The notes below the pieces were generated by a model. That model was not told where the DNA came from. It worked only from the letters and a program-made list of their open reading frames with translations, and did no database searches. A program made the position numbers and the translations under genes. This document shows, piece by piece, positions 1 to 64,000 of a DNA stretch of 64,000 nt. Origin of the DNA: Raillietiella orientalis (Eukaryota); NCBI GenBank assembly GCA_036172245.1, contig JAYWIR010000005.1, forward strand, positions 3,472,001 to 3,536,000, in the 5' to 3' direction. How positions within the stretch are numbered: the first letter of the stretch is position 1; each line of letters begins with the position of its first letter.

Positions 1-2630
1 TCATATCAGCAGATGACACGAATCAGAAGGGAAACCTACGCGTTGTGGAAGAAGCCATAGTAACGGTTTCCAGGGTATCCGGGCAGGAGAAATTATTCTC
101 CTGTACTCTCACACCTTACAAAGAATCTCATGTTCCATCACTTCTGCTCAAAGAAGAAGAAGAAGGAAAGAGGCAAATTCTTTGATTACATACAAGATGC
201 AATGATGTCTGTCTGTCTTGACGTCTTCATTTGGACGCATTATCTAGGACAGTTTTGTAAGCAACAAAATAAGATTGAACGCTTCCACCCATCCTTTAAA
301 GGTAAATTTGCCAACGGTACATTCCGAGTATATTAAAGACTAGTTGGAAGTAATGGAAAGGTACAGATGAGAGGCGAAAGGTGGACCTTGACACGTTCCA
401 CAGCTCGCATCAGACGCATCTGCAGGAGGTGCTCCAAATGCACTCCTCCTTCAGACAGCTCCTTCATCTCGTTGAACAGGAGATCGGGGTACAGCGTCCA
501 CACGACGTCATGGCGTTTCATTTTGCCAGGACGAAGCTTGGAACAGGAGGACACGTTCGTGTTCATTTAATACACGAAGAAACCCCGCTTCCGGCCATCG
601 ATTCTCATAATCTGAGTGGTACGCTTGCTTACTAACCAACTGGATGGAAACATCAACCTCTCCTGGACAGGTTTTCGTGTCCTCCGCCTCTTCAATATGG
701 CGTAAGTCCTGTGTGTTCTTCATGCCACTCAGAAACCAAAACGCCTCCATTCGTTGATCCGATCCACCTGCAAGAATTTCATCCCAAGTTTACAAGTGTG
801 GATCAACTGACAATCAGTGACACAAGAATGTGCTCCTCGGAATCAAGAAAATGCATCAGAAGACATTGGAATTGGTGAAGAAGACGTCGGGACAGATTTC
901 CAGAATCCGCCCCTCGGCAGCCTTTCCGGATTTCCAAAACAAGTTACTTCACATTCACTTGAACACCCAATCACACATGCATACGAGAATGTGCTACCCG
1001 CATAGCCTCAGCAAGTCTTTGGGCTGTAGCATTAAAATCACGAGTCTCCGTTTCCGAGTCCTCGTGAGCGTCCGCATGGACATCCATGAATGTTTTTGTC
1101 TTTGTAAAGAACTGAATATAGGGCAATCAATTATACACTGCACATTTCGGTATCACATCCACGGCGAACTATCCTTAGCATTTTGGGGAATGGATTTCCG
1201 TGAGTTTCTCTTCTGCAGTATGCAATTCCGGTAACTCGTCAAATCACTTTTGGTCACCTCTTGGTCTGCTGAGCTCAGGTGAGACATCCAACATCTATGG
1301 GCATTCAGGACTGTCTGTATACCGAGCTTGATAAGATATGGTGTGGCAAAAACTGCTAGCAACGTTTGGATGACGACAGAGTGTATGGGTGGATGGTAAT
1401 GCGAGGGAGAAACACCTCGGTGACCAATGTCATAAGGAATTTCGAAAACCGTGTCGGTTACGATGCACCGAAGACCAGAATGCGACTCACAACACTCAAT
1501 GGTGTCACTGCTTACGATTTCTCCTAAAGCAAAATGGAAATAGGACTGCCCAAAACGTACAGAATGCTTAGTTCAAAGGGAAAAACGATGTCGGAATGTA
1601 CCACAGCTGCGCAACACCCAATTATACGTCCGTTATGCATGGTGCTTCGTCCTAACGTTCATTTTTTTCCAATGTTCAAATTCCTCTACGAAAATGGAAC
1701 AGTAGATTACCATTTACCCCATTTTGAAATAAACAACAAATAATCTATTGAAAAAATCAGAAATGCCAAGTACAGTTTTAGAAATGAAATGACTTCCTTG
1801 AAATAACATGAAATTATGAAGCAATCATTACCTATAACTTGCCTTCCTACTCTATCAACCTAAGCATGATTGATGTATTGGACATAGTTGTAGTGATTGC
1901 CACATTGTCAATATTGTCATTTCATCTCCTGATGTGGAGAACAAAGTTCGTCAAGCAATGATCTGACATGAGATGCAGCTGCCGTTTTAGACCGACGTTT
2001 GCTCTGACTGCAAGATTGATCTCCAACCTGCATCCCTGCCTGTTGTGTAGGTGGATGAATTAGTTGGCGACGAGTAAGCGACCACGCTCGTATGAAAAGT
2101 GTCTCTCGACCACAATACAATCGAATGCATGATATGACTTTGCCTTGATAAGGACGGTTCTCGATCAGGCATCATCTTGTCTCTCTTCGTTCCCTGGTGA
2201 GTGTTCTCACCACTAGAGTCTGTCGGAGTTTTCCACTATTCAATTCTTCACTACCATGAGTAGAGTTTCTCGAGAGAGCTCGGAAGCAGTGGGTCAAGAG
2301 AGGTGAACGGTCTGAGGCGGCTATCTGCCAAAAACGAATTTTGTTTCTTCATAAGGTTCACAGGGACGAGACGTCCTTTGGCTCGTCCATACTTTTCGTC
2401 TTCTTTGGGGAGTGGGAGACAAGGATGGCTCACCATCACTTCTGAATCCTCTAGTTAATAATACTGTCTTTATTGTGCGCCCCAAATCGCTGATCTCTGG
2501 ATACAACAAATGCGGAAAAGAAAGGGTTTTTATAGCATCCATTTTTGTCCTTCGAGTTAGAAAATCTTCCGGATGAGCACTGAGCATAGAATTTATTGGC
2601 AGTTGGCAATGGACGCGAGTCGCAGTTTGT

Positions 2631-4552
2631 TTGGAACTACACTGCACTACACCTTGCTTCAAAGAGAACTACTACCTTGCTGTTCAAAGAGAACATGAAA
2701 AAGTGGTTAGGCTACTTTTAAAGTGTGGAGCTAATGTTAATGCTCAAGATGAGTATGGTAGTACTGTACTACGCATTGCAGTTGTACTAGCACATGAAAA
2801 GGTGATTAAGGTGCTTTTAGCATGTGGAGCTAACATTCATGCTCAAGATAAGGATGGTCAAACTTCACTACACTGTGCTGTTAGAGTAGGATGTGAAAAA
2901 GTGGTTAGGCTACTTTTAGGGTGTGGAGCTAACATTCATGCTCAACACAAGGATGGTAAAATGGCCTTATGCTTTGCTGTTGAAAAAGGATGTTCAGTTA
3001 TTATTAAACATATTTTAAAGCATTGTCTTGATGTGAATAACAAAAGTAAGAGGAGTGCTCTTAAGATTGCAGTCCTTGGCCATGGGAAAGAGTATGGCAA
3101 GATTGTTGAAACTGCTTCAGTATGGTTTTAATGTCAATCCTGATGATGTAAATAATTGTGAATTCCTGCATTTTGCTGTTGGTAAAGGATGTTCGAAAAT
3201 TGTTAAAAAAACTACGAAAGTACGCTACTGATGCTAACATGCCAAACAACTTGGCATGGAGTTATACGCCTTTGCATGTGCAGCTGATAATAAATACAGG
3301 AGGAGGTTGCCAAACTGTTGATTAGAAATGGGGCTGATGTAAATGCTAAAAGCAGAGGTGGTTTGATGCCAATATTTTTTGCTGTTCGTAATTCCGATTG
3401 GGAAATTACCAAGCTACTTCTAACTAATAAGGCTAATGTAAAAGATAATCCTCAACTACTGTATGTTGCTGCTCCACAAGGGTGCAGAGAAGTTGTTGAA
3501 GCCCTTTTGCAACATGGTACTATTTTCGATACTAGTGATGAACATATAAAAACGGCATTGCATTTTACTGCTTCAGGAGAGAAATTTCCTTATTTCAACG
3601 TTAAGGGAGAAATTGCGAAATTGCTTTTGAGTATAGGAGCTAATATAAATGCTAAAACTAATGAGGGTACGACACCCTTTCATGAAGCTGCTCAACAAGG
3701 TTGTCCAGGAGTTGTTGAGGTTCTCTTGGAATTTGGAGCCATAGTTGATTTGAAAGATGAAAGTGGTAGGACAGCACTTCACATGGCTTCTAAAGGAGGA
3801 TATGAGAAGATTGTTGCCATTCTTCTAGATCATGGCTCTGATATTAACATCCCCTGTAAAAATAATTATACAGCACTTGATTTTCTATGAATGGTATCAG
3901 AAATCTTGAGCAGCTACCCTACAATGATGACCCTATGATGGATGTAGATGATGATTACTTAACTGAAGCTCTTGGTTATTCGTGTGAAACAATTACTGAA
4001 TTTCTTATGCACCACATACTTAAGATGAAAACTGCAAATTTGTATGTAAATGGAAGAAATTTACAATTACTTCATAGTGACTCTCTAGCTGAAATAAGCC
4101 ATTTTGAGAGTTTATGTAAGGAAGAAATGAAGTGCCTGAAGAGTGAGAAGCTTGGTAATTCTAACGCCTCATTTTATGACATCTTGACAAAAAATATGGA
4201 CCAATTAACAATCCTCTTGGGAAATGAAGATATAGTACAAGTCTTGAGATTGGACGATTATAAAATGAACTTTCCAACATACGCCAGTATGATGAATAAC
4301 CGTTTCAGGAAGGGTGCAAAAAGGAGGGAATTGCTAGAGCAACTCTACAAAAATCGGCACTTCTTCCCTGTGTTATCTCATGACTGTGCTGAAAAGGTAC
4401 CTTGCTATCTAAGCAACGAAGATTTAAGAATTTTAGTAGTTGCTTATCAGCCTACTTATGCTGGTGGGCTTGATGGTACTATTGAGAATGTGGCAGCCAA
4501 TTCAAGTATGTCCAAAACGTCAGGCTTGCTTCGTAATTTCTTGTTATTTTAA
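2631..4552 (+). pseudogene. Ankyrin-repeat protein with C-terminal PRANC/F-box-like domain, frameshifted and apparently 5'-incomplete
   Basis: ORFs 2631-3131 and 3318-3890 carry many ankyrin repeats (GANVNAQDEYGSTVLRIAV, GQTSLHCAV, GTTPFHEAA, GRTALHMAS). An intervening frame (~3112-3280) reads LLQYGFNVN...EFLHFAVGKG...YTPLHV. ORF 3887-4552 has PRANC-like CKEEMKCLK..FYDIL..FPTYASM..R..KG..RRELL..CYLSNEDL. At least 3 frameshifts; no introns seen. Confidence 0.85.
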
Positions 4553-7148
4553 GGAAGTTATCTCATTTATAAAATTCTACTCGGCATTTCTGATTTTATC
4601 AGTGTATTGTCGATGTGCTATGTTACACAGTCAAGGACTTGATGTATATTTTTCAAAAGTGATCCCTTGGGACGATTTTTGAGTTTTCACACCATTTTTA
4701 CAGTGGGTATTTCAATTTGTTGAATACCAGAAAATCATATATCTGTTTGGAGAAAATTCAATGTTTGAGAAAGCTCATCTCTTAGACTGATCTTGCACAA
4801 AGCCATCACAACGATCAGCCACAGATGTGTGAATGATTTTCACAACGTGAGGTTTTCTTTGCTTCCCCATTTTGTATTCCGGGCGATGGCATCTCATGCC
4901 GTTGAACTGAGATGCTGACTCATGCAAAGGCGTGTCGATTGCATTTACTGTGGAAAATACACGAAACGGATGAAACGTATTTTACATTCCGAGTAAATAC
5001 CACAATCCATTTGCATGATTACTACCCCTGCGCCACCGATAAATATCAAAACTGCAGCCAACGAAAGCTCAATCCTTGCGAGAAATGACTTCTCAATTCA
5101 CATCCGCTAAAGAAATAACATTCCCGCATTCACATGAACCTTGGAATTCCTGCACGCTTTTTTTTTTTTTCATGTTTCATAGCACACGCCAAAATTTTCC
5201 TCATCTCGAATTCTGAGCCCCTCCTCATGTTCAGAACATTGCTATGTAGTTAAATAGAGCAAAAACTTGATCATATTATAAATTGCTATCCATAAGGTTT
5301 TTTTCCAAGTGTACGCAGTCTCCAGAAGTGCCATCTAAATAGTACATATACCGGTGAGTGCTGATGCACTTTGTACTCTTCCATTGTCGTTTTGTTTCGC
5401 AAAGTTTCAGAGGAATTGGAAATTCAATAGGTGGCAAATGTGGTTTTGCTTTAAGGGTGCCCAGAGGTTCAGTGAGGCATCACCTGCTCCTCTGCGACTG
5501 CGGATCAGATGAACAATTGGTTTACCGATCCGCAGCAGAGGAAGAACGGAGCTTTTGCTTCGTCCATTCTTTGATCCGTTCGTCCGAAATCTTTGCATCG
5601 GTATGTGCGAACCGAGCGACCCCTTAAGCAAGTTCCTCTCTATTCTGCGGTCACTTGTGTCCACTTGCCCCCATACATCCGGATTCTTGGTCCCTGGCAT
5701 GAACCGGTCGACAGGGGAGCGCCCGTGCCTTGTCGAAAGCGCGTTATCCCGTCCCTGAGGTTCCGCCGTCCCCATTTGCTCAATTATCGCTTCCTATCCT
5801 TTCACATTTTCGTGGTTGCCCTCCTCGCGCACACGATTTCTCTTTTTTTTTTTCGCATTTTGCTGTTCTGTGCAGCCTTCGGTATCCCAGGAAGCGGTCC
5901 GCAGCACCTGCTCGCTTTCTAAGAAAAAGGGACGGGGCCGCATTGGATTTTGCATGCGGCTGCTGGATCGAGGGGAGTTGCTAGGCTCGGGTCTCGTTCG
6001 GCGGGAACGTTTGTCAGGGAGGCACAGGAAGTGCGGTGGGTTTCTCGGAGAAAATCCTGGATTCATCAGGAGAAATCTGAGTGGGAACAAATCTGGATGC
6101 GCCGTCGCGACTCCATGCTGTTCTTGAGCCCAGAGGACAGGCAGATGAAGGGCGTTCACATCCTCGTTAAGAACATAATCACGCACATCGTCGTGGAATC
6201 CTTTTCTTCTTGGTCCCGTGGTATGGTCCATGTTCGGATGCCCTGTTCTGGAGCAGTTCACCTATTCCTGGTAATTGTGAACGGACCCCTATCGCACAGC
6301 TTCAGCACCGGTGTGCTGAAGCTGTGCGAGATCTCCTGCTCAGCTGGGCCGCACCTATGGACACCGTCGTCGTCGTGGGCGACCTGAATACCCCGGGCAT
6401 CACGATCAAGTCCAGAAATATCGGGGTAAAGTTGGGGCATCGGCAGCTTTCTGAAGAGTTCGAACTGCTACGTTTTGACGGTCAGCCACTAGTCCATCCA
6501 CCAAGTGCTCTACAGTCAAGGCATCGTGCTGGCAACCGCGTGCAGAGATTCCTAAACATGCAGACATTGCTCTCGGCCCGCCCCTTGCTGCGGTTCACAC
6601 TGAAAAGAAAACCCCGGAAACAGACAAGCACCATGACAGCACTCATCTGCGTGTCTGCCTGGCTCGAAACGCTTCCCTGTCACCAGAAAATGATAGAATC
6701 AATCCCGCGGGACACCACAAGGGTCGAGGACGGGACAGATTGGAGCACACCATCCACGTATTTTGAAACGCGCAATTTGGAAACAGGAAGATGTGGCAGG
6801 AAACTTACCAAGAGCAAAGCATCCAACATCACTTCCTTTCCAGCTGCTGGGATCAGGACGTGAGGCGGTACCTCTTAAGCAACGTTAAAGGGGAAGTCGA
6901 CGTGCAGGAGAAGAAGAATCTGGTGATGGATATCTTCTGCACCCAGCAGCAGGGCCAGCTGCGTAAGACATCGGAAGAAATAGCGGAGGCGTTCCACCAA
7001 CATGACACCTCCCACTTTCCACGTGGAAAACTCCCAAGAAGCGAGCAGGATGTTCTTCTGCGATGCTTGCTGGATCGACTCAGCAGGCAACAGCAGGAAG
7101 GTCTAGAAGAGGAAATCTGCATGGAAGAAGTGAAGTAGACATGCAGCG

Positions 7149-7354
7149 GACTCCGCAAGAATGTGGCTGCAGTCCCTGACCGCATGCTCATCTCTTATTC
7201 GCAGCATTACGAGCACACCTACCTGCGGTTGTTCCACGAGCTAATGCTTCGCATCCAAGAAGAACGGAGGCTCCCCGAGTCGTTCCACGGGAGCAGGATG
7301 AGGCTGCTACCAATGAGAGGAGGTTTGACCAAGGTCAACCAATAGAGGCTCATC
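7149..7354 (+). repeat. Left copy of ~205-bp direct repeat flanking the RLE element
   Basis: Aligns with 10241-10444, including an identical ~70-bp core ggaggctccccgagtcgttccacgggagcaggatgagg...gaccaaggtca. Confidence 0.9.
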
Positions 7355-10240
7355 TTTTTTTTATTGAATTAATTTTGATACAACTGCAGAATCATTCCCC
7401 TTGGTTCTGCCTGCTCTTCCAACTTTTCCATTATGATTGCCGAACTGCTGTTTAGTTCGTAGTGGACTGGTCTTGGAGTTGTCCCTGTTTCATAATATAC
7501 TTATGGGGTCGCTCGCATCGTCGGGTGGATGACCTAGTCTGTGGGTCCAGTAGATATCCCTGCTTGCCCTAATGCAGCAGGATACACACAGTTTTCTCAA
7601 CTTTTTTACGTTGTTCTCTTTGATTCCTAGTAGTCGTAGTATGGTGTCGTTCCTGGATCCCACGATCCTAAGGCTTCCACGATGAATACTTGCATGGTGG
7701 CAGATTTCCCGGACTGGTTGATGCTGTGGATTAGAGTTTGGTATTTTTCTTCCTTGATTTTTCTTGCTTCTGTGAGCGCATTTTCCTTGCCTTCGAATGG
7801 GCAAGTAACGTTCACTATGATCCACTTTCCATGTTTTTCCATGAGTATGAGATCCGGCCTCAACAGGAAATCGACTCCAGGTATACTCTGGTCCACTGTT
7901 AATAGCTTGCATCCTCCTACCTTTGTGGCAACAGTTTGCAGTTTCAGCGCGAGTGCATTCCGTCGAGAAATGTACATGGGGAAATGCATTACGCAATAAT
8001 GCAATATGTGCGGTAATGTCTCATCCTGACAGTTGCATCTTTGGCATATGCGATCGGCTGGTAATCTTCTTGCTGCTCCTCTTATAGGCAGGGCGTTTAG
8101 CCCTGCGGCGTGGATGAAGCGGTAATAAGCGAACCGAATGTGGTCCCCCGAAGTAAGGAAGTAGCTGGAATCCTTATGTAATCCAACGCTGCGCATGGCT
8201 TTCCCTTGGTCTGAGTGATTTTCTATCAAGGAAAGACACACCTTTTCGCGTTGGATGGATCGGATGTTAGCCACGAATTTCCTCCTCACCGTACTATCCA
8301 GAACTACTCCATGTATTCTTACTTTTGGTTCAGCGGTTTCAAATTCCCATGTTGCCTTAGTGAGATTTGAAGCTTGCCTAGCCGTTGTCCATGGGCTCAA
8401 AATGTCCCCGCTTCTTCTTTCAAATTTCCCTTTGCTTTCCCCTGGAAGGAATTGACCGGCTTCTCCTTCCGTGGGTTGTTGAAGTATTTTCTTTGCTAAC
8501 ACCCCACGCAAAGATTTTCCGGCATGATTTCTACCGATTTGGTTTGGCGATGTTAGTAACTTAAAACAGCTGTCCATGATGAAGGTGCAGCTTCATCCGA
8601 CAGCCCCTTGAGTCCAAGGCACATTTTTTTCTAGTCACCGTAGATGTATTCGTTCGCAGAAGTCGGAGGGTGGTGGATTCACTAGCCGCTTTATCTTGAT
8701 GTCCAGGTTTTTCCAGTCGGAGTTTGGATGCATCCCTAGCCTCTTGAAGTGGATGAGGCTGGGGAAGAAGAATACTTTCAGTGCATCCAACTTTTGCCAA
8801 GGTGACAGTCCGGATGATAGAATTTCTTCCGCTTTTAGAAAGATATCTTCCTTTGTAGGTTGCTTGTTGAAGATGTCGATTCCGAATGGCGTTCCGAGGT
8901 ACTTGTTGGCTTCCGAAAGTTCAATGTTCGAAATGCAACCATTTTTAAGTTGGATCTTCATGTGTTTTAGGCCTTTTGGTGTTTCTCCACCGCAGAACAG
9001 TGTTGCGCACTTCGTGGGGTTGCTGCGAGTCCAACTCTTTCCAGCAGTAATTGCATGTGGACTATTCGTTTTTCAGTTCCTCTTCGTTGTCAGCAAGGAT
9101 CACGAAATCGTCTGCGCAAGCCAGTACGCTGTCTTCGCCGTAGGATTCTTGAATTGTTCTGATTACAGGCTCTATGGACCACATGAAGAGCAAGGAGTTC
9201 AGGGGATATCCTTGCTTTACTCCCCTCCGCAATTTTAACAGTCTTGTGACTGCGGACTTTACTCGGATCAACGGCGTGCTGTCTTCATACAGGTCTTTGA
9301 CGTGGGTAATGAACTACTCACCCGTTCTTGTTTTTTCGAGATTCCTAACAGAAACTGTGCGAGATGTTCCCAAATACGTTTGTATGATCAATGAAGAATA
9401 GTCCTAGATCTTTGCTACATCTTCTCGCGTTATCCAAACGCGTTCGCAGGTTGGAATATTAATCCAGGACACCATCAACTGGCGTGAAATCTTCCTGCTG
9501 AGGGCTTAAGACTTCATTGTTTATAAGCCACTCTTTAGTTCTTGAGGAAAGGCATTTTGCGTGCAATCTGTATATGCTGTTACCAATGGAGATCGGTCTC
9601 TAATCTTCCAATTCCTGGAACGTCCTCCCTGGTTTCGGGAGCAGAACGGTTTTTGCAATTCCAGGAGGGAATTCTCATTGTTTTCAATAAAACGTTAAAT
9701 ATAGGTATAATCACATCGCAGTTAGGATCCACTTTCCTCCATCCTGCGTATGTGATTTTATCCGTTCCCGTGTTGGAGTTCCCTGCTTTTCTCAGATTTG
9801 CTACCTCTTTGGTGGAGAAGAGATCCATATTCATAGGCATCCGAAAGCATGGATCTCTTGATTCCTACCTAGTGGAATGTTTTCCATCAGGTTTCCATCC
9901 TCTACTCTGAAGATTTCTAGTTCCTGATGAAAGCAGTCCGCTATTTTTTGGGTGCCGAGTGAGCACACGGTGTTTTTGTGTCCGAATATCGTCCTTATCG
10001 CTCCTCTTCTGTTCATGCTGCATAGTTTTTGGATTTATTTTTTATTTAGGTGGTTTATCACCGGCTTCCTCTTAAAAAGTTTCGGTTCTTTTATTTTCAG
10101 AATAGTTTTTACTTTAGATATGAAATTTTCGTATGTCACCTCAAAGTCGTTCCAGCATATGTTCTCCGATTCATATATGGCAGGAAAATGCTCTTTTTCA
10201 ATTGGCAGTATCGTAGAGGGATTGGTTTCCTTAGTCCTTC
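7355..10240 (-). mobile_element. 5'-truncated, degraded RLE-type (NeSL/Utopia-like, R2 group) non-LTR retrotransposon
   Basis: Minus-strand fragments: GTDKITY (9580-9840), RGVKQGYPL and VLACADD (9062-9271), KYLG..LSPWQKLDALKVF (8635-8961), CQRCNCQDETLPHILHYC and RPDLI...IIVNVTCPFE...KEEKY RLE core (7627-8577). AATAAA/poly(A) at 7355-7365. Confidence 0.88.
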
Positions 10241-10444
10241 GACTCCGCGAGGATGTGACTGCAGACCCTGACTGCGTGCTCATCTTACTGTCAGCATCAC
10301 GAGCACACCTACCTGCGAATGTTCCACGAGTGGGCTCTTTGTATACAAGAAGAATGGAGGCTCCCCGAGTCGTTCCACGGGAGCAGGATGAGGCTGCTAC
10401 CAATGAGAGGAGGTTTGACCAAGGTCACTCAATAGCGGCTCATC
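10241..10444 (+). repeat. Right copy of ~205-bp direct repeat flanking the RLE element
   Basis: Aligns with 7149-7354. Confidence 0.9.
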
Positions 10445-13019
10445 TTTATGTTGAACACGGACACCAAATGGTTGGCTAAGATCAACGCCAACCGCCTAAG
10501 GAAGACCAAGGAATACGACTTCACGACGATACAGACTGCCGCACCTAAGGTATGCGGACGATCTGCTCTTTTTCCTGAAAGACGAGAGGGATCGGCATGA
10601 GTTCCTCGGTGTCGTCGTGTCCCTGGAAAGAGGCCTGGGCTTGCGGATGGACGCTTAGTAATCATCCCAGCTATTGCCCATCGGAATACTGGATTTCTCC
10701 GCCGCCTTAACGGAGGAAGGATTCCGAGTCGTGCACGAGATCAAGTGCCTGGAAATCCACATCCGCAACGCCTCGGCTTCGCAACAGATATGGAAAGAAG
10801 GCCTTAGCACATCGAGAGAGGAGGATGCCAAATACGCCAGGCTTGACTCCTGCCTGAAGCAGAGGGTTAAACTGCAAAGAGGAGTCCTTCCCAAGGTGCT
10901 CTTTGGAGCGGCCTTCTGCCTATTGGACGAACGGAAGAGTAAGGAAACTGAACAGCTACAGCGGTAAGTACTTTGGAAACGTTGCAAGCCGCGGATCAGG
11001 CTAAAACTCTTGTGCCGACCGCGAGAGAAAGGCAGGGCAGGGAGGAAGTCGCTATAGCCATCCGTGAATCTCCTGGACGTGCGACAAATCCTGGATCTCG
11101 CCGTCAAATGGAATTAGTGACCTTATGCGGCGCACAGAGCCTTCTCTGGCCTCCCGAGTTGTTCCTGCATTTGCCAAACAACTCGTGAGGCCTGTTGTCT
11201 GTCCTTATAGGCAAACACGGAAAGTGGGAAGACATCGACGCGACTTGGAAGAGAAAGCAGGCACTGCTGAACAAGCACCAACTTGAAATTGTGCCAAGTA
11301 AGGAAATCTGGGTAGTCGAACTGGCCCTGTTCGTCCCATACTTCCTGTGCATTTCTCGTGACACCAGCAAGTGGATATTGCAGAGACTAAGGATGAACAT
11401 CGGGGACTGCGAGCAGTTGACCAGAAGCGCTACCTCCAGGAGATGCGATCCTTTCTCCTCACTACGAAGATAGTAGGACATACCTGGAAAAATCAGGAAT
11501 CCAACTGCTGGCGGCTGATCACCAGAGCAAACATCCGAGAAGCGGTAACCAAGAACCTGGACGAGCATGACGCTCCCAGCGCGGCCGCCAGCCGTTACGG
11601 ATGCCGCCAGGTAAACCTGCTGGCGGTTGGAATCACGGTCTGGACGAGCGACTTACCAATTGACACTCACGATGACCTCCTGATGTTTTATCACGGAGGC
11701 ATCCTGAGCGGCACGACGACGAAGCACTGGGCAGGAAACGTTCGGGATGACATGTGCAGGGCCTGCGGAGACAGAGAAGCCCAACTCCATATACTGACGT
11801 GCCCGACGCTGCGCGGCTACCGGGCCAAGCTGAAGCAGGTGACAAGCTTGCACACGATGAAGAAGATGGAGGTGCCGGCGGGGTTGTTTGAAGAAAACTG
11901 TAACGTTCCTCGATGCAATGGCGCTGGTTGGCCGAGACATTCGGGCGTAACACCGGTGGTCGTTTCAGCCGGAGCCCCCCGATGAAGGCCGGAACAATGA
12001 AATCCAACCTTCGGGTCCTCCCAGGAATAAAGGAGTGGGGAGTTCCCCCTCCAGTCGTACAACGGAGAGCGGACCACCCACACCGGGGGGGACCCCTCCG
12101 GTTTCAAGATGGAACAGGAGCCTTCACAGGCACCTCTCCAGTTGTTTAGAGGAGCGGACCCCCCTGTTTCGGGGAGACCCTCCGAGTCGTCGCCTCTTCA
12201 CAGAGTGCAAGGAAGCAAGTGAGAGTCCCATGCGGGAAGCTGCAGCTCCCCTTCTGAGTTTCGGAAGCGTCCCTTCGGGGTTCTCTTCAGAGGAGTGAAC
12301 AGGAGCCGTTCCCTTGTGGGCTCCCTCCGGAGAAGAAATTCCTACTAGCGGATCCTTTCCGGTTTTTTTCCGGAGAATATGAAATGGAGAGGACCATCCT
12401 CTTTCCGGGGGGGACCTTCGGTGAGAATGAAGTAGGAGATTCCCTTCGGAGACAACCAAGGTGGGAGATGCGATCCCTCCTCCCCAAGCGTGAGAGGAAC
12501 GGACTCCGAGTCTTCCTGGATTCATAGAGCGGACCCTTCCAGGGTGCCCCCCAATCTTGGAGAACACGCACCCTCCGCGGGTGGCGTGAAAGTGTTCGAG
12601 AGCCACGTGCGCCGCGAGGCACGCGACCGGCTCTCAAGGTACTTAGCGTACCAAAAAAAAAAAAAACCAATGCCCTATTCATCAGGAGCATCGTGATAAG
12701 AAGGGTAAAAATGCAGACTCTAATGAACAATACGCAGGCATTATATATCCTGCAAGGCTTATTAAAAAAGGAAATTAGGATCAGGAGCCGTGCAGGTATC
12801 CCCACTAAAACTGAGCGACCCCATTCCTGCAGAGTACATTTGAACGTGACACGCAAGTGACAATGAGTGACATTGAAAAACGCTTGTGAAAGTGAAAGTG
12901 AGCATCGGACTGTCGTACTGTCCAATGTTATGAATCTTGTGATCCCAAGCTGTTCAATAAATTCACCCCACCGCAAGGGAGAATGAGAAAACTGCCGCTT
13001 CGGCAGACATCTGGCCGTC

Positions 13020-14330
13020 TGTGGCGCACTCGTGCTCGCAGCGCCGCCTCATTTTCCATCTTTTGGTGCCGCACCGGAAGTCTCATTCCTTTTTGTTTGC
13101 CTGGGAAGCCACAGGATGGGCCCGCGGAGTAGAAGTGGTTTTGGCCTTATTGCGATCCCCTTCTTGCACTTCCGCTGTGCCCTCTGTTTTTCGGACTCCG
13201 CTGAGCCCATCCGCGGCATCTTGTTTCCGCGTACGGTGGTGGGCGCAGTTGCGGCACGTGCCCAGCCCCCACGCCCATTGTTTTGCGGCTGCCCTGCCGC
13301 GAGATCGTCCGCGCTGGACTTTGCGAGCGTGGGTGCCCGCGGTTTGCACGCGTTCCGTTCCGCTTTTTTGCGGTACTCCTGCCGCGTGCCTTTCTTTTCT
13401 TTTTTTTGTGCCGCGACCTCTTTCGCGCGGCAAAGTCTCCTTGCCTCCTTTTTTTTTTTTTCATTGCAAGTTCTGCTCACTTTTTGAGATGTTGTCCGGC
13501 CTCCTTGCAGTAGCGGCATTTCAGAGAGGGTCATTTCTTCGGTCGATGCCCCTCCTTGCCGCACTGCCCGCACACGCAAGGCTTTACTGCGAGCTACAGG
13601 TAAATGACCGTGCCGTGCACCTGCAGCTCCGCAGGCAGTGATCGACGGTTCTGCGCCGTATTCCGTGAAGTGGCGAGTCCAATGTGGACAGAGGGAAAAT
13701 CCTTTAAAGGATTCGACCTTCTCCACACTGCATAAACCGTGGCGAATTTCGCCAACGCGTTGACGACCTCGCGGTCGCCAATCTCTGGCTCGATGTCGAA
13801 GAGCTGGACAATGAGAGAGCCATCCCTCCTTCCCGCCGATGGACAGAGGGGTACGGAGCACGTGCTGCACAAGTGCTGCGTACCTTCACGTATTCCATGC
13901 CACCAGCGGGCACGATGGCGAAAAGGTCATCCTCCTGCACGCCTACCCGGACTAGCGCAACGTTCAGCTTTCGTCCCGTTGTCCCAGTGAGTGTCCCATT
14001 CACCTTATGGGAAAGTGCAGGCCTGTAGCCTTGAGCGACAATAGCCTGTAACCTTGCATCGCTGGGATCTGATCCTGGGGACGACGCGGCGGCAGCAACG
14101 TCAGCGTATGACATCACCGCTGGCGAGGCAACTTATCCTGGGGCCGACTGGCAGTCAGTTGCTGCACATATGCAGCGGATGCGACAGCTTCGAATCCCAT
14201 TTAATCCTATCCATGGTTCGAGCAGGGAACTGCATGGATACCACACGCGGGAACTTCCAAGCGCCAGGATGGAAAAAAGGATGCTTAAAATTGCAGGCGC
14301 GGAGCGACCGAAAAACACGTCCGCTCTGGA
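13020..14330 (-). mobile_element. Element L: 5' end and frameshifted ORF1 of an A-type Tx1/L1-like LINE (3' part absent)
   Basis: SYADVAAA...AQGYRPALSHKV and VQLFDIEPEIGDREV..FATV are homologous to ORF1 of A. 5' motif GCGGACGTGT at 14315-14324. Confidence 0.85.
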
Positions 14331-14342
14331 GGCTGCCGAGAT

Positions 14343-15920
14343 TTCTCACCTCTTCACGCCGGGACGTTTCTCAAAATCAACCAGTCGGGAATTTGGTTTT
14401 CAACCCAGACCAAACAAACAAAAGGGGAAGTCCACCGGCACACAGGCCGGGATAACGGGAGTTCGGAACAGGGAGGGGGATCTGGGACAACAAAAAGAAA
14501 GTTAAATGCGGTGGGTTTGAGCAGGGGTCTTTGGGTTCGCTCCGGAAGGCACTGGGATGAGGACCAAAACACTGGAGAAGCTGCGGTGCGGACGGAGATG
14601 GAAAAAGAAACAAAATAAATAAATAAACAAACACATAAACAAAATAAAATAAATAAGGGTGGGAGAGATCAAGGTTCACCGGGGTCCGCCGTTCTTTACT
14701 GTCCATCAACCGGCTGTGGATGACAACTATCTCCTGCTTTTCTCTTCCGGGTGTGGCCACCTTGCAGCCGTCCTCATGTAGGCAGCAGCCAAGCGGTGGA
14801 CCTCCCTTCGCAGCGATGCCATCTCCATTCCGTGGTCGGCAGTAAGAATGACGCGAATGCAACGGACTGTTGCGACTACTGCGCCGCATGAAAGCCCCTT
14901 GCTCATGACGATACGGCGCAGCAGGTCCTTCGCAGTTTCTCCGTGGAGCGGGACAGCCATAGTGAGCCTCCGTTTCACTTTGCGAAGGACACCTCAGTCG
15001 AGTCAAAGGTGCGGGAACGATATGAAGGCCCCGCATCTCGACTAGTTTGGGGAGACAGCTCCCCCGGAAACGAGGCTTCGGCGCTGACTACACTAGAATC
15101 TCCAGTGCAAAAATAGCAGCACGTACTGTTTCTATCCTATAAGGAACACCGAGCTGTCTAAACAAGCGGGAGGGACTACTCGTTCCTCGAGGAGGCACAT
15201 TGAAAAGCTCGCTCTACCGGAGAAGTCCCTTAGCTCGATTAGGAAGAGTGGCGGCGTGCACAAGCTCCTTTGTCTTTTAGGCACCAAGGAGCTCGGTCCC
15301 TCCTGCGATGGTGGAGAAGAACTCCCACCCTGCCGGTAGGCAACTGTCCTTGCTTGCCCTAAGGGCAGAAAGCGGTGCGGCAAGGGTGATGGCGGTTAGG
15401 GGATTCCCCTTATGATCCTGCATGAACTATTCCAGAGAAGGACTCAGAAGAAGTCGCAGGCCTCGAAGATCTTCCGGACATATTCCTACATTAGCAGATC
15501 ATGACGCAACAGACTCCTGCTGCCATGCATAGGGCTGCAGGAGATCCTACGTTGGGCTTTCATCAGCGGGGCAACTTGCCTTAGCTGAAAACCAAATTCT
15601 TTTCTGATGTGCCGAAAATGCGCCGGGAACGTAAGCAGTCCTTCGCTGCCGATGCAGCGCCGAAGAAGAAGGCACGCAGGAAGACACCAGGGCGTCCATC
15701 AAAGTTTGCGCATAACGCCAGCATACGAAACTGCACCTGCAGTCCGATGTTCTCAATGGCCAGGATGCCCGAGCCACCATTCTGGAGCAGTGCCACCAAG
15801 TCTTTTAACCGAATACGGGCCTTGCAGTGCTCCACAGAGATTTGCGTAGAAGGCGCTGCGCTCAGACCATGAAAGGATGAGGAGGCGGGCAAATAAAAAA
15901 GACGGGGCGGAGGAGGGGAC
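14343..15920 (-). mobile_element. Element M: degraded 3' part (ORF2 C-terminus + 3' UTR) of an A-type LINE
   Basis: VPPACLDSSVF, GLSCGAVVATVRCIR and IGLQVQFRMLALCA match A ORF2. T-rich UTR and degenerate terminal hairpin at ~14343-14370. Confidence 0.8.
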
Positions 15921-15929
15921 TCTCGAGAT

Positions 15930-17277
15930 TTGCACCCCGGTAATGCTGGTATGTTTATTGAAAACCAGTTAGGAACACCGTTCCTAACCGAGATACAGCA
16001 AAAAAGAAGGAAAATGCCCCCGATGAGATAGTGGTCCCCCCCGTTTGCCTGGACAGCGAGATGTGCTGCTATCTTTACACTGGGGTTTCCACTATATCCG
16101 GAAAGGAGGACGGGAGCTGTCGAGCTCGAACAACGCGACGACGGGCTGCTGTTTATCACCCGGGTGCGCCGGGGCGTTAATTGCAAAACTATCCGGGAAC
16201 AGAGTTCCCGGACAAACGATACAGAAGAGACGAAGAGGGTGGAATCCTTGACACGCAGGTCGGTATACCGAAAGTCCAGAACGGGAAAGAGGGGACCACA
16301 AATACACTACTATAAAAAAAATAAAAATATGGAGGGCAGGGGTCAGGGGTCTTTGGTACGGCCGCTCCTTCCTTTCAGAGCCGGCGATGCATGCCGGCGA
16401 TCTCTCTCCTCACGTCCTCTAATAGATGGACCCACTCGGCAGCAGACGACATGCTCGCGCTGGCTAATCCGGTGGGCTGACGAAGGATGGCCAGCTTCTC
16501 CAACTCTCGGTGGGCCTTATCGATGGCGCGGGTGCAACACACGGTTGCAGCGACAGCACCCAAAGACAGGCCGCCTGGCGTGAAGAAGCGGCGCATCAAG
16601 TCCCTCGCGGTGTCCCCCTGGTGCAGGAGAGGTAAGGTCAGCCTCCGCCCAAGTCCTAGGAGGGCACCGCAGTCCAGGAGCAGGTGCGGGAGCGTTTCCA
16701 CTTCCCCGCACCACCTACAGTTTGGGGAGACAACTCCCCCGGTAACACGGTTCGTGCGCTGGTTGGAGTGAAAACCCCAATGCACCAGCATGATGACGTC
16801 CTGTTTCCAGTTCAGAGGGAACACAGAAGTGTTCAAACAGGAGGAAGGAACCACAAGTTCTTCGGGGGGCACACTCAAGTGTTCACTCCACCGAAGGAGT
16901 CCCTTCGAGATGTGGCGAGGAGTGGCGGCGTCTGCCAGCTCGCAAGTCCTCCAGCCGCCAATAGGTCGTGTTGTTCTGGTGCAGGCGATTTCCCATCTCG
17001 CCGGTTGGCAGCTATCATCTCGCCCTGAGGGCTTACAGCGCGTCGGCGAGGGGCGTGACGGCCAGGCGAGTCCACTTCTCCTGGCTGTTGCAGACCTCAT
17101 CCACCGTGCAGTACGAGGAGAGGTGAGCGCAATGGAGTTCCAGAAGCGAAACATCCTGTTGCTTTGCCGAGCCATGCAACGGTTCCTGCCAACAGGCTTC
17201 AAAGTTATTTTGGGCGGCAGGAGATCCATTCCTGGGCTGCCAGGAGCCGGTAGAGCGGTTTCAACGGGAAACCGAAG
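15930..17277 (-). mobile_element. Element O: 3' part of an A-type LINE
   Basis: ORF 16375-17346 contains ELADAATP..GLLRW..HWGFH..CRWCGEVETLPHLLLDC. AATAAA and terminal hairpin at 15930-15958. Confidence 0.85.
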
Positions 17278-18200
17278 CTTTGCGCCAGGGCGTTTATTTA
17301 AAACTCTTCTATACGTTTGTGGAACGAGACTTACCACCGCGAACACAACATTGGATCTGCCGGGTCGCCGGTACGTAGACCGCCTTGACTCTTCTCGGCA
17401 GCGGATGGGGATAAATAAAAAAAATAAGAAAAATAAGAAAAAATTAAAAAAATGAATATTTTGGAAGGCAGGTTACGGATCACTGTGCTCTGATAGGAGG
17501 GTCCATCCTTCCCAGGATGCCGTCGCGGTCCATCTGCATTCTACTCAGGTGGGACCATCGGATTGCAATTCGCAGGAAACGGACTGCAAACTTGATGGCG
17601 CCCCTTGCGTTGCTTCCTAAGTTGGCATCGCTCCATGCAGCCACAATCCCTCGGATGCAGCAAAGTGCTGCCAGAGCTGCGGCTGGTCGCATGAAGAGAA
17701 GCCGAAAAAAGTTTCTGGAGGGATTGCCAATCGGCATCCAGAGGGTCGTCGAAAGAATTTCTCAAAGGTGTCGGAAGGCAACGCAGTCCACATCCAGGTG
17801 CGGAAGGAATTCCCGTTTCCCGCATCTGGAACAGTTGGGGTTCACCTTCCCCAGCGTCCAGTGGCGGCGGCGCGCGCTGTAGGAGAGACCGTGGTGCAAC
17901 AGTAGGAGTTTCCCGACTCTTGTCACCTCAGGAAAAAGATGCTTGTTTTATTTAATACCAAGAGGTACTTCAGTTCATCCGTCGGGATGCCAAGCAGCTC
18001 TCCCCATCTCTGTGGTCCACGTGGAAGGACGCTCGAGGCTGTGGCGTCCGCCAGCTGTCCTATGGTTTCACCATTCATCGACTTCTCTCTGCATGCGATC
18101 TCGCAGGAGACGTGGGCATCCGGCTGCTATTTACCGCCCTTCTTAGAAAGGGCATCGACTTGACAAGGGGGATCGTCTCCGCCCACGTGCTTCCGCCGGC
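17278..18200 (-). mobile_element. Element N: 3' part of a C/S-type LINE inserted into O
   Basis: RSTWAETIPL...AAALAALCCIRGIVAAWSD...GILGRMDPP. 3' UTR with ctgccg..cggcag stem, and AATAAA at ~17293-17298. Confidence 0.8.
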
Positions 18201-18859
18201 TCTACTGTTGCAGTATTGGGGACTCCCCTGCAACGCCCGCCGACACCACTGGACCTGGGGAGCGGTCGACCCCAACTGCGTTAGGTGTTGGGAACGGGAG
18301 TCCCTCCCCCACCTCCTCGTTGATTGCGTAGGCCTTCGGCCCCTTTGGTTCCGCTTTGCCGCGGACATCGGTATCCCCTGCAGCAACCCCAGGGACGCTC
18401 TAAAAGCCCTCTTCGTTGCCGACGCCCTTCGGCCAGCGGCCTTGATAGCAGCCTTGTGCTGCCTCCGCGTAATCTTCGCCGGATGGAGCAAGGCTTCGGG
18501 AAGACCACGCGCCAAGGGTGCCATCCAGGGCGCCGCCCACTTCCTGAGGAGGACGTCGCGATGGTCCCACCTGGATCCGCGAATACAAGAAGAGCTTTCG
18601 GCATCCTGTGAAGGATGCAGCGGTCCCAGCAGCAACAATGATCCCTTTCCGTACCCTCCCACTTTTTCTTTTTTTTTGTTTTGTTTTTTTTTGTTTTTCC
18701 CCCTTCCCCCTGCTGCCGTGGTGGACCGTTCCGGTCTGCGAACCGGTGACCCGGCAGGCTCTGTGTTTCTTCGTGCGTGGCTGGAGCATTGTTCCAGCCA
18801 CAGCATGTCTTTGTTAAAGTTTGTTTTTCAATAAACGCCCAGACGAAACCCGGGTGAAA
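18201..18859 (+). mobile_element. Element Q: 5'-truncated 3' end of a G-type LINE
   Basis: QYWGLPCNARRHHWTWGAVDPNCVRC..LPHLLVDC is nearly the same as G. The 3' UTR matches G and ends AATAAACG...cccgggtgaaa. Confidence 0.88.
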
Positions 18860-20190
18860 ATCGAATGCCTTGTGCAAGTCGACTGCGACCGCGGTGCACG
18901 GCGTGCGGGTGCGACGCGGGACACGACAAAGCGACATACTGAGTTTCCTGCTCTTTAGCACCTATTTCGAATTGATGCTGGAGCGTACAGGGACACTGGC
19001 TTCCCAGTCGCGCGTATGTCTTGGCACGCTTGCCGTAAGCATACGTGGACGATATTCTCCTGCTCCTCCACCCATATCTATCCCGGCATGAGCATTCAAA
19101 GGCTTTTTGGAATTGCTCATTCGCGTGACGGGCCTGCTGGCTAACAGGCTGAATTCGTCCGCAATTCCATTTTGTGCGGCGTGGACAGGGCGATCGGACT
19201 CTGTTTTTCGTTTGGACGCCTACGGACCGATGCCTAATATACCTGGGCGTTATGTTGGGTAAGTTCTCCTCCGATCGTCTCCAGAAAGCAATGCATGTGC
19301 TAGGCTCGTTCTAAAGGCATGGATTCTGGTTTGCGGTTTGGAACACTTTCGTGGCATTCCTTGGTCCCCTTGTCTTTTTGCTTGTCCCCAGGCATATAGC
19401 ATCAGAAAGCAGAAAAAGTATTTTCTGGATGTCTCTCTAGGGAAAAGGGAAATCCTCAATGCACCTGGAGGACTTAGGCCCTGGGACGGCGGCTCAGTCG
19501 GTCCAACGCTGGGGCAAATGGCTGCGATTTCGAACACTTGCCCTCGTGACAAACTTCCGAAGCACTGCCTGGTACTGTTACTCCAGTTTTGAAGACTTGC
19601 TTTCGTGGCAAATCTCTGGAGAACCATCGGATGCCAAAGTGCTCGTCTTCTCGTTCAGCAATTTACTGGCAGCGTTGGACTCTCATCCTTCCTTGCGGGC
19701 ATTCCACGCATTTTCCTCCACTGAGGACTGACCTGAGACAGGTGGCCACGCTGGAGAGGGAAAAACGATGGATCTCTTGTCGTTTTGCGAGCGGAAATGC
19801 GGGGAAGTGCCAAGTTGCAGGAAACCGTTTGCACATGGGTGGGAATCTATGAGCCAAGCGCGGAGCAGTTGGGAAGTTTCCTGTACACGCGTAACTACAA
19901 CTAAACGCTCCGAGGGATCCCGGAAGTTCCCGCGAAGAGTGAATGGGCAAGCAGAACCCCTTCTCGCCTCCGTGATGCCCTCCTTTAGAGAGCACAGAAA
20001 CAGCAGTCTCACGGCTAGATGGGAAACTTCTGTGGAGATCTCCGGAAGGAGAAAATGACTGGGCGAGTAGAAAATGGGCCAGCTCCGAAACTCTGTGTCC
20101 TCGATTGCTCGACCTCGTAAACTTTTGCGTTGCAGGGTGCTACTGGGTATTGCGGAAGATCTGCCAGTGTCCCAGTGCTCAAACGACGCC
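18860..20190 (+). mobile_element. Element R: old, highly degraded RT/ORF2 fragment with a short inverted piece (18860-18893, antisense AVAVDLHKAFD)
   Basis: VHGVRVRRGTRQSDILSFLLFSTYFEL from 18894, followed by decayed homology to ORF2. The right boundary is approximate. Confidence 0.6.
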
Positions 20191-20199
20191 GAGACACCC

Positions 20200-21989
20200 T
20201 CACCCTCCCTTTGAAATGGCCGAAGTCGGTAGGAGAATTCTTCGATCTGCTCAGCCGCGGGACCGAACTGCAGGTTAACAGGGCGAATTCGTTGGTGGTG
20301 CCAGTAGGTGCGGCTTGGGCAGGGCAGCAGGAATGGGTCCGTCTGGGGATTTCCACGGCGAGGTGCCTCAAGTACCTTGGTGTGCCATTGGGGGACTACT
20401 CCCCTGTGGAAGCGTGGTCCAGCTGCCTTCAAAAAGTTGAGACGGCGATCAGCCCGTTCCTGGAAGGCAAGTTCCACTTGCCGGAACGGGCCGCGGTTTG
20501 CAACGCTTTTGCGGCCCCCATCCTCTGCCCCTTGCTTTTTCTTTGCCCCGCCCCCAGAGAATGTAAAAAGAGGACAAAGGACCTCCTCCGCATAGCTCTT
20601 TGGGGCAAGGGGAGGCCCCGAGTCCATTTGAAGGACTTGTGAGCTCCGCGTCGGGACGGCGGTCTTGGCCTCTTGACGCTGGAGCGCGTGGAAATCCAGC
20701 TGCGGTGGCGAACCCTCACCATCGCAGCGAAGATGTGGAGCACCCCTTGGTGCATTCCTGCCCGCCTCCTTGCCAGGCGTGTGTCCCGCTGCGAAGGACT
20801 GGCGTCGTTTCTTCTGTGCCCTGGCCGGAAGATTCGTAGATGCGGCCTAATGCTCGGGCGCATGGCAACCCTGGCGAAGGAGAACGGCTGGATGGTTTGT
20901 GGCCCCGTTAACTCCTCCGCCTGGCTGGAGGAGACTGCTGGCACCTGGGCCAAGCAAAACCAGAGGCGTGAAGATCCAATGAACTGCATGCGAATCGGCC
21001 CATACGCCAACCGCACCCTGCGGGAAATACTCGAATTTCTCCTTAGACGCAGGTGGGCGGAGACGACTCCCCTTGCCACGGCGATGCCCTGCCTCCGAAG
21101 GGCGCTTCACGACCGCCAGAAGTCGAGGTGGCAAGTCTCCTGCCGGATTGCAGGCAGGGAGAAGATGTTAAGCGGCTGGACCACAGGAGAACTGGCGGAC
21201 GCCACGACCCCGAGCGTCCAGCCGCGAGGATTGACGAGATGGGGCAAGCTGCTCGCCATCCCTACGGATATGCTGAAGTGGCCCCCGGTACTTAAGGAAT
21301 CCAGAATACTGCCCCTTAAGTGGCAAGAGACGGCGTTGCTACTGTTGCACTGGGGTCTACCCTGCAACGCGCGCCGCTTCCACTGGACGAGGGGAGCTGT
21401 GGATCCTGCGTGTGCCAAATGCGGGGAGCATGAGTCGCTCCCCTACCTTATTGTGGATTGTGCTGCCCTCCGACCCCTTTGGGAACGGTTCGGGACGACC
21501 CTAGGGCTCCCTACGGGCAGCATCCCCAGAGACGCTCTTCGGCCCCTCTTCGTGAAGGAAGCCCTGCAGCCAGCCGCAGCCATCGCAGCTTTGTGCTGCG
21601 TCCGAGGCATCGTGGCGGCATGGAGCGACTTCAACAACGAAGGAGTGTGTCCACACGCGAGGGATGTCATCCCATACGCCCAACGCTTCTTGAGGAGAGC
21701 TGCCGGATGGTTCCAACTGGGGAATATGCGGATGGACCTCGAGGGCTTCCTTCGACGGATGGGCCCTCTTCACAGCGAATAGTGATCCCTTCCCTGCTCT
21801 CCAACTTCTTTTTGTTTGTTTATTTTTTATTTTTCTTTTTGTTTTATCCCCATCCCCTTCACTGCTGAGGAACGCTACGCCGGGCTGCGTCTCGGCGTCC
21901 CGGCAGGTCCCGTGCGTATGGCCGTGTGCGGGACCATGTAGCGCGTATGCAGAGTTTTTTAAATAAATCCCCCGGGCGTACCCGGGTCT
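20200..21989 (+). mobile_element. Element S: 3' part of a C/S-type LINE
   Basis: ORFs 20130-20642 (KYLGVPLG) and 20673-21782 (CAKCGEHESLPYLIVDC). Ends AATAAA-cccgggcgtacccggg at 21962-21986. Confidence 0.9.
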
Positions 21990-22457
21990 AAACCCTTTAG
22001 GCTGGCAAGAAGGCCGTCAGGCGTCCGGCTTCCCCTTAGGAGTCGGCCACTTCCGACCCCGAGGTGGAGGCCGGAAGCACAGCTTACATCTCCACCGCAC
22101 CCCGCAAAAAGGCTGGACGAAAGTCCACAAAGCCCCGGAAGATCGTCTCCCCCGACGAAGGGGAAGAGATGGCTTCCGGAAGCGAGGGTGCGATGAGCAA
22201 GAAAAACTCACGGGACTCGTCGCCCGAGAGAATCCCACGCTCCGGCACGGAAAAGATGGAGGCCGAACAGGTGCTTTAGGTGCCTGAAGAGGCCTCCGTC
22301 CCCATGGACATCCCCAACACCTGCCCCGCGGCAGGTGCTGGAACGTCAACAGGCTAAGCGACGACGACAAGAGGCTGGACGTGGCAGCCTCTCTGGCATC
22401 CTTCGACCTGGAGCTGCTGCAGAAGATCCACGTGATCTCCTCAGATCAAACCCAGAT
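21990..22457 (+). mobile_element. Element T (left part): ORF1 end and endonuclease start of a B/H-like LINE, host of S and A'
   Basis: Homologous to B 33480-34025. Reads CWNVNRLSDDDKRLDVAASLASFDLELLQKIHVISSDQ. Confidence 0.85.
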
Positions 22458-25400
22458 TTCTCATCCGGTCACGCCGGGGCGTTTATTTCATATAAATTCA
22501 ACAGAAACAATTATATAAAATAAACCAGTTGGGGACCATGCCCCTAACCGACGACGGCACAAGTATCAAGAGTACATTACTAGCACGCAGGCCAGAATAA
22601 CATAACGGTTTGTGGGAACTGGGAAAACAAACAAACAAATACAAAATAAAAAGAAATCAACGGGGACAAGGGTCTTTGGGATCGCTCTGGTTCTTTCCGG
22701 TATAATAGTAATGGCACCGGTATTTTAGCAGAGTGAGCGGGGAAGGGGTATGGGTGGGCTTCAGGACGTAGTGGTCACCGGATTAAGCCGTTCCTAAAAG
22801 TGTGTAAACCGGCGGTGGATGCCGGCGATGTCCTCTTTGACCTCGTCACGAAGATGAGACCACCTAGCAGCGTTTTTCATGGATTCTGCTGCAAACCGGT
22901 GAGCCTCCCTTCGCTGCGCTGACAACTCCAGGGCGTAGAGGGCCTCCACGATGGCGCGAATGCAACACATGGTTGCGACAATCGCGCCTACCGAAAATCC
23001 ATTGCTCCTGAAGAAGCGCCGCAGCACATCAATGGCAGTGCCTCCCTGCGGCAGGATGGCTGAAATCAGCCTTCGCCACAGTTCACGGAGGTCACCGCAG
23101 TCTATCAAGAGGTGCGGAAAAGACTCGATCTCACCGCACCTCAAACAGTTTGGCGGAGCAGCTCCTCCGGAAACGATGCTTCGCTGCCGATTACAGTGGA
23201 AGCCCCAGTGTAAAAAGAGCAGCACATCTTGTTTCCACTTCAAGGGGAACACGGAGCTGTCCAAACAAACGGGGGGGACCACTATCACTTCGGGGGGTAC
23301 AATTAAATGTTCACTCCACCGAAGCAGGCCATTCGCCCGATTACGAGGAGTGGCAGCTTAGACCAGCTCCTTTGTCGTCCAGCAGCCGAGGAGCTTACTG
23401 ACTCCCGCTATTGAGCAGAACTCCCATTTCGCCGGTAGGCAACTGTCGTTGCTTGCCCTGAGGGCAGACAGCGCTGCGGCGAGCGGTGTGGCGGCCAGAC
23501 GATCCGACATCTTCTTGTCCTGCATGACTTCGCCCATTGGATGACTGAGGAGAAGTCGCAGGCGCCGAAGATCTTCCGGGCGCGTTCCTTCGGAAGCTGC
23601 CCACGATGAAAAAGATTCCTGCCGCCATGCATTAATGTTCATGGGGCGGCAGGAGATCCAGCATTGGGCTTCCAGCAGAGAGGACAGCTGCCTCAGCGGG
23701 AAGCCAAACCCTATTATGGTGTGCCGAAAGTGGGGCAGCAACGAAAGCAGTCCCTCGCTTCTTGTGCAGCGCCTCAGTATAAGTCGTGCGGGTAAGCACC
23801 ACGGCGTACACCACAGCTTGGCACACAGCCGCAGCATTCAAAACTGCACCTGCAGCTCGATGCTTTTTAAGTCTAGGGTGCCCAAGCCCGCATCCTGACG
23901 TGGCGCCACCAAGTCTTTAAGTCTTACGCGGGATCTTGCAGCGCCCCACAATGTTTTGCGTAGAAGGTGCTGCGCCCAGACTTTGACTTCCTGGGGGGGT
24001 GGACAAACAAAAAACAGGGGACGGAGGAGGGAAGCAACGAAGGTGTTCCAGATGCTGGCTCGTTCCGGCAAGACGAACTCGCCTCCTGAGAACGGGCCAA
24101 GTGCACGCTCTGCCTTCCGAAGGCAGTCCGACCACGCTTCTGAGATGCAGAAGTCGCCCAACGGCACGCCAAGGTACCTTAGGTACCTGCCCGTGGGGAT
24201 CCCCAGGCGGATCCAGTCGGACTGCCCCTCCAAAGTTGCTCCAACCGGAACAACCAGGCTCTTGCTCCTGTTGACGCTCACGCCCGCACCGCGACGGATC
24301 AACTCAAAGAAATCTTCAAGCGACGCCGCCGGGGTGGACAAGGGCAACAGAAGAAGCAGGTCGTCGGCATAGGCTGCCACGGCCGGCGTACCTGAAGAGG
24401 AGCTCGGCAGGTTCGCTAGCGTCAGCCTGTAAGCCTCCAGAACCATTTCAAAATAGATGCTAAAGAGCAGCGGGCTCAAGCTATCGCCCTGCCTAATTCC
24501 TCGCCTAACAGGCACGCCGTACACGTGACAGCCACTGAAAACAATGGATGTAATCGCGTGGCGCCAGCAGGAGCGCAAGTATGCCAACAGGGATGCCGGG
24601 AGGCCCAGACGTTCCAAGAGCTCAAGAAGAAGGTTTTGGTTCACGCAATCGGAAGCTTTGTGCAAATCGACTGCAACCGCCAAGGCTCCCGGTGTTTCCC
24701 TTTGCGACCCGCGCCTCCGTAGGTGAGAGATCGAAGGCGTCGCTTCCGAACGACGATCCATCGCCACGCGATGCTGCAATTGCAGTCATGTGCGGATGAA
24801 TAAGAGGTTCGCGTCCATGGACCGCCCGGGAACAGCGTAGGTCTGCTCCAGACCTACCAAAGACTCCGCGATCCTCCCCATCCGCGCCACCCAAAGTTTC
24901 GAAAATAACTTGACGTCCGAATTCACTACGGTGATCGGACGCCAATTGTTCAGTTGGCGCAAATCTCCGCCTTTCGGCAGGAGACGCACCTTCGCTGAGT
25001 GAAACGAGGCGGAAACATCGCCCGCGTCTCGCATCAGCGACGAGAGTTGGAGCACCATTGGGATGAGCTCCGCCGCAAAGCACTGGAAGAATTCTGCGGA
25101 TAGTCTATCCTCGCATGGCTCTTTTCGTCTCTTGAGTCCCGAGATGGCCGAGGAAATTTCCTCTGCCGTGAAGGGCTCATCCAGACGCGCGCGTTCCTCC
25201 TCGTCTACAACACGTGCATCGATCGGCAGAAGCAGCTCGGAGAGACTGCATACCGTTGATGCCTCTGCATACAGAGAAGAGTAATAGCGCCTGACTATCC
25301 GTCGCACGTCGGCTGGAGCCGAGCATTCCCGGTCCTGGTCGTCGAGCAGAACTGTCGCCCCTGACTGCCAGACCTGGCGCTCGGCCTTGGCCTTGTTCTC

Positions 25401-25560
25401 GGATAATCGACCAACGTCCGCGTGCCTGGAGTAGGAGCGGGCCTGCAGAAAATCCCTGCTGTTGGCTACACCCTCTCCGAAGCCGCGCGGAAGCTGGTGC
25501 AAGGGAAACCGGCAGCAAAACTCGCGGACCGATCTTTTCACATCGTCCCAGTCGGCGAGC
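22458..25560 (-). mobile_element. Element A': A-type LINE, ORF2 (RT to C-terminus) with stops, plus 3' UTR
   Basis: ORFs 24786-25541, 23838-24779 (YADD), 23358-23837 and 22794-23288 are collinear with A ORF2. Terminal hairpin at 22458-22487. Confidence 0.92.
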
Positions 25561-26821
25561 GAGAGCGGACGGGTTTTTGTTTCGCTCGTGAGCGTTTGTG
25601 GTTTTATTTTTTCTTTTTTTTTCTTGGTGTATCAGTAAATTTTGTGGCAGCAATGCCTGGGACCACCACCAGTGATAAGGAGGGGGCGACGTCTATGTCG
25701 CCCCCTGAATCAATGGATGTGGGGGCAACCGCCCCCACAGAAGCGTCTCCCTCGTTATTGAAAAGCTGGAGTTCCGTGGCTGCGGCGCCAAATAAGCGGC
25801 TGCGGCTGAGTTGAAAGCCTACCTGGAGAAGGGGTACGATCACCCTCTACTCTACAAGGTAGGCAACCTTTACTCCTTTAAGAGTGCACGCGCTTTCTCG
25901 AAAGCGATGCACTCTCTCAAAGTTCCACAGGAGGAGCTCCTGGCGATGACCATCAGGAGCGGTGGACAGTACGTGTAAGTGATTTGCAAAGAAGCAAGTC
26001 TTGCCCAGCGTCTGCTCAGTACATTTGTTCCTTTGAGGAATCGCCGGCTCCTCTCCATCACGGACGGTAGGTCCATCGTGATCCACCTCCTCTGAATCAC
26101 ATTTCGGATGGTCAAAGAGGCTGTCTGAAAGGAATTGCTAAAATTTGGCACCGTCCACGCGTCATGAAAAAAGCCGACTCCGTTTTAAGAATACGGCCGA
26201 CTCGCATGTGGTCTGGTTGCTGCCCGAGTCACAGTCCGCGAGAATTGCTCCTTACCTAACAAGCTGGAAGTCGACGGCGAGTCCGTTGACATTTGGTATG
26301 TTGGGTAGTCGCATTTCTGCGGGCATTCCAGCACTTCGGGTTACCTGAAAAATAGGTGCCCTTACTTGCAGTGCAAGCAATGCAACCAACCCGGGCACAC
26401 TCTTTCGGTGTGCCCGCAAAATGAAATCCGCGTCGCGTCCGCACGGAATGCGAAGAAGCGCGCTGCCAAAAAACTAAGAATTCAGGCAGCCCGAGAGAGA
26501 GCCGCCGCTAAAAAGACAACTATCGTGCCCCAGGTGAAGGTCAGCTCCGAGATCCCAGGAAACTCGGACAAGGTCGAGGAGAACGGTCAGGAACCTGGAT
26601 GGCAGGTAGTATAATCCAAGAGGCAGAAAAGCCTCAAGGAACCAAAAAAAAATGTCGCGAAACGCAGCGAGAATTTGCCGCGTCGCGAAAAGATCAAACG
26701 CTGCTCTGTCGTCATCAAGCGCATTTCTGCGGTCGAACAGAGCGGCAAAGTTGCACTCGTCGCTGCCGACTCTCAGCCCTCCGGCAAATTAATGCCGGAG
26801 GCTATCGACCCGGCGGTGGCG
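25561..26821 (+). mobile_element. Element F: 5' end and degraded ORF1 of a B-type LINE
   Basis: Starts gagagcggacggg. MPGTTTSDKEG...AYLEKGY..LYKVGNLYS and CKQCNQPGHTLSVC knuckle. Many stops. Confidence 0.85.
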
Positions 26822-28380
26822 TCCGCTTTTTTTGGAGATTTTTCTTTCCTCCTCTCCACAACCTTCCATTCGCCTTCGCGATTTTCGGAGGCTTCCGCGA
26901 CAGTAGTTGCGGAAACCTCCGGGATTTTCGCTGCGTTCTCTGGGGGCGTTGCTTTCGCTACGCCTTTAAAAGGCGGCAACGGAGTCACCTTCTTGACAGT
27001 CGGGAGATTGCTCCTCTCCTGCCGAGTCGGCGATGGGGCGACTGCATGCAGCGTGCTTTTGGTCGTTGCGACGCTGCTTTTTACGGCTTTCGTAGCCTTT
27101 GCAGTGGGGCCTGCGCTGCAGTGGGGCTGTCCGGAACTCGGAAGGGACAACGGAACGGGGCAAGAAGTCTTCGCACTGTTGCGATCTTCCTGTTTTCCTA
27201 CCTTTTTCTCCAGGGTGTTACGGAGATTTCCTGGTTCCAGGTTCGGAAAGGTGCCCGCGAGTTCGGCAGAGAGGGAAGGCACGGCACGCGTCAAACCCTC
27301 GCCCCCCTTTTTAATTGGCTTTCCCGCCGTGACTTTCCCCTTTCGGGGCGTTGCGGGCGGGGATGCTTTCTTTTTATCCGCGGATCGCTCGTGGTTTTTT
27401 TCGAGTTTTTGCGGACGACGTTTTTTATTTGCCGCTGCGGCTTTTCGTGCAGTGGTCTCTTGAACCCGACGAATTTCCGCTGCGGCTCTTTTTCTTGCAA
27501 GTACCGGGCACTTTTTGATTTCGTGCCCGGAATCTTTGCAATAGCGGCATCTTGGAGAGGGGCACTTTTTAATTCGGTGCCCCTCCTTGCCGCACTGCTC
27601 GTACGCGCGAGTCTGGCCTATGAACCACAGGTGAACGACCGTGGCGTTCATTTGCAACTGCTCAGGCACAACACGTCTGTTCGCGACGGTGATCCGCGCG
27701 GAGGCTTGTCCAATGTGGACAGAGGGTAAATCCTTTAGAGGATTTGGCCTCCTCCACAGAGGGTGCACGGTGGCGAACTTCTCCTGCACACTTACGACAT
27801 CGCGGTCGGAGATTTCTGGTTCGATGTCGCACAATTGAACGACAAAAGAGTCGTCCATCGCGGTAGGAAGGACTTCCTCGCCATTGATTTTCAACGGCGT
27901 ACGGAGAAGGCGCTGCACAAGTGCTGCGTTCTTGCACCGAATCTTCGTATATTCCATCCTGCCAGCAGGCATTATGGTAAGGAGTTCCTCCTCTCGAACG
28001 CCTATCCGGACGAGCTGATCATTGAGCTCATGACCGATTCTCCCGTTAAGTGGCCCACTGACCTTATAACGGAGTGCAGGCATGTATCCTGATGACACAT
28101 ATGCCTGGAACTCCGCATCGCAGGGTCCTGGTCTTTGGGAGGTAACGACGGCGTAACTCCTCACCGGGGGCGAGGAAACCATTACGGAGGATGCGGCCAC
28201 TTCAAGTGCAGCTGAAGTGCATCCAGTGGCTTGCTCTTCCACACTATCCTGTGTACTGGCTATGTTGCACTATGCTACTTGGCAGATTGCACAGGAACAC
28301 ACAAGTGCGAGCAAAAACGCAGGAACAAAGTTGCCCGATCGTTGGCGCGGATAGACGCGGAAACACGTCTGCACTGTACG
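26822..28380 (-). mobile_element. Element A'': near-identical copy of the 5' end and ORF1 of A
   Basis: ORF 26773-28242 almost matches A ORF1. It has the same 5' end and the same junction with the host (cgtacagtgcagacgtg / agcccgggatat). Confidence 0.93.
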
Positions 28381-29117
28381 AGCCCGGGATATCGAACGGA
28401 TCTCCGGTGGGCGGCTGTTGTGGCGTTGCGGCACCGCGAAATCAAGCGGTGTCGCCTTCCTGCTTCGGCCAGCCATCGAGACCGCAATAAAGGACGTTCG
28501 GTTCGATGACGCAGGTCGCGTCGGTCAGCTGACTCTCAGCTGGTCCGACTCTATCGACCTGGTCGTCACCAACCTATACGCTCCTAGCGGAAACAACGTG
28601 TTGAGGGCGAAGGCAAGAAGGGAATTCTACCTTGCCCTGAGACGCGATTGGCTGACCGATGCAGGAGTTCGCAAAGCGCACCTGATCGCAGGTGATTTCA
28701 ACCTGCGCCTGCTTTCAGGTGCGCCGGATACACTGAACGACCGTGTCAACGAGTTGTGCGCAGAAATGAACACGCGCAACTTGTTGGCCGGGGACACGGC
28801 CATGGAAAGCAGCATCGATCACGTGTACCTTGATCAGCACCTATGCTCTTGGGTGGGCAGGCGCGGCAAGGTACCATCCGTGCTGTCGGACCATGGTCGG
28901 ATCATGTTCGAAGTGCGTCCGCGCGACAAGGGCCCCCACTCGTCAGCGTGGCGTCTGCCAGGGGACTGGCTGAAGTTTCCCGACGCGGCGGAGCACCTCC
29001 GCGCGTTTATTCGGAGCTTCAGAATTCAGACACTTCAGGACTGGGACCGCTTCAAGCGGTCGGTCCAGGAGTTCTGCGACCAGTTCCCCCTGCATCGCCT
29101 ACCTGCGGGATTTGGGG
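28381..29117 (+). mobile_element. Endonuclease segment near-identical to B 39973-40698
   Basis: WRCGTAKSSGVAFLL..NLYAP..IAGDFN..IDHVY..SDH. Confidence 0.92.
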
Positions 29118-32100
29118 TTGTCACCCGGGTACGCCCGGGACGTTTATTAAAAAAACTCTACAGAAACGTGGTACGAGGTTCCACTAATGGCCACACAACA
29201 CCGGACCTGCCGGGACGCCGGGACGCAGCTCGGCGTGACGCTCCTCGGCAGTGGAGGGGGATAGGGATCAAAACAAAATTAAAAATAAAAAAAAAGGAAA
29301 ACAAAAAAGAGTTTGGAGGGAGGGGAAGGGATCACAATCCACTGGGAGGAGGGCCAATCCTTCGCAGGATGCCCTCCAGGTCCATCTTCATGTTTCCCAG
29401 ATGGGGCCATCTCGCTGCTCTCCGCATGAAGCAGACCTCATACGGGATGACATCCCTCACGTTGGCATCCACTCCTCCGTCGCGAATGTCGCTCCATGCC
29501 GCCACGATGCCCCGGATGCAGCAAAGGGCTGCGAGGGCTGCGGCGGGCTGCAGGGCGTCTCGCACGAAGAGGGGCCGAAGAACGTCTCTTGGCGCGCTGC
29601 CCGTTGGGAGCCCGAAGGTCGTCCCGAACCGTTCCCACAGGGGTCGGAGGGCAGCACAGTCAACTAGTAGGTGGCGGAGCGATTCCCGCTCCCCACACCT
29701 GGCACACTCAGGCCTTACACTCCCCCGCGTCCAGTGGAAGCGGCGCGCGTTGCAGGGTAGACCCCAGTGCAACAGCAGCAGCGCCGACTCTTGCCACTTC
29801 AGGGGGAGAAGCCTGGATCCTATCAGTATTGGGGGAAACTTTAGGTCATCCGTCGGGATGATGAGCAGCTCGCCCCATCGACGAAGTCCACGAGGGAGGG
29901 CACTCGGGGTCGTGGCATCCGCCAGTTCTCCCATGGTCCAGCCGCTCATCTTCTTCTCCTTGCCTGCGATTCGGCAGGAGACTTGCCACTTTGGCTTGCG
30001 GCCGCTGGTTAAAGCCCTCCGGAGGAAGGGCAGGGTCGAAGCTAGAGGGGTGGTCTCCGCCCACGTGCTCCTGACGGGACACTCCAGAGTAGTCCGCAGT
30101 GTGCAGCGGGCGTTGGGGCCGAATCGCAGGCGGTTCCAGTCCGGGGAAGTCTCGAGGTTCAGCTTGGCCCACGTCGCAACTGATTCCTCCAGCCAGGCGG
30201 AGGAGTTGGCGGGGCTGCATACCGTCCAGCCGTTGTCTCTGACCAGGGCTTCCATGCGCCCAAGAAAAGGCCACATCTTCTCACCTTCCTGCCGGAGCAC
30301 AGAAGGTACGACGCGAGTCCTTGCGTCCTGCACACACGGCTGGCGAGGATTCGGGCCGGAACCCACCAAGGGGTGCTCCATGACTTTGCTGCGATGGCGA
30401 GGGTGCGCCATCGCAGCTGTATTTCCAGGCGCTTTAGCGTCAGGAGGCCAAGACCGCCGTCCCGACGAGGAGCGCATAAATCATCCAGAGGCACACGTGG
30501 CCTCCCGCTGCCCCAGAGGGAGATGCGGAGTAGGTCTTTTGTCCTCTTTTTGATGTCACGGGGGACGGGGCACACAAAAAGCAGGGGGCGGAGGATGGGA
30601 GCCGCGAAGGCGTTCCACACCGCGGCCCGTTCCGGCAGAAGGAACTTGCCTTCCAGGAACGGGCCGATTGCCAACTCTACCTTCTGGAGACGACCTGACC
30701 AGGCTTCTGCGAGGCAGAAGTCCCCCAACGGGACACCCAGGTACTTCAGGTACCTGGCCGTGGGAATCCCCAAGCGGATCCAGTCAGGCCGTCCGACCCA
30801 CGTCGCACCCACCGGTACTACCGACGACTTCGCCTTGTTTACCCGCAGTCCAGTCCCACGACTTAGCAGGTCGAAGAAATCCTCGACTGCGGCTGCCGGG
30901 CGGACATGGGCAACATGAGCAGAAGATCGTCGGCGTATGCTGCAACGGCGGGCGTGCCGGGGCACGAGCTGGGCAGGGCAGCCAAAGTCACCCTGTACGC
31001 TCTCAGCACCAACTCAAAGTAGGTGCTGAAGAGCAGGGGGCTGAGGCTATCTCTCTGCCTTATACCCCACCGCACCGGCACGCCATGCACCTTGTGACCG
31101 CTGAAAGAGACGGTAATTATCGCATTCCGCCAGCACGAGCGCAGGTAGGAAATCAGGGAGGGTAGAAAGCCCATGCGACACAGGAGCTCCAAGAGGAGTT
31201 CCTGGTCTACACAGTCGAACGCCTTGTGGAGGTCGACTGCGAGCGCTAAGGCCCCCTTTTCCGCCCGGGGGTCCCTTCATAGCCCGGCTGGCGGCCTCAA
31301 TGTGGAGTTCCCAACTTTCCCTATCCCTTTCTTTTCTCTTCTCTGCAGGTGCACCCATGTGCTTGCGAAGAAGAGGTTGGCATCCATACTTCGCCCGGGA
31401 ACAGCATAAGTCTGCTCCGGGATAATTACGGATTCTGCCACCTGCCCCAGACGCGAAGCCCATAGCCCTGCGATCAACTTGGCGTCCGTATTCACGATCG
31501 TGATCGGACGTCAGTTCTTAAAATTCCTGAGGTCTCCCACTTTCGGAAGGAGCCTCACTCTGGCTGACCGAAACGAGGCTGGAACATCGCCTTCGTCTCG
31601 GATCAGCCTAATCAACTTAAGCAGCAGGGGTGCCAGTTCTTTAGCGAAGCTCTGAAAGAACTCCGCGGGCAAGCCGTCTTCCCCTGGAGCTTTACGCCTC
31701 TTGAGCCTTTTGATACCGGCGGGAATTTCGCCGGTGGGAAAAGTCTCGTCGAGGCTTTTCATCTCCTCCTCTCCTATTGCCGGGGCGCCATCCGGAAGCA
31801 AGCGCCAAGAAACGTGTCGATCCGGGTGCTCCCTGGCGTAAAGGGAGGAATAAAAACTCTGCCCGAGATGCCGTACCGACGCTGGGTCGAACATTCCCGG
31901 CCCTGGTCGTCCAGCAAGCTGGCCGACCCGGATTGCCAGGCTTGGCGTTCAACCTCGGCGCGGTACTCGGCCAGGCGACAGACATTAGGGGTTCTCTCGT
32001 ACCTACGAGCCTGTAAATAGGCCCGATGGTTGCAAGCACCCTCGCCGAATCCGGGGGGCAGGCGGTCCAGGGGGAACTGCTCACAGAACTCGCGGACCGA

Positions 32101-34025
32101 TTCCTTAAAAAGGTCCCAGTCCTGGAGATTCCCTAGCGTCGAGCGGACGTGTCTTTTCGTTGCTCCTGAGTTTCATTTCCGTTGGTGCTTGTGCGTGGTG
32201 TGGGTGGAGGATTAGGCAGCGATGCCTGATACCACCACCGGTGAGGATCCAGGGGCGATGACCTCATTGCCCCCGGAGCAGATGGAGGTGGGGGCTCCCG
32301 CATCAGTGGTGGTGCCGCCAGCACTGATGCGCCTCCGGCCCTACCCAGGGCTTGGAACGCCGTGGCTGCGGCACCTCCGCCAGCGGCTTTGGCGGAAATG
32401 CGCGCTTACCTGGAGGAGGGGTATAACCCATCCCTTCTATATAAGGTAGGCGGTCTATATTCTCCCGAGAACGCGCGCGCCTTCTCACAGGCGATGCGCG
32501 TTCTCGGCGTACAGAAAGAGGAGCTTCTGGCTATGTCCGTCAGAAGCGGGGGTCAATTTGTGAAAGTTATCTGCAAGGAGGCAACTCTTGCGCAGAGACT
32601 TCTGCGAACCCCCATAATTATGGGCAGCCGGAGGCTTCTCCCAATTACTAAAGACCGGTCGGTGATCATTCACCTGACCGGTATCACGTTCCGGATGACG
32701 AAGGAGGCCGTCCGGAACGAATTCGAAAAATTCGCAACTGTCCACGCGCTGTGGGGTAAACCTACTCCTTTTGTCGATTACGACGGGGTGCTAGGCGGCC
32801 TGGGTGCAGCGCGAGTGACGGTTCGCGAGGGATGTGAGGTTCCCCACAAACTCATCGTCAACGGTGAATTCGTTGACGTGTGGTACGTGGGGAAACCCTA
32901 GTTTTGCGGCTGCTGCAGCAGGTTTGGTCACCTTAAAATGAGGTGTCCGAGCGTGCAGTGCTAGCAATGCAAACAAGCGGGGCACACCCGTCTGGTGTGC
33001 CCCTAAAACACAGTCCGCGTCGTGTCCGCGAAAAACGCGAAAAAGCGCGCGGCTAAAAAGAGGAAAAAGCTGGCAGGTCGTGCTGCTGCTAAGGAGGTCA
33101 CTTCCGCCACCAAGGCGAAGGCCAGCCCCGAGACTCCGGCGAAAAACGCCGAAAAGGTCGAGGGCGAGGGTCAAGAGCCAGGGTGGCAGAAGGCCGATCC
33201 CAAGAAAAACTCCCATAAGAAGGGAAAGAACGTGGCGAAACGGAGCGAAACCGCTCTGCGCCGCGAAAAAATTAAAAGCTGCTGCGTCGTTGTAGAGCAG
33301 ATTCCCGCCATCGACGAATGCGGCGCTAAAGAACTCGCTGCTGCCCCTGCTCAACCCTCCGTTGACAAAGTCAACAAGGAGGGGAGCGAGGCGGCGGCGT
33401 CCGTCATCGAGCCCACGCTCGATGACGTCGCCTTCGAGCGCGACGCGGAAGCTGACTGCCACGTTGCAGCCGGTTGCCCCCAAGGCTGGCAAGAAGGCCG
33501 TCAGGTGTCGGGCTTCCCCTCAGGAGTCGGCCACTTCCGACCCCGAGGTGAAGGCCGGAAACACAGCATCCATCTCCGCGGCACCCCGCAAAAAGGCAAG
33601 ACGAAAGTTCACAATGCCCCGGAAGATCGTCTCCCCCGCCGAAGGGGAAGAGATGGCTTCCGGTAGCGAGGGTGCCATGAGCGTTTGAAACTCCCGGGAC
33701 CCGTCGCCCGAGAGAATTCCACGCTCGGACACGGAGGGGATGGTGGAGATGGAGGCCGAACAGGTATCCCAGGCGCCTGAAGAGGCCTCCGTCCTCTTAC
33801 CGATGGACCTGTCCGACACCTGCCCCGCGGCAGGTGCCGCGACGCCACTTTCCCAGCCATAATGCCGGGAAAGGCCTCTCGCCGTCGACTTCTGATCGCC
33901 TGTTGGAACGTGAACGGGCTAAGCGACGACGGCAAGGGGCGTGACGTGGCCGCCACCCTGGCATCCTTCGACCTGGTGCTGCTGCAGGAGATCCACGTGA
34001 TCTCCGCAGATCAAGCCCGGGAGAT

Positions 34026-34055
34026 TTCTCACCCGGTCACGCCGGGGCGTTTATT
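34026..34055 (-). terminator. AATAAA followed by a CCCGG-N4/5-CCGGG hairpin forming the element 3' end; representative copy
   Basis: Found at about 12 element ends (14343, 15930, 17278, 18830, 21962, 22458, 29118, 34026, 43578, 43949, 53559, 61212); degenerate in the older copies. Confidence 0.75.
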
Positions 34056-34378
34056 CCATATAACATAACCAAAAAAAGCAATTATACAAAATAAACCAGT
34101 TGGGAACCAAACTCCCAACCGACGACTGAACAAGAATGAAGAGAATATTGCTGGCACGCAGGCCAGAGTAACAGTTTTGTGAACGGTGTGGGGGGGCAGG
34201 GAACACAAAGAAACCAAAATAAAATAAAAACAATGAATAAGGAGGACGGGATAAGGGTCTTTGGGATCGCTCTGGAAGACACGGGGATAAAAGCATGGGC
34301 ACCGGAAATTTTACCGAGCGAACGGGGACGGGGTATGGGTGGGCGAGAGGTCGCAGGGGTCACCGGATTACGCCGTTC

Positions 34379-37300
34379 TCAAATGTGTGTAAACCGGCGA
34401 TGTATGCCGGTGATGTCCTCATTCACCTTGTCACGAAGATGAGACCACCTTGAAGCCTTCTCCATGAATTGAGCTGCAAGCAGGTGAGCCTCCCTTCGCT
34501 GCGATGACAACTCCAGGGCGTAGCGGGCCTTCACGATGGCGCGAACGCAACACATGGTTGCGACAATCGCGCCAACCGAAAGTCCATTTCTGCTGAAGAA
34601 GCGCCGCAGCACATCAATGGCAGTGCCTCCTTGTGGCATGATGGCCGAAGTGAGCCTTCGCCACAGTTCCCGGAGGTTACCGCAGTCCAACAAAAGGTGC
34701 GGAAAAGACTCGATCTCTCCGCACCTTAAACAGTTTGGCAAAGCAGCTCCCCCGGAAACGATGCTTCGCTGCCTATTACAGTGAAATGCACAATGTAAAA
34801 AGAGCAGCACATCTTGTTTCCACTTAAGGGGGAACACGGAGCTCTCCAAACAAACGGGGGGAACCACTATCTCTCCGGGGGGCACACTTAAATGTTCGCT
34901 CCACCGAAGCAGTCCCTTCGCCCGATTCCGAGGTGTGGCGGCTTGCACCAGCTCCTTTGTCGTCCAGCTGCCGAGGAGCTTACTGACTCCCGCTATTTTG
35001 CAGGAGATCTTCCATTCCGCCGGTAGGCAACCGTCGTTGCTTGCCCTGAGGGCAGACAGCGCTGCGGCGAGTGGTGTGGCGGCCAGACGATCCGACAACT
35101 TCTTGTCCTGCATGACTTCGTCCATTTGATGACTGAGGAGAAGTCGCAGGCGTCGAAGATCTTCCGGGCGCGTTCCTTCGGAAGCTGCCCACGATGAAAA
35201 AGATTCCTGCCGCCATGCATTAATGTTCATGGGGCGGCAGAAGATCCAGCTTTGGGCTTCCAGCAGTGAGGACAGCTGCCTCAGCGGGAAGCCAAACCCT
35301 ATTCTGGTGTGCCGAAAGTGGGGTAGCAACGAAAGCAGTCCCTCGCTTCCCGTGCAGCGCCTCAGTATAAGGCGTGCGGGTAAGCACCACGGCGTACACC
35401 ACAGCTTGGCACAGAGCCGCAGCATGCGAAACTGCACCTGCAGTTCGATGCTGTTTAAGTCGAGGATGCCCAAGCCTGCATCCTGACGCGGCGCCACCAA
35501 GTCTCTAAGTCTAACACGGGATCTTGCAGCGCCCCACAACGCTTTGCGTAGAAGGCGCTGCGCCCAGACTTTGACTTCCTGGGGGGGTGGACAAACAAAA
35601 AACAGGGGGCGGAGGAGGGGGGCAACGAAGGTGTTCCAGATGCAGGCCCGTTCCGGCAAGACGAACTCGCCTCCTGAAAACGGGCTAAGTGCACGCTCTG
35701 CCTTCCGAAGGCAGTCCGACCACGCTTCTGAGACGCAGAAGTCGCCCAACGGCACGCCAAGGTACCGGAGGTACCTGCCCGTGGGGATCCCCAGGTCGAT
35801 CCAGTCGGACTGCCCCTCCCACGTCGCACCAACCGGAACAACCATACACTTACTCCTGTTAACGCTCACGCCCGCACCACGACGGATCAACTCAAAGAAA
35901 TCTTCAAGCGACGCTGTCGGGGTGGACATGGGCAACAGGAGAAGCAGGTCGTCGGCATAGGCTGCCACGGCGGGCGTACCTGGACAGGAGCTCGGCAGGT
36001 TGGCTAGCGTCAGCCTGTAAGCCTCCAGCACCAATTCGAAATAGATGCTGAAGAGCAGCGGGCTTAAGCTGTCACCCTGCCTAATTCCTCGTCGTACCGG
36101 CACGCCGTACACGCGACAGCCACTGAAAACAATGGATGTAATCGCGTGGCGCCAGCAGGAGCGCAAGTACGCCAACAGGGATGCCGGAAGACCCAGACGT
36201 TCCAAAAGCTCAAGAAGAAGCTTTTGGGTCACGCAATCGAAAGCTTTGTGCAGATCGACTGCAACCGCCAAGGCTCCCGGTGTCTCCCTTTGCGTCCCGC
36301 GCCTCCGTCGGTGAGAGATCGAAGGCGTCGCTTCCGCACGACGATCCACCGCCACACGATGCTGCAATTGCAGCCATGTGCGGATGAACAAGAGATTCGC
36401 GTCCAAGGACCGCCCTGGATCAGCGTACGTCTGCTCCGGACTTACCAAGGATTCCGCGATCCTACCCATCCGCGCCACCCAAAGTTTCGAGAACAACTTG
36501 ACGTCCGAATTCAATAATGTGATCGGACGCCAGTTGTTCAGTTGGCGCAAATCTCCGCCTTTCGGCAGTAGACGCACCTTCGCTGAGCGAAACGAGGCGG
36601 GGACATCGCGCGAGTCTCGCATCAGCGACGAGAGCTGGAGCACCAGAGGGATGAGCTCCGCCGCAAAACACTGAAAGAATTCCGCGGGGAGCCCATCTTC
36701 GCCTGGCGCTTTTCGTCTCTTGAGCCCCGAGATGGCCGAGGAAATTTCCTCTGCCGTGAAGGGCTCATCAAGACGCGCGCGTTCCTCCTCGTCTACAACA
36801 GGTGCATCAATCGGCAGAAGCAGCCGGGAGAGGCTGCGTTCCGTCGGTGCCTCTGCATACAGAGAAGAGTAATAGCGCCTGACTATCCGTCGCACGTCGG
36901 CTGGAGCCGAGCATTCCCGGTCCTGGTCGTCGAGCAGAACTGTCGCCCCTGACTGCCAGACCTGGCGCTCGGCCTTGGCCTTGTACTCGGATAATCGACC
37001 AACGTCCGCGCGCCTGGAAAAGGAGCGGGCCTGCAGAAAATCTCTGCTGTTGGCTACGCCCTCTCCGAAGCCGCGCGGAAGCTGGTGCAAGTGAAACCGG
37101 CAGCAGAACTCGCGGACCGATCTTTTCAGATCGTCCCAGTCCTCGAGCTCACTTATGGCAAAGCCGAGGAGGTACTGGCGAAGATGCTCAGCCGCCTCCG
37201 GGTGGCTTAGCCAGTCTGCCGGCATCCTCCAAAAACAGTTTGTAGGCCCCTTGCCTGGCGGGAGCAACTCGAACTCGAGCCTGTTGTGGTCTGAAAGCAC

Positions 37301-37951
37301 GGACGGCACGGGACCTCTCCGACCCACTCGACAGAGCAAGTGTTTATCAAGGTATACGTGGTCCGGCGTTGCTGCCATAACAGGGTCGCTAGCGAACAAG
37401 TTGCACGCGTGCACGGACGCGCACATCTCTTCCGCTAGCAACTTTTCCCTTTTGTGGGATCTATTCTCGGAAAGCAGGTGGACGTTAAAGTCCCCCGCAA
37501 TGAGATGGGCCACAGTAGGGTGAGATCGAGTGAGCCACTGGCCTTGAAGGGTACCGAAGAACTCAATCCTTTCGGCCCATCGTCCAGCACCGCTCGGCGC
37601 GTACACGTTGGTTACGACAAGGTCGATCGAGTCGGACCACTTGAGTACAAGCTGTCCCACTCGGCCTTCCGTGTCGAAACGAACGCTGCGCACCGCTCCC
37701 GCCAAAGTTCCTCGCACGAGGAAAGCGACGCCGCACGTACGTGCAACGCCGCACCTATGAAGTAGCGTTCCGCCCGCGCGCCGTTCGATTTCGGCAGCCT
37801 GCTCTCCGGAGATGCTGTGACTCTCCTGCAGGAGCGTCAAGTCGAAGGCGCGCAGAGCGTCAGCCACTAGTCGCCTCTTCTCCTCGTGTTGGAGCCCGTT
37901 GACGTTCCAAGACGTTACGGCAACACGACGAGAAGACGCGATTGCCCTCAT
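34379..37951 (-). CDS. ORF2 of element A: APE endonuclease + reverse transcriptase + CCHC finger (~1190 aa)
   Basis: WNVNGL, LQE, NVYAP, AGDFN, DHVY, SDH; KAPGEDG, NWRPITL, DLHKAFD, RQGDSLSP, YADD, YLG; CLRCGEIESFPHLLLDC. The ATG overlaps the ORF1 stop (TGATG). Confidence 0.96.
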   Translation of the reverse strand: MRAIASSRRVAVTSWNVNGLQHEEKRRLVADALRAFDLTLLQESHSISGEQAAEIERRAGGTLLHRCGVARTCGVAFLVRGTLAGAVRSVRFDTEGRVGQLVLKWSDSIDLVVTNVYAPSGAGRWAERIEFFGTLQGQWLTRSHPTVAHLIAGDFNVHLLSENRSHKREKLLAEEMCASVHACNLFASDPVMAATPDHVYLDKHLLCRVGRRGPVPSVLSDHNRLEFELLPPGKGPTNCFWRMPADWLSHPEAAEHLRQYLLGFAISELEDWDDLKRSVREFCCRFHLHQLPRGFGEGVANSRDFLQARSFSRRADVGRLSEYKAKAERQVWQSGATVLLDDQDRECSAPADVRRIVRRYYSSLYAEAPTERSLSRLLLPIDAPVVDEEERARLDEPFTAEEISSAISGLKRRKAPGEDGLPAEFFQCFAAELIPLVLQLSSLMRDSRDVPASFRSAKVRLLPKGGDLRQLNNWRPITLLNSDVKLFSKLWVARMGRIAESLVSPEQTYADPGRSLDANLLFIRTWLQLQHRVAVDRRAEATPSISHRRRRGTQRETPGALAVAVDLHKAFDCVTQKLLLELLERLGLPASLLAYLRSCWRHAITSIVFSGCRVYGVPVRRGIRQGDSLSPLLFSIYFELVLEAYRLTLANLPSSCPGTPAVAAYADDLLLLLPMSTPTASLEDFFELIRRGAGVSVNRSKCMVVPVGATWEGQSDWIDLGIPTGRYLRYLGVPLGDFCVSEAWSDCLRKAERALSPFSGGEFVLPERACIWNTFVAPLLRPLFFVCPPPQEVKVWAQRLLRKALWGAARSRVRLRDLVAPRQDAGLGILDLNSIELQVQFRMLRLCAKLWCTPWCLPARLILRRCTGSEGLLSLLPHFRHTRIGFGFPLRQLSSLLEAQSWIFCRPMNINAWRQESFSSWAASEGTRPEDLRRLRLLLSHQMDEVMQDKKLSDRLAATPLAAALSALRASNDGCLPAEWKISCKIAGVSKLLGSWTTKELVQAATPRNRAKGLLRWSEHLSVPPGEIVVPPVCLESSVFPLKWKQDVLLFLHCAFHCNRQRSIVSGGAALPNCLRCGEIESFPHLLLDCGNLRELWRRLTSAIMPQGGTAIDVLRRFFSRNGLSVGAIVATMCCVRAIVKARYALELSSQRREAHLLAAQFMEKASRWSHLRDKVNEDITGIHRRFTHI

Positions 37952-39855
37952 CACGGCTGGGAAAGCGAGGCCGTGGTGCTCGCCTCACCCGGCGAGCGGG
38001 CAGTAAGCAGCACGACGGGCTGAAGGGCGCGGTCGCCACCGGCCTCAACTGTGCTGCACGTAATCGGGTGCTCCTCCCCGGGTGCAGAACCTGTGGGTTC
38101 CGGGGTGAGCACTCGCCGTTCCGCGGCGAGTGTGTCACGCCTCAGGGCTTCAGCCCTGCGGGCGCTCGCTCCCGCGCGAGTTACGCGTCGTTCAGCTGCG
38201 TTATCGGACTCCTTTGCAGGGTCTGATGCTCGCACGATCGACGTGCGCTTGCATCCGTCCGATTGCACCGGAATGGTCTTCTCGGCGGTCACAGAAGCGG
38301 ACTTGCACGCATTGAAGGCGCAGGCTTTTTCCTTGGAAGAGTCACACGCCGCGCGTGTTTTCGTATTCCTGCGACTGCTTTTTCCTTTGGAAGAGCTCAG
38401 GGATGGAGGTTGCGGAGCTTTTTTTGGAGATTTTTCTTTCCTCCTCTTCACAAACTTCCATTCGCCTTCGCGATTTTCGAAGGCTTCCGCGACAGTAGTT
38501 GCGGAAACCTCCGGGATTTTCGCTGCGTTCTCTGGGGGCGTTGCTTTCGCTACGCCTTTAAAAGGCGGCAACGGAGTCACCTTCTTGACAGTCGGGAGAT
38601 TGCTCCTCTCCTGCCGAGTCGGCGATGGGACGACTGCATGCAGCGTGCTTTTGCTCGTTGCGACGCTGCTTTTTACTGCTTTCGTAGCCTTTGCAGTGGG
38701 GCCTGCGCTGCAGTGGGGCTGTCCGGAACTCGGAAGGGACAACGGAACGGGGCAAGAAGTCTTCGCACTGTTGCGATCTTCCTGTTTTCCTACCTTTCCC
38801 TCCAGGGTGTTACGGAGATTTCCTGGTTCCAGGCTCGGAAAGGTGCCTGCGAGTTCGGCAGAGAGGGAAGGCACGGCACGCGTCAAAGCCTCGCGCCCCT
38901 TTTTAATTGGCTTCCCCGCCGTGACTTTCCCCTTTCGGGGCGTTGCGGGCGGGGATGCTTTCTTTTTATCCGCGGATCGCTCGTGGTTTTTTTCGAGTGT
39001 TTGCGGACGACGTTTTTTATTTGCCGCTGCGGCTTTTCGTGCACTGGTCTCTTGAACCCGACGAATTTCCGCTGCGGCTCTTTTTCTTGCAAGTACCGGG
39101 CACTTTTTGATTTCGTGGCCGGAATCTTTGCAATAGCGGCATCTTGGAGAGGGGCACTCTTTAATTCGGTGCCCCTCCTTGCCGCACTGCTCGCACGCGC
39201 GAATGTGGCCTATGAACCACCGGTGAACGACCGTGCCGTTCACCTGCAGCTGCTCAGGCACAACACGCCTGTTCGCGACGGTGATCCTCGCGGAGGCTTG
39301 TCCAATGTGGACAGAGGGGAAATCCTTTAGAGGATTTGGCCTCCTCCACAGAGCGTGCACGGTGGCGAACTTCGCCAGCACACTTACGACATCGCGGTCG
39401 GAGATTTCCGGTTCGATGTCGCACAATTGAACGACAAAAGTGTCGTCCATCGCGGTAGGTAGGACTTCCTTGGCATTGATGGTCAACGGCGTACGGAGAA
39501 GGCGCTGCACAAGTGCTGCGTTCTTGCACCGAATCTTCGTATATTCCATCCTGCCAGCAGGCATTATGGCAAGGAGTTCCTCCTCGCGAATGCCTATCCG
39601 GACGAGCTCATCATTGAGCTCACGACCGATTCTCCCGTTAAGTGGCCCACTGACCTTATAACGGAGTGCAGGCATGTATCCTGATGACACATATGCCTGG
39701 AACTCCGCATCGCAGGGTCCTGGTCTTTGGGAGGTAACGACGGCGTAACTCCTCGCCGGGGGCGAGGAAACCATTACGGAGGATGCGGCCACTTCAAGTG
39801 CAGCTGAAGTGCATCCAGTGGCTTGCTCCTCCACACTATCCTGTGTACTGGCCAT
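37951..39855 (-). CDS. ORF1 of element A: nucleic-acid-binding protein (RRM-like region, two CCHC knuckles, basic low-complexity tail), 634 aa
   Basis: CEQCGKEGHRIKEC and CRYCKDSGHEIKKC; K/A/P/S-rich C-terminal half. Confidence 0.92.
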   Translation of the reverse strand: MASTQDSVEEQATGCTSAALEVAASSVMVSSPPARSYAVVTSQRPGPCDAEFQAYVSSGYMPALRYKVSGPLNGRIGRELNDELVRIGIREEELLAIMPAGRMEYTKIRCKNAALVQRLLRTPLTINAKEVLPTAMDDTFVVQLCDIEPEISDRDVVSVLAKFATVHALWRRPNPLKDFPSVHIGQASARITVANRRVVPEQLQVNGTVVHRWFIGHIRACEQCGKEGHRIKECPSPRCRYCKDSGHEIKKCPVLARKRAAAEIRRVQETSARKAAAANKKRRPQTLEKNHERSADKKKASPPATPRKGKVTAGKPIKKGREALTRAVPSLSAELAGTFPSLEPGNLRNTLEGKVGKQEDRNSAKTSCPVPLSLPSSGQPHCSAGPTAKATKAVKSSVATSKSTLHAVVPSPTRQERSNLPTVKKVTPLPPFKGVAKATPPENAAKIPEVSATTVAEAFENREGEWKFVKRRKEKSPKKAPQPPSLSSSKGKSSRRNTKTRAACDSSKEKACAFNACKSASVTAEKTIPVQSDGCKRTSIVRASDPAKESDNAAERRVTRAGASARRAEALRRDTLAAERRVLTPEPTGSAPGEEHPITCSTVEAGGDRALQPVVLLTARSPGEASTTASLSQP

Positions 39856-39952
39856 GTTGCACTATGCTACTTGGCAGATTGCACAGGAACACACAAGTGC
39901 GAGCAAAAGCGCAGGAACAAAGTTGCCCGATCGTTGGCGCGGATAGACGCGG

Positions 39953-39972
39953 AAACACGTCTGCACTGTACG
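39953..39972 (-). promoter_or_regulatory. Conserved 5' RGACGTGT motif, putative internal Pol II promoter (DPE-like); representative copy
   Basis: Occurs within ~5-20 nt of the 5' end of L, F, A'', B, A, D, C, H, G and I. Resembles the downstream promoter element of arthropod LINEs. Confidence 0.6.
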
Positions 39973-42900
39973 AGCCCGGGATATCGAACGGATCTCCGGT
40001 GGGCGGCTGTTGTGGCGTTGCGGCACCGCGAAATCAAGCGGTGTCGCCTTCCTGCTTCGGCCAGCTATCGAGACCGCAATAAAGCGTTCGGTTCGATGAC
40101 GCAGGTCGCGTCGGTCAGCTGACTCTCAGCTGGTCCGATCATCGACCTGGTCGTCACCAACTCATACGCTCCTGGCGGAAACAACGCGCTGAGGGCGAAG
40201 GCAAGAAGGGAATTCTACCTGCCCTGAGACGCGATTGATCGATGCAGGAGTTCGCAAAGCGCACCTGATCGCAGGTGATTTCAACCTGCGCCTGCTTTCA
40301 GGTGCGCCGGATACACTGAACGACCGTGTCAACGAGTTGTGCGCAGAAATGAACACGCGCAACTTGTTGGTTGGGGACACGGTTATGGAAAGCAGCATCG
40401 ATCACGTGTACCTTGATCAGCACCTATGCTCTTGGGTGGGCAGGCGCGGCAAGGTACCATCCGTGCTGTCGGACCATGGTCGGATCATGTTCGAAGTGCG
40501 TCTGCGCGACAAGGGCCCCCCCTCGTCAGCGTGGCTTCTGCAAGGGGACTGGCTGAAGTTTCCCGACGCGGCGGAGCACCTCCGCGCGTTTAATCGGAGC
40601 TTCAGGATGCAGACACTTCAGGACTGGGACCGCTTCAAGCGGTTGGTCCAGGAGTTCTGCGAACAGTTCCCCCTGCATCCCCTACCTGCGGGATTTGGGG
40701 AGGGGCCGCGTAACGAAAGGCACTATCTTCAGGCCCGATGTTACGCGAGAACCCCCGACATGGGCAGGTTAGCAGAGTATCGAGCGGGAGCCGAGAGGCA
40801 AGCCTGGCAATCCGGGACGGCCAGCTTGCTGGAAGACCATGGCAGGGAGCACTCGGTTCCCGCTCAGAAACGAGGGATAGTGAGAAAATTTTACTCCACC
40901 CTGTACGTCAGGGCGCCTCCGGAGCGAGACGTCTGACGACTTCTCCTTCCGGAAGGTGCTCCAGCGATCGGGGAGGAGGAGAAAAGAAGCCTCGACGAGC
41001 CTTTCACGATGGACGAGATCCTCTCGTCCATCGGAAAGCTCAAGAGGCGGAAGGCTCCTGGGGAGGACGGCCTCCCCGCGGAGTTTTACCAAACTTTCGC
41101 GGCTGAGGTTACCCCCCTGGTACAGCAACTCACCTTGCTGATCCGCGAAACAGGTGACGTTCCCACCTCGTTTCGTTCAGCAAAGGTGCGGCTCTCCTCT
41201 AAGGGAGGAGACCTTAGGAGCATGAACAACTGGCGTCCCATGACAATAGTGAATGCGGACGCCAAGTTGCTAACCAAGCTGTGGGCAGAGCGCCTGGGAC
41301 GGGTCGCCAACATCTTCATCATCTCGGAACAGACATATGCTGTTCCCGGGCGAAATATGGAGGCGAACCTGTTCCACGCTCTTACATGGTTAGAGCTCCA
41401 ACAAGGAAGGAGCATAATAAGCAACCGGAATTCCGGTGCGTCCGTCGGTGGGGGACGGGATGGTCGGGAGGGGAGAGGAGCCCTCGCGGTCGCAGTCGAT
41501 ATCCATAAAGCATTCGATTCCGTCGACCAGAATCTCCTTTTGGAGCTTCTGGAACGCTTGGGCTTCCCGGCCTCTTTGCTGGCCTACCTGCGCTCCAGCT
41601 GGTGCGACGCGCTTATTAATGTTTTTTTTAGTGGATCCACCGTGTACGGCGTACCGGTGCGACTCGGCGTACGGCGGGGAGACAGCCTCAGCCCCTTAGT
41701 CTTCAGCGCCTATTTCGAATTGGTGCTGAGAGCGTACAGGGAGACTCTGACGCACCTGCCGTGCGATTGTCCCAATACTTCTGCGGTTTCGGCGTCCGCG
41801 GACGACCTTCTGCTGCTGCTGCCTATGTCCACCCCGGCTGCGGCGGTCGAGGAGTTCTTCGACCTGCTGAGTCGGGGAGCAGGACTGACGATGAACAGGG
41901 CGAAGTCTTCCGTAATGCCAGTCGGAGCGGCGTGGGCAGGGCAGGAGGACTGGGTCCGTTTGGGGATCCCCACGGTGAGGTACTTCAAGTACCTTGGTGT
42001 GCCGTTGGGGGACTACTCCCCTGCGGAAGCGTGGTCCGGCTGCCTTCAGAAGTCTCAGGCGGCGATCGGCCCGTTCCAGGACAGCAGGTTCTACCTGCAG
42101 AAACGGGCCGCGGCGTGGAACGCATTTGCTACCCCCCTCCTTCGCCCCTTGCTTTTTGTTTGCCCCCCCTCAGCGGAGTCAAAGAAGAAGGAGAAGGACT
42201 TCCTGAGGATCGCCCTTTGGAGCAGAGGGAGGCCCCGAGTCCGTGTTTCGGACTTGTGCGCTCCTCGTCGGGATGGTGGGCTGGGCCTCCTGACTTTGGA
42301 GCGGCTGGAGCTACAGCTCCAGTTCCGAGTTGTTGCCTTTATGGCAGAAAATTGGTGCACCCCTTGGTGCCTCCCTGCACGTCTCCTCGTCGTGCGGGCC
42401 ACCGGCAATGCGGGACTCTCGTCCTACTTTGCACTCGGATGCCACATCTGCCACTGCGGACTTGAACTTCGGAGGGAGGTCAAGCTCGTGAAGAACAACT
42501 CGGCGCGGATCCTCGTACGCCCCGCGAACGGTCCTGCCTGGTTGCAGGAAACCGTCCTCACATGGGCGATGATTCAGGAGCAGAGCCCGCAACACGAGCG
42601 AATAGCTCTGTTCGGGCAGCATGTCCACCGCACGCTCCGAGAAATTATCGAGAATCCCCGAAGGAGAGCGTAGGCACAAAGAACCTCCCTTGCTGCGGTA
42701 CTGTCTACCCTACGGGAACATCTGGGCAGCGACGTCGCGGCACAATGGGAGGTTACCGTCAAGATCGCCAGCAGGGCAAAGAAGATCGGGGATTGGAGAA
42801 CGGGTATGCTCATTAACGCTGCGACCCCGAGGACTACCCCAAATGGACTGTTGCGCTGGGGAGAGCTACTGGATGTTCCAGAGGAACATCTCGAGTGGTC

Positions 42901-43948
42901 CCCGGTGCTCATGGACTCGCGCACCCTCTTCATGAAGTGGCAACAGTCGGCCCTGATGGTGTTGCATTGGGGGCTTCCTTGCAACGCCCGCCGACACCAC
43001 TGGACGCGGGGTGGTGTCAACCCTAATTATGTCAGGTGCGGGGAGAGGGAATACCTCCCCCACCTGTTAGTGGATTGTGTTGCCCCCCGTCCCTTGTGGG
43101 AACGCTTTGCCGCAGCCCTGGGGATCCCCGGAGGCAACCCCAGAGACGCTTTGCGCCCCCTCTTCGTCCGTGACGCCCTGCCTCCAGCGGCCTCGCTTGC
43201 AGCCCTGTGCTGCCTACGCGTGATCGTCGTGGCATGGAGCAAAGCGACGGGAGGATCCAGCGACAGGGATGCCAACGTGTATGCCGCCCGTTTCCTCAGG
43301 ATGGCGACGCGATGGCCCCATCTGGAACCACACAACCAGAAACAGCTTGCCGGCATCCTCCAGAGGATGACGGACCCTCCCAGCAGACTGTGATCCCCTC
43401 CCGCTCCCTCCCTGATTTTTGTTTATTTTTGGTTTTCTTTTTGTTTCGTTCCCCCTCCCCTCTGCTGCCGAGGTCGACCGCGTTGGTCTGCGCACCGGTA
43501 GCCCGGCAAGCTATATCTTTTCAGGGCGTGGCTGGACTACTGGTCCAGTCACAGATTGTATAAGTTTATTCGTGAGAGTAAACGTCCCGGCGCACCCGGG
43601 TTTTAATGGAGATTACGGAGCGTGACGCCTCTCAGGTATTCGCAAAGGTGTTCCTTCGCACCTGAGAGTTGCGTCTAGTCCCCCGGCAGACGCCAATCCC
43701 TGGATGGCGGTCCTTTGTCGCGTGGCCGCATCTCGAAAATTAACCGGGAATGGTCCGACAACGTTGACACAACCCTCCCCCGTTTGCCGACGCGTGAACA
43801 CAGGTCAGCGTCCAGGAAGACGTGGTCGATGCTGCGGACCATTCCTTTCTCACCCGCGAACAATTTGCGCGCACGCATGGGGGCGCACAACTCGTTCATC
43901 GCGTTCACATTGTTTCCGGCTCACCTGTTAGCAGGCGGAGATTGAAAT

Positions 43949-46900
43949 TTAACACCCGGTCACGCCGGGGCGTTTATTAATAATAATAAACTGGTCAGGG
44001 ACAATGTCCCCAACCAACAGAACGACAGACAACAGTGAAAAATTACCGGTACGCAGACTTGGAAAACAAACCGCTCGCAGCGTGGGGGGAATGAGGGGAA
44101 ACAAACAAAAATCAAAAACTGGAGGGAAGGGTAAAGAGTTTTTGGTTAGGCTCCGTACTCACGAGGATTTAAACGATAAGCACCTTAAATGTTCCGGAGC
44201 CTATGGGGACGCTGTTGTCAAAAGAAAATACAAAATTAGTTTATGGAGGGTAGGGCAATGATCACCGGGTTGGCCGCTGCTGAGGGTGTGTAAACCGGCG
44301 GTGTATTGCGGCGAGATTCCTTTTTGTCTCCTCTGTCAAATGAGGCCATCTAGCAGATGCTCCCATGTAGAAGGATGCTTTGCTGATTACCTCTTGGTGC
44401 TGTCCGTTGATTAGCAACGTCTGGCGGACGGAAACTATCGCGCGTATGCAACCGATGGTTGCAATCCTTGCGCTTAGTGACAGCCCGCTCGGCGTGAAGA
44501 ATCGTCGCAGCAAGTCTCTTGCGGTGTCCACGGGATGAATTAGTGCTGTTGCCAGCCTACGCCACAGTCCTTGTGGGACATTGCAGTCCAGAAGTAGGTG
44601 CGGAATCGACTCCGTCGATCCGCACCGAACGCAGTTCGCAGACGCAAGTCCCCCGGAGTCACGATGCCAACGCTCGTTGCACTGAAAACCCCAGTGAACG
44701 AAAAGCAGCACGGCTTGTTTCCAAGCAAGGGGGAGCAGCGAACTGTCAATACACTGTCAAGGGACTACAAGTTCTTCGGGGGTAACAGCAAGTTCTTCTG
44801 CCCACCGGAGGAGTCCCTTTGCAGTAACACGAGGAGTGGCGGCGTCCGCCAACTCACTCGTCTTCCAGGCGCCAAGGAGTTTGGTTTTTCCCGCTATCGT
44901 GCAGGAAACCTCCCACCTCGCCGGTTGGTAACTGTCGTTTCTTGCCCTGAGGACAGACAGCGCTGCGAGAAGAGGCGTGGCAGCCAGGGTAGAAAACTTC
45001 ACCTCGTCCTGCAGTACTTCTTTCAAGGATCGTGGAAAAAATTGACGCAGGGGGCGAAGATCTTCAGGGCGTATTCCTTGGAACGCCGCCCAGGATTCAA
45101 CAGACTCCTGCCGCCAAGCTTCAAAGTTCATTGGGCGGCAGGAGATCCACGAGTGAGCTTCCAGAAGTGCGGTCAACTGCCGCAATGAAAACTCGAAACC
45201 CCGCTTTCTGTATTGAGTGCCCGGCAAAAGCGAGAGAAATCGTCCGCTGCCGGCGCATCTCCGCAGGAGAATGCGGGCAGGCACACACAGGGGGGATGTC
45301 CATTGCTGGGCACACAGTGCCAGCAGTCGGAACTGCAACTGCAGTCCGATTCGCTCCATTGTCAAGATACCTAAACCAGCATCCCGACAAGGAGCTAACA
45401 AATCTTTGAGGCGGATTCTGGATCTCGCCGGACCCCAGAAAGCGTTCCTGAGCAGGCGTTTAGCCCGCTGTTTTGCCGCATAGGGGGGGTCCAAAACAAA
45501 AAACAGGGAACGGAGGAGCGGGGCCACAAAGGTGTTCCAAATAGTCGCCCGTTCCTTCAAGGTAAACTTGCCGTTAAAGAACGGGCTGATGGCCAACTCT
45601 GCTTTCTGAAGACAGTCCGCCCACGCTTCGGCTGCGCCGAAAGCGCCCAACGGAACGCCAAGGTACTTAAAGTACCCGCCCGTGGGGATCCCCAGGCGGA
45701 TCCAGTCGGACTGCCCCTCCCACGACGTACCCACAGGAACGACCACGCTCTTCTCTCTGTTCACGCTCACGCCCGCTCCCCGACGAATCAGGTCGAAGAA
45801 ATCCTCGACACTGGACGCCGGGGTGGACATAAGGAGCAGAAGAAGCAGGTCATCAGCGTAGGCGGCCACGGCAGGCGTTCCCGGGCAGGAGCTTGGCAAG
45901 TGAGACAGCATCAGCCTGTATGCTCTTAGCACCAACTCAAAGAAGATGCTGAAGAGCAACGGGCTTAAGCTGTCGCCCTGTCGGATGCCCCTACGAACGG
46001 GAATACCATACACGCGGCAGCCGCTGAAAGTAATGCGGGTTAGCGCGTGGCGCCAGCACGCGCGCAAATACAGCAGGAGTTGCGCCGGGAACCCAAGGCG
46101 TTCCATAAGCTCCCAAAGCAGCTTCTGGTTTACGTAGTCGAACGCCTTGTGGAGATCAACCGCGACCGCCAAGGCACCTGGCGTTCCCTCCTGCCGTCGG
46201 CGCCTGTTCTTTTTGCCTGCGGCTGTGACTTTCGCAGCAGCCTGGCTTTGTTGCGCCACAACTTCCTACAGCTGCATTTATGTACGCGCGAAAAAAATGT
46301 TCGTCTCCATGGATCGTCACGGAACCGCGTAGGTTTGTTCCGGGCTCACCACAGATTCCGCGATACTTCCTAACCGCGCGACCCACAGCTTGGAAAAAAA
46401 ATTGACGTCCGAGTTCACGAAGGTGATCGGACGCCAGTTGTTAAGTTGACGCAAGTCTCCGCCTTTCGGCAGGAGAAGCACCTTCGCTGAGCGGAAGAAA
46501 TCCGGGACATTCCCGGATTCACTCATCAGCGTCGCGAGTTTCAGCATCAAGAAAATGAGCTTCACTGCAAAGCACTGATAAAACTCTGCAGGGAGTTCAT
46601 CCTCGCCTGGCGCCTTTCGTCTCTTCAGCCCAGCGATGGCGGACGAAAATTCATCCGCCGTGAAGGGCTTGTTGAGACGTTCGCGTTCCTCCACGCCAAC
46701 AACACGAGCATCCTGAGACAGGAGTATCTCAGAAAGAATATCCTCCATCGGGGATTCCGCGTACAGAGAGGAGTAGTAGCGTCTCACAATGCGGCGTACT
46801 TCGGCTGGGGTCGAACATTCCTGGCCCTTGTCGTCCAACAGGCATGCTGCTCCGGACTGCCAGACCTGGCGCTCAGTCCTCGCCTTGTACTCTGCGAGAC

Positions 46901-49857
46901 GCCCGACATCCGCGCGTCTCGAAAACGTGCGGGCCTGCAGAAAGTCTCTACTGTTGGGCACGCCCTCTTCGAAACCGCGTGGAAGCCGGTGTAAGGGGAA
47001 TTGGCAGCAGAACTCGCGGACAGATCTTTTGAGATCGTCCCAGTCCGCAAGTTCTTGAATGGCAAAGCCTCGGAGGTATCCACGTAGATGCTCCGCAGCC
47101 TCCGGTTATCTAAGCCAATTTGCCTGCATCCTCCAGTTTTGCAACGGAGGCCCCCTGCCTGGCGGAAGGATCTCAAACTCCAACCTGTGGTGGTCAGAAA
47201 GCCTAGTCAACAATCTTCCTCTCCTACCCACACGCGAATGCAGGTTTTCATCGAGGAAAACGTGATCGAGCGATCTTTCCATTCCAGGTTCGCTGACCAT
47301 CAAGTTGGCGGCGTGCACGGACGCGAACATCTCGATGGGCAGCGCGCGCTCCCTCGGGCGGCTCCAATGGTCGGAGAGCAGGCGGACGTTGAAGTCCCCA
47401 GCGACGAGGTGCGCCACTTGGAAACCGGAGTTGTTGATCCAGTGGCTCTGCACCTCACCAAAGAAGGCTACTCTTTCTTCGAGGTAGCGAGAGCCATTCA
47501 ACGCGTAGACGTTCGTAACGACAAGATCGATGGACTCGGACCACTTGATGACAAGCTGGCCTATCCGAACGTCGTCATCGAAACGAACACTACGCACCGC
47601 TTCCGCCATTTTTCCTCTTAAGAGGAACGCGACGCCGCACGTGTGTGCGCCGCCGCACCTCCAATGTAGCGTTCCGCTTGCGCGCTCCTCGATTTCGGCT
47701 GCCAGCTCCTCGGAGATTACGTGAATCTCTTGCAGGAGCGCGAGTTCGAAGGGGCGCAGGGCGTTGGCTACTAAACGCCTCTTTTCGTCGTTCTGTAGTC
47801 CGTTTGCGTTCCAACACGTTACGGACAGACGACGAGAAGACGCGATTCCCCGCATTACTGCTGGGAAGGTGGCGGCTTTTTGCTCGCTTTATCCGGCAAG
47901 CAGACGGCGAGCAGCACGACTGGCTGGAGGGGACGGTCGCCACCGTCCTCTGTCGTGCTGCATGCATGTAATGCCTCCACGCCAGGCTTAACCCGGTCGG
48001 GTTTCGTGGAGACTTCGCGTGGCCTCGCGGCTAGCGTTGCCTGGCTGCCTACTTTTGATCGGCGCGCACACGCTTTCGAACGAGTTGTCCTCGTCTCGGT
48101 GATCGGAACGGCATCCATTTCGGAGTCCGACCGGCGCATGTTCGATCGGGTTTCGGTCTTCCGCGAAGTAGTGACAGGTTCTGCTGGATTGACAGCTGTC
48201 CTGTTGTCTTTTACCGTCTCCAGAGCATCGCTTTTCGTGACGGCTGCTTTCCCGGCGCGCGCGTTTTCAGCGTGCTCACGCGCAGTTGCACGAGGGACCT
48301 TTGCTGAAGTCTTCTTTCCTTCATTACGGTTCCTCACTTCGCCTGGCGCCGTTAATGGAGATCGTGCTCCATTGCCATCTTTGAAGCCATCCGCGTCTTT
48401 AAACGGGAGCACTTTCGATGGCTCCGACACGCTCCTCATGGACGCTGCCTTCGGAAGGGCTTTTAATCCCTTCGTTGTCATGGCATCCGCGCCAGTCGAG
48501 AGCTTGCTCTCCGACTGCGACGGCGTGATATTTTTCTCCGCTTTCGCGGTGTTGGATCGCGACGCGGATTTTTTTTTTGCCAACTTTCGAAGTCGACACG
48601 GCACAACCCTTCTTACCCGATTTGGGCTTCTCAGCCACTGCAGGAGGTGAAGCAATGGATCCGACGGTACTGGAAGTGTCCTTACCGCCGTTGTCCATTG
48701 GCGTCCCCGCCAGTTGCTCGAACTCCGAAGGAGCCGGGCGTGCTTGGGAAGGACAGCTATTGCGCCTAGGGGGACTTACCATTGCCTCGGATTCCCCGCA
48801 CCCTTTCTTTTGCGACTTCCAGGCCGCGAGTGGGGGCGCGCAGGGCTTCGCGTGCTAGTTTTCCTGCTGCTTTGGGGCGACATTCCGCTTCGCGTTTTTA
48901 CGGAATTTCTGCGGTGGAGTCTCCAGGTTTTATCGCAGATTTTTTCTTTTTATCCGCGCTTTGTTTGTTAAGATGAAGCTCCGCGGCTGCCTTTTTTCGC
49001 AAAAGATCCGGGCAATTTTTCAATTGGTGCCCGGATAGTTTGCAATAACGGCATTTTCCAGAAGGGCATTTATCCAAACAATGCCTCTCCTTCCCGCATT
49101 GCTCGCACGTTTTTACTTTGCCCACGAACCACAGGTGAACGACTGTGTCTTTCACCTGTAGTTTGGTGGGCAGCAGACGGCGGTCCGGCATTGTAAGCCG
49201 GACTCCAGCGACTCCGCTGTGTATGGACGGGAAGTCCTTGAGGTTGCTACGCACCCTCCACAGCGCATGGACCGTGGCGAATTTCGCCAACGCGTTCCGA
49301 ATATCAATATCGGAGATTTCCGACTCGATGTGGAAAATCTTCGCCACAAATGAGTCGTACATGGCGGCCGGGAAGAACTTCTGTCCACGGATCGACAACG
49401 GGGTGCGCAGCAAGCGTTGCACAAGTGCAGCGTCTTTGCAACGCACCTTGAAATAGCCCATGTCTTTTACGGGCATAATGGCGAGAAGGTCCTCCTCTTG
49501 CACGCCAACACGGGTCAGTTCATCGTTGAACTGATTCCGGTCGCGCGCAGAAAGAAAACCACTCACCTTATATCGGAGAGCAGGTCTATAGCCTTGGGCT
49601 ACGTATGCCCGCAACTCCGACTCGTCGAGTGGTTTCCCTTTGACGGCTAATGTGGCAGCAACGTCAGCAAAACTCCTCTCCATTGGCGAGAAAGACGAAG
49701 TGGAGACGGGCGTAGTTTCCGCGATTGCAGATCCGGATGCTGTTCCTCGAAATTCAGTAGCTTCAAGTTGGGTCGACATCGTCGTCAAAATGTACGACGC
49801 CAAGATAAAGCGGATGAAAGCACGGAGACGAGAGCGAAGAAAAACACGTCCGCACTC
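43949..49857 (-). mobile_element. Element D: full-length A-related LINE with a few stops and frameshifts, inserted sense into C
   Basis: TSD gattgaaat at 43940-43948 and 49858-49866. ORF1 ~47855-49779 (frameshifted). ORF2 44262-47855 in fragments (WNANG, GDFN, SDH, DLHKAFD, YADD). Confidence 0.93.
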
Positions 49858-52104
49858 GATTGAAATCTCCCACAATCAGGTGAGCCTTCCGCACGTTCGT
49901 GTTCGCCAGCCAGTCGCGCTTCAGGGATTCAAGCAGCCTGGTGCCTTCGCTGTATCCCTGTTTACCGCTGGGGGCGTACACATTCGTGACGATCAGATCG
50001 ATCGAGTCGGACCAGCCGAGAGTCAGCTGACCGACCCGACCGTCGTCATCGAAGCGCACGCCCTTCACGGCAGCGTCGATGGCCGGCTTCACGAAGAACG
50101 CGACCCCGCAGGTGTTGCGGAGGCCGCACCGCCAATACAGCCGACCCCCCGCGATCGTCTCGATCTCCTGGGCGTCTGCCGCGGTGATCACGTGGATCTC
50201 CTGCAGCAGGGCCAGGTCGAGCTCACGCAGGGTGTCGGCTGTATCTCGCCTGTTACCGTCGTCGCGCAGCCCGTTGACATTCCAACAGGCCGCGCGAATC
50301 CGACAAAGACTGTCGAGCCCAGGTGTTATTCCTAAAAAGATGGCGATGCGGCGTCCGCCACCTGCTGAGGCGGGACGCTAGGTGGAGGAGGAGGGTCAGG
50401 TGCTGAAGGCACCTGGTCCTTCTCCTCCATAGGAAACTGTACGTCGAGCGGGTCACCCACAGGTGGGGTCGCGTTTACCTGTTCGCCCTACTCCATGGGG
50501 GTGGCCGGATCGACGGCTTCCGAGCGTGGGAATTCCTCCTCCGAATTTCCCACGCTGTCGACGGCTTCCGTCTTCTCCTCCTCGCTGGTGGAGGGGAGGC
50601 GCCTCCTTGGCTTCTGGGACTTGCGTCCCGACTTCCTGGGGGGTGCCTCCGAGGAGGAGGATGTGCTTCCGGCCCCCAGGTCTAACTCACCTTTGGGGGC
50701 CTTCTTCGCCGGAGCCGGCCTTCGCACGGCCTTGCTCGAGGGGTTCTCACGATCGGCCAGCGTGACCGCGAGCTTCTCCGCCGCCTGCGCGAACGCTGCG
50801 TCCGCGGTTTCGACCGCCGCTATGTCGCGCGGCTCACCCTCTGTGTAAACAGAGGGTTCGCCGTCGCGAGCCTCGGGCGCAGCGTAAACGGCAAGGGCAG
50901 GATCGACGCTCCGGGTGGCAATCTCCGGAACGACGATTCGTTCGAGTGCCACCGTGCACTCGCGCAGAGTTTTCGAGCGCGGACCGGGTTTTTTCGGCTT
51001 ACCGGCCGTCTTGCGCTCTTTCCTCTCCGCGAGTGGGGGTTTCGTTGGCTTTCTGGCCTCTACAAGCTGCCATCCCTCTTCGCCCTTTACCGTTTCAGAA
51101 GGTTTATCCTCCGGCTTACGCGCCTGAGGTTGAGGTGTTGGCAGTTTGTGCTGGCCCTTTTCCACTTTAGGTCTAGAGACCTTTGAAGCGCGTTTCCCCT
51201 GCTCTTTTTTCGCGGCAGGGGGAACCGTGGTGGGGTGTTTGGGGCACACGCGCCGAACGTGGTCCCGCTCCCCGCACAAATAACATTGTATATTGGGACA
51301 CCTTTTACGTAGGTGTCCCACGGTATCACAATGCCCGCAATACCGGGGCTTCCCTACATACCGCAGGTCGACGTTTTCTTGCGCCATCTGTAGTTTGTGG
51401 GGAAGCCCACAATTCTCCCTTACGGTGACCCGCGCTGCAGGCTGCCCACCAAAAAGGCTGTCGAAGCCGTTGAAAATGGAGGGTTTCGGCCACAGTGCGT
51501 GCACCTCACCGTACTTTCGCAATTCCTCACCAACCGCTGACCGCGTCATGCGTCTGTTGATGCCAGTCATGTGGACCACCACGGAGCGGTCCATTGATAC
51601 TGACAGGATCTTGCGGCCGTCTACGTTCAGCGGCGCATGGATTAGGCGGTGAGCCAAGGTAACATCTTTGCGGACCACCTCGACCCGCTGCCCGCCGCTG
51701 AGGACGGAGAGGCCGTCCAGATCCTTCTCAGTGACATTCGCGTCCTTCAACGCTTTGCTGAAGGCGCGCGCTGTCCGGCCGTCGAACAAGTTGCCTACCT
51801 GGTAGACAAGCGATGGCTTGTACCCAGAGGCTTTGTATGCGGCGATCTCCGCCATGGCTTCAGCGCTGGGCGCGGCCACCATTGCGCTCCATGTCCTCGG
51901 CGTGGATGAAGATGATTCCGGGGCGGCTGCCCCTGCTCCAGTAGGCTGTGGGGGCGAACTAGCCTCCCCCACTCCCACCTCAATCGCGGTGTCCTCTGGC
52001 GTCGTGGCCATTGGACACCGACGATGTACACAAAACACCACACACAAGAAAGCGCTTTCCTACTACTCTTTGAGGAGTGAAGGAAAAACACGTCCTCCAA
52101 CTGG

Positions 52105-53543
52105 CCTTAGAGGGGTTTGGCTGCAACGATGCAGATAGCTCGTCCGCCGCACGCTCGAAGGCGGCGTCATCGATCACGGTCTCGATGACGGACGCTTCCG
52201 CCGGTTCGCTCCCCACGCTGTTGACATTTTCAACAGTGGGTTGCTCGTCGGTAGCAGCGATTTCTACCTTGCGGCGTTCGGCGGGGACGCGTTCCACGAC
52301 GACGCTGCATTCTTTTGAATTCTCGCTAATCTGCTGTTTTTTATATTGGTAGGCGAGCTTTTTTTCAATTCGTCGTTCGTTCTTCGACTATTTTTTCTTT
52401 TTCGCTGTGACTTCTTGCCATTCCGACACCTGACCGCTTTTGTCGATCTTTTCGGCATTCGTTGCCGGGGTGTCGGCTGAGGCCTGGACCACGGGGGTGG
52501 GTGGCACAGCTTGAGCGGCAGCCTTTGCCGCCAGTTTTTTCTGTAGCAGCCGCGCGCGTTTTATCAGGTTCCTCGCGGAAACCACGCGCACAGCGGATTG
52601 TGGACACACTTTCTTCATGTGGCTCATTGTCCCGCCTACCAGGCACTGTACGTTGGAGCACCTACTTTTGAGGTGTCCCGACGTGTTGCAGAACCGACAG
52701 TATTTGGGCTTCCCCACGTACCGGAGGTCGACGCTTTCTCCGCCGACCACCAGTTTGTGGGAAAGGGTAGAGCCCTTCCGAACGGTTACACGGGCAGCCG
52801 TGAGGCCACACTGAACTGTGGTATAGTCCTCGAAAGGACTAGGCTTGGTCCATACTGCATGGACCATGCCTTCTTTTCCCAACGCGGCGCGTAACTGTTC
52901 TTTCCGCATCCGCGCGGTAACTCCTAAAAGGTGGACCACCATACTGTGGTCCGCCGTAACGGGAAGGAGCCTTCGTGTCCCCATTACCACGGGGGTTTTA
53001 AGCAGACGTTGGGCCAGATCTGCATGTTTGCAGATCACCTCTACGTACTGCCCCCCGCTACGAATGGTCATAGCGCAGAGCTCCTCCTCTTTAACATCGA
53101 GAGCGCGCATCCCCTTCGAAAAGGCGCGCGCACTCTTAGAAGAATACAAATTTCCTACCTTGTAGAATAGTGATGAATCATACCCCTCTTCCACATAGGC
53201 AGATAATTCCGCCGCGGTTGCAGGCGATGGCACCGACACGACGGCGCTCCCCGCGTGCGCTGCAGCGGGGACCGGTTTTGTGGGGGCGAAAGCTCCCTCC
53301 TCCTTCGCCACTAAAGGCGACGTTGCCGCCGCCTCCAGGCACTTTACCTTCTCTAGAGGCGACGTTGCCGCCGCCACCTGGCACTCCATTTCTTCAGGAG
53401 GCGACGTTGCCCCCGCCCCCTGACACGCACTGGTGGTCGTGTCAGGCATTGCTGCCTGATCGACCACCACCACACACAAAGCCTACACCTAGGGAAGGTT
53501 CCCGGAACGAGGAACACCGAGGAAACACGTCCGCTCTAGCCGA
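52105..53543 (-). mobile_element. Element H: 5' end and ORF1 of a G-type LINE, interrupted by C
   Basis: ORF 52388-53479 MPDTTT...AYVEEGY..CRFCNTSGH..; 5' GCGGACGTGT at 53525-53534. Confidence 0.9.
53316..53420 (-). repeat. Three 42-bp (14-aa) tandem repeats in the N-terminus of H ORF1
   Basis: aggcgacgttgcc(g/c)ccgcc recurs at 42-nt spacing: GATSPPEEMECQVA / AATSPLEKVKCLEA / AATSPL. Confidence 0.85.
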
Positions 53544-53558
53544 CGTAAAGCTGTCGAT

Positions 53559-56500
53559 TTTCACCCGGATTTCTCCAAGTCGTTTATTAAAAAAATAAAC
53601 TTTGTAAACAAATTATAAATGGCTGTGGCAATGCTCCAGCCAGAAGCTAAGAACCACAGCGCCTGCCAATTCACAGGTTTCTAGACCGGTACGGTCCACC
53701 AAGGCAGCAGGGGAAAGTGGAAAAACAAAAAAAAAACAAAAAAAAAAAAAGAAACTAAACAAAAAAAAACAAAGGGTGGGAGGGAACGGGAAGGGATCAC
53801 TGTTGCTGCTAGGGCCGCATCAACCCTCTCAGGATGCTGGCAAGCTCATGTTTGTTGTGAACATCCACGTTGGGCCATCGCGACGCCCTCCTCAGTAATT
53901 CGGAGGCGCACTGGATCGCTTCCTGATCGCTAGGTCCTCCCGTCGCCGTGCTCCAGACGGCGACGATCCCACGAAGACAGCACAAGGCTGCTATCGAGGA
54001 CGCTGGCCGCAGAGCGTCGGCAACGAAGAAGGCTTTTAGTGCGTCCCTGGGGTTGCTGCGAGGGATACCGATGGCCGCGGCAAAGCGGAACCAAAGGGGC
54101 CGAAAGGCAACACAATCCACTAGGAGGTGGGGGAGGGACTCCCGTTCCCCGAACCTTACACAATTGGGATCCACCGCTCCCCAGGTTCAGTGGTGTCGAC
54201 AGGCGTTGCAGGGGAGTCCCCAGTGCTGCAACAGGAATGCCGACTCTTGCCATTTGAGGGAGAGGATGGAAGTGTTCATGAGAATCGGGGGCCACTTCAG
54301 ATGTTCAATCGGAACATCCAGCAGCGCTCCCCAGCGCAGAAGTCCATTAGGAGGCGTACTCGGGGTCGCCGCATCAGTTAGCTGGCCCGTCTTCCACTCT
54401 CTATGCTTCTTCTCCTTCGCGGAGATTTTTATTGTAACCTCCCACTTCGCCGCAACATCGCTGTCCTGATGTTCCACTAGGGAGTCCAGCGCAGCGACGA
54501 GGGGGGTTCTTCCTGACCACGCTTTCTTCTTAGGATCCTCCAGGATCTCACGGAGCGTGCAACTTCTGTAACACCCAAACAGGAACCTTCGTTCCTGATG
54601 GGAGGGTTGCATGCCGAACTGTCCCCACGTACGAACGGTTTCCGGCAACCAGGCACTACCGTTCGCGGGGAGACAGGTGATCCATCCTTGATTTTTCCTT
54701 GCCAGCGCAGCCACCCACCGTAGCTGAAGCCCACATCGGTTGATGCGGCTTCGATGGAGTGCAAGAAACGACGTAAGTCCCGTCTTGCCGGTGGCTTGCT
54801 TAAGGAGGAGACGTGCAGGGACGCACCAACAGGTGCACCATAACTCCGGCACAAGTGCCAAAATCCGAAACTGGAGCTGCAGCTCCAGTTGCTCCAATGT
54901 CAGGAGGCGGAGACCACCGTTTCGACGCGGAGCGCACAAGTCCTTCAAGCGGACTCGGGCCCTCTCGTTGCCCCAAAGGGCGATACGGAGGAGGTCCTTC
55001 GTCCGCTTTTTGATCATCTCTGCGAGGGGGCAAACAAAAAGCAGGGAACGGAGGAAAGTAGCCGCGAACATGTACCAAACCGCGGCCCGTTCAGGCAGGA
55101 AAAACCTGCCGCCTCGGAACGGGCCGATAGCCGTCTCTACTTTTTGAAGGCAGCCGGACCACGCTTCCGCAGGGGAGTAGTCCCCCTACGGCACACCAAG
55201 GTACTTGAAGTACCTCACCGTGTAAATCTTCAAACGGACCCAGTCCTGCTGCCCTGCCTACGCCGCACCAACTGGCATCACGGACGACTTCGTCCTGTTC
55301 ACCTTAAGCCCGGTTCCTCGATTCAGCAAGTCGAAGAACTTCTCGACCGCCGAAGCCAAGGTGGACATAGGGAGCAGTAGCAGGAGGTCGTCCGCATATG
55401 CTGAAACCGCAGGCGTTACGGCGCATTCATGTGGCAGGTGCGCCAGAGTTTCCCTGTACGCTTTCAGTACCAACTCAAAGTAGGTACTGAAGAGCAAGGG
55501 GCTCAGGCTGTCTCCATGCCGGATCCCACGTCGCACCGGCACGCCGTGAACAGTATGCCCGCTGAAAGTAACATTGATAAGCGCATCGCGCCAGCTAGAG
55601 CGCAGATAGGCCAATGATGAGGCCGGGAAGCGAAAGCGTTCCAAAAGCTCCAGCAGGAGATTCTCGTCGACGCTGTCGAATGCTTTACGCAATTCGACTG
55701 CGACCGCAAGTGCTTCCTCCCCCATCCGACCATCCGTCGCATGACTGACGGACTCACCGGAATTCCCGTTGCGCATCAAGCCCCTTTCGTGTTGGAGCTC
55801 TAGCCAGGTGGAAGCGTGGAACAGGTTCGCCTCCATGCTTCGCCCCGGAACAGCGTATGTATGTTCCGGGCTGATGAAGGCGTTTGCAACCCTTCCCAAA
55901 CGCTCAGCACAAACCTTAGCTATCAACTTGACATCCGCATTCACTATTGTGATGGGACGCCAGTTGTTCATGCTCCTCAGATCTCCTCCCTTAGGGAGAA
56001 GCCGCACCTTTGCCGAACGAAACGAGGCGGGAACGTCACCTGTCTCGCGTATCAGCAAGGTGAGTTGATGTACCAGTGGGGTTAGCTCAGCCGCGAAAGT
56101 TTGATAAAACTCCGCGGACAGGCCGTCCTCCCCTGGAGCCTTTCGCCTCTTGAGCTTTCCGATGGCCGAGATGATCTCGCCCATCGTTAAAGGCTCGTCG
56201 AGGGACTTTTTCTCTTCTTCCCCGATCGCAGGAGCGCCTTCCGGAAGCAGGATTCGTGAGAAATCCCGCTCGAGAGGCGTTCTTCCGTACAAAGAGGAGT
56301 AAAAACGCCGCAGCAGACCGCGGATCTGAGCGGGTGCCGAATGCTCCTGGCCTTGATCGTCCAGTAAGCTGGCCGATCCTGACTGCCAGGCTTGCCTTTC
56401 GGCTCCCGTTTTGTATTCCGCCAACCTGCGGATGTCGGGGGTCCTGGCGTAACGGCGAGCTTGCAGATAGGCTCGTTCGTTACGTACCCCGTCCCCAAAT

Positions 56501-59147
56501 CCCGCAGGTAGGCGGTGCAGAGGGAACTGGTCGCAGAACTCCTGGACCGACCGTTTAAAGCGGTCTCAATCCTGAAGTGTCTGCATCCTCAAGCTCCGTA
56601 TAAACGTGCGGAGATTCTCCGTCGCGTCCGGGAGCTTCAGCCAGTACCCTGGAAAACGCCACGCTGAAGAGGAGGGGCCCCTGTCGCGCGGATGGATCTC
56701 GAGAACAGGCGGGCGATGATCGCACAGCTCGCACGGTAACTTGCCGCGCCTGCCCACGTGAGGGCAAAGATGCTCGTCAAAAAACACGTGGTCAATGCTG
56801 TCTTCCATCCTCGGTGCACTGACCAACAAATTACAGGTGTGCAGCGCCATGCACACCTCCTTGACCAGGTCACGCTCGGGATTCTGCCCATCTGGTTTCA
56901 GGCGAACGTTGAAATCGCCTGCAACCAGATGGGCATTCCGCACGCCTGCTTCGGACAGCCATTCTCGCCGGAGGGCAAGGAAAAACTCTTTCCTTGACCT
57001 CCTGGTCATCAAGTCCCTGCCGCTCGGTGCGTACACGTTCTTGACGGTCAGATCGATCGAGTCGGACCACCTGAGAGTCAGCTGGCCGACACGACCGTGA
57101 TCGTCGAACCGCACGCCCCGAGCCGCGGCCTCGACGGCTGGCCGAAGCAGGTAGGCGACACCGCAACTTTTCGTTCTCCCACACCTGTACCATAGCTGCT
57201 TTCTGGAGATCCGTTCGATCTCTTGCGCTTGTTCAGCAGAGATCACGTGGATCTTCTACAGCAGCGCAAGGTTGTAGGACTCCAGAAGGGCGGCCATGTC
57301 ACGTCTCCTGCCGGCGTCTGTCATGCTGTTCACGTTCCAAACCGCGATGCGTAGTCGACGGCGGGAGGAGATTCCCGGCATTACTGCTGGGAAGTTTAAT
57401 TTTCAAGGGAGCCCGCCTCTTGCGAGGCGGGCGGGATATCCATGGGGGTTTCGGCCTTCTCAGGCACCTGAGGCACCTGTTCGGCCTCCGCTTTCTCCAT
57501 CCCCTCCGTTTTCGCGCGTGGGAGTCTCTCGGGCGACGGGTCCCGCGAGTTTCCCACGCTCATGGCACCCTCGCTTGCGGAAGCCGTCTCTTCCCTTTCG
57601 ACGGGAGAGATGAGCTTCCTCGGCTTTGTGGAATTACGTCCAGCCTTCTTGCGGGGTGCCGTGGAAACGGAGACTGCGCTTCCGGCCTCCACCTCGGGGT
57701 CGGAAGTGGGGGACTCCTGAGGGCAGGTCGGACGCCTTACAGCCTTCTTGCCAGCCTTGAAGGGTTCTGGCTGCAACGAGGCTGCCAGCTCCTCCGCGGC
57801 TCGCGCGAAGGCTACGTCATCGATGCTGGTGTCGTTGACGGACGCCGCCGCCGGCTCGCTCCCCTCGCTGTTGACTGTGTCAACAGAGGGGAGGTCGTCG
57901 GAAACGGCGAGTTGTTTCCGGGAGCGTTCAGCAACATCGAGAACGCGTTCGACAACGACGCTGCACTCTTTATTTATCGCGCTACCCTGCTCTTTCTTCT
58001 TTTGTTGGTAGGCGATTTTTTTTCCATCCTCCTCTCCTTCTTCGATTTTTTGGCCGTTGCCACTTGCCACCCAGTCTCCTGGCCGGCTCCCTCAACTTTT
58101 TCGGCGTTGGTCGCCGGGGTCTCGGATGCGGCCTGGGTTTTGGGCGCGGGTGGCACAGCCTTCGCGGCAGCTTTTGCCGCCAGCCTTTTCTGCAGAAGCC
58201 GGGCACGTTTTTTAAGGTTTCTCATGGAAATCACCCGCACTGCTGCTTTTGGGCACACCTCACTCGTGTGACCCATTGTGCCCCATACTTGGCACTGCAC
58301 TTTGGGACACCTCGTTTTGAGGTGACCCGACGTATTGCAGAAGCCACAGTATTTCGGCTTCCCCTCATACCAGAGGTCGACGGTTTCGCCTTTGACCACC
58401 AGATTGTGGCGAAGAGTGCAGCCCTGCCGAACGGTCACGTGCGCAGCCGTAAGGCCGTGTTGCAGCCTTGTGTAGTCCTCGAAAGGACTAACTTTCGTCC
58501 ACTGCGCGTGGACCGTTCCGAACTGTTCCAAAGCGGCGCGAACCTATTCTATGCGCATTCGCGCAGTTACACCTAACAGGTGGACCACCATGCTGCGGTC
58601 CGCCGTAGTGGGGAGGAGCCTACGCGTTCTCATCACAACGAGGGTTTTAAGCAGTAGTTGAGCCAGCTCTGCAAGTTTGCAGATGACCTGAACGTACTGA
58701 CCCCCGCTGCGGATGGTCATAGCGCTGAGCTCCTCCTCTTTCACATCGAGAGCGCGCATGCCCTTCGAAAAGGCGCGCGCGCTCTCTAAAGAATATAGAT
58801 TGCCTACCTTGTAGAACAATGAGGGGTTATACCCCTCCTCTACATAGGCCGACAATTCCGCCGCGACTGCAGGCGATGGCGCCGACACAACGGCCCTCCA
58901 CGCCCGCGCTGTAGAGGGGACCGATTCTGTGGGGGCGAATGCCTCTACCTCCAGCGCCTCTGGGGACGATGTTGCCGCCGCCCCCTGGCTCTCTATCGTC
59001 TCTGAGGGCGGCGTTGCCGCTGCCCCCTGGCCATCCCTGGTGGTCGCGTCAGGCATCGCTGCCTGATCGACCATCGATCCACACGACGCTTCCACTGGGG
59101 GAGGCTTCCTGGCAGGAGCACCGAGAAAACACGTCCGCCCTAGAGCG
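53559..59147 (-). mobile_element. Element G: full-length G-type LINE (degraded), inserted antisense into the RT of J
   Basis: ORF1 ~57381-59056 and ORF2 ~53809-57381 in fragments (GDFN, RKAFD, YADD). Flanked by cgtaaagctgtcgat (53544-53558) and cacaaagcgttcgat (59148-59162). Confidence 0.92.
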
Positions 59148-61240
59148 CACAAAGCGTTCGATTGCGTGGACCAGGAACTCCTTCTGGAGCTCCTGGATGT
59201 CATGGGCTTTTCGGACACGTGAACGGTCTACCTGCGGGCCTGTTGGCGCAATGCGATCATCAACATGTTTTTCAGAGGAGAGCACGTGTTCGTCGTGCCG
59301 GTGAGGCGCGTTATTCGGCAGGGCGACAGCATGAGTCCTATGCTCTTTAGCACCTATTTCGAACTGGTGCTGAGAGTATACAGGGTAACATTGGCTGCCC
59401 TGCCAATCTCGTGTCCAGGTACGCCGGCCGTAGCGGCTTACGCCGATGATCTTCTTCTCCTTTTGCCCATGTCCGCCCCGGCAGCCGCAGTCGAGGATTT
59501 CTTCGATCTGCTAAGCTGCGGGACTTGACTACGGGTAAATAAGTCGAAGCCATCAGTGGTAGCGGTTGGTGCGACGTGGGTCGGACGTCCTGACTGGATC
59601 CCCTTGAAGATTTTCACGGAGAGGTACTTGAAGTACCTTTGCGTTCCGTTGGAGGACTTCTGCCAGTCAGAAGCCTGGTCAGGATGTCTAGAAAAGTGGA
59701 GTCAGCGATAGGCCCGTTTTTCTAAGGCAAGCTTCACTTGCCGGAACGGGCCGCGGTGTGGAGCGCGTTCGCGGCTTCCCTCCTTCGCCCTCTGCTTTTT
59801 GTTTCCCCCGTACCCCGTGAACTGAAAAAAAGAACAAAGGACCTCCTACGCATCGCCCTGTGGGGCGGCGGGAGGCCTCGTGTGCCTTTAAAGGATTTGT
59901 GCGCTCCACGTCTGGACGGAGGTCTTAGCGTCCTGACGATGGAGCGAATGGAAACACAGCTGCGGTGGCGCACTCTAGCCATCGCAGCGAAAATGTGGAA
60001 CACCCCTTGGTGTGTTCCAGCCCGCCTTCTCGCCAGACGTGTGTCCGGGACTGAAGGACTCGCGTCTTTTCTTCTGTGCCCCGGCCGGAAAATAAGAAGA
60101 TGCGGACTTCTCCTGGGACGCATGGCCACCCTGGCAAAGGAGAGCGGGTGAATGGCCTGCAGCCTCGCCAACTCCAGCGCATGGCTGTAAGGAACAGTTG
60201 GAACGTGGGCAAAGTTGAAACACATCAGTGGAGAATCCTGCAACCGCCTGCGCACCGGCATCTACACCCTCTGCACGCTGCGGAACATGATCGTGTGTCC
60301 CGTCAGAAGCACTTGGGCGGAGAGGACCCCACTGGCCACGGCGCTGTCCTTCCTACGAAGGGTGCTTCAAAACAGCCGGAAGCCGAGATGGCAAGTCCCC
60401 TGCCGGATAGCGGGCAAAGAGAAGGATCTAAGCGGGTGGACAATGAAGGAACTGGCAGACGCCGCAACCCGAAGCGTTCACCCGCATGGAATACGGAGAT
60501 AGAGCGAGCTGCTTGGCATCCCGGCGGATGACCGAGAGTGGCCCCCGTTGTGCCTTTTCCACTCTCCCCCTCAAGTGGTAGGAAACGGCGCTGTTGTTGT
60601 TGCACTGAGGTCTTCCCTGAAACGCGCTCCGCCACCACTAAACGTTGGGGAACGTCGAACAGAACTGTTCAGTGTGCGGGGAGAAGAAATTTCTCCCCCA
60701 TCTGTTAGTGGACTGCACTGCCCTTCGGCCCTTGTGGGAACGTTATGCTACGACCCTCCCTATGCCGGTCGGCAGTACCCCCAGAGACGTTGTGAGACTC
60801 CTCTTCGTGCGAGACGCCCTGCCACCAGCCTCAACCCTGGCAGCGCTCTGCTGCCTCCGAGGGATTGTGGCCGCCTGTAGCAAAGCTAACAGAGGAAGCA
60901 GCGACAGAGACCCCATCGTACACGCGGGTCGCTACTGGCGAATCGCGATCGGCTGGTCCCATCTGGGAGCTATGACGAGGGACCTCGAGGGCTTCCTGGA
61001 AAGCATGGTCCCCTCCTCCAGCGGGCTGTGATCCCTTCCCTGCCCTCCAAATAGTTTCTTTTTGTTATTTCATTTATTTTTCTTTTTGTTTTATCCCCTA
61101 TCCCCTCCGCTGCCGAGGAGGACAAGCTGGCCTCAGAACCGGCTTCCTGGCAGGTCCCATGAAATATTGGCCGTAGCAGGGCCTAGTACCGCAAATGTAA
61201 AGTGTTTTTTTAATAAACGCCCCGGCGTGACCGAGTGAAA
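59148..61240 (+). mobile_element. Element J: RT-to-3'-end part of a C/S-type LINE
   Basis: Starts HKAFDCVDQELL; RQGDSMSP, YADD, CSVCGEKKFLPHLLVDC; ends AATAAACG-cccggcgtgaccgag-tgaaa. Confidence 0.9.
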
Positions 61241-62749
61241 ACTTCCCCGTGTCCAGTGATGACGGGGTAAATTGCAAGGCAGTGCCCAGTGCAACAGCAT
61301 CAGCGCCGAATCCTGCCATTTTAGGGGAAGGATCCTGGTTTCAGTTATTACTGGGGGACACTTCATGTCATCAGTCGTGATGCCGAGCAGCTCGCCCCAT
61401 TTTTTTAGTCCTCGCGGAAGGACGCTATGGGTTGTGGCGTCCGCTAGCTGTCCCATTGTCCAACCGCTCAACAGTTTTTCGCTGCCTGCGATACGGCAAT
61501 TGACTTGCCACCTCGGCGTCCGGCTGCTGACGATTGCCCTACGTAGGAAGGGTAGCACCGTCGCCAGGCAAGTCGCTTCTGCACACGTGATTCTGGCTGG
61601 ACACTCCACGATCTTGCGTAGATTGCAGCGGACGTATCGACCGCGTCGCAGCCTATTCCATGTCACGTGGCTCCTTTTATTCACTACAGCCCATGTGTCA
61701 ACTGTTTTATCCAGCCATGCGCTGGAGTTGACGGGGCTGCAGATCAGCCAAGCATTCTCCTTAGCCAGGGTGGCTATTCGTCCGAGGAGAAGGTTGCATC
61801 TTGTCTTCCTTCCACGACATAAAAGAAGAGATGCGAGTCCTCCCGTTCCGGATACACGTCTGGCGAGTAAACGGGCGGGAGCACACCAGGGGGTGCTTCA
61901 CAGCTTGGCTGCGATGGCCAAGGTTCGCCAACGCAGCTGAATTTCCATGCGCTCCAGCGTCAGGAGGCCTAGACCACCATCACGACGCGGAGCGCACAAG
62001 TCCATCAAAGGGACTCGAGGATTCCCCTTGCCTCAAAGGGCGATGAGCAGGAGGTCCTTGATCCTCTTTTTTATTTCTCTGGGGACGGGGCAAACAAAAA
62101 GTAGGGGGCGAAGGATGAGAGCCGCAAAAGCGTTCCATACTGCGGCCCGTTCCGGCAAGCGGAACTTCCCGTACAGGAAAAAGCGGATCGCCAAATCCAC
62201 TTTTTGGAGACGGCCTAACCATGCTTCTGAAGAGGATAAGTCCCCCAGCGAAACGCCAAGGTACTTCAGATGCGTGCTCGTTGGGATCCCCAGGCGAATC
62301 CAGTCTGGCCGTCCCACTCACGTCGCTCCAACTGCCGCCATCGACGATTTTGCCCTGTTGACCCGTAGCCCTGTCCCACGGCTTAGCAGGTCGAAGAAAT
62401 ATTCGACTGCTGTTGCCGGGGCGAACATTGGCAGCAGTAGCAGGAGATCGTCGGCATATGCGGACACGGCAGGCGTGCCATGGCACGAGCTTGGCAAGGC
62501 AGCCAAAGTCATCCTGTATGCTCTAAGCAACAACTCGAAATAGGTGCTAAAGTGCAGGGGACTGATGCTATCGCCCTGCCGAATCCCGCGGGGCACCGGC
62601 ACGCCGTACACGTTCTGCGCTCTGAAAGAGATGTTTGTTAACGCGGCTCGCCAGCAGGAGAGCAGGTACGCCGTTAATGTAAGAGTGAAGCCCATGTAAT
62701 GCAGAAGCTCTAGGAGGAGCTCCTGGTCCACACAGTTGAACGCCTTGTG
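61241..62749 (-). mobile_element. Element K: RT/C-terminal part of a C/S-type LINE, bounded by J and I
   Basis: HKAFNCVDQELL, RQGDSISP, YADD, KYLG; broken at HHWTRGS by the 3' end of J. Confidence 0.9.
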
Positions 62750-64000
62750 CGCTCCAGGGTGGACGTGTTTTCTCGGTGCTCCTCGTGCCAGGAAGTCTCC
62801 CCCAGTGCAGGCGTCGTGTGGTTCGGTGGTCGATCAGGCAGCGATGCCTGACACGACCACCAGGGATGGCCAGGGGGCAGCGGCAACGCCGCCCCCAGAG
62901 GCGATGGAGAGCCAGGGGGCCACGGCAACGTCGCCCCTAGAGGCGATGGAGGTGGGGACATCCGTCCCCACAGAATCGGTCAGCGCTGCAGCGCAAACGT
63001 GGAGCGCCCTTGTGTCGGCGCCATCGCCTGCAGCCGCGGCGGAATTGTCGGCCTATGTAGAGGAGGGGTACAACCCCTCATTGTTCTACAAGGTAGGCAA
63101 TTTATATTCTTTAGAGAGCGCGCGCGCCTTATCGAAGGGCATGCGCGCTCTCGATGTGAAAGAGGAGGAGCTCAGCGCTATGACCATCCGCAGCGGGGGT
63201 CAGAACGTTGAGGTCATCCGCAAACATGCAGAGCTAGCCCAACGACTGCTTAAAACCCCCGTTGTGATGGGGACGCGCAGGCTCCTCCCCACTACGGCGG
63301 ACCGCAGCATGGTGGTCCACCTGTTAGGCGTCACCGCGCGAATGCGCAAAGAACAGGTTCGCGCCGCTTTGGAACAGTTCGGAACGGTCCACGCGCAGTG
63401 GACGAAAGTAAGTCCTTTCGAGGACTACACATGACTGCAACACGGCCTCACTGCTGCGCGCTTGACCGTTCGGGAAGGCTGCACTCTTCCCCACAAACAG
63501 GTGGTCGAAGACGAAACCGTCGTCCTCTGGTATGTGGGGAAGCCGAAATACTGCGGCTTCTGCAATACGTCGGGCCACCTCAAAAAGAGGTGTCCCAACG
63601 TGCAGTGTCAAGTATGCGGCACAATGGGTCACACCAGGGAGGTGTGCCCAAAAGCAGCAGTGCGGGTGGTTTCCAAGAGAAACCTTAAAAAACGCGCCCG
63701 GCTTTTGCAGAAGAGGCTGGCGGCGAAAGCTGCCGCGAAGGCTGTGCAACCCGCGAACAAGACCCAGGCCGCAACCGAGACCCCGGCGACCAACGCCGAA
63801 AAAGTTGAGGGAGCCGGCCAGGAGACTGGGTGCCAAGTGGCAACGGCCAAAAAATCAAAGAAGGAGAGGAGGATGGAAAAGAAAATCGCCTACCAACAGA
63901 AGAAGAAAGAGCAGGGTAGCGCGATAATTAAAGAGTGCAGCGTCGTTGTCGAACGCGTTCTCGATGTTGCCGAACGCTGCCGGAAAGAACTCGCCGCTAC
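62750..64000 (+). mobile_element. Element I: 5' end and ORF1 of a G-type LINE (runs off the window)
   Basis: cgctccagggtggacgtg start; MPDTTTRDGQG...; very similar to G ORF1; in-frame stop at 63432. Confidence 0.92.

Follow-up and report, generated by a model that had tools for sequence, protein, structure and literature searches.

How can a genome come to hold a long island built of nothing but LINEs lying one within another, and why do the junctions of this island return to the same codons of different host copies? The question is raised by the 64,000-nucleotide stretch analysed here (the window), in which LINE pieces cover positions 13049-64000 without gaps, as traced by self-blastn, by the read-out of junctions, and by tblastn searches in which ORF1 and ORF2 of element A2, both intact, served as queries. 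The tiling consists of 20 LINE pieces and three host remnants of 14-34 bp (Table 1), in agreement with the roughly 20 nested pieces of the initial annotation. APE+RT LINEs of at least four clades are present, namely A/C, B (with subtypes L and H), D and E, and the G+C content of the island is higher than that of the flank.

Table 1. Elements, fragments and target remnants of the LINE island (window coordinates)
Feature	Position	Strand	Description	Insertion context
A2	34026-39972	-	full-length A-type LINE, 5.95 kb (5,946-5,947 bp); ORF1 37951-39861 and ORF2 34379-37984, both open	in Lb2, antisense, at QAxEI; 12-bp TSD 34014-34025 and 39973-39984
Lb2	32131-43606	+	full-length L-type (B-clade); split by A2 into 32131-34025 and 39973-43606	in D, antisense, just upstream of LxDWD; 8-bp TSD 32123-32130 and 43607-43614
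D	29117-52101	-	D-type, in three pieces (29117-32130, 43607-43948, 49858-52101); host of Lb2 (A2 inside) and of C	5' end in Hb3 at ORF1 site, sense; 3' end in Lb1 at ORF2 aa ~305, antisense
C	43949-49857	-	full-length A-clade LINE; ORF2 with 66% aa identity to A2	in D, sense, at GDFN; 9-bp TSD 43940-43948 and 49858-49866
Hb2	53559-59147	-	full-length H-type (B-clade)	3' end adjoins 15-bp HKAFD remnant; 5' end meets D8 exactly at His codon of HKAFD
HKAFD target copy	53544-53558	+	15 bp	sole DNA between Hb3 5' end and Hb2 3' end
Hb3	52102-53543	-	H-type, 5' 1.4 kb	cut by 5' end of D at ORF1 site
D8	59148-61242	+	D-type host, HKAFD through 3' end	3' end joins D9 ~6 codons upstream of C-terminal CCHC motif
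D9	61243-62749	-	D-type host, HKAFN (aa 579) to aa ~1079	HKAFD broken by Hb4
Hb4	62750-64000	+	H-type, 5' 1.25 kb	continues past window edge
A1	22458-28379	-	mosaic A-type copy	in Lb1 at QAxEI
A1, 3' part	22458-25560		ORF2 aa 280-1201, three in-frame stops	
A1, 5' part	26825-28379		ORF1 aa 1-482	
Lb'	25561-26824	+		interrupts A1 at LxDWD
Lb1	21992-29116	+	L-type host fragments 21992-22457 and 28380-29116	left border, D7 3' end at ORF1 site; right border, D 3' end, aa ~305
D7	20219-21991	+	D-type 3' part, aa ~689 to end	3' end in Lb1 at ORF1 site, sense
A3/A4 region	13049-15921	-	head-to-tail tandem of two A-clade elements	
A3	5' end at 14328	-	ORF1 only	
QAxEI-type remnant	14329-14342		14 bp	between A3 and A4
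A4	3' end at 14343	-	ORF2 aa 788-1186	
Older, rearranged pieces	15922-20218			
F	15922-16151	+		
A5	16152-17282	-		
D6	17283-18199	-		
Hb5	18197-18859	+		
AVAVDLHKAFD remnant	18860-18893	-	34 bp	adjoins Hb5 3' end
E7	18894-20218	+		

Element ends and protein content

Insertions in the island have exact full-length 5' ends and exact 3' ends. The 5' end motif has 10 matches in the window with at most one mismatch, all 10 at element 5' ends; the 3' end motif has 16 matches with at most four mismatches, 12 of which read as true 3' ends, and the remaining four were set aside as look-alikes within coding sequence. The 3' termini share a GC-stem and AATAAA, which precedes the terminus, and lack poly(A). 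Orientation is constant within each family, and 12-13 of the 16 nestings are antisense to the host, so that the predominance of antisense nesting noted initially stands, while its count (10 of 14) is revised. Each family has a characteristic TSD length, namely 12 bp in A, 15 bp in H, 8 bp in L and 9 bp in C, and the two TSD copies are identical at 11 of 12 positions for A2, 8 of 8 for Lb2 and 9 of 9 for C; those of Hb2 mismatch at 4 of 15 bases. The order of nesting fits age, the innermost element, A2, being the intact one. Four joints, at 18197, 18894, 20219 and 26825, connect internal points of two elements, and the flanks of element D are non-colinear, so recombination or deletion has had a part in shaping the island as well.

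As in sequence-specific APE-type LINEs of the Tx1 style, ORF2 has an N-terminal APE endonuclease and an RT. In the intact ORF2 of A2 (1190 codons), Pfam detects Exo_endo_phos (E 6.9e-11) and RVT_1 (E 9.4e-21); a zf-CCHC match is found in A2 at E 2.2e-4, and zf-RVT, at 15.3 bits, stays below its cut-off of 27.5. The closest solved structure to this ORF2 is human L1 ORF2p (E 3.1e-45), and the EN matches that of L1 at E 4e-6. The EN structures of R1Bm and TRAS1 have also been solved, and both are absent from the 15 structure matches at E <= 0.01. Database proteins reach best identities of 20-31% to A2 ORF2, none above 31%, and the nearest of them carry RVT_1, Exo_endo_phos and zf-RVT.

Recurrent insertion sites and the independence of events

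Sites are numbered in the stop-to-stop ORF2 frame of A2. QAxEI (aa 62) is occupied at three loci, by A2, by A1 and by the tandem A4 / 14-bp remnant / A3, with a 12-bp TSD. HKAFD (aa 579) has received four H-type elements, Hb2 to Hb5, with a 15-bp TSD; the junctions are Hb3 / 15-bp remnant / Hb2, Hb2 / D8, Hb4 / D9 and Hb5 / remnant. LxDWD (aa 280) holds two L-type elements, Lb2 in D and Lb' in A1, with an 8-bp TSD. Three QAxEI loci and two LxDWD loci are what the initial annotation had listed; it also had the HKAFD site right, but the four junctions counted there become five junction ends from four elements. A site in the B-clade ORF1 is shared by two D-type elements, through the 5' end of D in Hb3 and the 3' end of D7 in Lb1. 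The D-type ends are less strict than those of the other families, the three D-type 3' junctions falling at three places (the ORF1 site, aa ~305 and aa ~1079), and the sites of C, D8 and A5 are seen once each in the window.

Family maps to site one to one: A1-A4 at QAxEI, Hb2-Hb5 at HKAFD, Lb2 and Lb' at LxDWD. Within the window, 12 of the 15 elements with a readable end share their site with another element, and multiply used sites account for 9 of 10 junctions at 5' ends and 7 of 11 readable ones at 3' ends. When 16 placements were simulated at random, a mean of 0.34 elements shared a site, and 12 was reached in 0 of 200,000 trials. Homologous sites left empty in the window number six for HKAFD, five for LxDWD and four for QAxEI. 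Two tandems have spacers made of the TSD only (14329-14342 and 53544-53558); between Hb3 and Hb2 there is just the 15-bp HKAFD copy, so this site was hit twice in tandem. A is found in L, an L-like element in A, H and L in D, and D in H and L; these cross-insertions support, within the window, the initial proposal that the ORFs of sister LINEs are mutual targets whose sites the subfamilies partition. A-clade elements carry GAA-ATC, and all hit sites carry GAG-ATC.

Recurrence of this kind might come about if the region itself, for instance its centromeric or heterochromatic chromatin, attracted insertions that had a short nick preference, the motifs then recurring by homology; regional attraction has been proposed for Zepp-like and Grem-LINE1 islands. 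As the region is all LINE DNA, every insertion would fall in a LINE. An island of pure LINE DNA with G+C above that of the flank resembles the Zepp clusters, as far as the cited account describes them (PMC3446292), and both the dispersal of the D-type ends and the nick context ..AT^, common to three inserters, fit such a scheme. However, a preference of 4-6 bp predicts several sites per 6-kb element per strand, and hence scatter within families, which is not seen in the window for A, H or L: A1-A4, the four H-type and both L-like elements have one base-precise site, one orientation and a fixed TSD each. We consider regional attraction unlikely.

Judged by the divergence of hosts and inserts, the recurrent insertions are independent events. 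Had the junctions been copied from single nestings, a possibility raised in the initial annotation, host and insert would be equally diverged, and this fails for every site. At HKAFD, identity is 92.5% between the inserts Hb2 and Hb4 and 73.7% between their hosts, D8 and D9, a threefold difference in divergence (7.5% vs 26%); the two hosts show purifying selection (dN/dS 0.27 over 477 codons), and Hb2 and Hb3 differ by dS 0.77 with dN/dS 0.16. At QAxEI, the ORF2 parts of A1 and A2 have dS 0.18 and dN/dS 0.28 over 918 codons and are therefore separate retrotransposition products, the ORF2 of A2 being intact despite this divergence; the A4/A3 tandem is a third locus. The LxDWD hosts come from different clades, D and A. 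Among the pairs compared, dN/dS values of 0.16-0.28 indicate divergence as active lineages, not in place. These observations make it very unlikely that the recurrent junctions go back to a handful of nestings spread by segmental duplication, inversion and gene conversion, and the host/insert figures refute duplication as the sole explanation, even though rearrangement joints are present in the island and one block does look like a duplicate. This sole block of 2.3 kb (26825-29116 vs 38417-40700), comprising an A 5' end and its host, has 97.0% identity in the insert and 97.1% in the host, continuous through the junction, with dN/dS 0.68-0.79.

Empty sites are found in a comparison set of 426 contigs from one public run (X1), the only run to match, in which 0.48 of the sampled words occur. 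One contig joins 34023 to 39983 and skips 5959 bases, that is, A2 and one TSD, so as to present a precise empty site; in at least two contigs D-type sequence runs across the empty Lb2 site; and in another a LINE 5' end is joined to L-type ORF2 at the exact 10 bp where Lb1 and the D 3' end meet. Within the window and a few X1 contigs, independent copies are thus found at one target, in one orientation and with a fixed TSD. X1 may be the very sample that the window came from, or one of a close relative.

Junctions could also form between related LINE RNAs or DNAs by RT template switching or homologous recombination, for which conserved motifs would offer microhomology; the four internal joints are in line with such a process. 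The chimeras expected from it would be sense-to-sense, with an equal coordinate in both partners, whereas the recurrent junctions connect a true terminus to an internal host motif, mostly antisense and with TSDs, and A2 and Lb2 are each full-length, flanked by a TSD and matched by an empty site; the probability of switching or recombination is accordingly lower still than that of duplication. Least probable is an assembly artefact in this repeat-rich region: no piece spanning a junction with at least 31 letters on both sides is among the X1 matches listed, but the TSDs and the empty-site contigs are as expected of real insertions, and differences of 3-35% between copies make collapse or chimeric joining unlikely.

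Proposed mechanism

The island probably reflects endonuclease-directed, site-specific retrotransposition into the ORFs of sister LINEs, reciprocal between clades. Several related APE-type LINE families would have built it via target-primed reverse transcription, the endonuclease of each family nicking one sequence within a conserved coding motif of another. For the antisense inserters, the nicks deduced from the junctions would all lie on the host sense strand: after ..GAGAT in QAxEI for the A type, after ..TTCGAT in HKAFD for the H type, and immediately 5' of GGACTGGGAC (DWD) for the L type. The TSD carries the target sequence, which makes a second hit at the site possible and gives rise to head-to-tail tandems spaced by the TSD only. 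To judge from sequence, specificity probably resides in the APE domain, and pairing of read-through RNA with the target possibly helps, as proposed for other site-specific LINEs. Codons of catalytic motifs may have been picked because the host family cannot easily alter them, and the LINE population would serve as a multicopy safe-haven target; being its own target, it would therefore let the island seed itself, every hit inactivating a relative.

A broader reading, which we hold tentatively and do not yet favor, is that the LINE clades form a closed homing network, their sole genomic landing sites being one another's EN and RT catalytic-motif codons (GDFN, KAFD and others). If so, the retrotransposon population would be parasite and habitat together; the island would assemble itself, each hit would kill a competitor, and the families would be locked in an arms race, in which a synonymous change beside the nick, such as GAA-ATC of the A clade vs GAG-ATC of the hit sites, would be an escape. 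Self-seeding could then generally explain LINE-only islands, whether Zepp-like, Grem-like or possibly centromeric.

Comparison with known systems

R1 and R2, which insert in 28S rDNA, and other LINEs of rDNA, telomeres or snRNA genes are each directed to a single exact site within a target that is conserved and multicopy. The island elements resemble them in the precision of their junctions and in that the target unit is disabled by insertion; the R1/R2-type target, however, is a host gene family under host selection, whereas that of the island is a parasite which renews the supply by transposition. Homing endonuclease genes and mobile introns occupy conserved catalytic motifs of host genes. 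Here the likeness is one of analogy only, namely that the target codons are not freely changeable by the host; the mechanism and the molecules are wholly different.

The initial annotation knew of no described case of this kind. The idea is less unprecedented than was thought, as the cited parts of the work on Zepp (PMC8226300) and on Tx1 families (PMC4494074) make clear. By the latter account, Tx1L inserts in the Tx1D transposon, crocodilian Tx1-Mar families in Mariner-N4_AMi, and Tx1-8_Crp and Tx1-4_AMi in LTR retrotransposons, target specificity being recognized when >20% of flanks are the target (PMC4494074). The Tx1 families split two Mariner sites, position 240 antisense and position 830 sense, with tandem insertions (PMC4494074). 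The island is similar in that APE-type LINEs target another transposable element, and in that families use different positions of one target, each in a fixed orientation (PMC4494074). The Tx1-clade targets given there are DNA transposons, LTR elements, small RNA genes and microsatellites (PMC4494074); unlike these, the targets in the island are conserved coding motifs in sister LINEs that belong to the same superfamily, and they are hit reciprocally.

Grem-LINE1 elements of Mucorales, pericentric and, in the portions cited, restricted to gene-free LINE-rich regions, are close in size to A2 (one cited copy has 5,927 bp, vs 5,946-5,947 bp; 10.1101/706580, PMC7377519). Their described features include RVT and zf-RVT in ORF2 and a length of ~6 kb, and membership is defined by at least 30% identity over at least 50% coverage (10.1101/706580). 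The layout resembles that of the island elements, with a zinc knuckle in ORF1, AP endonuclease and RT in ORF2, and a signal for poly(A) close to the 3' end; the zf-RVT match of A2 lies below the cut-off.

A further parallel is with the green-algal Zepp and ZeppL, which likewise form G+C-rich islands of nested L1-type LINEs (PMC8226300, PMC3446292, PMC9940879), described as one centromeric cluster per chromosome. Zepp clusters are said to form by nested insertion, with copies already in place as the target (PMC8226300), and nesting of LINE copies within existing copies is what the tiling of 13-64 kb displays. In Zepp arrays, 5' truncation is described as frequent, which leaves mainly 3' ends (PMC8226300), whereas 10 full-length 5' ends are found among the ~20 elements of the island. 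Chlamydomonas is described as having a single ZeppL family, and the island at least four clades that target one another; where the cited descriptions of Zepp give no codon-level site, those of the island are defined to the base.

Architecture of the island and its elements

A flank of about 13 kb, with G+C content of 0.41-0.52 (given as 0.46-0.56 for its 6-13 kb part), gives way in the window to 51 kb at 0.54-0.62, and positions 13049-64000 are tiled by LINE pieces with no gaps. The tiling is based on tblastn with the ORFs of A2, self-blastn, pile-ups of HSP ends, and direct reading of junctions. From the left end, the pieces are A3, a 14-bp remnant, A4, F, A5, D6, Hb5, a 34-bp remnant, E7 and D7; then come Lb1, split by A1, which is in turn split by Lb'; then D, split by Lb2 and C, with Lb2 itself split by A2; and, at the right end, Hb3, a 15-bp remnant, Hb2, D8, D9 and Hb4. 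Amino acid identities define the clades: A clade (A2, A1, C, A4, A3, A5); B clade, with subtypes L (Lb2, Lb1, Lb') and H (Hb2-Hb5) that are 66% identical in ORF2; D clade (D, D6-D9; mutual identity 53-72%); and E7, the sole member of its own group.

The termini are common to all clades. The 5' terminus is marked by a motif around GGACGTGTTT, which occurs ten times in the window, each time at an element start. The 3' terminus lacks poly(A) and combines AATAAAC with a GC-rich stem and a short tail specific to each family; 12 of the 16 matches to this motif in the window were judged to be real ends. The proposed 5-bp GC stem is paired in 85.5% of cells, with no covariation, and did not beat shuffled sequences (265/500); RNAalifold chose a different small stem in this hairpin.

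A2 is an intact LINE by its two frames, which are the two longest in the window. The best relative of its ORF2 among solved structures is human L1 ORF2p (E 3.1e-45), followed by R2 proteins (about 1e-13). No close relative was found in the protein database, where the 113 matches had top identities of 20-31%; a metagenome scan gave a single locus (1,216 bases, 35% identity), and the protein atlas only generic RVT/EN/zf-RVT clusters. Rfam and tRNA searches gave zero families and zero genes, so neither an RNA-gene target nor a known 5' ribozyme is present.

In the flank, three consecutive frames with ankyrin repeats lie at 2577-4552 (+) (Ank_2, E 3e-24 and 3e-49). The ankyrin unit corresponds to the tandem repeat of 99 bp at 2677-2990; as the frames are interrupted, the gene may be broken or spliced. 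The C-terminal part has a weak, below-cut-off match to PRANC (E 0.0032), and 47-48% identity to two database proteins with PF09372 (PRANC). A weak RT-like fragment at 7007-7363 (+) is 26% identical to A2 ORF2 residues 373-491, and a 209-bp repeat occurs at 7149-7357 and 10241-10447 (87% identical). Open frames at 6-13 kb have no Pfam matches, and this part may hold other, unrecognised repeats.

Recurrent insertion sites

Most insertions fall at a few points of the host frames (see the table), four of which are ORF2 motifs. In the stop-to-stop ORF2 frame of A2, these are numbered QAAEI 62, GDFN 164, LEDWD 280 and HKAFD 579.

Insertion sites in the island and open reading frames of the intact element A2
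Site or feature	Junction or content	Position	Detail
QAxEI	A2 in Lb2	34014-34025, 39973-39984 (TSD)	11/12 identical
QAxEI	A1 in Lb1		
QAxEI, tandem	A4 3' end, remnant, A3 5' end	14329-14342 (remnant)	14 bp; directly adjoining
HKAFD, tandem	Hb3 5' end, remnant, Hb2 3' end	53544-53558 (remnant)	15 bp; directly adjoining
HKAFD	Hb2 5' end, D8		precisely at His codon
HKAFD	Hb4 5' end, D9		same His codon
HKAFD	Hb5 3' end, remnant		remnant encodes AVAVDLHKAFD
LxDWD	Lb2 in D		TSD 8/8 identical
LxDWD	Lb' 5' end in A1		2-4 bp or less from Lb2's position
B-clade ORF1, C-terminal part	D 5' end in Hb3		
B-clade ORF1, C-terminal part	D7 3' end in Lb1		
GDFN	C in D		TSD 9/9 identical; single occurrence
A2 ORF1	zinc knuckle	37951-39861 (-)	one of the two longest frames
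A2 ORF2	Exo_endo_phos, RVT_1	34379-37984 (-)	one of the two longest frames

Within the window, multiply used sites account for 9/10 of the 5' junctions and 7/11 of the readable 3' junctions, and 12 of the 15 elements have their site in common with another. Random placement of 16 insertions on an element of 5.9 kb, with both orientations allowed, yielded on average 0.34 site-sharing elements, and 12 was never reached in 200,000 runs. Two claims made by the initial annotation from the sequence, that some 51 kb consist of nested pieces of related LINEs and that their junctions recur at homologous codons of different hosts, are confirmed. The ORF1 half-sites of D and D7 have about 15 bp in common when placed on the intact sequences of Hb2 and Lb2. 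Homologous sites that stand unoccupied in the window number six for HKAFD, five for LxDWD, four for QAxEI and five for GDFN.

Two unrelated 3' ends, those of A5 (in F, 16152) and D8 (in D9, 61242), are attached about six codons apart, both antisense and just upstream of the CCHC motif at the ORF2 C-terminus; these singleton junctions were not scored as one shared site. An inverted repeat of 10 bp, GGCTCACCTG ... CAGGTGAGCC (43920-43948, 49867-49890), lies on either side of the GDFN site of C in D and may be due to chance.

Contigs of X1, a public sequencing run (Logan contigs), contain a fraction of 0.48 of the sampled words from 34026-43600. At 85% likeness or more, 426 contigs map on 33727-53726; just 34 of these are at least 99% alike, so many are paralogues. 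Among the matches listed, one contig passes directly from 34023 to 39983; the 5959 bases left out correspond to A2 and one TSD copy, so the contig represents an empty QAxEI site. Two others (depths 16.3 and 4) run from sequence aligned to the homologous region of A2 through 21-23 letters to 43607/43609; in the first of them these letters are D's own LxDWD sequence. They represent D-type sequence in which the Lb2 site is empty and the 8-bp TSD occurs once. In yet another listed match a LINE 5' end, most similar to that of C, is linked through five letters to Lb2 at position 40690, where the 10 bp begin with which Lb1 ends at the 3' end of D (29107-29116); this suggests one more recurrent site, at ORF2 residue ~305, with a TSD of 10 bp. 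There is also a joint between 43948 and 50138, on opposite strands. Apparent A2-C joints (skips of about 9.9-10 kb) and 42165 to 45457 were rejected as paralogue alignments hopping between homologous elements. Runs X2 and X3, from the same study as X1, gave only short low-complexity matches, and the parts they leave uncovered are uninformative.

Independence of the insertions and departures from simple nesting

If recurrent junctions descended from single insertions copied by segmental duplication, an outcome that the initial annotation named as refuting its reading, host and insert would be equally diverged. At HKAFD, identity is 92.5% (1.24 kb) between the inserts Hb2 and Hb4, as against only 73.7% (1.46 kb) between their hosts, D8 and D9. 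The D8/D9 pair has dS 0.88 and dN/dS 0.27 (477 codons), so the two arose separately from active lineages instead of decaying as copies in situ; likewise, dS of 0.77 and dN/dS of 0.16 between Hb2 and Hb3 make their tandem the result of two events. The LxDWD hosts belong to two clades, D and A. The ORF2 part of A1 differs from A2 by dS 0.178 with dN/dS 0.28 (918 codons), and, as the A2 ORF2 is intact, the left junction at the A1 locus is separate from the event at the A2 locus.

Duplication fares better in one place. Identity between block 26825-29116 and 38417-40700 is 97.0% for the insert (dN/dS 0.79) and 97.1% for the host (dN/dS 0.68). On these sequence comparisons the block is read as a recent duplication or conversion, making A1 a mosaic. 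Differences between Lb1 and Lb2 were taken from direct alignment, because query-anchored codon alignments were inflated by gap misregistration; a left-flank comparison of 50 codons, short and poorly aligned, was left out.

Some features are left over by simple nesting. Four joints (18197, 18894, 20219, 26825) lack an element terminus and connect internal points of two LINE copies; they may stem from deletions, template jumps or recombination. The flanks of D are non-colinear, the 3' flank being Lb1, antisense, at residue ~305, and the 5' flank Hb3, sense, at the ORF1 site; D-type 3' ends lie at three different places. The Hb2 TSD copies (53544-53558 and 59148-59162) differ in 4 of 15 bases; the left copy resembles H-type's own RKAFD codons, and may derive from the donor locus by way of a read-through transcript. 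The internal joints, D flanks, scattered 3' ends, unequal TSDs and empty sites together imply that deletion, recombination or cDNAs bridging two cut sites must also have acted.

Mechanism, reciprocity and relation to known LINE clusters

As read from the junctions, the priming 3'-OH of antisense inserters is on the host sense strand; it lies after ..GAGAT in A-type, after ..TTCGAT in H-type, and just before GGACTGGGAC in L-type insertions, with the second nick 8-15 bp off, at a distance fixed for each family. C and the D-type insertions at the ORF1 site are in sense. The recognised sequence is repeated in the TSD, which leaves the site in existence after insertion and open to another hit; hence the two tandems with the TSD alone as spacer. 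By analogy with other target-specific LINEs, specificity would be conferred by the APE domain, read-through RNA would help the cDNA register, and conserved codons would be favoured, since hosts are unable to change them.

Targeting in the window is reciprocal: A elements insert into L and are themselves the target of an L-like element, and D, which takes insertions of both H and L, inserts into both in turn. Reciprocal hits, independent events and recurrent sites support, within the window, the earlier proposal that these LINEs insert site-specifically into the reading frames of their sisters. The QAxEI codons of A2 and C themselves are GAA-ATC (37766-37822, 47670-47726), as compared with GAG-ATC in L, H, D and the 14-bp remnant (57196-57252, 50141-50197, 14329-14342); GAG stands at all sites that were hit or are open to a hit, and the difference is synonymous and lies right beside the putative A-type nick. 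The remnant agrees with A2's own site in 12 of 14 bases, and with the L site in 8 of 14. GAA in the A clade could represent escape by synonymous change, but the number of sites compared is far too small.

Known safe havens of site-specific LINEs are host multigene families (rDNA, snRNA, telomeres) or other classes of transposons. In this island, it is the coding sequences of sister LINEs that serve as haven, hit at defined codons and in both directions between clades, which offers a concrete base-level mechanism for nucleation and growth of LINE-only islands; to our knowledge, descriptions of Zepp-like and Grem-like clustering have so far provided none. With specificities of 10-15 bp that differ between them, as judged from the junctions, these closely related APE endonucleases form a natural set that is useful for studying the evolution of LINE target choice and for retargeting LINE-based insertion tools. 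It also becomes directly testable how transposon families compete, through insertional killing and possible synonymous escape.

Zepp clusters are stated to form by nested insertion into copies already present, giving arrays mostly of 3' ends (PMC8226300); they are G+C-rich, one per chromosome (PMC3446292), and Chlamydomonas has a single ZeppL family (PMC9940879). Tx1 families target a Mariner transposon at two positions, in fixed orientations and often in tandem, and further ones target Harbinger or LTR elements (PMC4494074). The accessible portions of the full-text literature searched contain no LINE families that specifically target conserved coding motifs of sister LINEs; the target tables of PMC4494074 may hold an earlier mention. 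Grem-LINE1, which is restricted to pericentric regions, is similar to the present elements in size and layout (10.1101/706580, PMC7377519). The island extends two known kinds of system, target-specific LINEs with transposon targets and self-targeting LINE islands.

Follow-up and report, generated by a model that had tools for sequence, protein, structure and literature searches.

Background

Site-specific LINEs are known whose targets are genes for rRNA or small RNAs, simple repeats or, in one case, a DNA transposon; R1 is found in 28S rDNA, while the target of Tx1L is the Tx1D transposon. L1, by comparison, selects its targets only loosely and carries a poly(A) tail. In some algae, LINE-only nests are found as centromere-like clusters. 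The target-specific families with an APE-type endonuclease have been assigned to the Tx1 and R1 clades. Excerpts of two publications describe Zepp and ZeppL of green algae as L1-type LINEs that nest into existing copies (PMC8226300, PMC3446292), and those of Blanc et al. 2012 (PMC3446292) report GC-rich clusters of nested Zepp elements; the excerpts of PMC8226300 and PMC3446292 give no nucleotide-level target for either element. No report of a LINE that targets reverse transcriptase (RT) motif A was found in the literature searched, which was represented partly by excerpts and whose coverage leaves out most subscription journals. While target-specific APE-type LINEs are known, RT motif A is likely to be a new type of target.

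Here we describe a nest of LINEs in the window, by which we mean the whole stretch of 64,000 nucleotides of Raillietiella orientalis DNA that was analysed. The junction sequences in this nest suggest that one lineage, the G clade (G, I, G2 and Q), is probably target-sequence-specific and aimed at the RT motif A of other LINEs.

Results and discussion

Composition of the nest and class of the elements

The GC content of the window is 52-62% from about 10 kb onward; of the first five 2-kb bins, four have 40-46%. A map made by tblastn with the ref proteins, together with self-BLAST, showed that, beyond about 10 kb, the DNA consists of APE-type, L1-like LINEs nested one inside another. Almost every flank within the nest is another LINE in the tblastn map, and the copies in the GC-rich cluster are nested and mostly 5'-truncated. 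Both methods were used to assign the copies to families.

G-like family: G, I, G2, Q, R, S and S2
Y-type family: Y1, Y2, YZ (earlier called Y3 and Z), Y4 and H
ref-type family: ref, ref-dup (its duplicate), c46 and T
34026-39972, minus strand: ref, the sole intact element noted, with ORF1 at 37951-39861 and ORF2 at 34379-37984

On their endonuclease domain and RT likeness, the elements can be classed as APE-type non-LTR retrotransposons of the L1-like kind. The Pfam domain Exo_endo_phos was matched in ref ORF2 (E = 6.9e-11) and in a 229-aa piece of G at E = 6.7e-5 and 23.2 bits, just below the cut-off of 24.5, and RVT_1 was matched in ref, S, G and c46. Among proteins of solved structure the closest relative is human L1 ORF2p (RT region, E = 3e-45), R2 proteins matching at 2e-13 and L1 endonuclease chains at E = 4e-6. 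The closest public proteins, many of which carry zf-RVT, are 27-36% identical and have no source name that refers to Zepp, and no close relatives (maximum 36% identity) were found in protein and Atlas searches. ORF1 of ref contains a zf-CCHC knuckle (21.6 bits against a cut-off of 20.8); ORF1 of G and I shows tblastn homology of 31-32%, with no Pfam match on the pieces scanned. Rfam gave no match in the window. An 18-mer from the 5' end of G was found at 0 loci in viral contigs and at 26 loci in metagenome contigs, all by chance and with no homology beyond 19-22 bases, while the 3'-end pattern occurred at 5 loci in viral contigs, all of them in one unrelated phage-like sequence.

The seven 3' ends examined consist of AATAAA, a hairpin of 5-7 bp and 3-5 bases such as GAAA, and none has an A-run that would represent a poly(A) tail. 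The hairpins were taken from single-sequence folds; in that of G, compensatory changes are present.

Ends of the G clade adjoin RT motif A

The features around G and I are as follows.

53559-59147, minus strand: G, a full-length G-clade LINE with 5' UTR, ORF1, ORF2 (APE and RT) and 3' UTR
52101-53543, minus strand: G2, the 5' part of an older G-clade element lying head to tail behind G, 74% identical to G and I
53544-53558, plus strand: 15-mer between the G 3' end and the G2 5' end, CGTAAAGCTGTCGAT, encoding RKAVD
59148-61241, plus strand: Y1, a host LINE fragment that starts exactly at its own HKAFD codons (59148-59162)
61242-62749, minus strand: Y2, a host LINE fragment that starts exactly at its HKAFN codons (62735-62749)
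62750-64000, plus strand: I, the 5' part of a G-clade LINE, 92.2% identical to G and continuing past the window edge

G was covered by tblastn over ORF1 residues 8-255 and ORF2 residues 6-1196 and has Pfam matches to RVT_1 and Exo_endo_phos; stops are present in its ORF2. G2 is interrupted at 52101 by the 5' end of YZ, another LINE. Y1, which tblastn covers from ORF2 residue 579 and which extends to its own 3' end, adjoins the 5' end of G in the opposite orientation, and Y2 (ORF2 579-1073) adjoins the 5' end of I in the same manner. Read in the orientation of the element, the junctions of the clade are as follows, Q being described further below.

G 5' end: left ...CTGGTCCACGCA, 15-mer ATCGAACGCTTTGTG, right CGCT-CTAGGGCGGACGTG...
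I 5' end: left ...CTGGTCCACACA, 15-mer GTTGAACGCCTTGTG, right CGCT-CCAGGGTGGACGTG...
G 3' end and G2 5' end: left ...CCGGGTGAAA, 15-mer ATCGACAGCTTTACG, right TCGG-CTAGAGCGGACGTG...
Q 3' end: left ...CCGGGTGAAA, 15-mer ATCGAATGCCTTGTG, right CAAGTCGACTGCGACCGC

All three full-length 5' ends of the clade (G, I and G2) and both of its 3' ends (G and Q) adjoin the HKAFD 15-mer in antisense, at four loci in the one 64-kb window to which this count applies. In the same frame, the 15-mer that separates G from G2 encodes RKAVD; 11 of its 15 positions match the HKAFD 15-mer of Y1 (chance of at least 11/15 = 1.2e-4). The target would have the consensus form (A/G)T(C/T)GAANGCNTT(G/A)(T/C)G. Allowing up to 3 mismatches, the HKAFD 15-mer CACAAGGCATTCGAT occurs 9 times in the window against 1.65 expected, a number reached by 0 of 100 shuffles; eight of these matches are RT motif-A sites, and the ninth (46092, plus strand) is a look-alike within MERLG codons. 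Of the ten motif-A sites in the window four are occupied and six are empty. With about 10 sites among 128,000 strand-positions, the odds that an element end adjoins a site in exact phase and orientation are about 1e-4 per end. A conserved HKAF/ERLG inverted repeat was also considered as a feature of the target and was rejected, since the Y-type hosts that received insertions lack it.

The host sequence is retained through the H codon at the 5' junctions and from the D codon at the 3' junctions, so that the overlap is the 15 HKAFD bases plus one ambiguous base on each side. Combined in this way, the two kinds of junction imply a putative target duplication of 15-17 bp. The original prediction, a 15-bp duplication of the HKAFD codons, is therefore borne out as far as the overlap is concerned, but no single element in the window carries a matching pair. 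Only G has both of its ends present, and its flanking 15-mers agree at 11 and differ at 4 of 15 positions. Because G is young, this difference calls for an extra event such as recombination or the joining of two cut sites. The 15-mer at its 3' end carries CGT AAA, as does the motif of G itself (CGT AAA GCA TTC GAC). Thus the two junctions of G may belong to separate cut sites; alternatively, G may be a recombinant.

Sequencing run X1 contained a share of 0.09 of the sampled words of 53300-59300, and its contigs (80% likeness) were short and mostly less than 90% alike. Among the contigs listed, none showed loose ends or joints at 53559 or 59147; they are uninformative on other flanks.

G and I are separate insertions

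A tree of the 5' 1.25 kb groups G, I and G2 together with 100/100 support; outside this clade are S, S2 and YZ, in unresolved positions, and ref and c46 form a separate clade. In a multiple alignment, Q shares 80.1% identity with G, as against 70.2% with S and 59-63% with the Y-type elements. G and I face one another across Y1 and Y2, and a single junction that had been duplicated was a real possibility. Aligned over 1247 columns, G and I agree at 92.2% in their 5' parts; their hosts Y1 and Y2 agree at 72.9% (1469 columns). In bins of 100 bases, the host side showed identities of 69-80% and the element side 85-97%, the change falling at the junction. This contrast, with its step at the junction, excludes one duplicated junction and indicates that G and I entered separate hosts. 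Judged by these identities, G and I are independent insertions of two young, related elements into two old, diverged hosts at the same base.

The 3' junction of Q

Further to the left in the window, another member of the clade ends at the same motif.

17343-18199, minus strand: H, the 3' part of a Y-type LINE, from ORF2 residue ~964 to the 3' end
18200-18859, plus strand: Q, a 5'-truncated 3' fragment of a G-clade LINE (blastn and tblastn)
18860-18892, minus strand: J, a 33-mer encoding AVAVDLHKAFD (tblastn; alignment to L1 ORF2p)
18894-20229, plus strand: R, an old, decayed, 5'-truncated G-like element (tblastn and blastn)

Q represents the final 660 bases of a G-type element and comprises the ORF2 C-terminus (tblastn residues 1060-1192), the 3' UTR, AATAAA, the terminal hairpin and the GAAA end. 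The order at its terminus is AATAAACG, hairpin and then GGGTGAAA up to 18859; the end reads ...CCCGGGTGAAA, or in a longer form ...aataaacgcccagacgaaacccgggtgaaa, with 18859 as the last base. The plus-strand sequence of J is atcgaatgccttgtgcaagtcgactgcgaccgc, the exact reverse complement of GCG GTC GCA GTC GAC TTG CAC AAG GCA TTC GAT. Its peptide is identical to ref ORF2 573-583 at 11 of 11 residues (tblastn) and aligns with IISIDAEKAFD of human L1 ORF2p (chain 8uw3_A), and we take the stretch to be RT motif A including the catalytic Asp. Positions 18860-18874 are the HKAFD 15-mer, which would be the target duplication, and 18875-18892 are the AVAVDL codons.

The original prediction that a G-type 3' end is followed here by antisense AVAVDLHKAFD was confirmed at 18859/18860, and Q is a true G-type 3' end (18197-18859 aligned by blastn with G 54242-53559, 78.7% over 685 columns). 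Phase and orientation match those of the G and I 5' junctions, in agreement with its being another motif-A case. The sequence to the right had been taken for a much older host, and in this respect the interpretation has to change: the decayed RT at 18894-20229 is R, an old G-like element that shares the strand of Q. R starts at 18894 with VHGVRVRRGTRQSD... on the plus strand, which corresponds to RT motif B (about residue 625), and is interrupted by several stops and a frame shift; the reading frame of R itself does not include the 33-mer. R aligns by blastn with G 55551-54240 at 59.6% and with S 41637-42950.

The host side at Q consists of 18 bases of antisense AVAVDL, running rightward; leftward of the G and I junctions, antisense host ORF2 extends from residue 579 into the C-terminal part of the host, for about 2.1 kb at G and about 1.5 kb at I. 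J is unlikely to have been part of the R insertion, since it keeps 11 of 11 residues and R is heavily decayed, and for the same reason twin priming of R is an unlikely source of the 33-mer. H adjoins the truncated 5' end of Q, and our best guess at the identity of the host is that J and H are the remains of one Y-type element, about 1.1 kb of which would have been lost at that junction. The 15-mer was looked for in the left flank of Q and was not found. A sense motif A in this flank (18155-18170) was rejected as a candidate, since other copies have homologous sequence in the C-terminal region of ORF2, and R plus H as a single twin-primed element was rejected on the ground that their decay differs.

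The right break of R (...GAAGTCGG, then Y4) and the left break of Q (H ...CCGCCGG, then CTCTACTGTTGCAG) lie at the same G-alignment coordinate to within about 3 bases, which makes the order Q-J-R a circular permutation of one element. The coinciding breaks may point to a permuted or circular origin, in which case the Q junction would possibly not be an independent insertion. The arrangement could have come about by circularisation or tandem duplication of a mosaic unit or by interaction of a nascent Q cDNA with the adjacent, homologous R, or it could be an assembly error. Q, the 33-mer and R could then derive from one unit, made up of the R part, the Q part and the 33-mer, after circularisation, tandem duplication or one turn of copying followed by reopening; alternatively, the 33-mer could be read-through (3' transduction) from a source copy at a motif-A site, and in either case Q would not be a third hit. 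The 33-mer is short and R follows it immediately, and mosaics do occur in the nest, Y4 for instance having its first 540 bases 78% identical to G and a Y-like 3' part. However, the two parts differ in their distance to G (R part 61.0%, Q part 80.1%), S showing the opposite pattern (73.7% and 67.8%), and R has several stops and a frame shift where the coding part of Q has none. We consider such an origin unlikely, and it would leave the target rule standing, since the source copy itself would have been at motif A in the same phase.

Both 3' ends of the clade are followed by the 15-mer and then by another G-like element, head to tail, and in both tandems the upstream member is closer to G: G is 92% identical to I and G2 74% to G, and Q is 80% and R 61% identical to G. 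The upstream-younger order of G-G2 and Q-R would fit re-use of the left duplicate.

Other insertion sites in the nest

The remaining G-like copies of note belong to a sister lineage.

32133-43606, plus strand: S, a full-length sister-lineage LINE in the pieces 32133-34025 and 39973-43606, split by ref
25560-26825, plus strand: S2, the 5' part of a sister-lineage LINE, whose 5' end adjoins ref-dup (minus strand)

The two pieces of S were first labelled "G3" (32133-34025) and "sib" (39973-43606). S is 68-75% identical to G and lies antisense within the Y-type host YZ at ORF2 residues ~276-281, which is not motif A, between 10-bp duplicates, TGGAGATT(C/A)C, at 32123-32132 and 43607-43616. A G-type flank unrelated to motif A, the observation named beforehand as speaking against the motif-A rule, is thus present at S, but S lies outside the G/I/G2 clade and has a site of its own. 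The 5' junction of S2 in ref-dup, at ORF2 residue ~280, is 5 bases from the S junction in a different host, so that the sister grade (S, S2) seems to have its own, second fixed ORF2 site.

Other families behave differently. The element ref lies inside S ORF2 at about residue 60, with a 12-bp duplication, AGCCCGGGA(G/T)AT, at 34014-34025 and 39973-39984; c46 has entered YZ in sense orientation at the GDFN codons, leaving an 8-bp duplication, and the sites of ref and c46 are unrelated. The 3' flanks of the Y-type elements are unlike one another. The 5' junction of YZ in G2 coincides in position with the 3' junction of Y4 in the S duplicate, close to where the G-like ORF1 ends, and Y4 and YZ each have their 3' junction at one site and their 5' junction at an unrelated one.

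Junctions that unite 3' and 5' ends at unrelated sites, as in Y4 and YZ, suggest that repair-type joining is common here, and it is conceivable that nucleic-acid homology or microhomology, by pairing of read-through RNA or by break repair that favours a conserved stretch, placed the G-clade ends at motif A rather than a sequence-specific endonuclease. Copies in identical targets would yield read-through RNAs able to pair with the next target, and pairing of this kind is known for R1-type elements. We regard this explanation as distinctly improbable: the 3' end of the element (...GGGTGAAA) shares at most 1 base with the target, the elements join the host at their termini and in antisense, where recombination between RT genes would give sense-strand hybrids, and the exact phase is identical across host families of the Y type and the RKAVD type. 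Coincidence in a LINE-only region, where nearly all flanks are LINE and some pairwise agreement is expected among about 15 junctions if insertions fall anywhere in neighbouring LINEs, is hardly credible for five ends at four loci with the same base and orientation, at the odds per end given above, when ref and c46 with their 12-bp and 8-bp duplications use other sites.

A possible mechanism

Specificity of the G-clade endonuclease for motif A, which we infer to be the cause of the pattern, could operate as follows. In the motif-A duplex, which carries ...GTCGACTTGCACAAGGCATTCGATTGCGTG..., the endonuclease of the element is predicted to nick the sense strand of host ORF2 after GAT (or GATT), as ...AAG GCN TTC GAT^TGC.... 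The nicked 3' end would prime cDNA synthesis on the element RNA (target-primed reverse transcription), the 3' end of the template being the AATAAA, 5-7 bp hairpin and GAAA that are found in all families here. A cut of the second strand before CAC, about 15 bases away, would give rise to the duplication, and the new copy would come to lie antisense to its host between duplicated HKAFD codons of 15-17 bp. Since the left duplicate keeps its upstream context intact, it could be struck again, which would produce head-to-tail pairs with the younger member upstream (G/G2, Q/R). The junction at 18859/18860 would be a 3' junction of this kind, with the 33-mer as a remnant of the host. Our confidence in a motif-A-specific G clade is limited by the use of one window, the lack of a matched duplication pair and the odd structure at Q.

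If the G clade is indeed directed at motif A, it would be a clean case of one transposon lineage that parasitises and disables its rivals through the coding sequence of a catalytic motif, and purifying selection in the rival LINEs would preserve the target. It would also offer a testable mechanism by which LINE-only nests grow through self-insertion, and the endonuclease of the G clade would add a new, naturally occurring nickase whose specificity is for a defined 15-bp site.

More tentatively, and with considerable doubt as to the whole, L1-like LINEs may have radiated into lineages that parasitise other LINEs in a sequence-specific way, every one of them homing to its own conserved ORF site: RT motif A in the case of the G clade, the ...LEDWD... 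codons between endonuclease and RT in that of S and S2, and possibly the end of the G-like ORF1 in that of the Y-type elements. The many cut sites of one cluster would double as breakpoints whose ends are joined via LINE cDNAs. Such joining would account for flanks that do not match, for the tandem pairs and for the permuted order Q-J-R, and homing would provide the nucleotide-level mechanism of self-nesting LINE clusters of the Zepp kind. Under such a radiation the motif-A target would be a permanent safe harbour, as it cannot mutate without killing the RT of the competitor.

Comparison with known systems

Human L1 ORF2p (PDB 8uw3, 8sxt and 9k6g; endonuclease 1vyb) is the best solved relative of these elements, and its C-terminal Cys/His motif aligns weakly; in contrast to L1, the elements described here end in AATAAA, a short hairpin and GAAA. 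Zepp and ZeppL are similar in arrangement, as nested, mostly 5'-truncated L1-type copies in a GC-rich cluster, although the present elements are without a poly(A) tail. The target-specific LINEs of the Tx1 and R1 clades resemble the G clade in their domains and insertion pattern, with an APE endonuclease and RT, one nucleotide position in a multicopy sequence and a fixed orientation. The difference lies in the target, which here codes for a protein motif (RT motif A of related LINEs) and is entered in antisense.

Insertion sites

S and S2, two G-like LINEs of a sister lineage to the G/I/G2 clade, are inserted at a common ORF2 site, ...LEDWD..., in two different hosts, the Y-type LINE YZ for S and, for S2, the duplicate of ref, the intact minus-strand LINE. 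This site looks like a second target specificity, and a 10-bp duplication, TGGAGATT(C/A)C, is present at S. The 5' end of YZ and the 3' end of Y4, another Y-type LINE, share one place close to the end of a G-like ORF1, with an apparent 13-bp target, CCCTYTAAGGCYRG, in sense orientation; the 3' flanks of the remaining Y-type elements differ.

Junctions in the window
32123-32140 and 43595-43616, antisense to host: S, in ORF2 codons ...LEDWD... (approximately residues 276-281)
25540-25575, antisense to host: S2, at the same ORF2 codons and residues as S
52095-52125: full-length 5' end of YZ, in G2, near the G-like ORF1 end
21990-22015: 3' end of Y4, in the S duplicate, near the G-like ORF1 end

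Approximately 31 bases 3' of the HKAFD codons of RT motif A, the (L/M)ERLG codons are a near reverse complement of the KAF codons (GAACGCCTTGG), and the pair forms a short inverted repeat that is carried by ref, S, G and the ref-type LINE c46 and is missing from the Y-type copies.

46092-46106: (L/M)ERLG arm of the inverted repeat, with equivalents in ref, S and G

Structure of the 3' ends

18859, 53559, 43606, 61241, 29117, 21995 and 34026: LINE 3' ends

In all families AATAAA is followed at the 3' end by a short hairpin rich in GC and then by 3-5 last bases (GAAA, GACAA, CTAAA, GAGAA or TTTAA), and poly(A) is absent from the ends of every family (7 ends in the window). In the G hairpin pairing has been kept, though both arms have changed.

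Composition of the nest

To the left of the nest, window positions 2577-4552 hold open frames with strong ankyrin repeats (best E = 2.6e-49), after which comes a PRANC match that is weak and below the threshold (E = 0.003). GC content here is lower than in the nest, approximately 40-46% in most bins, and these frames are possibly a host gene adjoining the LINE cluster.

Within the nest, 21999-29117 and 33483-40700 represent a segmental duplication (96.6% identity over 2293 bases in one part, 85-90% in another) of a block comprising the 5' part of S, ref and the start of the S ORF2. As this block was nested beforehand, composite nest pieces have been copied as DNA. The 5' break (18197-18200) of Q, a truncated G-clade fragment, and the 3' break (20227-20230) of R, an old G-like element, fall at one element coordinate, approximately ORF2 residue 1058-1060, and Q, the 33-mer between them and R are therefore a circular permutation of one element; despite this permuted arrangement, the Q and R parts are very unlike in their distance to G. 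Y4 appears to be a mosaic. Over its initial 540 bases (20233-20770) identity is 78% with G and 77% with S, whereas the closest match of its 3' part is YZ (80%).

Follow-up and report, generated by a model that had tools for sequence, protein, structure and literature searches.

Antisense insertions of L1-like LINEs at two conserved ORF2 motifs of related LINEs in a nested retrotransposon region

A nest of L1-like LINEs

The DNA analysed here is a single stretch of 64 kb (the window), in which LINE sequence fills nearly everything between ~13.4 kb and 64 kb and at least a dozen nested events can be counted. The elements are APE-type non-LTR retrotransposons (LINE) and are L1-like. Element A (34026-39972, minus strand), defined by its ORFs, its Pfam matches and its junctions, is an intact full-length A-type LINE. 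It encodes an ORF1 of 636 aa with a CCHC knuckle and an ORF2 of 1201 aa with EN and RT domains, and is nested antisense in the ORF2 of another element, B, with a TSD of ~12 bp. PF03372 and PF00078 are matched by the ORF2 of A and by the ORF2 pieces of a further element, H, and RVT_1 is matched on B. The best solved relative of A ORF2 is human LINE-1 ORF2p (E 3e-45, vs. 2e-13 for R2); its closest database proteins are at most 31% identical, and none bears the name Zepp. The ORF1 of A and that of a C-type element, C, match zf-CCHC. The five B-type ORF1 pieces have no Pfam match at E 0.1, yet they align to aa 8-307 of A ORF1 at ~30-38%. The 5' end of B-type elements is conserved (..GCGGACGTGTTT..) and carries the sequence ..AGCGGACGTGT...

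According to 3' end scans, all elements in the nest terminate with AATAAACG-hairpin-CCGGGT followed by 2-6 A/T, and the poly(A) tail is absent. Since poly(A) is missing in some LINE clades, its absence does not exclude LINE status. Among the nested insertions with readable orientation, A in B, B in C, F in A', C in B', H in M, I in M' and M in M' are antisense; D in C, with a TSD of 9 bp, is in the sense orientation. A and A' lie at one shared position in B-type ORF2 (aa 62-67), and ATCTC is again the start of the 3' flank in a third copy; A-type elements may favour this one site. Duplication, conversion and probable inversion are frequent in the region, and some junctions could be copies.

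Elements B and F at a first site in ORF2

Element B spans positions 32131-43606 on the plus strand and lies antisense within the LINE C. Its 5' segment (32131-34025) carries the 5' end, ORF1 and ORF2 aa 8-67, where nested A interrupts it. Its 3' segment (39973-43606), defined by tblastn, RVT_1 and a 3' end scan, carries ORF2 aa 62-1199 and the 3' end ...cccggcgcacccgggttttaa. The 3' part of host C (29123-32130, minus strand) was recognized by tblastn, RVT_1 and zf-RVT matches, a 3' end scan and translation. It comprises ORF2 aa 276-1198 and the 3' end (aataaacg-hairpin-ccgggtga), and its other end is NLQDWD at the insertion site (site 1). At the 5' junction, GTCCCAGTC at 32113-32121 precedes TGGAGATT at 32123-32130 (plus strand), the left copy of the 8-bp TSD of B, and B begins at 32131 (ccctagcgtcgagcggacg...). 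The 3' end of B (...cccgggttttaa) is followed directly by the second copy of the 8-mer, at 43607-43614. With this copy begins the continuation of host C (43607-43951, minus strand), which holds C ORF2 aa 185-281 and extends up to the 3' end of the further nested element D. An exact pattern search finds the 8-mer five times in the window, two of the matches being the TSD copies of B. On the minus strand, host C reads NLQDWDLFKESVREF at 32086-32130 and ...AKEHLCEYLRGVTLRNL at 43609-43680, and its ORF2 picks up again beyond B (…LRNL / NLQDWD…). Since host C is thus read on both sides, B interrupts the ORF2 of C and is flanked by a true TSD.

One contig of the public read run X1, at a depth of 4, joins 32121 to 43609 with three other letters between them and is a C-like copy lacking B. 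In this run, a fraction of 0.21 of the sampled words was present; at 80% likeness, 685 contig pieces were obtained, 410 of them less than 90% alike, and the loose ends are represented by the best 6 of 502.

The second occurrence of the site is in host A' (22450-25560, minus strand), an A-type LINE defined by junction alignment, translation and its 3' end motif. It retains the 3' UTR and ORF2 aa 280-1201, with three in-frame stops, and its ORF2 is 89% identical in amino acids to the intact ORF2 of A (tblastn). A' ends at LADWD, where F starts. F (25561-26824, plus strand) is a 1264-nt 5' piece of a B-type LINE, identified by blastn and by alignments to B, G, H and I, with the 5' end gagagcggacg, a 5' UTR and the N-terminal part of ORF1. 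At the junction, GTCCCAGTC at 25545-25553 is followed by GGCGAGC to position 25560 and by F from 25561; the minus strand of A' translates there as LADWDDVKRSVREF. As B-type 5' ends may include a GNNC extension, the boundary between host and insert can be placed only to within 7 nt. Neither a 3' end nor a TSD was found at the edges of F, which is a 5' piece only. F replaces 1268 nt of A', nearly its own length; it may have arrived in A' by repair or conversion from another locus and not by reverse transcription on the spot.

Other origins were considered for these head-to-head junctions. The B junction did not arise by twin priming or template switching, since a TSD flanks B and the host resumes beyond it. 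A twin-priming 5' inversion of a single LINE is likewise rejected, insert and host being different families (ORF1 ~30% aa) and B having its own TSD. For the F junction, twin priming or template switching would be contrived.

A three-way alignment that includes the uninterrupted element A shows A' to be homologous to A up to ...CGAGC and the 5' junctions of B and F to lie 2 nt apart in homologous coordinates. The inserts are related, with 64.3% identity over 1234 columns from the 5' end through ORF1 and 65.3% over 945 columns in frame (codon-position differences 90/70/168, dN/dS 0.175). Hosts C and A' are 59.5% identical (348/234/514, dN/dS 0.205) and hence belong to different subfamilies. Both pairs have diverged as active lineages do, by 35-40% and foremost at third codon positions, so B/C and F/A' are not one duplicated junction. 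The earlier note had described both junctions, B in C with its TSD and F against A' at LADWD. It had read them as independent antisense insertions of elements with related ORF1 N-termini, at sites about 2 nt apart after the EN domain of hosts from different subfamilies, and had argued that duplication could not explain them. Each of these points is borne out.

A more elaborate form of copying can still be envisaged, with one old insertion per site, host and insert spreading together by segmental duplication or inversion, and parts of them being overwritten later by gene conversion, with tracts stopping at the heterologous junction. Several features of the nest agree with it. Segments 21999-25560 and 26825-29117 are paralogous to 33483-37148 and 38417-40700, at 76-96% and 94-99%, respectively, and the boundaries of the more similar block coincide exactly with two heterologies, namely F and the 3' end of C. 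The 3' junctions A'/B' and A/B agree throughout, down to a shared TTCT filler, yet the ORF2 of A' and that of A have a dN/dS of 0.28, which fits conversion. However, for B/C and F/A', where the partners have dN/dS values of ~0.2 on either side, overwriting would be needed on both sides of an unchanged junction. The insertions at the second site also bear on this explanation.

Clade-specific use of a second site

Site 2 lies in the RT motif VDLHKAFD, on its antisense strand. H (53560-59142, minus strand) is a near full-length B-type LINE of 5583 nt, placed by tblastn, end scans and junction alignment antisense in host M at this site. Host M (59143-61242, plus strand) consists of a C-type ORF2 from aa ~575 to the 3' end; the site-2 interval adjoining the 5' end of H corresponds to the first 21 nt of M (59143-59163). 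On the other side, a host-like site-2 interval of 21 nt (53539-53559, minus strand) separates the 3' end of H from the 5' end of G. The two intervals match at 13 of 21 positions, as counted by eye, too few for a fresh TSD of H, and the flanks of H probably come from different host copies. We accordingly do not interpret the H-G tandem as a simple double insertion accompanied by a new TSD.

G (52099-53538, minus strand) is a B-type 5' part with the 5' end tagagcggacg and an ORF1 that is open over 364 aa; the 5' end of C truncates the element at about position 1345 of G. I (62755-64000, plus strand), another B-type 5' part, runs off the window and lies antisense in host M' (61244-62754, minus strand; C-type ORF2 aa ~575-1073) at the same nucleotide as H in M. 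Finally, P (18197-18893, plus strand) includes a B-type 3' fragment up to 18858, and then the host flank aatcgaatgccttgtgcaagtcgac..., antisense of AVAVDLHKAFD; P shares 80.7% identity with H and 70.7% with B. In the alignment, H, I and G have their 5' junctions in one and the same column, and H and P do not differ in their 3' junction (...ccgggtgaa/aatcga..., the slash marking the junction). Empty copies of site 2 are found in C, A, D and B.

It could be argued that G and B' (21990 onward) are halves of one element split by inversion. Their break points coincide and carry an inverted repeat of 18-20 nt. Against this, B' is closer to B (85-87%) than to H (81%), and G is closer to H (78%) than to B (60-64%).

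Identity is 92% between H and I and 73.1% between their hosts M and M' (differences 88/93/197, dN/dS 0.246), so that it drops stepwise at the junction between inserts and hosts. H with M and I with M' form an inverted pair, as expected if junctions were copied. G and H, however, stand in tandem with a host interval between them, an arrangement that conversion does not give, and their dN/dS of 0.27 shows that they are not an in-situ tandem duplicate. In addition, junctions recur in none of the four C-type elements of the same nest, and the site that is used follows the clade of the insert. Taken with the divergence on both sides of the B and F junctions, these observations make copied junctions quite an unlikely explanation.

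Every B-type end found in the window maps to site 1 or site 2 (5/5 5' ends and 3/3 3' ends), always antisense to the host ORF2. As a control, four C-type 3' ends of the same nest (17270, 21988, 29123 and 61242) have four different flanks. An unrooted FastTree tree gives the split (F,B)|(G,H,I) with a support of 1.0, and site usage tracks this division, B and F being at site 1 and G, H and I at site 2. Most copies of both sites are empty, and site 1 is occupied in 2 of the 6 ORF2 copies listed. The tally covers one 64-kb window and amounts to two independent events at site 1 and at least three at site 2.

Chance would have to produce these coincidences in a very dense nest where nearly every LINE lies inside another, many comparable pairs exist and motif similarities were found post hoc. 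By our own arithmetic, for an element of ~6 kb and two orientations, two given junctions fall within ±2 nt of each other with a probability of ~4e-4. Yet two separate coincidences would be needed, one of them comprising three 5' junctions in one column and two identical 3' junctions, all antisense and with the site tracking the clade; for independent uniform insertions, the joint chance comes out far below 1e-6, again by our own arithmetic. We regard two junctions meeting by chance near the same codon as very improbable.

The earlier note had predicted TCCCAGTC upstream of all B/F-type copies, and had held that unrelated flanks at further copies would reduce the two hits to a coincidence. The flank is present at two of the five 5' ends (B and F) and missing from the other three (G, H and I). 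These three, however, share a second exact site, and since their junctions are at identical positions there, the two hits at site 1 are not a coincidence. The idea of a site preference is therefore strengthened, but its single-site form fails and is restated as two clade-specific sites.

What is read at these sites may be the DNA sequence itself or something less direct. The two target sequences have only a 6-7-nt motif in common: at both sites, GGTCC(C)A is found 3-4 nt upstream of the first nick, a likeness noticed by eye and post hoc. Real hot spots could arise even with no sequence-specific endonuclease. The ORF2 RNA or cDNA of the insert would pair with the homologous host stretch (R-loop or microhomology), or local DNA structure would steer nicking and 5' joining, and the antisense bias would be explained as well. 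The targets are indeed the most conserved nucleotide blocks common to all families, and an identical 18-mer adjoins site 1 in A, A' and C. B's own antisense ORF2 exactly matches the C target for 13 nt across the nick, and seven of the eight readable nestings are antisense. However, both motifs are present in the ORF2 of both sub-clades and each sub-clade uses one site only; moreover, the longest exact match of H to its target region is 10 nt, away from the nick, and the junctions are nucleotide-exact, as with protein-read sites. We consider pairing or DNA structure an unlikely basis for the pattern, which points to a target-specific parasite of parasites and not to chance.

Proposed mechanism and relation to known target-specific LINEs

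In our opinion, the B-type elements are probably L1-like LINEs whose target specificity differs by clade and is directed at conserved ORF2 motifs of sibling LINEs. They would be autonomous, with an APE endonuclease and an RT, and would integrate by target-primed reverse transcription with strong specificity for conserved coding stretches in the ORF2 of sibling families, always entering antisense. B and F would recognize the antisense strand of L-x-D-W-D, ~45 aa past the EN domain (TSD of 8 bp for B), and G, H, I and P that of V-D-L-H-K-A-F-D, for which the stagger is predicted at 17-21 bp. In the case of B, the host sense strand would be nicked first, at ...aatctcca/ggactggga (slash at the nick), and the other strand would then be cut 8 nt away. 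Pairing between the RNA 3' end and the primer strand, searched for by eye, was not seen for B and reached at most 3 nt for H. By analogy with Tx1L, R1 and TRAS, the site may be read by the encoded endonuclease or ORF2 protein.

Such a targeting habit would in turn build a LINE-only nest. In a wider reading, which we put forward tentatively and hold at slightly below even chances, the nest is the work of a guild of sibling LINEs, each lineage having an exact target in the coding sequence of the others, L-x-DWD for B and F and VDLHKAFD for G, H, I and P. The target would then have switched between sub-clades. If so, the targets would be motifs of catalytic or structural importance whose alteration would kill the host LINE, that is, an escape-proof safe haven, and the process alone would generate LINE-only islands. 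With insertion aimed at sequence that resident LINEs must conserve, these nested islands could grow without hitting genes; Zepp-type clusters and Cnl1 arrays are published examples of such islands. LINE-only islands act as centromeres in some algae. Two sub-clades reading different ORF2 motifs would also be a natural pair for finding the endonuclease residues that set the target. Target-specific LINEs are natural models for programmable, RNA-templated gene insertion and, to our knowledge, few APE-type target specificities have been described.

Target-specific LINEs of rDNA and telomeric repeats include R1, R2, TRAS and SART; R2 uses a restriction-like endonuclease. In these groups, a conserved multicopy target carries numerous independent insertions at a single nucleotide position, all in the same orientation and with a fixed stagger, and tandem double insertions occur there as well. 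Double insertions are the subject of bioRxiv 10.1101/158386. In the nest, independent copies likewise occupy one position of a repeated target, to within 2 nt at site 1 and in the same alignment columns at site 2, and the orientation relative to the target is constant, all B-type junctions being antisense. In contrast, the targets of R1, R2, TRAS and SART are host genes or repeats and not the polymerase gene of another retrotransposon. Antisense, codon-exact targeting of one LINE by another was not found described in the literature searched, which does not prove its absence from print. A metagenome scan with a degenerate 25-nt pattern based on the conserved beginning of ORF1 gave two loci, both chance matches with no further similarity to the window.

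Other LINEs insert into mobile elements or into themselves. A hallmark of the Zepp/ZeppL clade is one cluster per chromosome, at the centromere. These L1-type LINEs of green algae (Chlorella, Coccomyxa, Chlamydomonas) form nested clusters by targeting existing copies (PMC8226300, PMC3446292). Their clusters are tandem arrays mostly of 3' ends, with no exact site described in the available text of these sources, whereas the nest studied here involves several diverged families, fixed ORF2 codons and antisense entry. Cnl1 of Cryptococcus is reported to insert preferentially within itself and to give nested arrays (PMC9942834), which the available part of that source places near telomeres in tandem (same) orientation; here, insertion is antisense, into other families and at two defined sites. 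Another parallel is Tx1L of Xenopus laevis (L1/Tx1 group), which, according to the available text, inserts into the DNA transposon Tx1D through the specificity of its EN (PMC1919474). Like the elements of the nest, whose ORF2 is L1-like, Tx1L is an APE-type LINE found at a fixed position inside another mobile element, and its specificity is ascribed to the endonuclease. Compared by description, the present case differs in that the target is the coding sequence of a sibling LINE, entered antisense, at two sites for two sub-clades, and that poly(A) is absent. The elements of the nest are thus best read as a variation on known target-specific or self-nesting LINEs such as Tx1L, Zepp and Cnl1.

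Architecture of the LINE nest

The window has 55% G+C and contains no N. A nearly unbroken nest of non-LTR retrotransposons begins near 13.4 kb and extends to the right edge, and LINE fragments were mapped across the window using both proteins of element A as probes. This intact LINE (34026-39972, minus strand) encodes an ORF1 of 636 aa with a CCHC knuckle and an ORF2 of 1201 aa with a reverse transcriptase (RT) and, at Pfam positions 25-233, an APE endonuclease. The closest solved structure to its ORF2 is human LINE-1 ORF2p (E 3e-45), R2 reaching only 2e-13, and no database protein exceeds 31% identity to A. In all families of the nest, 5' ends contain G(C/A)GGACGTGTTT, and 3' ends carry AATAAACG followed by a short CCCGG..CCGGG GC hairpin and 2-6 A/T (for example 29123-29148, 34030-34055, 43579-43606, and 53560-53588); no poly(A) was seen at the 3' ends read in the window. 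These termini are conserved between families although the ORF2 proteins share just 36-65% identity. The left, non-LINE part carries ankyrin-repeat ORFs (2577-4549, plus strand; Ank_2, E 3e-24 and 3e-49), together with a weak PRANC-like match.

B-type insertions behind the endonuclease domain

The earlier note placed two B-type elements, B and F, antisense at the L-x-D-W-D motif that follows the endonuclease (EN) domain in ORF2 of their hosts (site 1), and both junctions proved real. B (32131-43606, plus strand) adjoins TGGAGATT at its start (32123-32130) and a second copy at its end (43607-43614). On the minus strand, its C-type host, C, reads ...AKEHLCEYLRGVTLRNL as far as the right copy, then NLQDWDLFKESVREF starting at the left one. 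Because the reading frame of C carries on at both copies, B is a genuine insertion that lies antisense within ORF2 of C, about 45 aa past the EN domain, and has an 8-bp TSD. In a public run (X1), one contig bridges 32121 and 43609 with three extra letters at the join (depth 4), which weakly suggests a C-like copy without B. Another element, D (43949-49857, minus strand; ORF2 65% identical in aa to that of A), sits in sense orientation at the GDFN motif of the C EN domain, with a 9-bp TSD (43940-43948, 49858-49866). C is thus a full-length element, with its 5' end near 52098, that D and B have divided.

F starts at 25561, following GTCCCAGTC GGCGAGC, within the A-type element A' (22450-28379, minus strand), which reads LADWDDVKRSVREF at the junction. 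When A', C, and the uninterrupted A are aligned, the 5' junctions of F and B are 2 nt apart. A GNNC extension, apparently present in F, G, H, and I, may belong to the B-type 5' end; counting it would shift the F boundary leftward by as much as 7 nt. F is a 5' piece only, of 1264 nt, for which neither a 3' end nor a TSD was found. On its right it abuts A' ORF1 at aa 482, and it takes the place of 1268 nt of A', a stretch of nearly equal length. It could represent a whole insertion that later suffered a deletion, or an incomplete repair copy from another locus with F at the same site. Under either history, an F-type insertion into site 1 of an A-type host occurred somewhere. The 8-mer of the B TSD recurs 8 nt right of the right edge of F (26833-26840); its pattern is found five times in the window vs. 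a shuffle mean of 2.0.

B and F are 64.3% identical over 1234 aligned columns, with 90/70/168 differences at the three codon positions of 945 in-frame columns and a dN/dS of 0.175. The two host elements, A' and C, share 59.5% identity (348/234/514 differences, dN/dS 0.205). Both pairs therefore separated under purifying selection, as active lineages, rather than through decay of a single duplicated junction. Site 1 is occupied in two of the six ORF2 copies compared, and the sites are thus far from saturation.

A second site in the reverse transcriptase domain

One upstream flank had been predicted for all B-type copies, and this part of the earlier note fails. When the 5' flanks of all five B-type 5' ends of the window (B, F, G, H, and I) were checked, TCCCAGTC was absent upstream of G (5' end 53538, minus strand), H (5' end 59142, 3' end 53560, minus strand), and I (5' end 62755, plus strand). 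Upstream of these three is a host interval that encodes the RT motif V-D-L-H-K-A-F-D on its opposite strand (site 2), and their starts share one alignment column. The 3' junctions of H and of P, a B-type 3' fragment (3' end 18858, plus strand), both pass from ...ccgggtgaa to aatcga..., and the flank of P runs on as the antisense of AVAVDLHKAFD. Placed on host coordinates, the 5' junctions overlap the 3' ones by 17-21 nt, the presumed stagger; the uninterrupted stretch is present in C, A, D, and B. The host fragment beside P (18859-18960) consists of the antisense of aa ~568-579, then ~35 nt, then sense ORF2 from aa ~617, a small inverted join within the host RT domain.

Identity is 92% between H and I but only 73.1% between the host of H, M (59143-61242), and that of I, M' (61244-62754), the hosts having 88/93/197 codon-position differences and a dN/dS of 0.246. 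Compared in 100-column steps, identity drops at the junction from about 90-98% to about 70-80%. This drop and the dN/dS of the hosts make M and M' separate host lineages, each of which holds a B-type element at an identical nucleotide position. G follows H head to tail after a 21-nt host interval; the two are 78% identical with a dN/dS of 0.27, and are therefore not a tandem duplicate made in situ. As only 13 of the 21 positions match the interval upstream of H, a fresh TSD is not claimed for the pair, and the flanks of H probably stem from different host copies that recombined later.

In the window, B-type ends thus lie at site 1 or 2 for 5/5 5' ends and 3/3 3' ends, antisense in every case. 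In an unrooted tree built from the five 5' regions, the split between (F,B) and (G,H,I) has a support of 1.0, and P is 80.7% identical to H vs. 70.7% to B. Insertion site tracks clade. The site preference proposed earlier holds in spirit, but its single motif must be widened to two clade-specific sites; the whole case draws on a small number of events in a single window.

Rearrangements, mechanism, and known systems

A real rival is that the junctions were spread by duplication and then gene conversion, and the window does show such events. A is nested antisense in B ORF2 (aa 62-67, TSD ~12 bp), and the A'/B' block is paralogous to A/B. Their 3' junctions are identical, TTCT filler included, although A' ORF2 vs. 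A has a dN/dS of 0.28; identity is 76-96% left of F and 94-99% right of it (dN/dS 0.8-0.9), the more similar part ending exactly at two heterologies. Either the same site was struck by two A-type elements, or the block arose by duplication and some of it then underwent conversion. For the B-type junctions, however, host and insert would both have to be converted around unchanged junctions, several times. Moreover, the four C-type 3' ends of the nest (17270, 21988, 29123, and 61242) have four distinct flanks, so recurrent junctions are not a general side product of regional duplication.

There are hints that A-type elements may also have a favoured site. At 14313-14345 (minus strand), a second head-to-tail pair joins an A-like 3' end (...gaggtgagaa), a 15-nt spacer, and the 5' end, agagcggacgtg, of a further A-like element; the spacer begins with ATCTC, as does the sequence following the 3' end of both A and A'. 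An 18-20-nt inverted repeat lies at 21990-22007 (plus), where the C-type element E has its 3' end to the left, and at 52099-52118 (minus), with the C 5' end on its right. The end of G and the start of B' coincide at B-type position ~1345. A ~30-kb inversion through recombination of two inverted C-type copies fits both observations; E and C are 78% identical (dN/dS 0.31).

The simplest account of the B-type sites would be target-primed reverse transcription guided by sequence-specific recognition through the LINE ORF2 protein, a mode established for Tx1L, R1, and TRAS (PMC1919474). For B, the first nick would fall on the host sense strand between ...aatctcca and ggactggga, with the second 8 nt off; in the H clade, the nicks would be 17-21 nt apart. 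GGTCC(C)A, spotted by eye and post hoc, lies 3-4 nt ahead of the first nick at both sites. In a homology-guided variant, the insert's own ORF2 RNA may pair with the host. The antisense ORF2 of B indeed matches its target for 13 nt across the nick, yet both motifs are present in both clades while each uses one site, and the best exact match of H is 10 nt, away from the nick.

Some known LINEs target mobile elements of other kinds or their own copies. Tx1L inserts into Tx1D (PMC1919474), Zepp aims at copies already in place, building a single nested cluster on each chromosome (PMC8226300, PMC3446292), and Cnl1 inserts into itself in tandem orientation (PMC9942834). Antisense, position-exact LINE targeting of sibling coding sequence was not found in the literature searched, which is not proof of absence; junction tables for Zepp-like elements may exist in supplements. 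Compared with Tx1L, Zepp, and Cnl1, the elements studied here differ by an exact position in the coding sequence of a sibling family, by antisense orientation, and by two sites for two sub-clades.

Follow-up and report, generated by a model that had tools for sequence, protein, structure and literature searches.

Among LINEs that insert at specific sites, the known targets are rRNA genes, telomeres, small RNA genes and a few transposons. Nest-forming LINEs, such as Zepp and Cnl1, prefer existing copies, and the accounts of them covered here name no target at single-nucleotide precision. The target-specific LINEs with an APE-type endonuclease (R1, TRAS/SART and the Tx1 clade) have multicopy targets and a precise insertion point, encode the endonuclease and the RT together in ORF2, and make a fixed staggered cut that leaves a constant short target duplication, which in the case of R1 is 14 bp. 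Cnl1 of Cryptococcus inserts in tandem and in the same orientation at subtelomeres. L1 elements may also carry a 5' inversion, for which twin priming is the known mechanism and in which the 5' part and the 3' part of the element stand head-to-head. Finally, the Zepp and Zepp-like L1 elements of green algae form clusters of nested elements that coincide with local GC peaks (Blanc et al. 2012, PMC3446292); the excerpts of these accounts describe tandem arrays made up mostly of 3' ends and give no target at the nucleotide level.

The window described here, by which we mean the whole 64-kb stretch of DNA that was analysed, shares features with each of these systems. As with R1, TRAS/SART and Tx1, the elements combine an APE-type endonuclease and an RT in ORF2 and show a precise insertion point in a multicopy target, with a putative short duplication of constant length as expected for a fixed staggered cut. 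Here, however, four elements in one window enter RT motif A of other LINEs, a protein-coding target, in antisense orientation. The likeness to the Zepp-like clusters, as the excerpts describe them, lies in features of the cluster, namely a nest made only of LINEs that forms a GC peak. Unlike those of Cnl1, the insertions are antisense, occur in other families as well, and lie at RT motif A. In contrast to an L1 5' inversion, the two head-to-head parts come from different families, and their junction recurs at one nucleotide. The best reading is that this integration is a variant of what is known from target-specific LINEs (R1/Tx1) and from LINEs that form nests (Zepp and Cnl1). Term searches of open-access text returned no account in which RT motif A is the target of a LINE.

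We conclude that four elements, designated G, I, G3 and G4, are probably separate copies of one L1-like subfamily with an APE-type endonuclease, each having integrated by TPRT, and always antisense, into a 14-bp site within the RT genes of other LINEs. The support for site-specific integration is drawn from these four elements and five junctions in the one 64-kb window.

Paired Junctions at RT Motif A

The 5' ends of G and I adjoin two RT fragments, J and K, at one identical nucleotide, which is the first base of the H-K-A-F-D codons of RT motif A. In the tblastn map, G occupies 53558..59147 on the minus strand and is a full-length LINE of 5.6 kb with ORF1 followed by ORF2, rather than a short insert. 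Its 5' UTR lies at ~59057-59147, ORF1 at ~59056-57396 and ORF2 at 57399-53827; aa 6-1196 of ORF2 can be read in a single frame with 5 stops, and the 3' end reads ...AATAAACG...CCGGGTGAAAA at 53558. The plus strand at 59130-59147, cacgtccgccctagagcg, shows the G 5' end, CGCTCTAGGGCGGACGTG, in reverse complement, and directly past it the host J begins with CAC AAA GCG TTC GAT from 59148. The 14-nt site, T14, thus stands in J at 59148..59161 on the plus strand (CACAAAGCGTTCGA, codons H, K, A, F and two thirds of D), with the G 5' end adjoining its first base. By the map and the RT tree, J (59148..61241, plus strand) is a 5'-truncated LINE of the J family that runs from ORF2 aa 579 to its own 3' end (...GAGTGAAAA) and has decayed by ~11 stops and 2 frameshifts.

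The second junction repeats this arrangement. Positions 62736-62749 are the reverse complement of CAC AAG GCG TTC AA in the host K, and the I 5' end, CGCTCCAGGGTGGACGTG, starts at 62750; T14 in this host is CACAAGGCGTTCAA on the minus strand at 62736..62749, again with the 5' end of the insert at its first base. The same map and tree place K (61242..62749, minus strand) as a J-family RT fragment, with ORF2 aa 579-1073 in one frame and 3 stops. I (62750..64000, plus strand) is a G-subfamily LINE with its 5' UTR at 62750-62843 and ORF1 from the ATG at 62844, and it continues past the window end. Relative to the RT fragment that each adjoins, G is antisense to J and I is antisense to K. A reading of the letters by a model, made earlier and referred to below as the sequence-only reading, had placed G and I at the same nucleotide of HKAFD in two hosts, both antisense, and both junctions bear this out. 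It had also taken the site to encode the first catalytic-Asp motif of RT. The site does lie within motif A, but it starts two codons past the catalytic Asp: in an alignment to human L1 ORF2p, HKAFD falls on E602-D606 and its Asp is not the catalytic one, while the Asp two codons upstream (VDL) aligns with D600, which we take to be the catalytic residue.

K is interrupted on its 3' side by the J 3' end, and only this 3' junction of J is visible, an arrangement consistent with an insertion of J antisense into K. The quasi-palindrome, with G and K on the minus strand and J and I on the plus strand in the order G, J, K, I, would have arisen because J had integrated antisense into K, and the two inverted RT genes would then each have been struck at their own copy of the site. 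A head-to-head layout with the 3' ends outward is also seen in L1 5' inversions, which raises twin priming of a single LINE insertion, occurring twice. We find this hardly credible, as what lies inverted is not the upstream part of J but a whole element from a different family, the RT of G is separated from that of J in the tree with 100/100 support, the two parts would lack ~1.6 kb between them, and a shared break point is not expected in two diverged elements. Twin priming is contradicted by both the element map and the RT tree.

Element Class and Relatives

The elements are predicted to be ordinary TPRT, APE-type non-LTR (LINE) retrotransposons, L1-like by their best solved relative. The intact 1201-aa ORF2 at 34382-37984, to which G ORF2 aligns over aa 6-1196, contains the Pfam domains Exo_endo_phos (E 6.9e-11) and RVT_1 (E 9.4e-21), and the 636-aa ORF1 at 37954-39861 contains zf-CCHC, these domains having been read from open ORFs. 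Two C-x2-C-x4-H-x4-C knuckles are present in the translated ORF1 of G and of I. The best solved relatives are human L1 ORF2p (E 3.3e-45) and the L1 endonuclease, with R2 far lower, and the domains of the atlas neighbours are RVT_1, Exo_endo_phos and zf-RVT. Two other nested full-length copies in the window lie between clean duplications, of 12 and 17 bp, and J, K, G4, c14, c16 and c20 are 5'-truncated. A homologue search with the intact ORF2 returned 10 proteins, the best at 23-25% identity, with no close relative among them. The metagenome scan with the G3 ORF1 protein gave no relatives, and that with the 5'-end motif gave one contig, which on reading was an unrelated chance match. At the 3' terminus, a 5-bp stem is conserved and shows no covariation.

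Divergence of Inserts and Hosts

By eye, G and I had been judged about 90% alike and J and K about 70% alike near the junction. The computed identities are 92.4% for G and I (1152 matches, 95 mismatches and 4 gap columns) and 76.7% for J and K (1132 matches, 344 mismatches and 65 gap columns). The sequence-only reading had held that equal divergence of hosts and inserts would speak for one inverted duplication; instead, the inserts differ by 7.6% and the hosts by ~25%. When both arms are placed in one continuous alignment, 95 of 1247 positions are mismatched left of 59148, in the insert arm, versus 370 of 1471 (25.2%) to its right, in the host arm (Fisher p = 1.2e-35). By maximum likelihood the change point falls at 59160, and its 2-logL support interval, 59131-59192, includes the junction. 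J and K first mismatch 6 nt from the junction, and the 25% divergence sets in from there at once.

The J/K mismatches are distributed over the three codon positions as 87/492, 85/492 and 198/487 (18/17/41%), with dS ~0.80, dN ~0.19 and dN/dS 0.24 over 463 codons. For G and I, dS is 0.11, and this value, together with their low divergence, makes the inserts young relative to the J-K split. Since the J-K differences are concentrated at third positions with a low dN/dS, most of them must date from a time when selection still maintained a functional RT gene in both lineages. The divergence of J and K is not the decay of a duplicate, and its kind is stronger evidence than its amount. Indeed, such a signature of selection is impossible for dead 5'-truncated fragments derived from one duplicated junction, and a single inverted duplication is therefore rejected. 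A neutral inverted duplication (palindrome) is likewise ruled out by the non-uniform arms, the change point at the junction and the codon-position bias between J and K.

The excess at third positions is seen in every one of the six pairwise comparisons of K, J, E5 and c20. The uninterrupted copy E5 joins J and K in the RT tree as a trio of uncertain branching order inside a clade with 100/100 support. The identities are 72.7% for J-K, 76.4% for J-E5 and 74.1% for K-E5, J and K thus resembling one another no more than they resemble E5, and a J+K clade is not rejected by the AU test (p 0.436). This last result would also fit a single ancestral junction between a G-type element and an RT fragment that underwent inverted duplication, after which gene conversion overwrote one host arm or both insert arms. 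The two composites do lie 3.6 kb apart, inverted and in one HSP (57905-60607 versus 63996-61287, 81.8%), and mosaic identity of 82-99% is found within another duplicated unit of the nest. Such a history is nevertheless improbable, because the host divergence starts so abruptly that the conversion tract must reach the very edge of homology, because the J-K differences bear the signature of purifying selection, and because it leaves unexplained why three more junctions, set in different contexts, fall at these 14 nt. Independent insertions at the same site, as the sequence-only reading had proposed, are supported by the codon bias between J and K, by the comparison with E5 and by the gap between G/I and J/K divergence. 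Rather than as hosts older than their inserts, J and K are better described as separate members of another LINE family; by stop load, K is not clearly older than G.

Further Junctions and the 14-nt Site

Three further junctions at the same 14 nt, those of the G 3', G3 5' and G4 3' ends, are present within the window, and they strengthen the earlier idea of a preferred site. Directly past the G 3' end lies T14' (53544..53557, minus strand; TCGACAGCTTTACG in G sense), a 14-nt remnant of an RT motif A site, which is followed by 4 nt (TCGG, 53540-53543) and then by the 5' end of G3, CTAGAGCGGACGTG. G3 (52104..53539, minus strand) is the 5' part of a third G-subfamily LINE; it is 80% identical to G and to I, has an ORF1 open for 364 aa, and is interrupted at 52104 by the E5 5' end. 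The fourth copy, G4 (18197..18860, plus strand), is 5'-truncated and retains ORF2 aa 1060-1192 and the 3' UTR. It is 78.8% identical to G, and its 3' end (...CCCGGGTGAAAA) at 18860 adjoins T14, followed by 30 nt of antisense RT coding sequence. This host fragment, H4 (18861..18904, minus strand), consists of T14 (CACAAGGCATTCGA) and the 30 nt upstream, which encode TPCTAVAVDLHKAFD, and the G4 3' end is joined exactly at the GA of its Asp codon.

Borders of the same 14 nt are thus formed by 3/3 visible 5' ends and 2/2 visible 3' ends of the subfamily, in four different host sequences, and within the window all four G-subfamily elements with a visible end sit at the site. RT motif A sites number ten in the window, with a G-subfamily terminus adjoining four and the remaining six uninterrupted. 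Across five copies from three families, 10 of the 14 columns are invariant, a degree of conservation that 111 of ~2800 windows equal or exceed. A degenerate 14-mer at ≤3 mismatches gives 31 matches in ~128,000 positions and strands, where 27 are expected. Because this count is near expectation, the weight is carried by position and context alone; with only 31 matches in ~128,000, a match of T14' at its exact place is unlikely by chance. Chance as the source of the 14-nt matches is rejected on position and context, not on the overall count.

At its 3' end (...GGGTGAAAA) the element meets the host sense strand past ...CAC AAR GCN TTC GA, inside the Asp codon of HKAFD; at its 5' end, which consists of 4 variable nt and then CTAGRGCGGACGTG, it meets the host 14 nt upstream, before CAC. 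Joins that are 14 nt apart, with the site on both sides, point to a 14-bp target-site duplication, which is pieced together here from the ends of different elements. No matching 14-nt pair was found around any single element, and G is the sole copy whose two ends both lie within the window. The 14-nt flanks of G derive from two host families and differ at 4/14 positions, whereas ~1 mismatch is expected from the ~3% decay of G (estimated from 5 stops in 1191 codons), and a simple duplication pair around G was rejected for this reason. G would be either a recombinant of two insertions or a bridge between two cleaved sites. The upstream half of J was looked for beyond G and not found. A sister lineage, G2 (70-79% identical to G), lies at a different site with a 17-bp duplication, and c25, of the same sister lineage, is also not at the 14-nt site; given the location of G2, the specificity does not extend to the G family as a whole.

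Proposed Mechanism and Implications

For these antisense integrations, the first nick would fall on the host sense strand within GA^Y, and its 3'-OH would prime cDNA synthesis on the LINE RNA. A second nick would be made on the opposite strand, 14 nt away. One option is that the site is chosen by the endonuclease's own sequence specificity, as in R1/TRAS/Tx1; the other is that the nicked target pairs with read-through transcripts that bear a 14-nt copy behind the element 3' end.

A rival account is a joining hot spot without endonuclease specificity, in which the RNA of the subfamily carries the 14 nt, at its 5' end by 5' transduction or past its 3' end by read-through, and homology-directed annealing or recombination forms the junctions at RT motif A when an element lands in or close to another LINE. 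The remnant at G3 matches G's own RT site (CGTAAAGCATTCGA) at 12/14 positions and that of J at only 10/14, the latter being close to the overall G3-G identity of 80%, which is what one would expect of 14 nt that move together with the element. Moreover, copies in such sites would yield read-through RNA that ends in the complement of the target's primer strand. We nonetheless regard this account as rather unlikely: the 3' flank of G4 runs 30 nt into genuine upstream RT coding sequence and so belongs to a real host gene, and at the G and I junctions 1.5-2.1 kb of host RT runs on unbroken from the 14 nt. Even then, integration would still be site-specific and would differ solely in what reads the site.

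If integration does home to the RT motif A codons, it would provide a concrete mechanism for the growth of LINE-only islands, with a target that is renewed by every new LINE copy and that mutation could not easily remove, since RT function depends on the motif. One selfish element would then clearly be exploiting or inactivating others and, were the endonuclease the source of the specificity, nature would offer a further instance of a re-targeted APE nuclease. More speculatively, L1-like families may form a mutual network of LINE against LINE by homing into each other's coding regions, the G subfamily into RT motif A of the J and G families and the REF family into endonuclease codons 62-67 of the G family. 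Such a network would give rise to a safe haven made only of LINEs, perhaps an island resembling a centromere, in which rivals are inactivated and the target is a motif that an RT cannot lose by mutation and still work.

The Surrounding Nest

Fragments of LINEs from three families fill ~13.4-64 kb of the window. The 64-kb nest that holds all five junctions has clearly undergone rearrangement and mosaic homogenisation, the latter seen in one duplicated unit that is 82-99% identical in different parts. One sequencing run contains 7% of the window's words; the 442 contigs placed at ≥80% likeness, 271 of them below 90%, are all short, and none is listed as bridging the junctions. The nest is dense, with repeats 65-97% similar, and the flanks of G mismatch as a chimeric path would make them, features that an assembly artefact, either a false palindrome or chimeric joins between similar LINE copies, could produce. 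An artefact is highly improbable, as hairpin artefacts give near-identical arms and those here are 92% and 75% identical, and a path switch inside an element does not make junctions of element end to host, which recur five times with different flanks. The GC content of the ~50-kb LINE-only nest is 54-62%, versus 41-52% in the first 12 kb.

Nested LINE families

Nested copies of non-LTR retrotransposons (LINEs), on both strands, occupy the window from ~13.4 kb onwards, and only one of them is intact. This copy (REF) encodes, on the minus strand, an ORF1 with a CCHC knuckle (37954–39861, 636 aa) and an ORF2 with an Exo_endo_phos endonuclease and an RVT_1 reverse transcriptase (RT) (34382–37984, 1201 aa); human L1 ORF2p (E 3.3e-45) is the nearest relative with a solved structure. 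A search with both proteins mapped ~25 LINE fragments in the window, and a tree of 11 RT fragments resolves three families, each with 100/100 support: the REF family (REF, its second copy REFdup, c14 and E6), the G family (the own RTs of G and of its sister lineage G2, and c18b) and the J family (J, K, E5 and c20). Searches of protein and metagenome collections found no close relatives. The three families have a common 3' end, AATAAACG-CCCGG-(loop)-CCGGG-TGA(A)n, without long poly(A), at 53558, 18860, 61241, 34026, 22458, 43948, 29118, 43606, 16152, 15929, 14343 and 21990; in the predicted 5-bp stem (CCCGG/CCGGG), none of the five pairs shows a compensatory change. The GC content of the nest is 54–62%, compared with 41–52% in the first 12 kb. 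In this GC-poor part, ORFs at 2577–4549 score strongly for ankyrin repeats (Ank_2, E 2.6e-49) and have a PRANC match that is weak and below threshold (E 0.0032), which may hint at the kind of host genome.

Junctions at the HKAFD motif

G, a full-length G-family LINE (53558–59147, minus), and its relative I (62750 to the window end, plus) flank two J-family RT fragments, J (59148–61241, plus) and K (61242–62749, minus), each starting at ORF2 residue 579. The 5' end of G (CGCTCTAGGGCGGACGTG) adjoins CAC AAA GCG TTC GAT in J and that of I (CGCTCCAGGGTGGACGTG) adjoins CAC AAG GCG TTC AAC in K, both antisense and at the same nucleotide, as a sequence-only reading had noticed. It had also held that the inserts are more alike than their hosts, and our alignments bear this out (92.4% identity for G/I vs 76.7% for J/K). 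When both arms are placed in a single alignment, 95/1247 columns mismatch left of 59148 vs 370/1471 to its right (p = 1e-35), and the best change point in mismatch rate, 59160 (support interval 59131–59192), falls near the junction. The equal divergence of hosts and inserts that would indicate one inverted duplication is not seen.

A decayed duplicate is expected to show equal differences at first, second and third codon positions. Between J and K the counts are 87/492, 85/492 and 198/487, respectively, with a dN/dS of 0.24 and a dS of ~0.8 (463 codons), and the third-position excess recurs in each of the six comparisons between K, J, E5 and c20. This excess argues that J and K diverged as working RT genes, which is impossible for two dead fragments already joined to G-type ends; the reading as decayed copies of one duplication is therefore rejected. 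For G and I, dS is 0.11 and dN/dS 0.59 (ORF1), and 10/94 columns of the 5' UTR differ. Counting against independent hosts, an AU test does not reject a J+K clade (p 0.436). The branching order of J, K and E5 is not settled in the RT tree (J+E5 support 51/28; identities 72.7% for J–K, 76.4% for J–E5 and 74.1% for K–E5), and E5 carries an uninterrupted HKAFD site.

The hosts had further been proposed to be older than their inserts. Stop codons number 3 in K (~496 codons), ~11 in J and 5 in the ORF2 of G (1191 codons); J also has 2 frameshifts and K none. The hosts are therefore no less decayed than the inserts, although K is not clearly more so than G by stops. The proposal of independent insertions at one site is strengthened by the codon-position bias and extended by the junctions below, and we consider site-specific, independent integration of G-subfamily LINEs probable.

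A 14-nt site shared by further junctions

On the host sense strand, the site (T14) reads CAC AAR GCN TTC GA. The 3' end of G (...CCGGGTGAAAA, 53558) is followed by TCGACAGCTTTACG (53544–53557), 4 nt and the 5' end of G3, a third subfamily copy with 80% identity to both G and I. These 14 nt represent T14 in diverged, antisense form, agreeing with the site in G's own RT at 12 of 14 positions and with that in J at 10 of 14. A fourth copy, G4 (18197–18860, 78.8% identical to G), ends in ...CCCGGGTGAAAA; after it come TCGAATGCCTTGTG and a further 30 nt, a flank that encodes TPCTAVAVDLHKAFD when read antisense. All three visible subfamily 5' ends lie at one border of T14 and both visible 3' ends at the other, in four different host sequences, an arrangement that matches a 14-bp target-site duplication. 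Within the window, 4 of 10 RT motif A sites adjoin a G-subfamily end. Chance cannot be the source of this pattern. The sole serious alternative to independent integration is that the junctions, all from one 64-kb window, are not independent of one another.

Beside G4, the 44-nt host fragment (minus, ~residues 569–583) is joined head-to-head, within 18861–19801, to a plus-strand partner, a long-branch G-family RT fragment starting at ~residue 625.

The two flanks of G do not form a matching pair and come from different host families, and the upstream half of J was not found beyond G in the window. This leaves three readings of G: a product of recombination between two insertions, a bridge between two cleaved sites, or an element inside which the assembly switched copies.

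Proposed integration mechanism

The observed junction geometry can be read through established target-primed reverse transcription. A first nick would lie within the Asp codon (GA^Y) of the RT sense strand, the 3'-OH of that strand would prime cDNA synthesis on the LINE RNA, and a second nick would cut the opposite strand 14 nt from the first. The 5' junctions carry ~4 variable nt. Either the endonuclease or a read-through RNA tail could read the site. T14 lies in a conserved stretch, with 10 of 14 columns invariant among five copies from three families. The sequence-only reading placed it in the first catalytic-Asp motif; the site is in RT motif A, but HKAFD aligns with E602–D606 of human L1 ORF2p, so that its Asp matches D606, while an Asp equivalent to D600, which we take to be the catalytic residue, lies two codons upstream of HKAFD. 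The 3' end of J adjoins K antisense at ~residue 1073; J and K were therefore already inverted before each was hit. The quasi-palindrome G/J/K/I would thus represent inverted J and K, each then hit at its own T14.

In the portions of the literature consulted, target-specific APE LINEs are established, with targets that include transposons (PMC4640811), Zepp-like L1 elements, which 'target existing copies', build nested, GC-rich clusters (PMC8226300, PMC3446292), and Cnl1 shows a preference for insertion into its own sequence (PMC9942834). Neither these passages nor the literature searched by term described a LINE that homes to RT motif A in antisense.

Other junctions and rearrangement within the nest

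G2 occupies another site and has a 17-bp duplication at ORF2 residues 276–281 of E5. Its 5' end and that of c25 (32122–32140 and 25552–25566; 69% identical elements) both adjoin ORF2 residues 276–280, antisense, the host being E5 for G2 and REFdup, a member of another family, for c25. Their junctions are ~18 nt apart, that of c25 within 1–2 nt of the nick inferred for G2.

A duplicated unit of ~7 kb (21991–29117 vs 33483–40700) has mosaic identity (host-left 89%, REF 3' UTR 82%, ORF2 92%, ORF1 97%, 5' UTR 99%, host-right 97%), and one copy carries a 1265-bp G-family 5' piece (c25) in place of 1269 bp. The pattern suggests that the nest has undergone gene conversion or recombination. The c20 3' flank (AACCCTTTAGGCTGG..., 21948–22010) and the E5 5' flank (...AACCCCTCTAAGGCCAG, 52060–52160) contain the same 16–17 nt from a G-family ORF1, in opposite orientation and 30 kb apart. 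They look like a duplication of one insertion, with 21991–52103 later inverted when J-family copies in opposite orientation recombined, in which case E5 and c20 would be chimeras.

REF-family copies may have a fixed site of their own, judging from their junctions. The 3' ends of REF and REFdup (34026–34031 and 22458–22463) read ...GTGAGAA|ATCT..., at the same nucleotide and antisense, within endonuclease codons 62–67 of two G-family hosts, and REF has a 12-bp duplication at this site (5' end 39965/39966). The 3' halves of the two copies show a third-position excess (61/921, 35/920, 116/923), and the 5' halves, host flank included, share 97% identity and differ evenly across codon positions (14/18/14). 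A third 3' end of this family, at 14343, runs into ATCTCGGCAGCC..., after which another REF-family copy begins with its 5' end (14343–14325). Finally, a contig from a related sequencing run (depth 17.4) links a J/REF-like 3' terminus via 'GAA' to G-family endonuclease codon 62, joining window position 61238 to 57218 in the same type of junction as REF in G2. This contig may simply be the counterpart of the REF-in-G2 locus.
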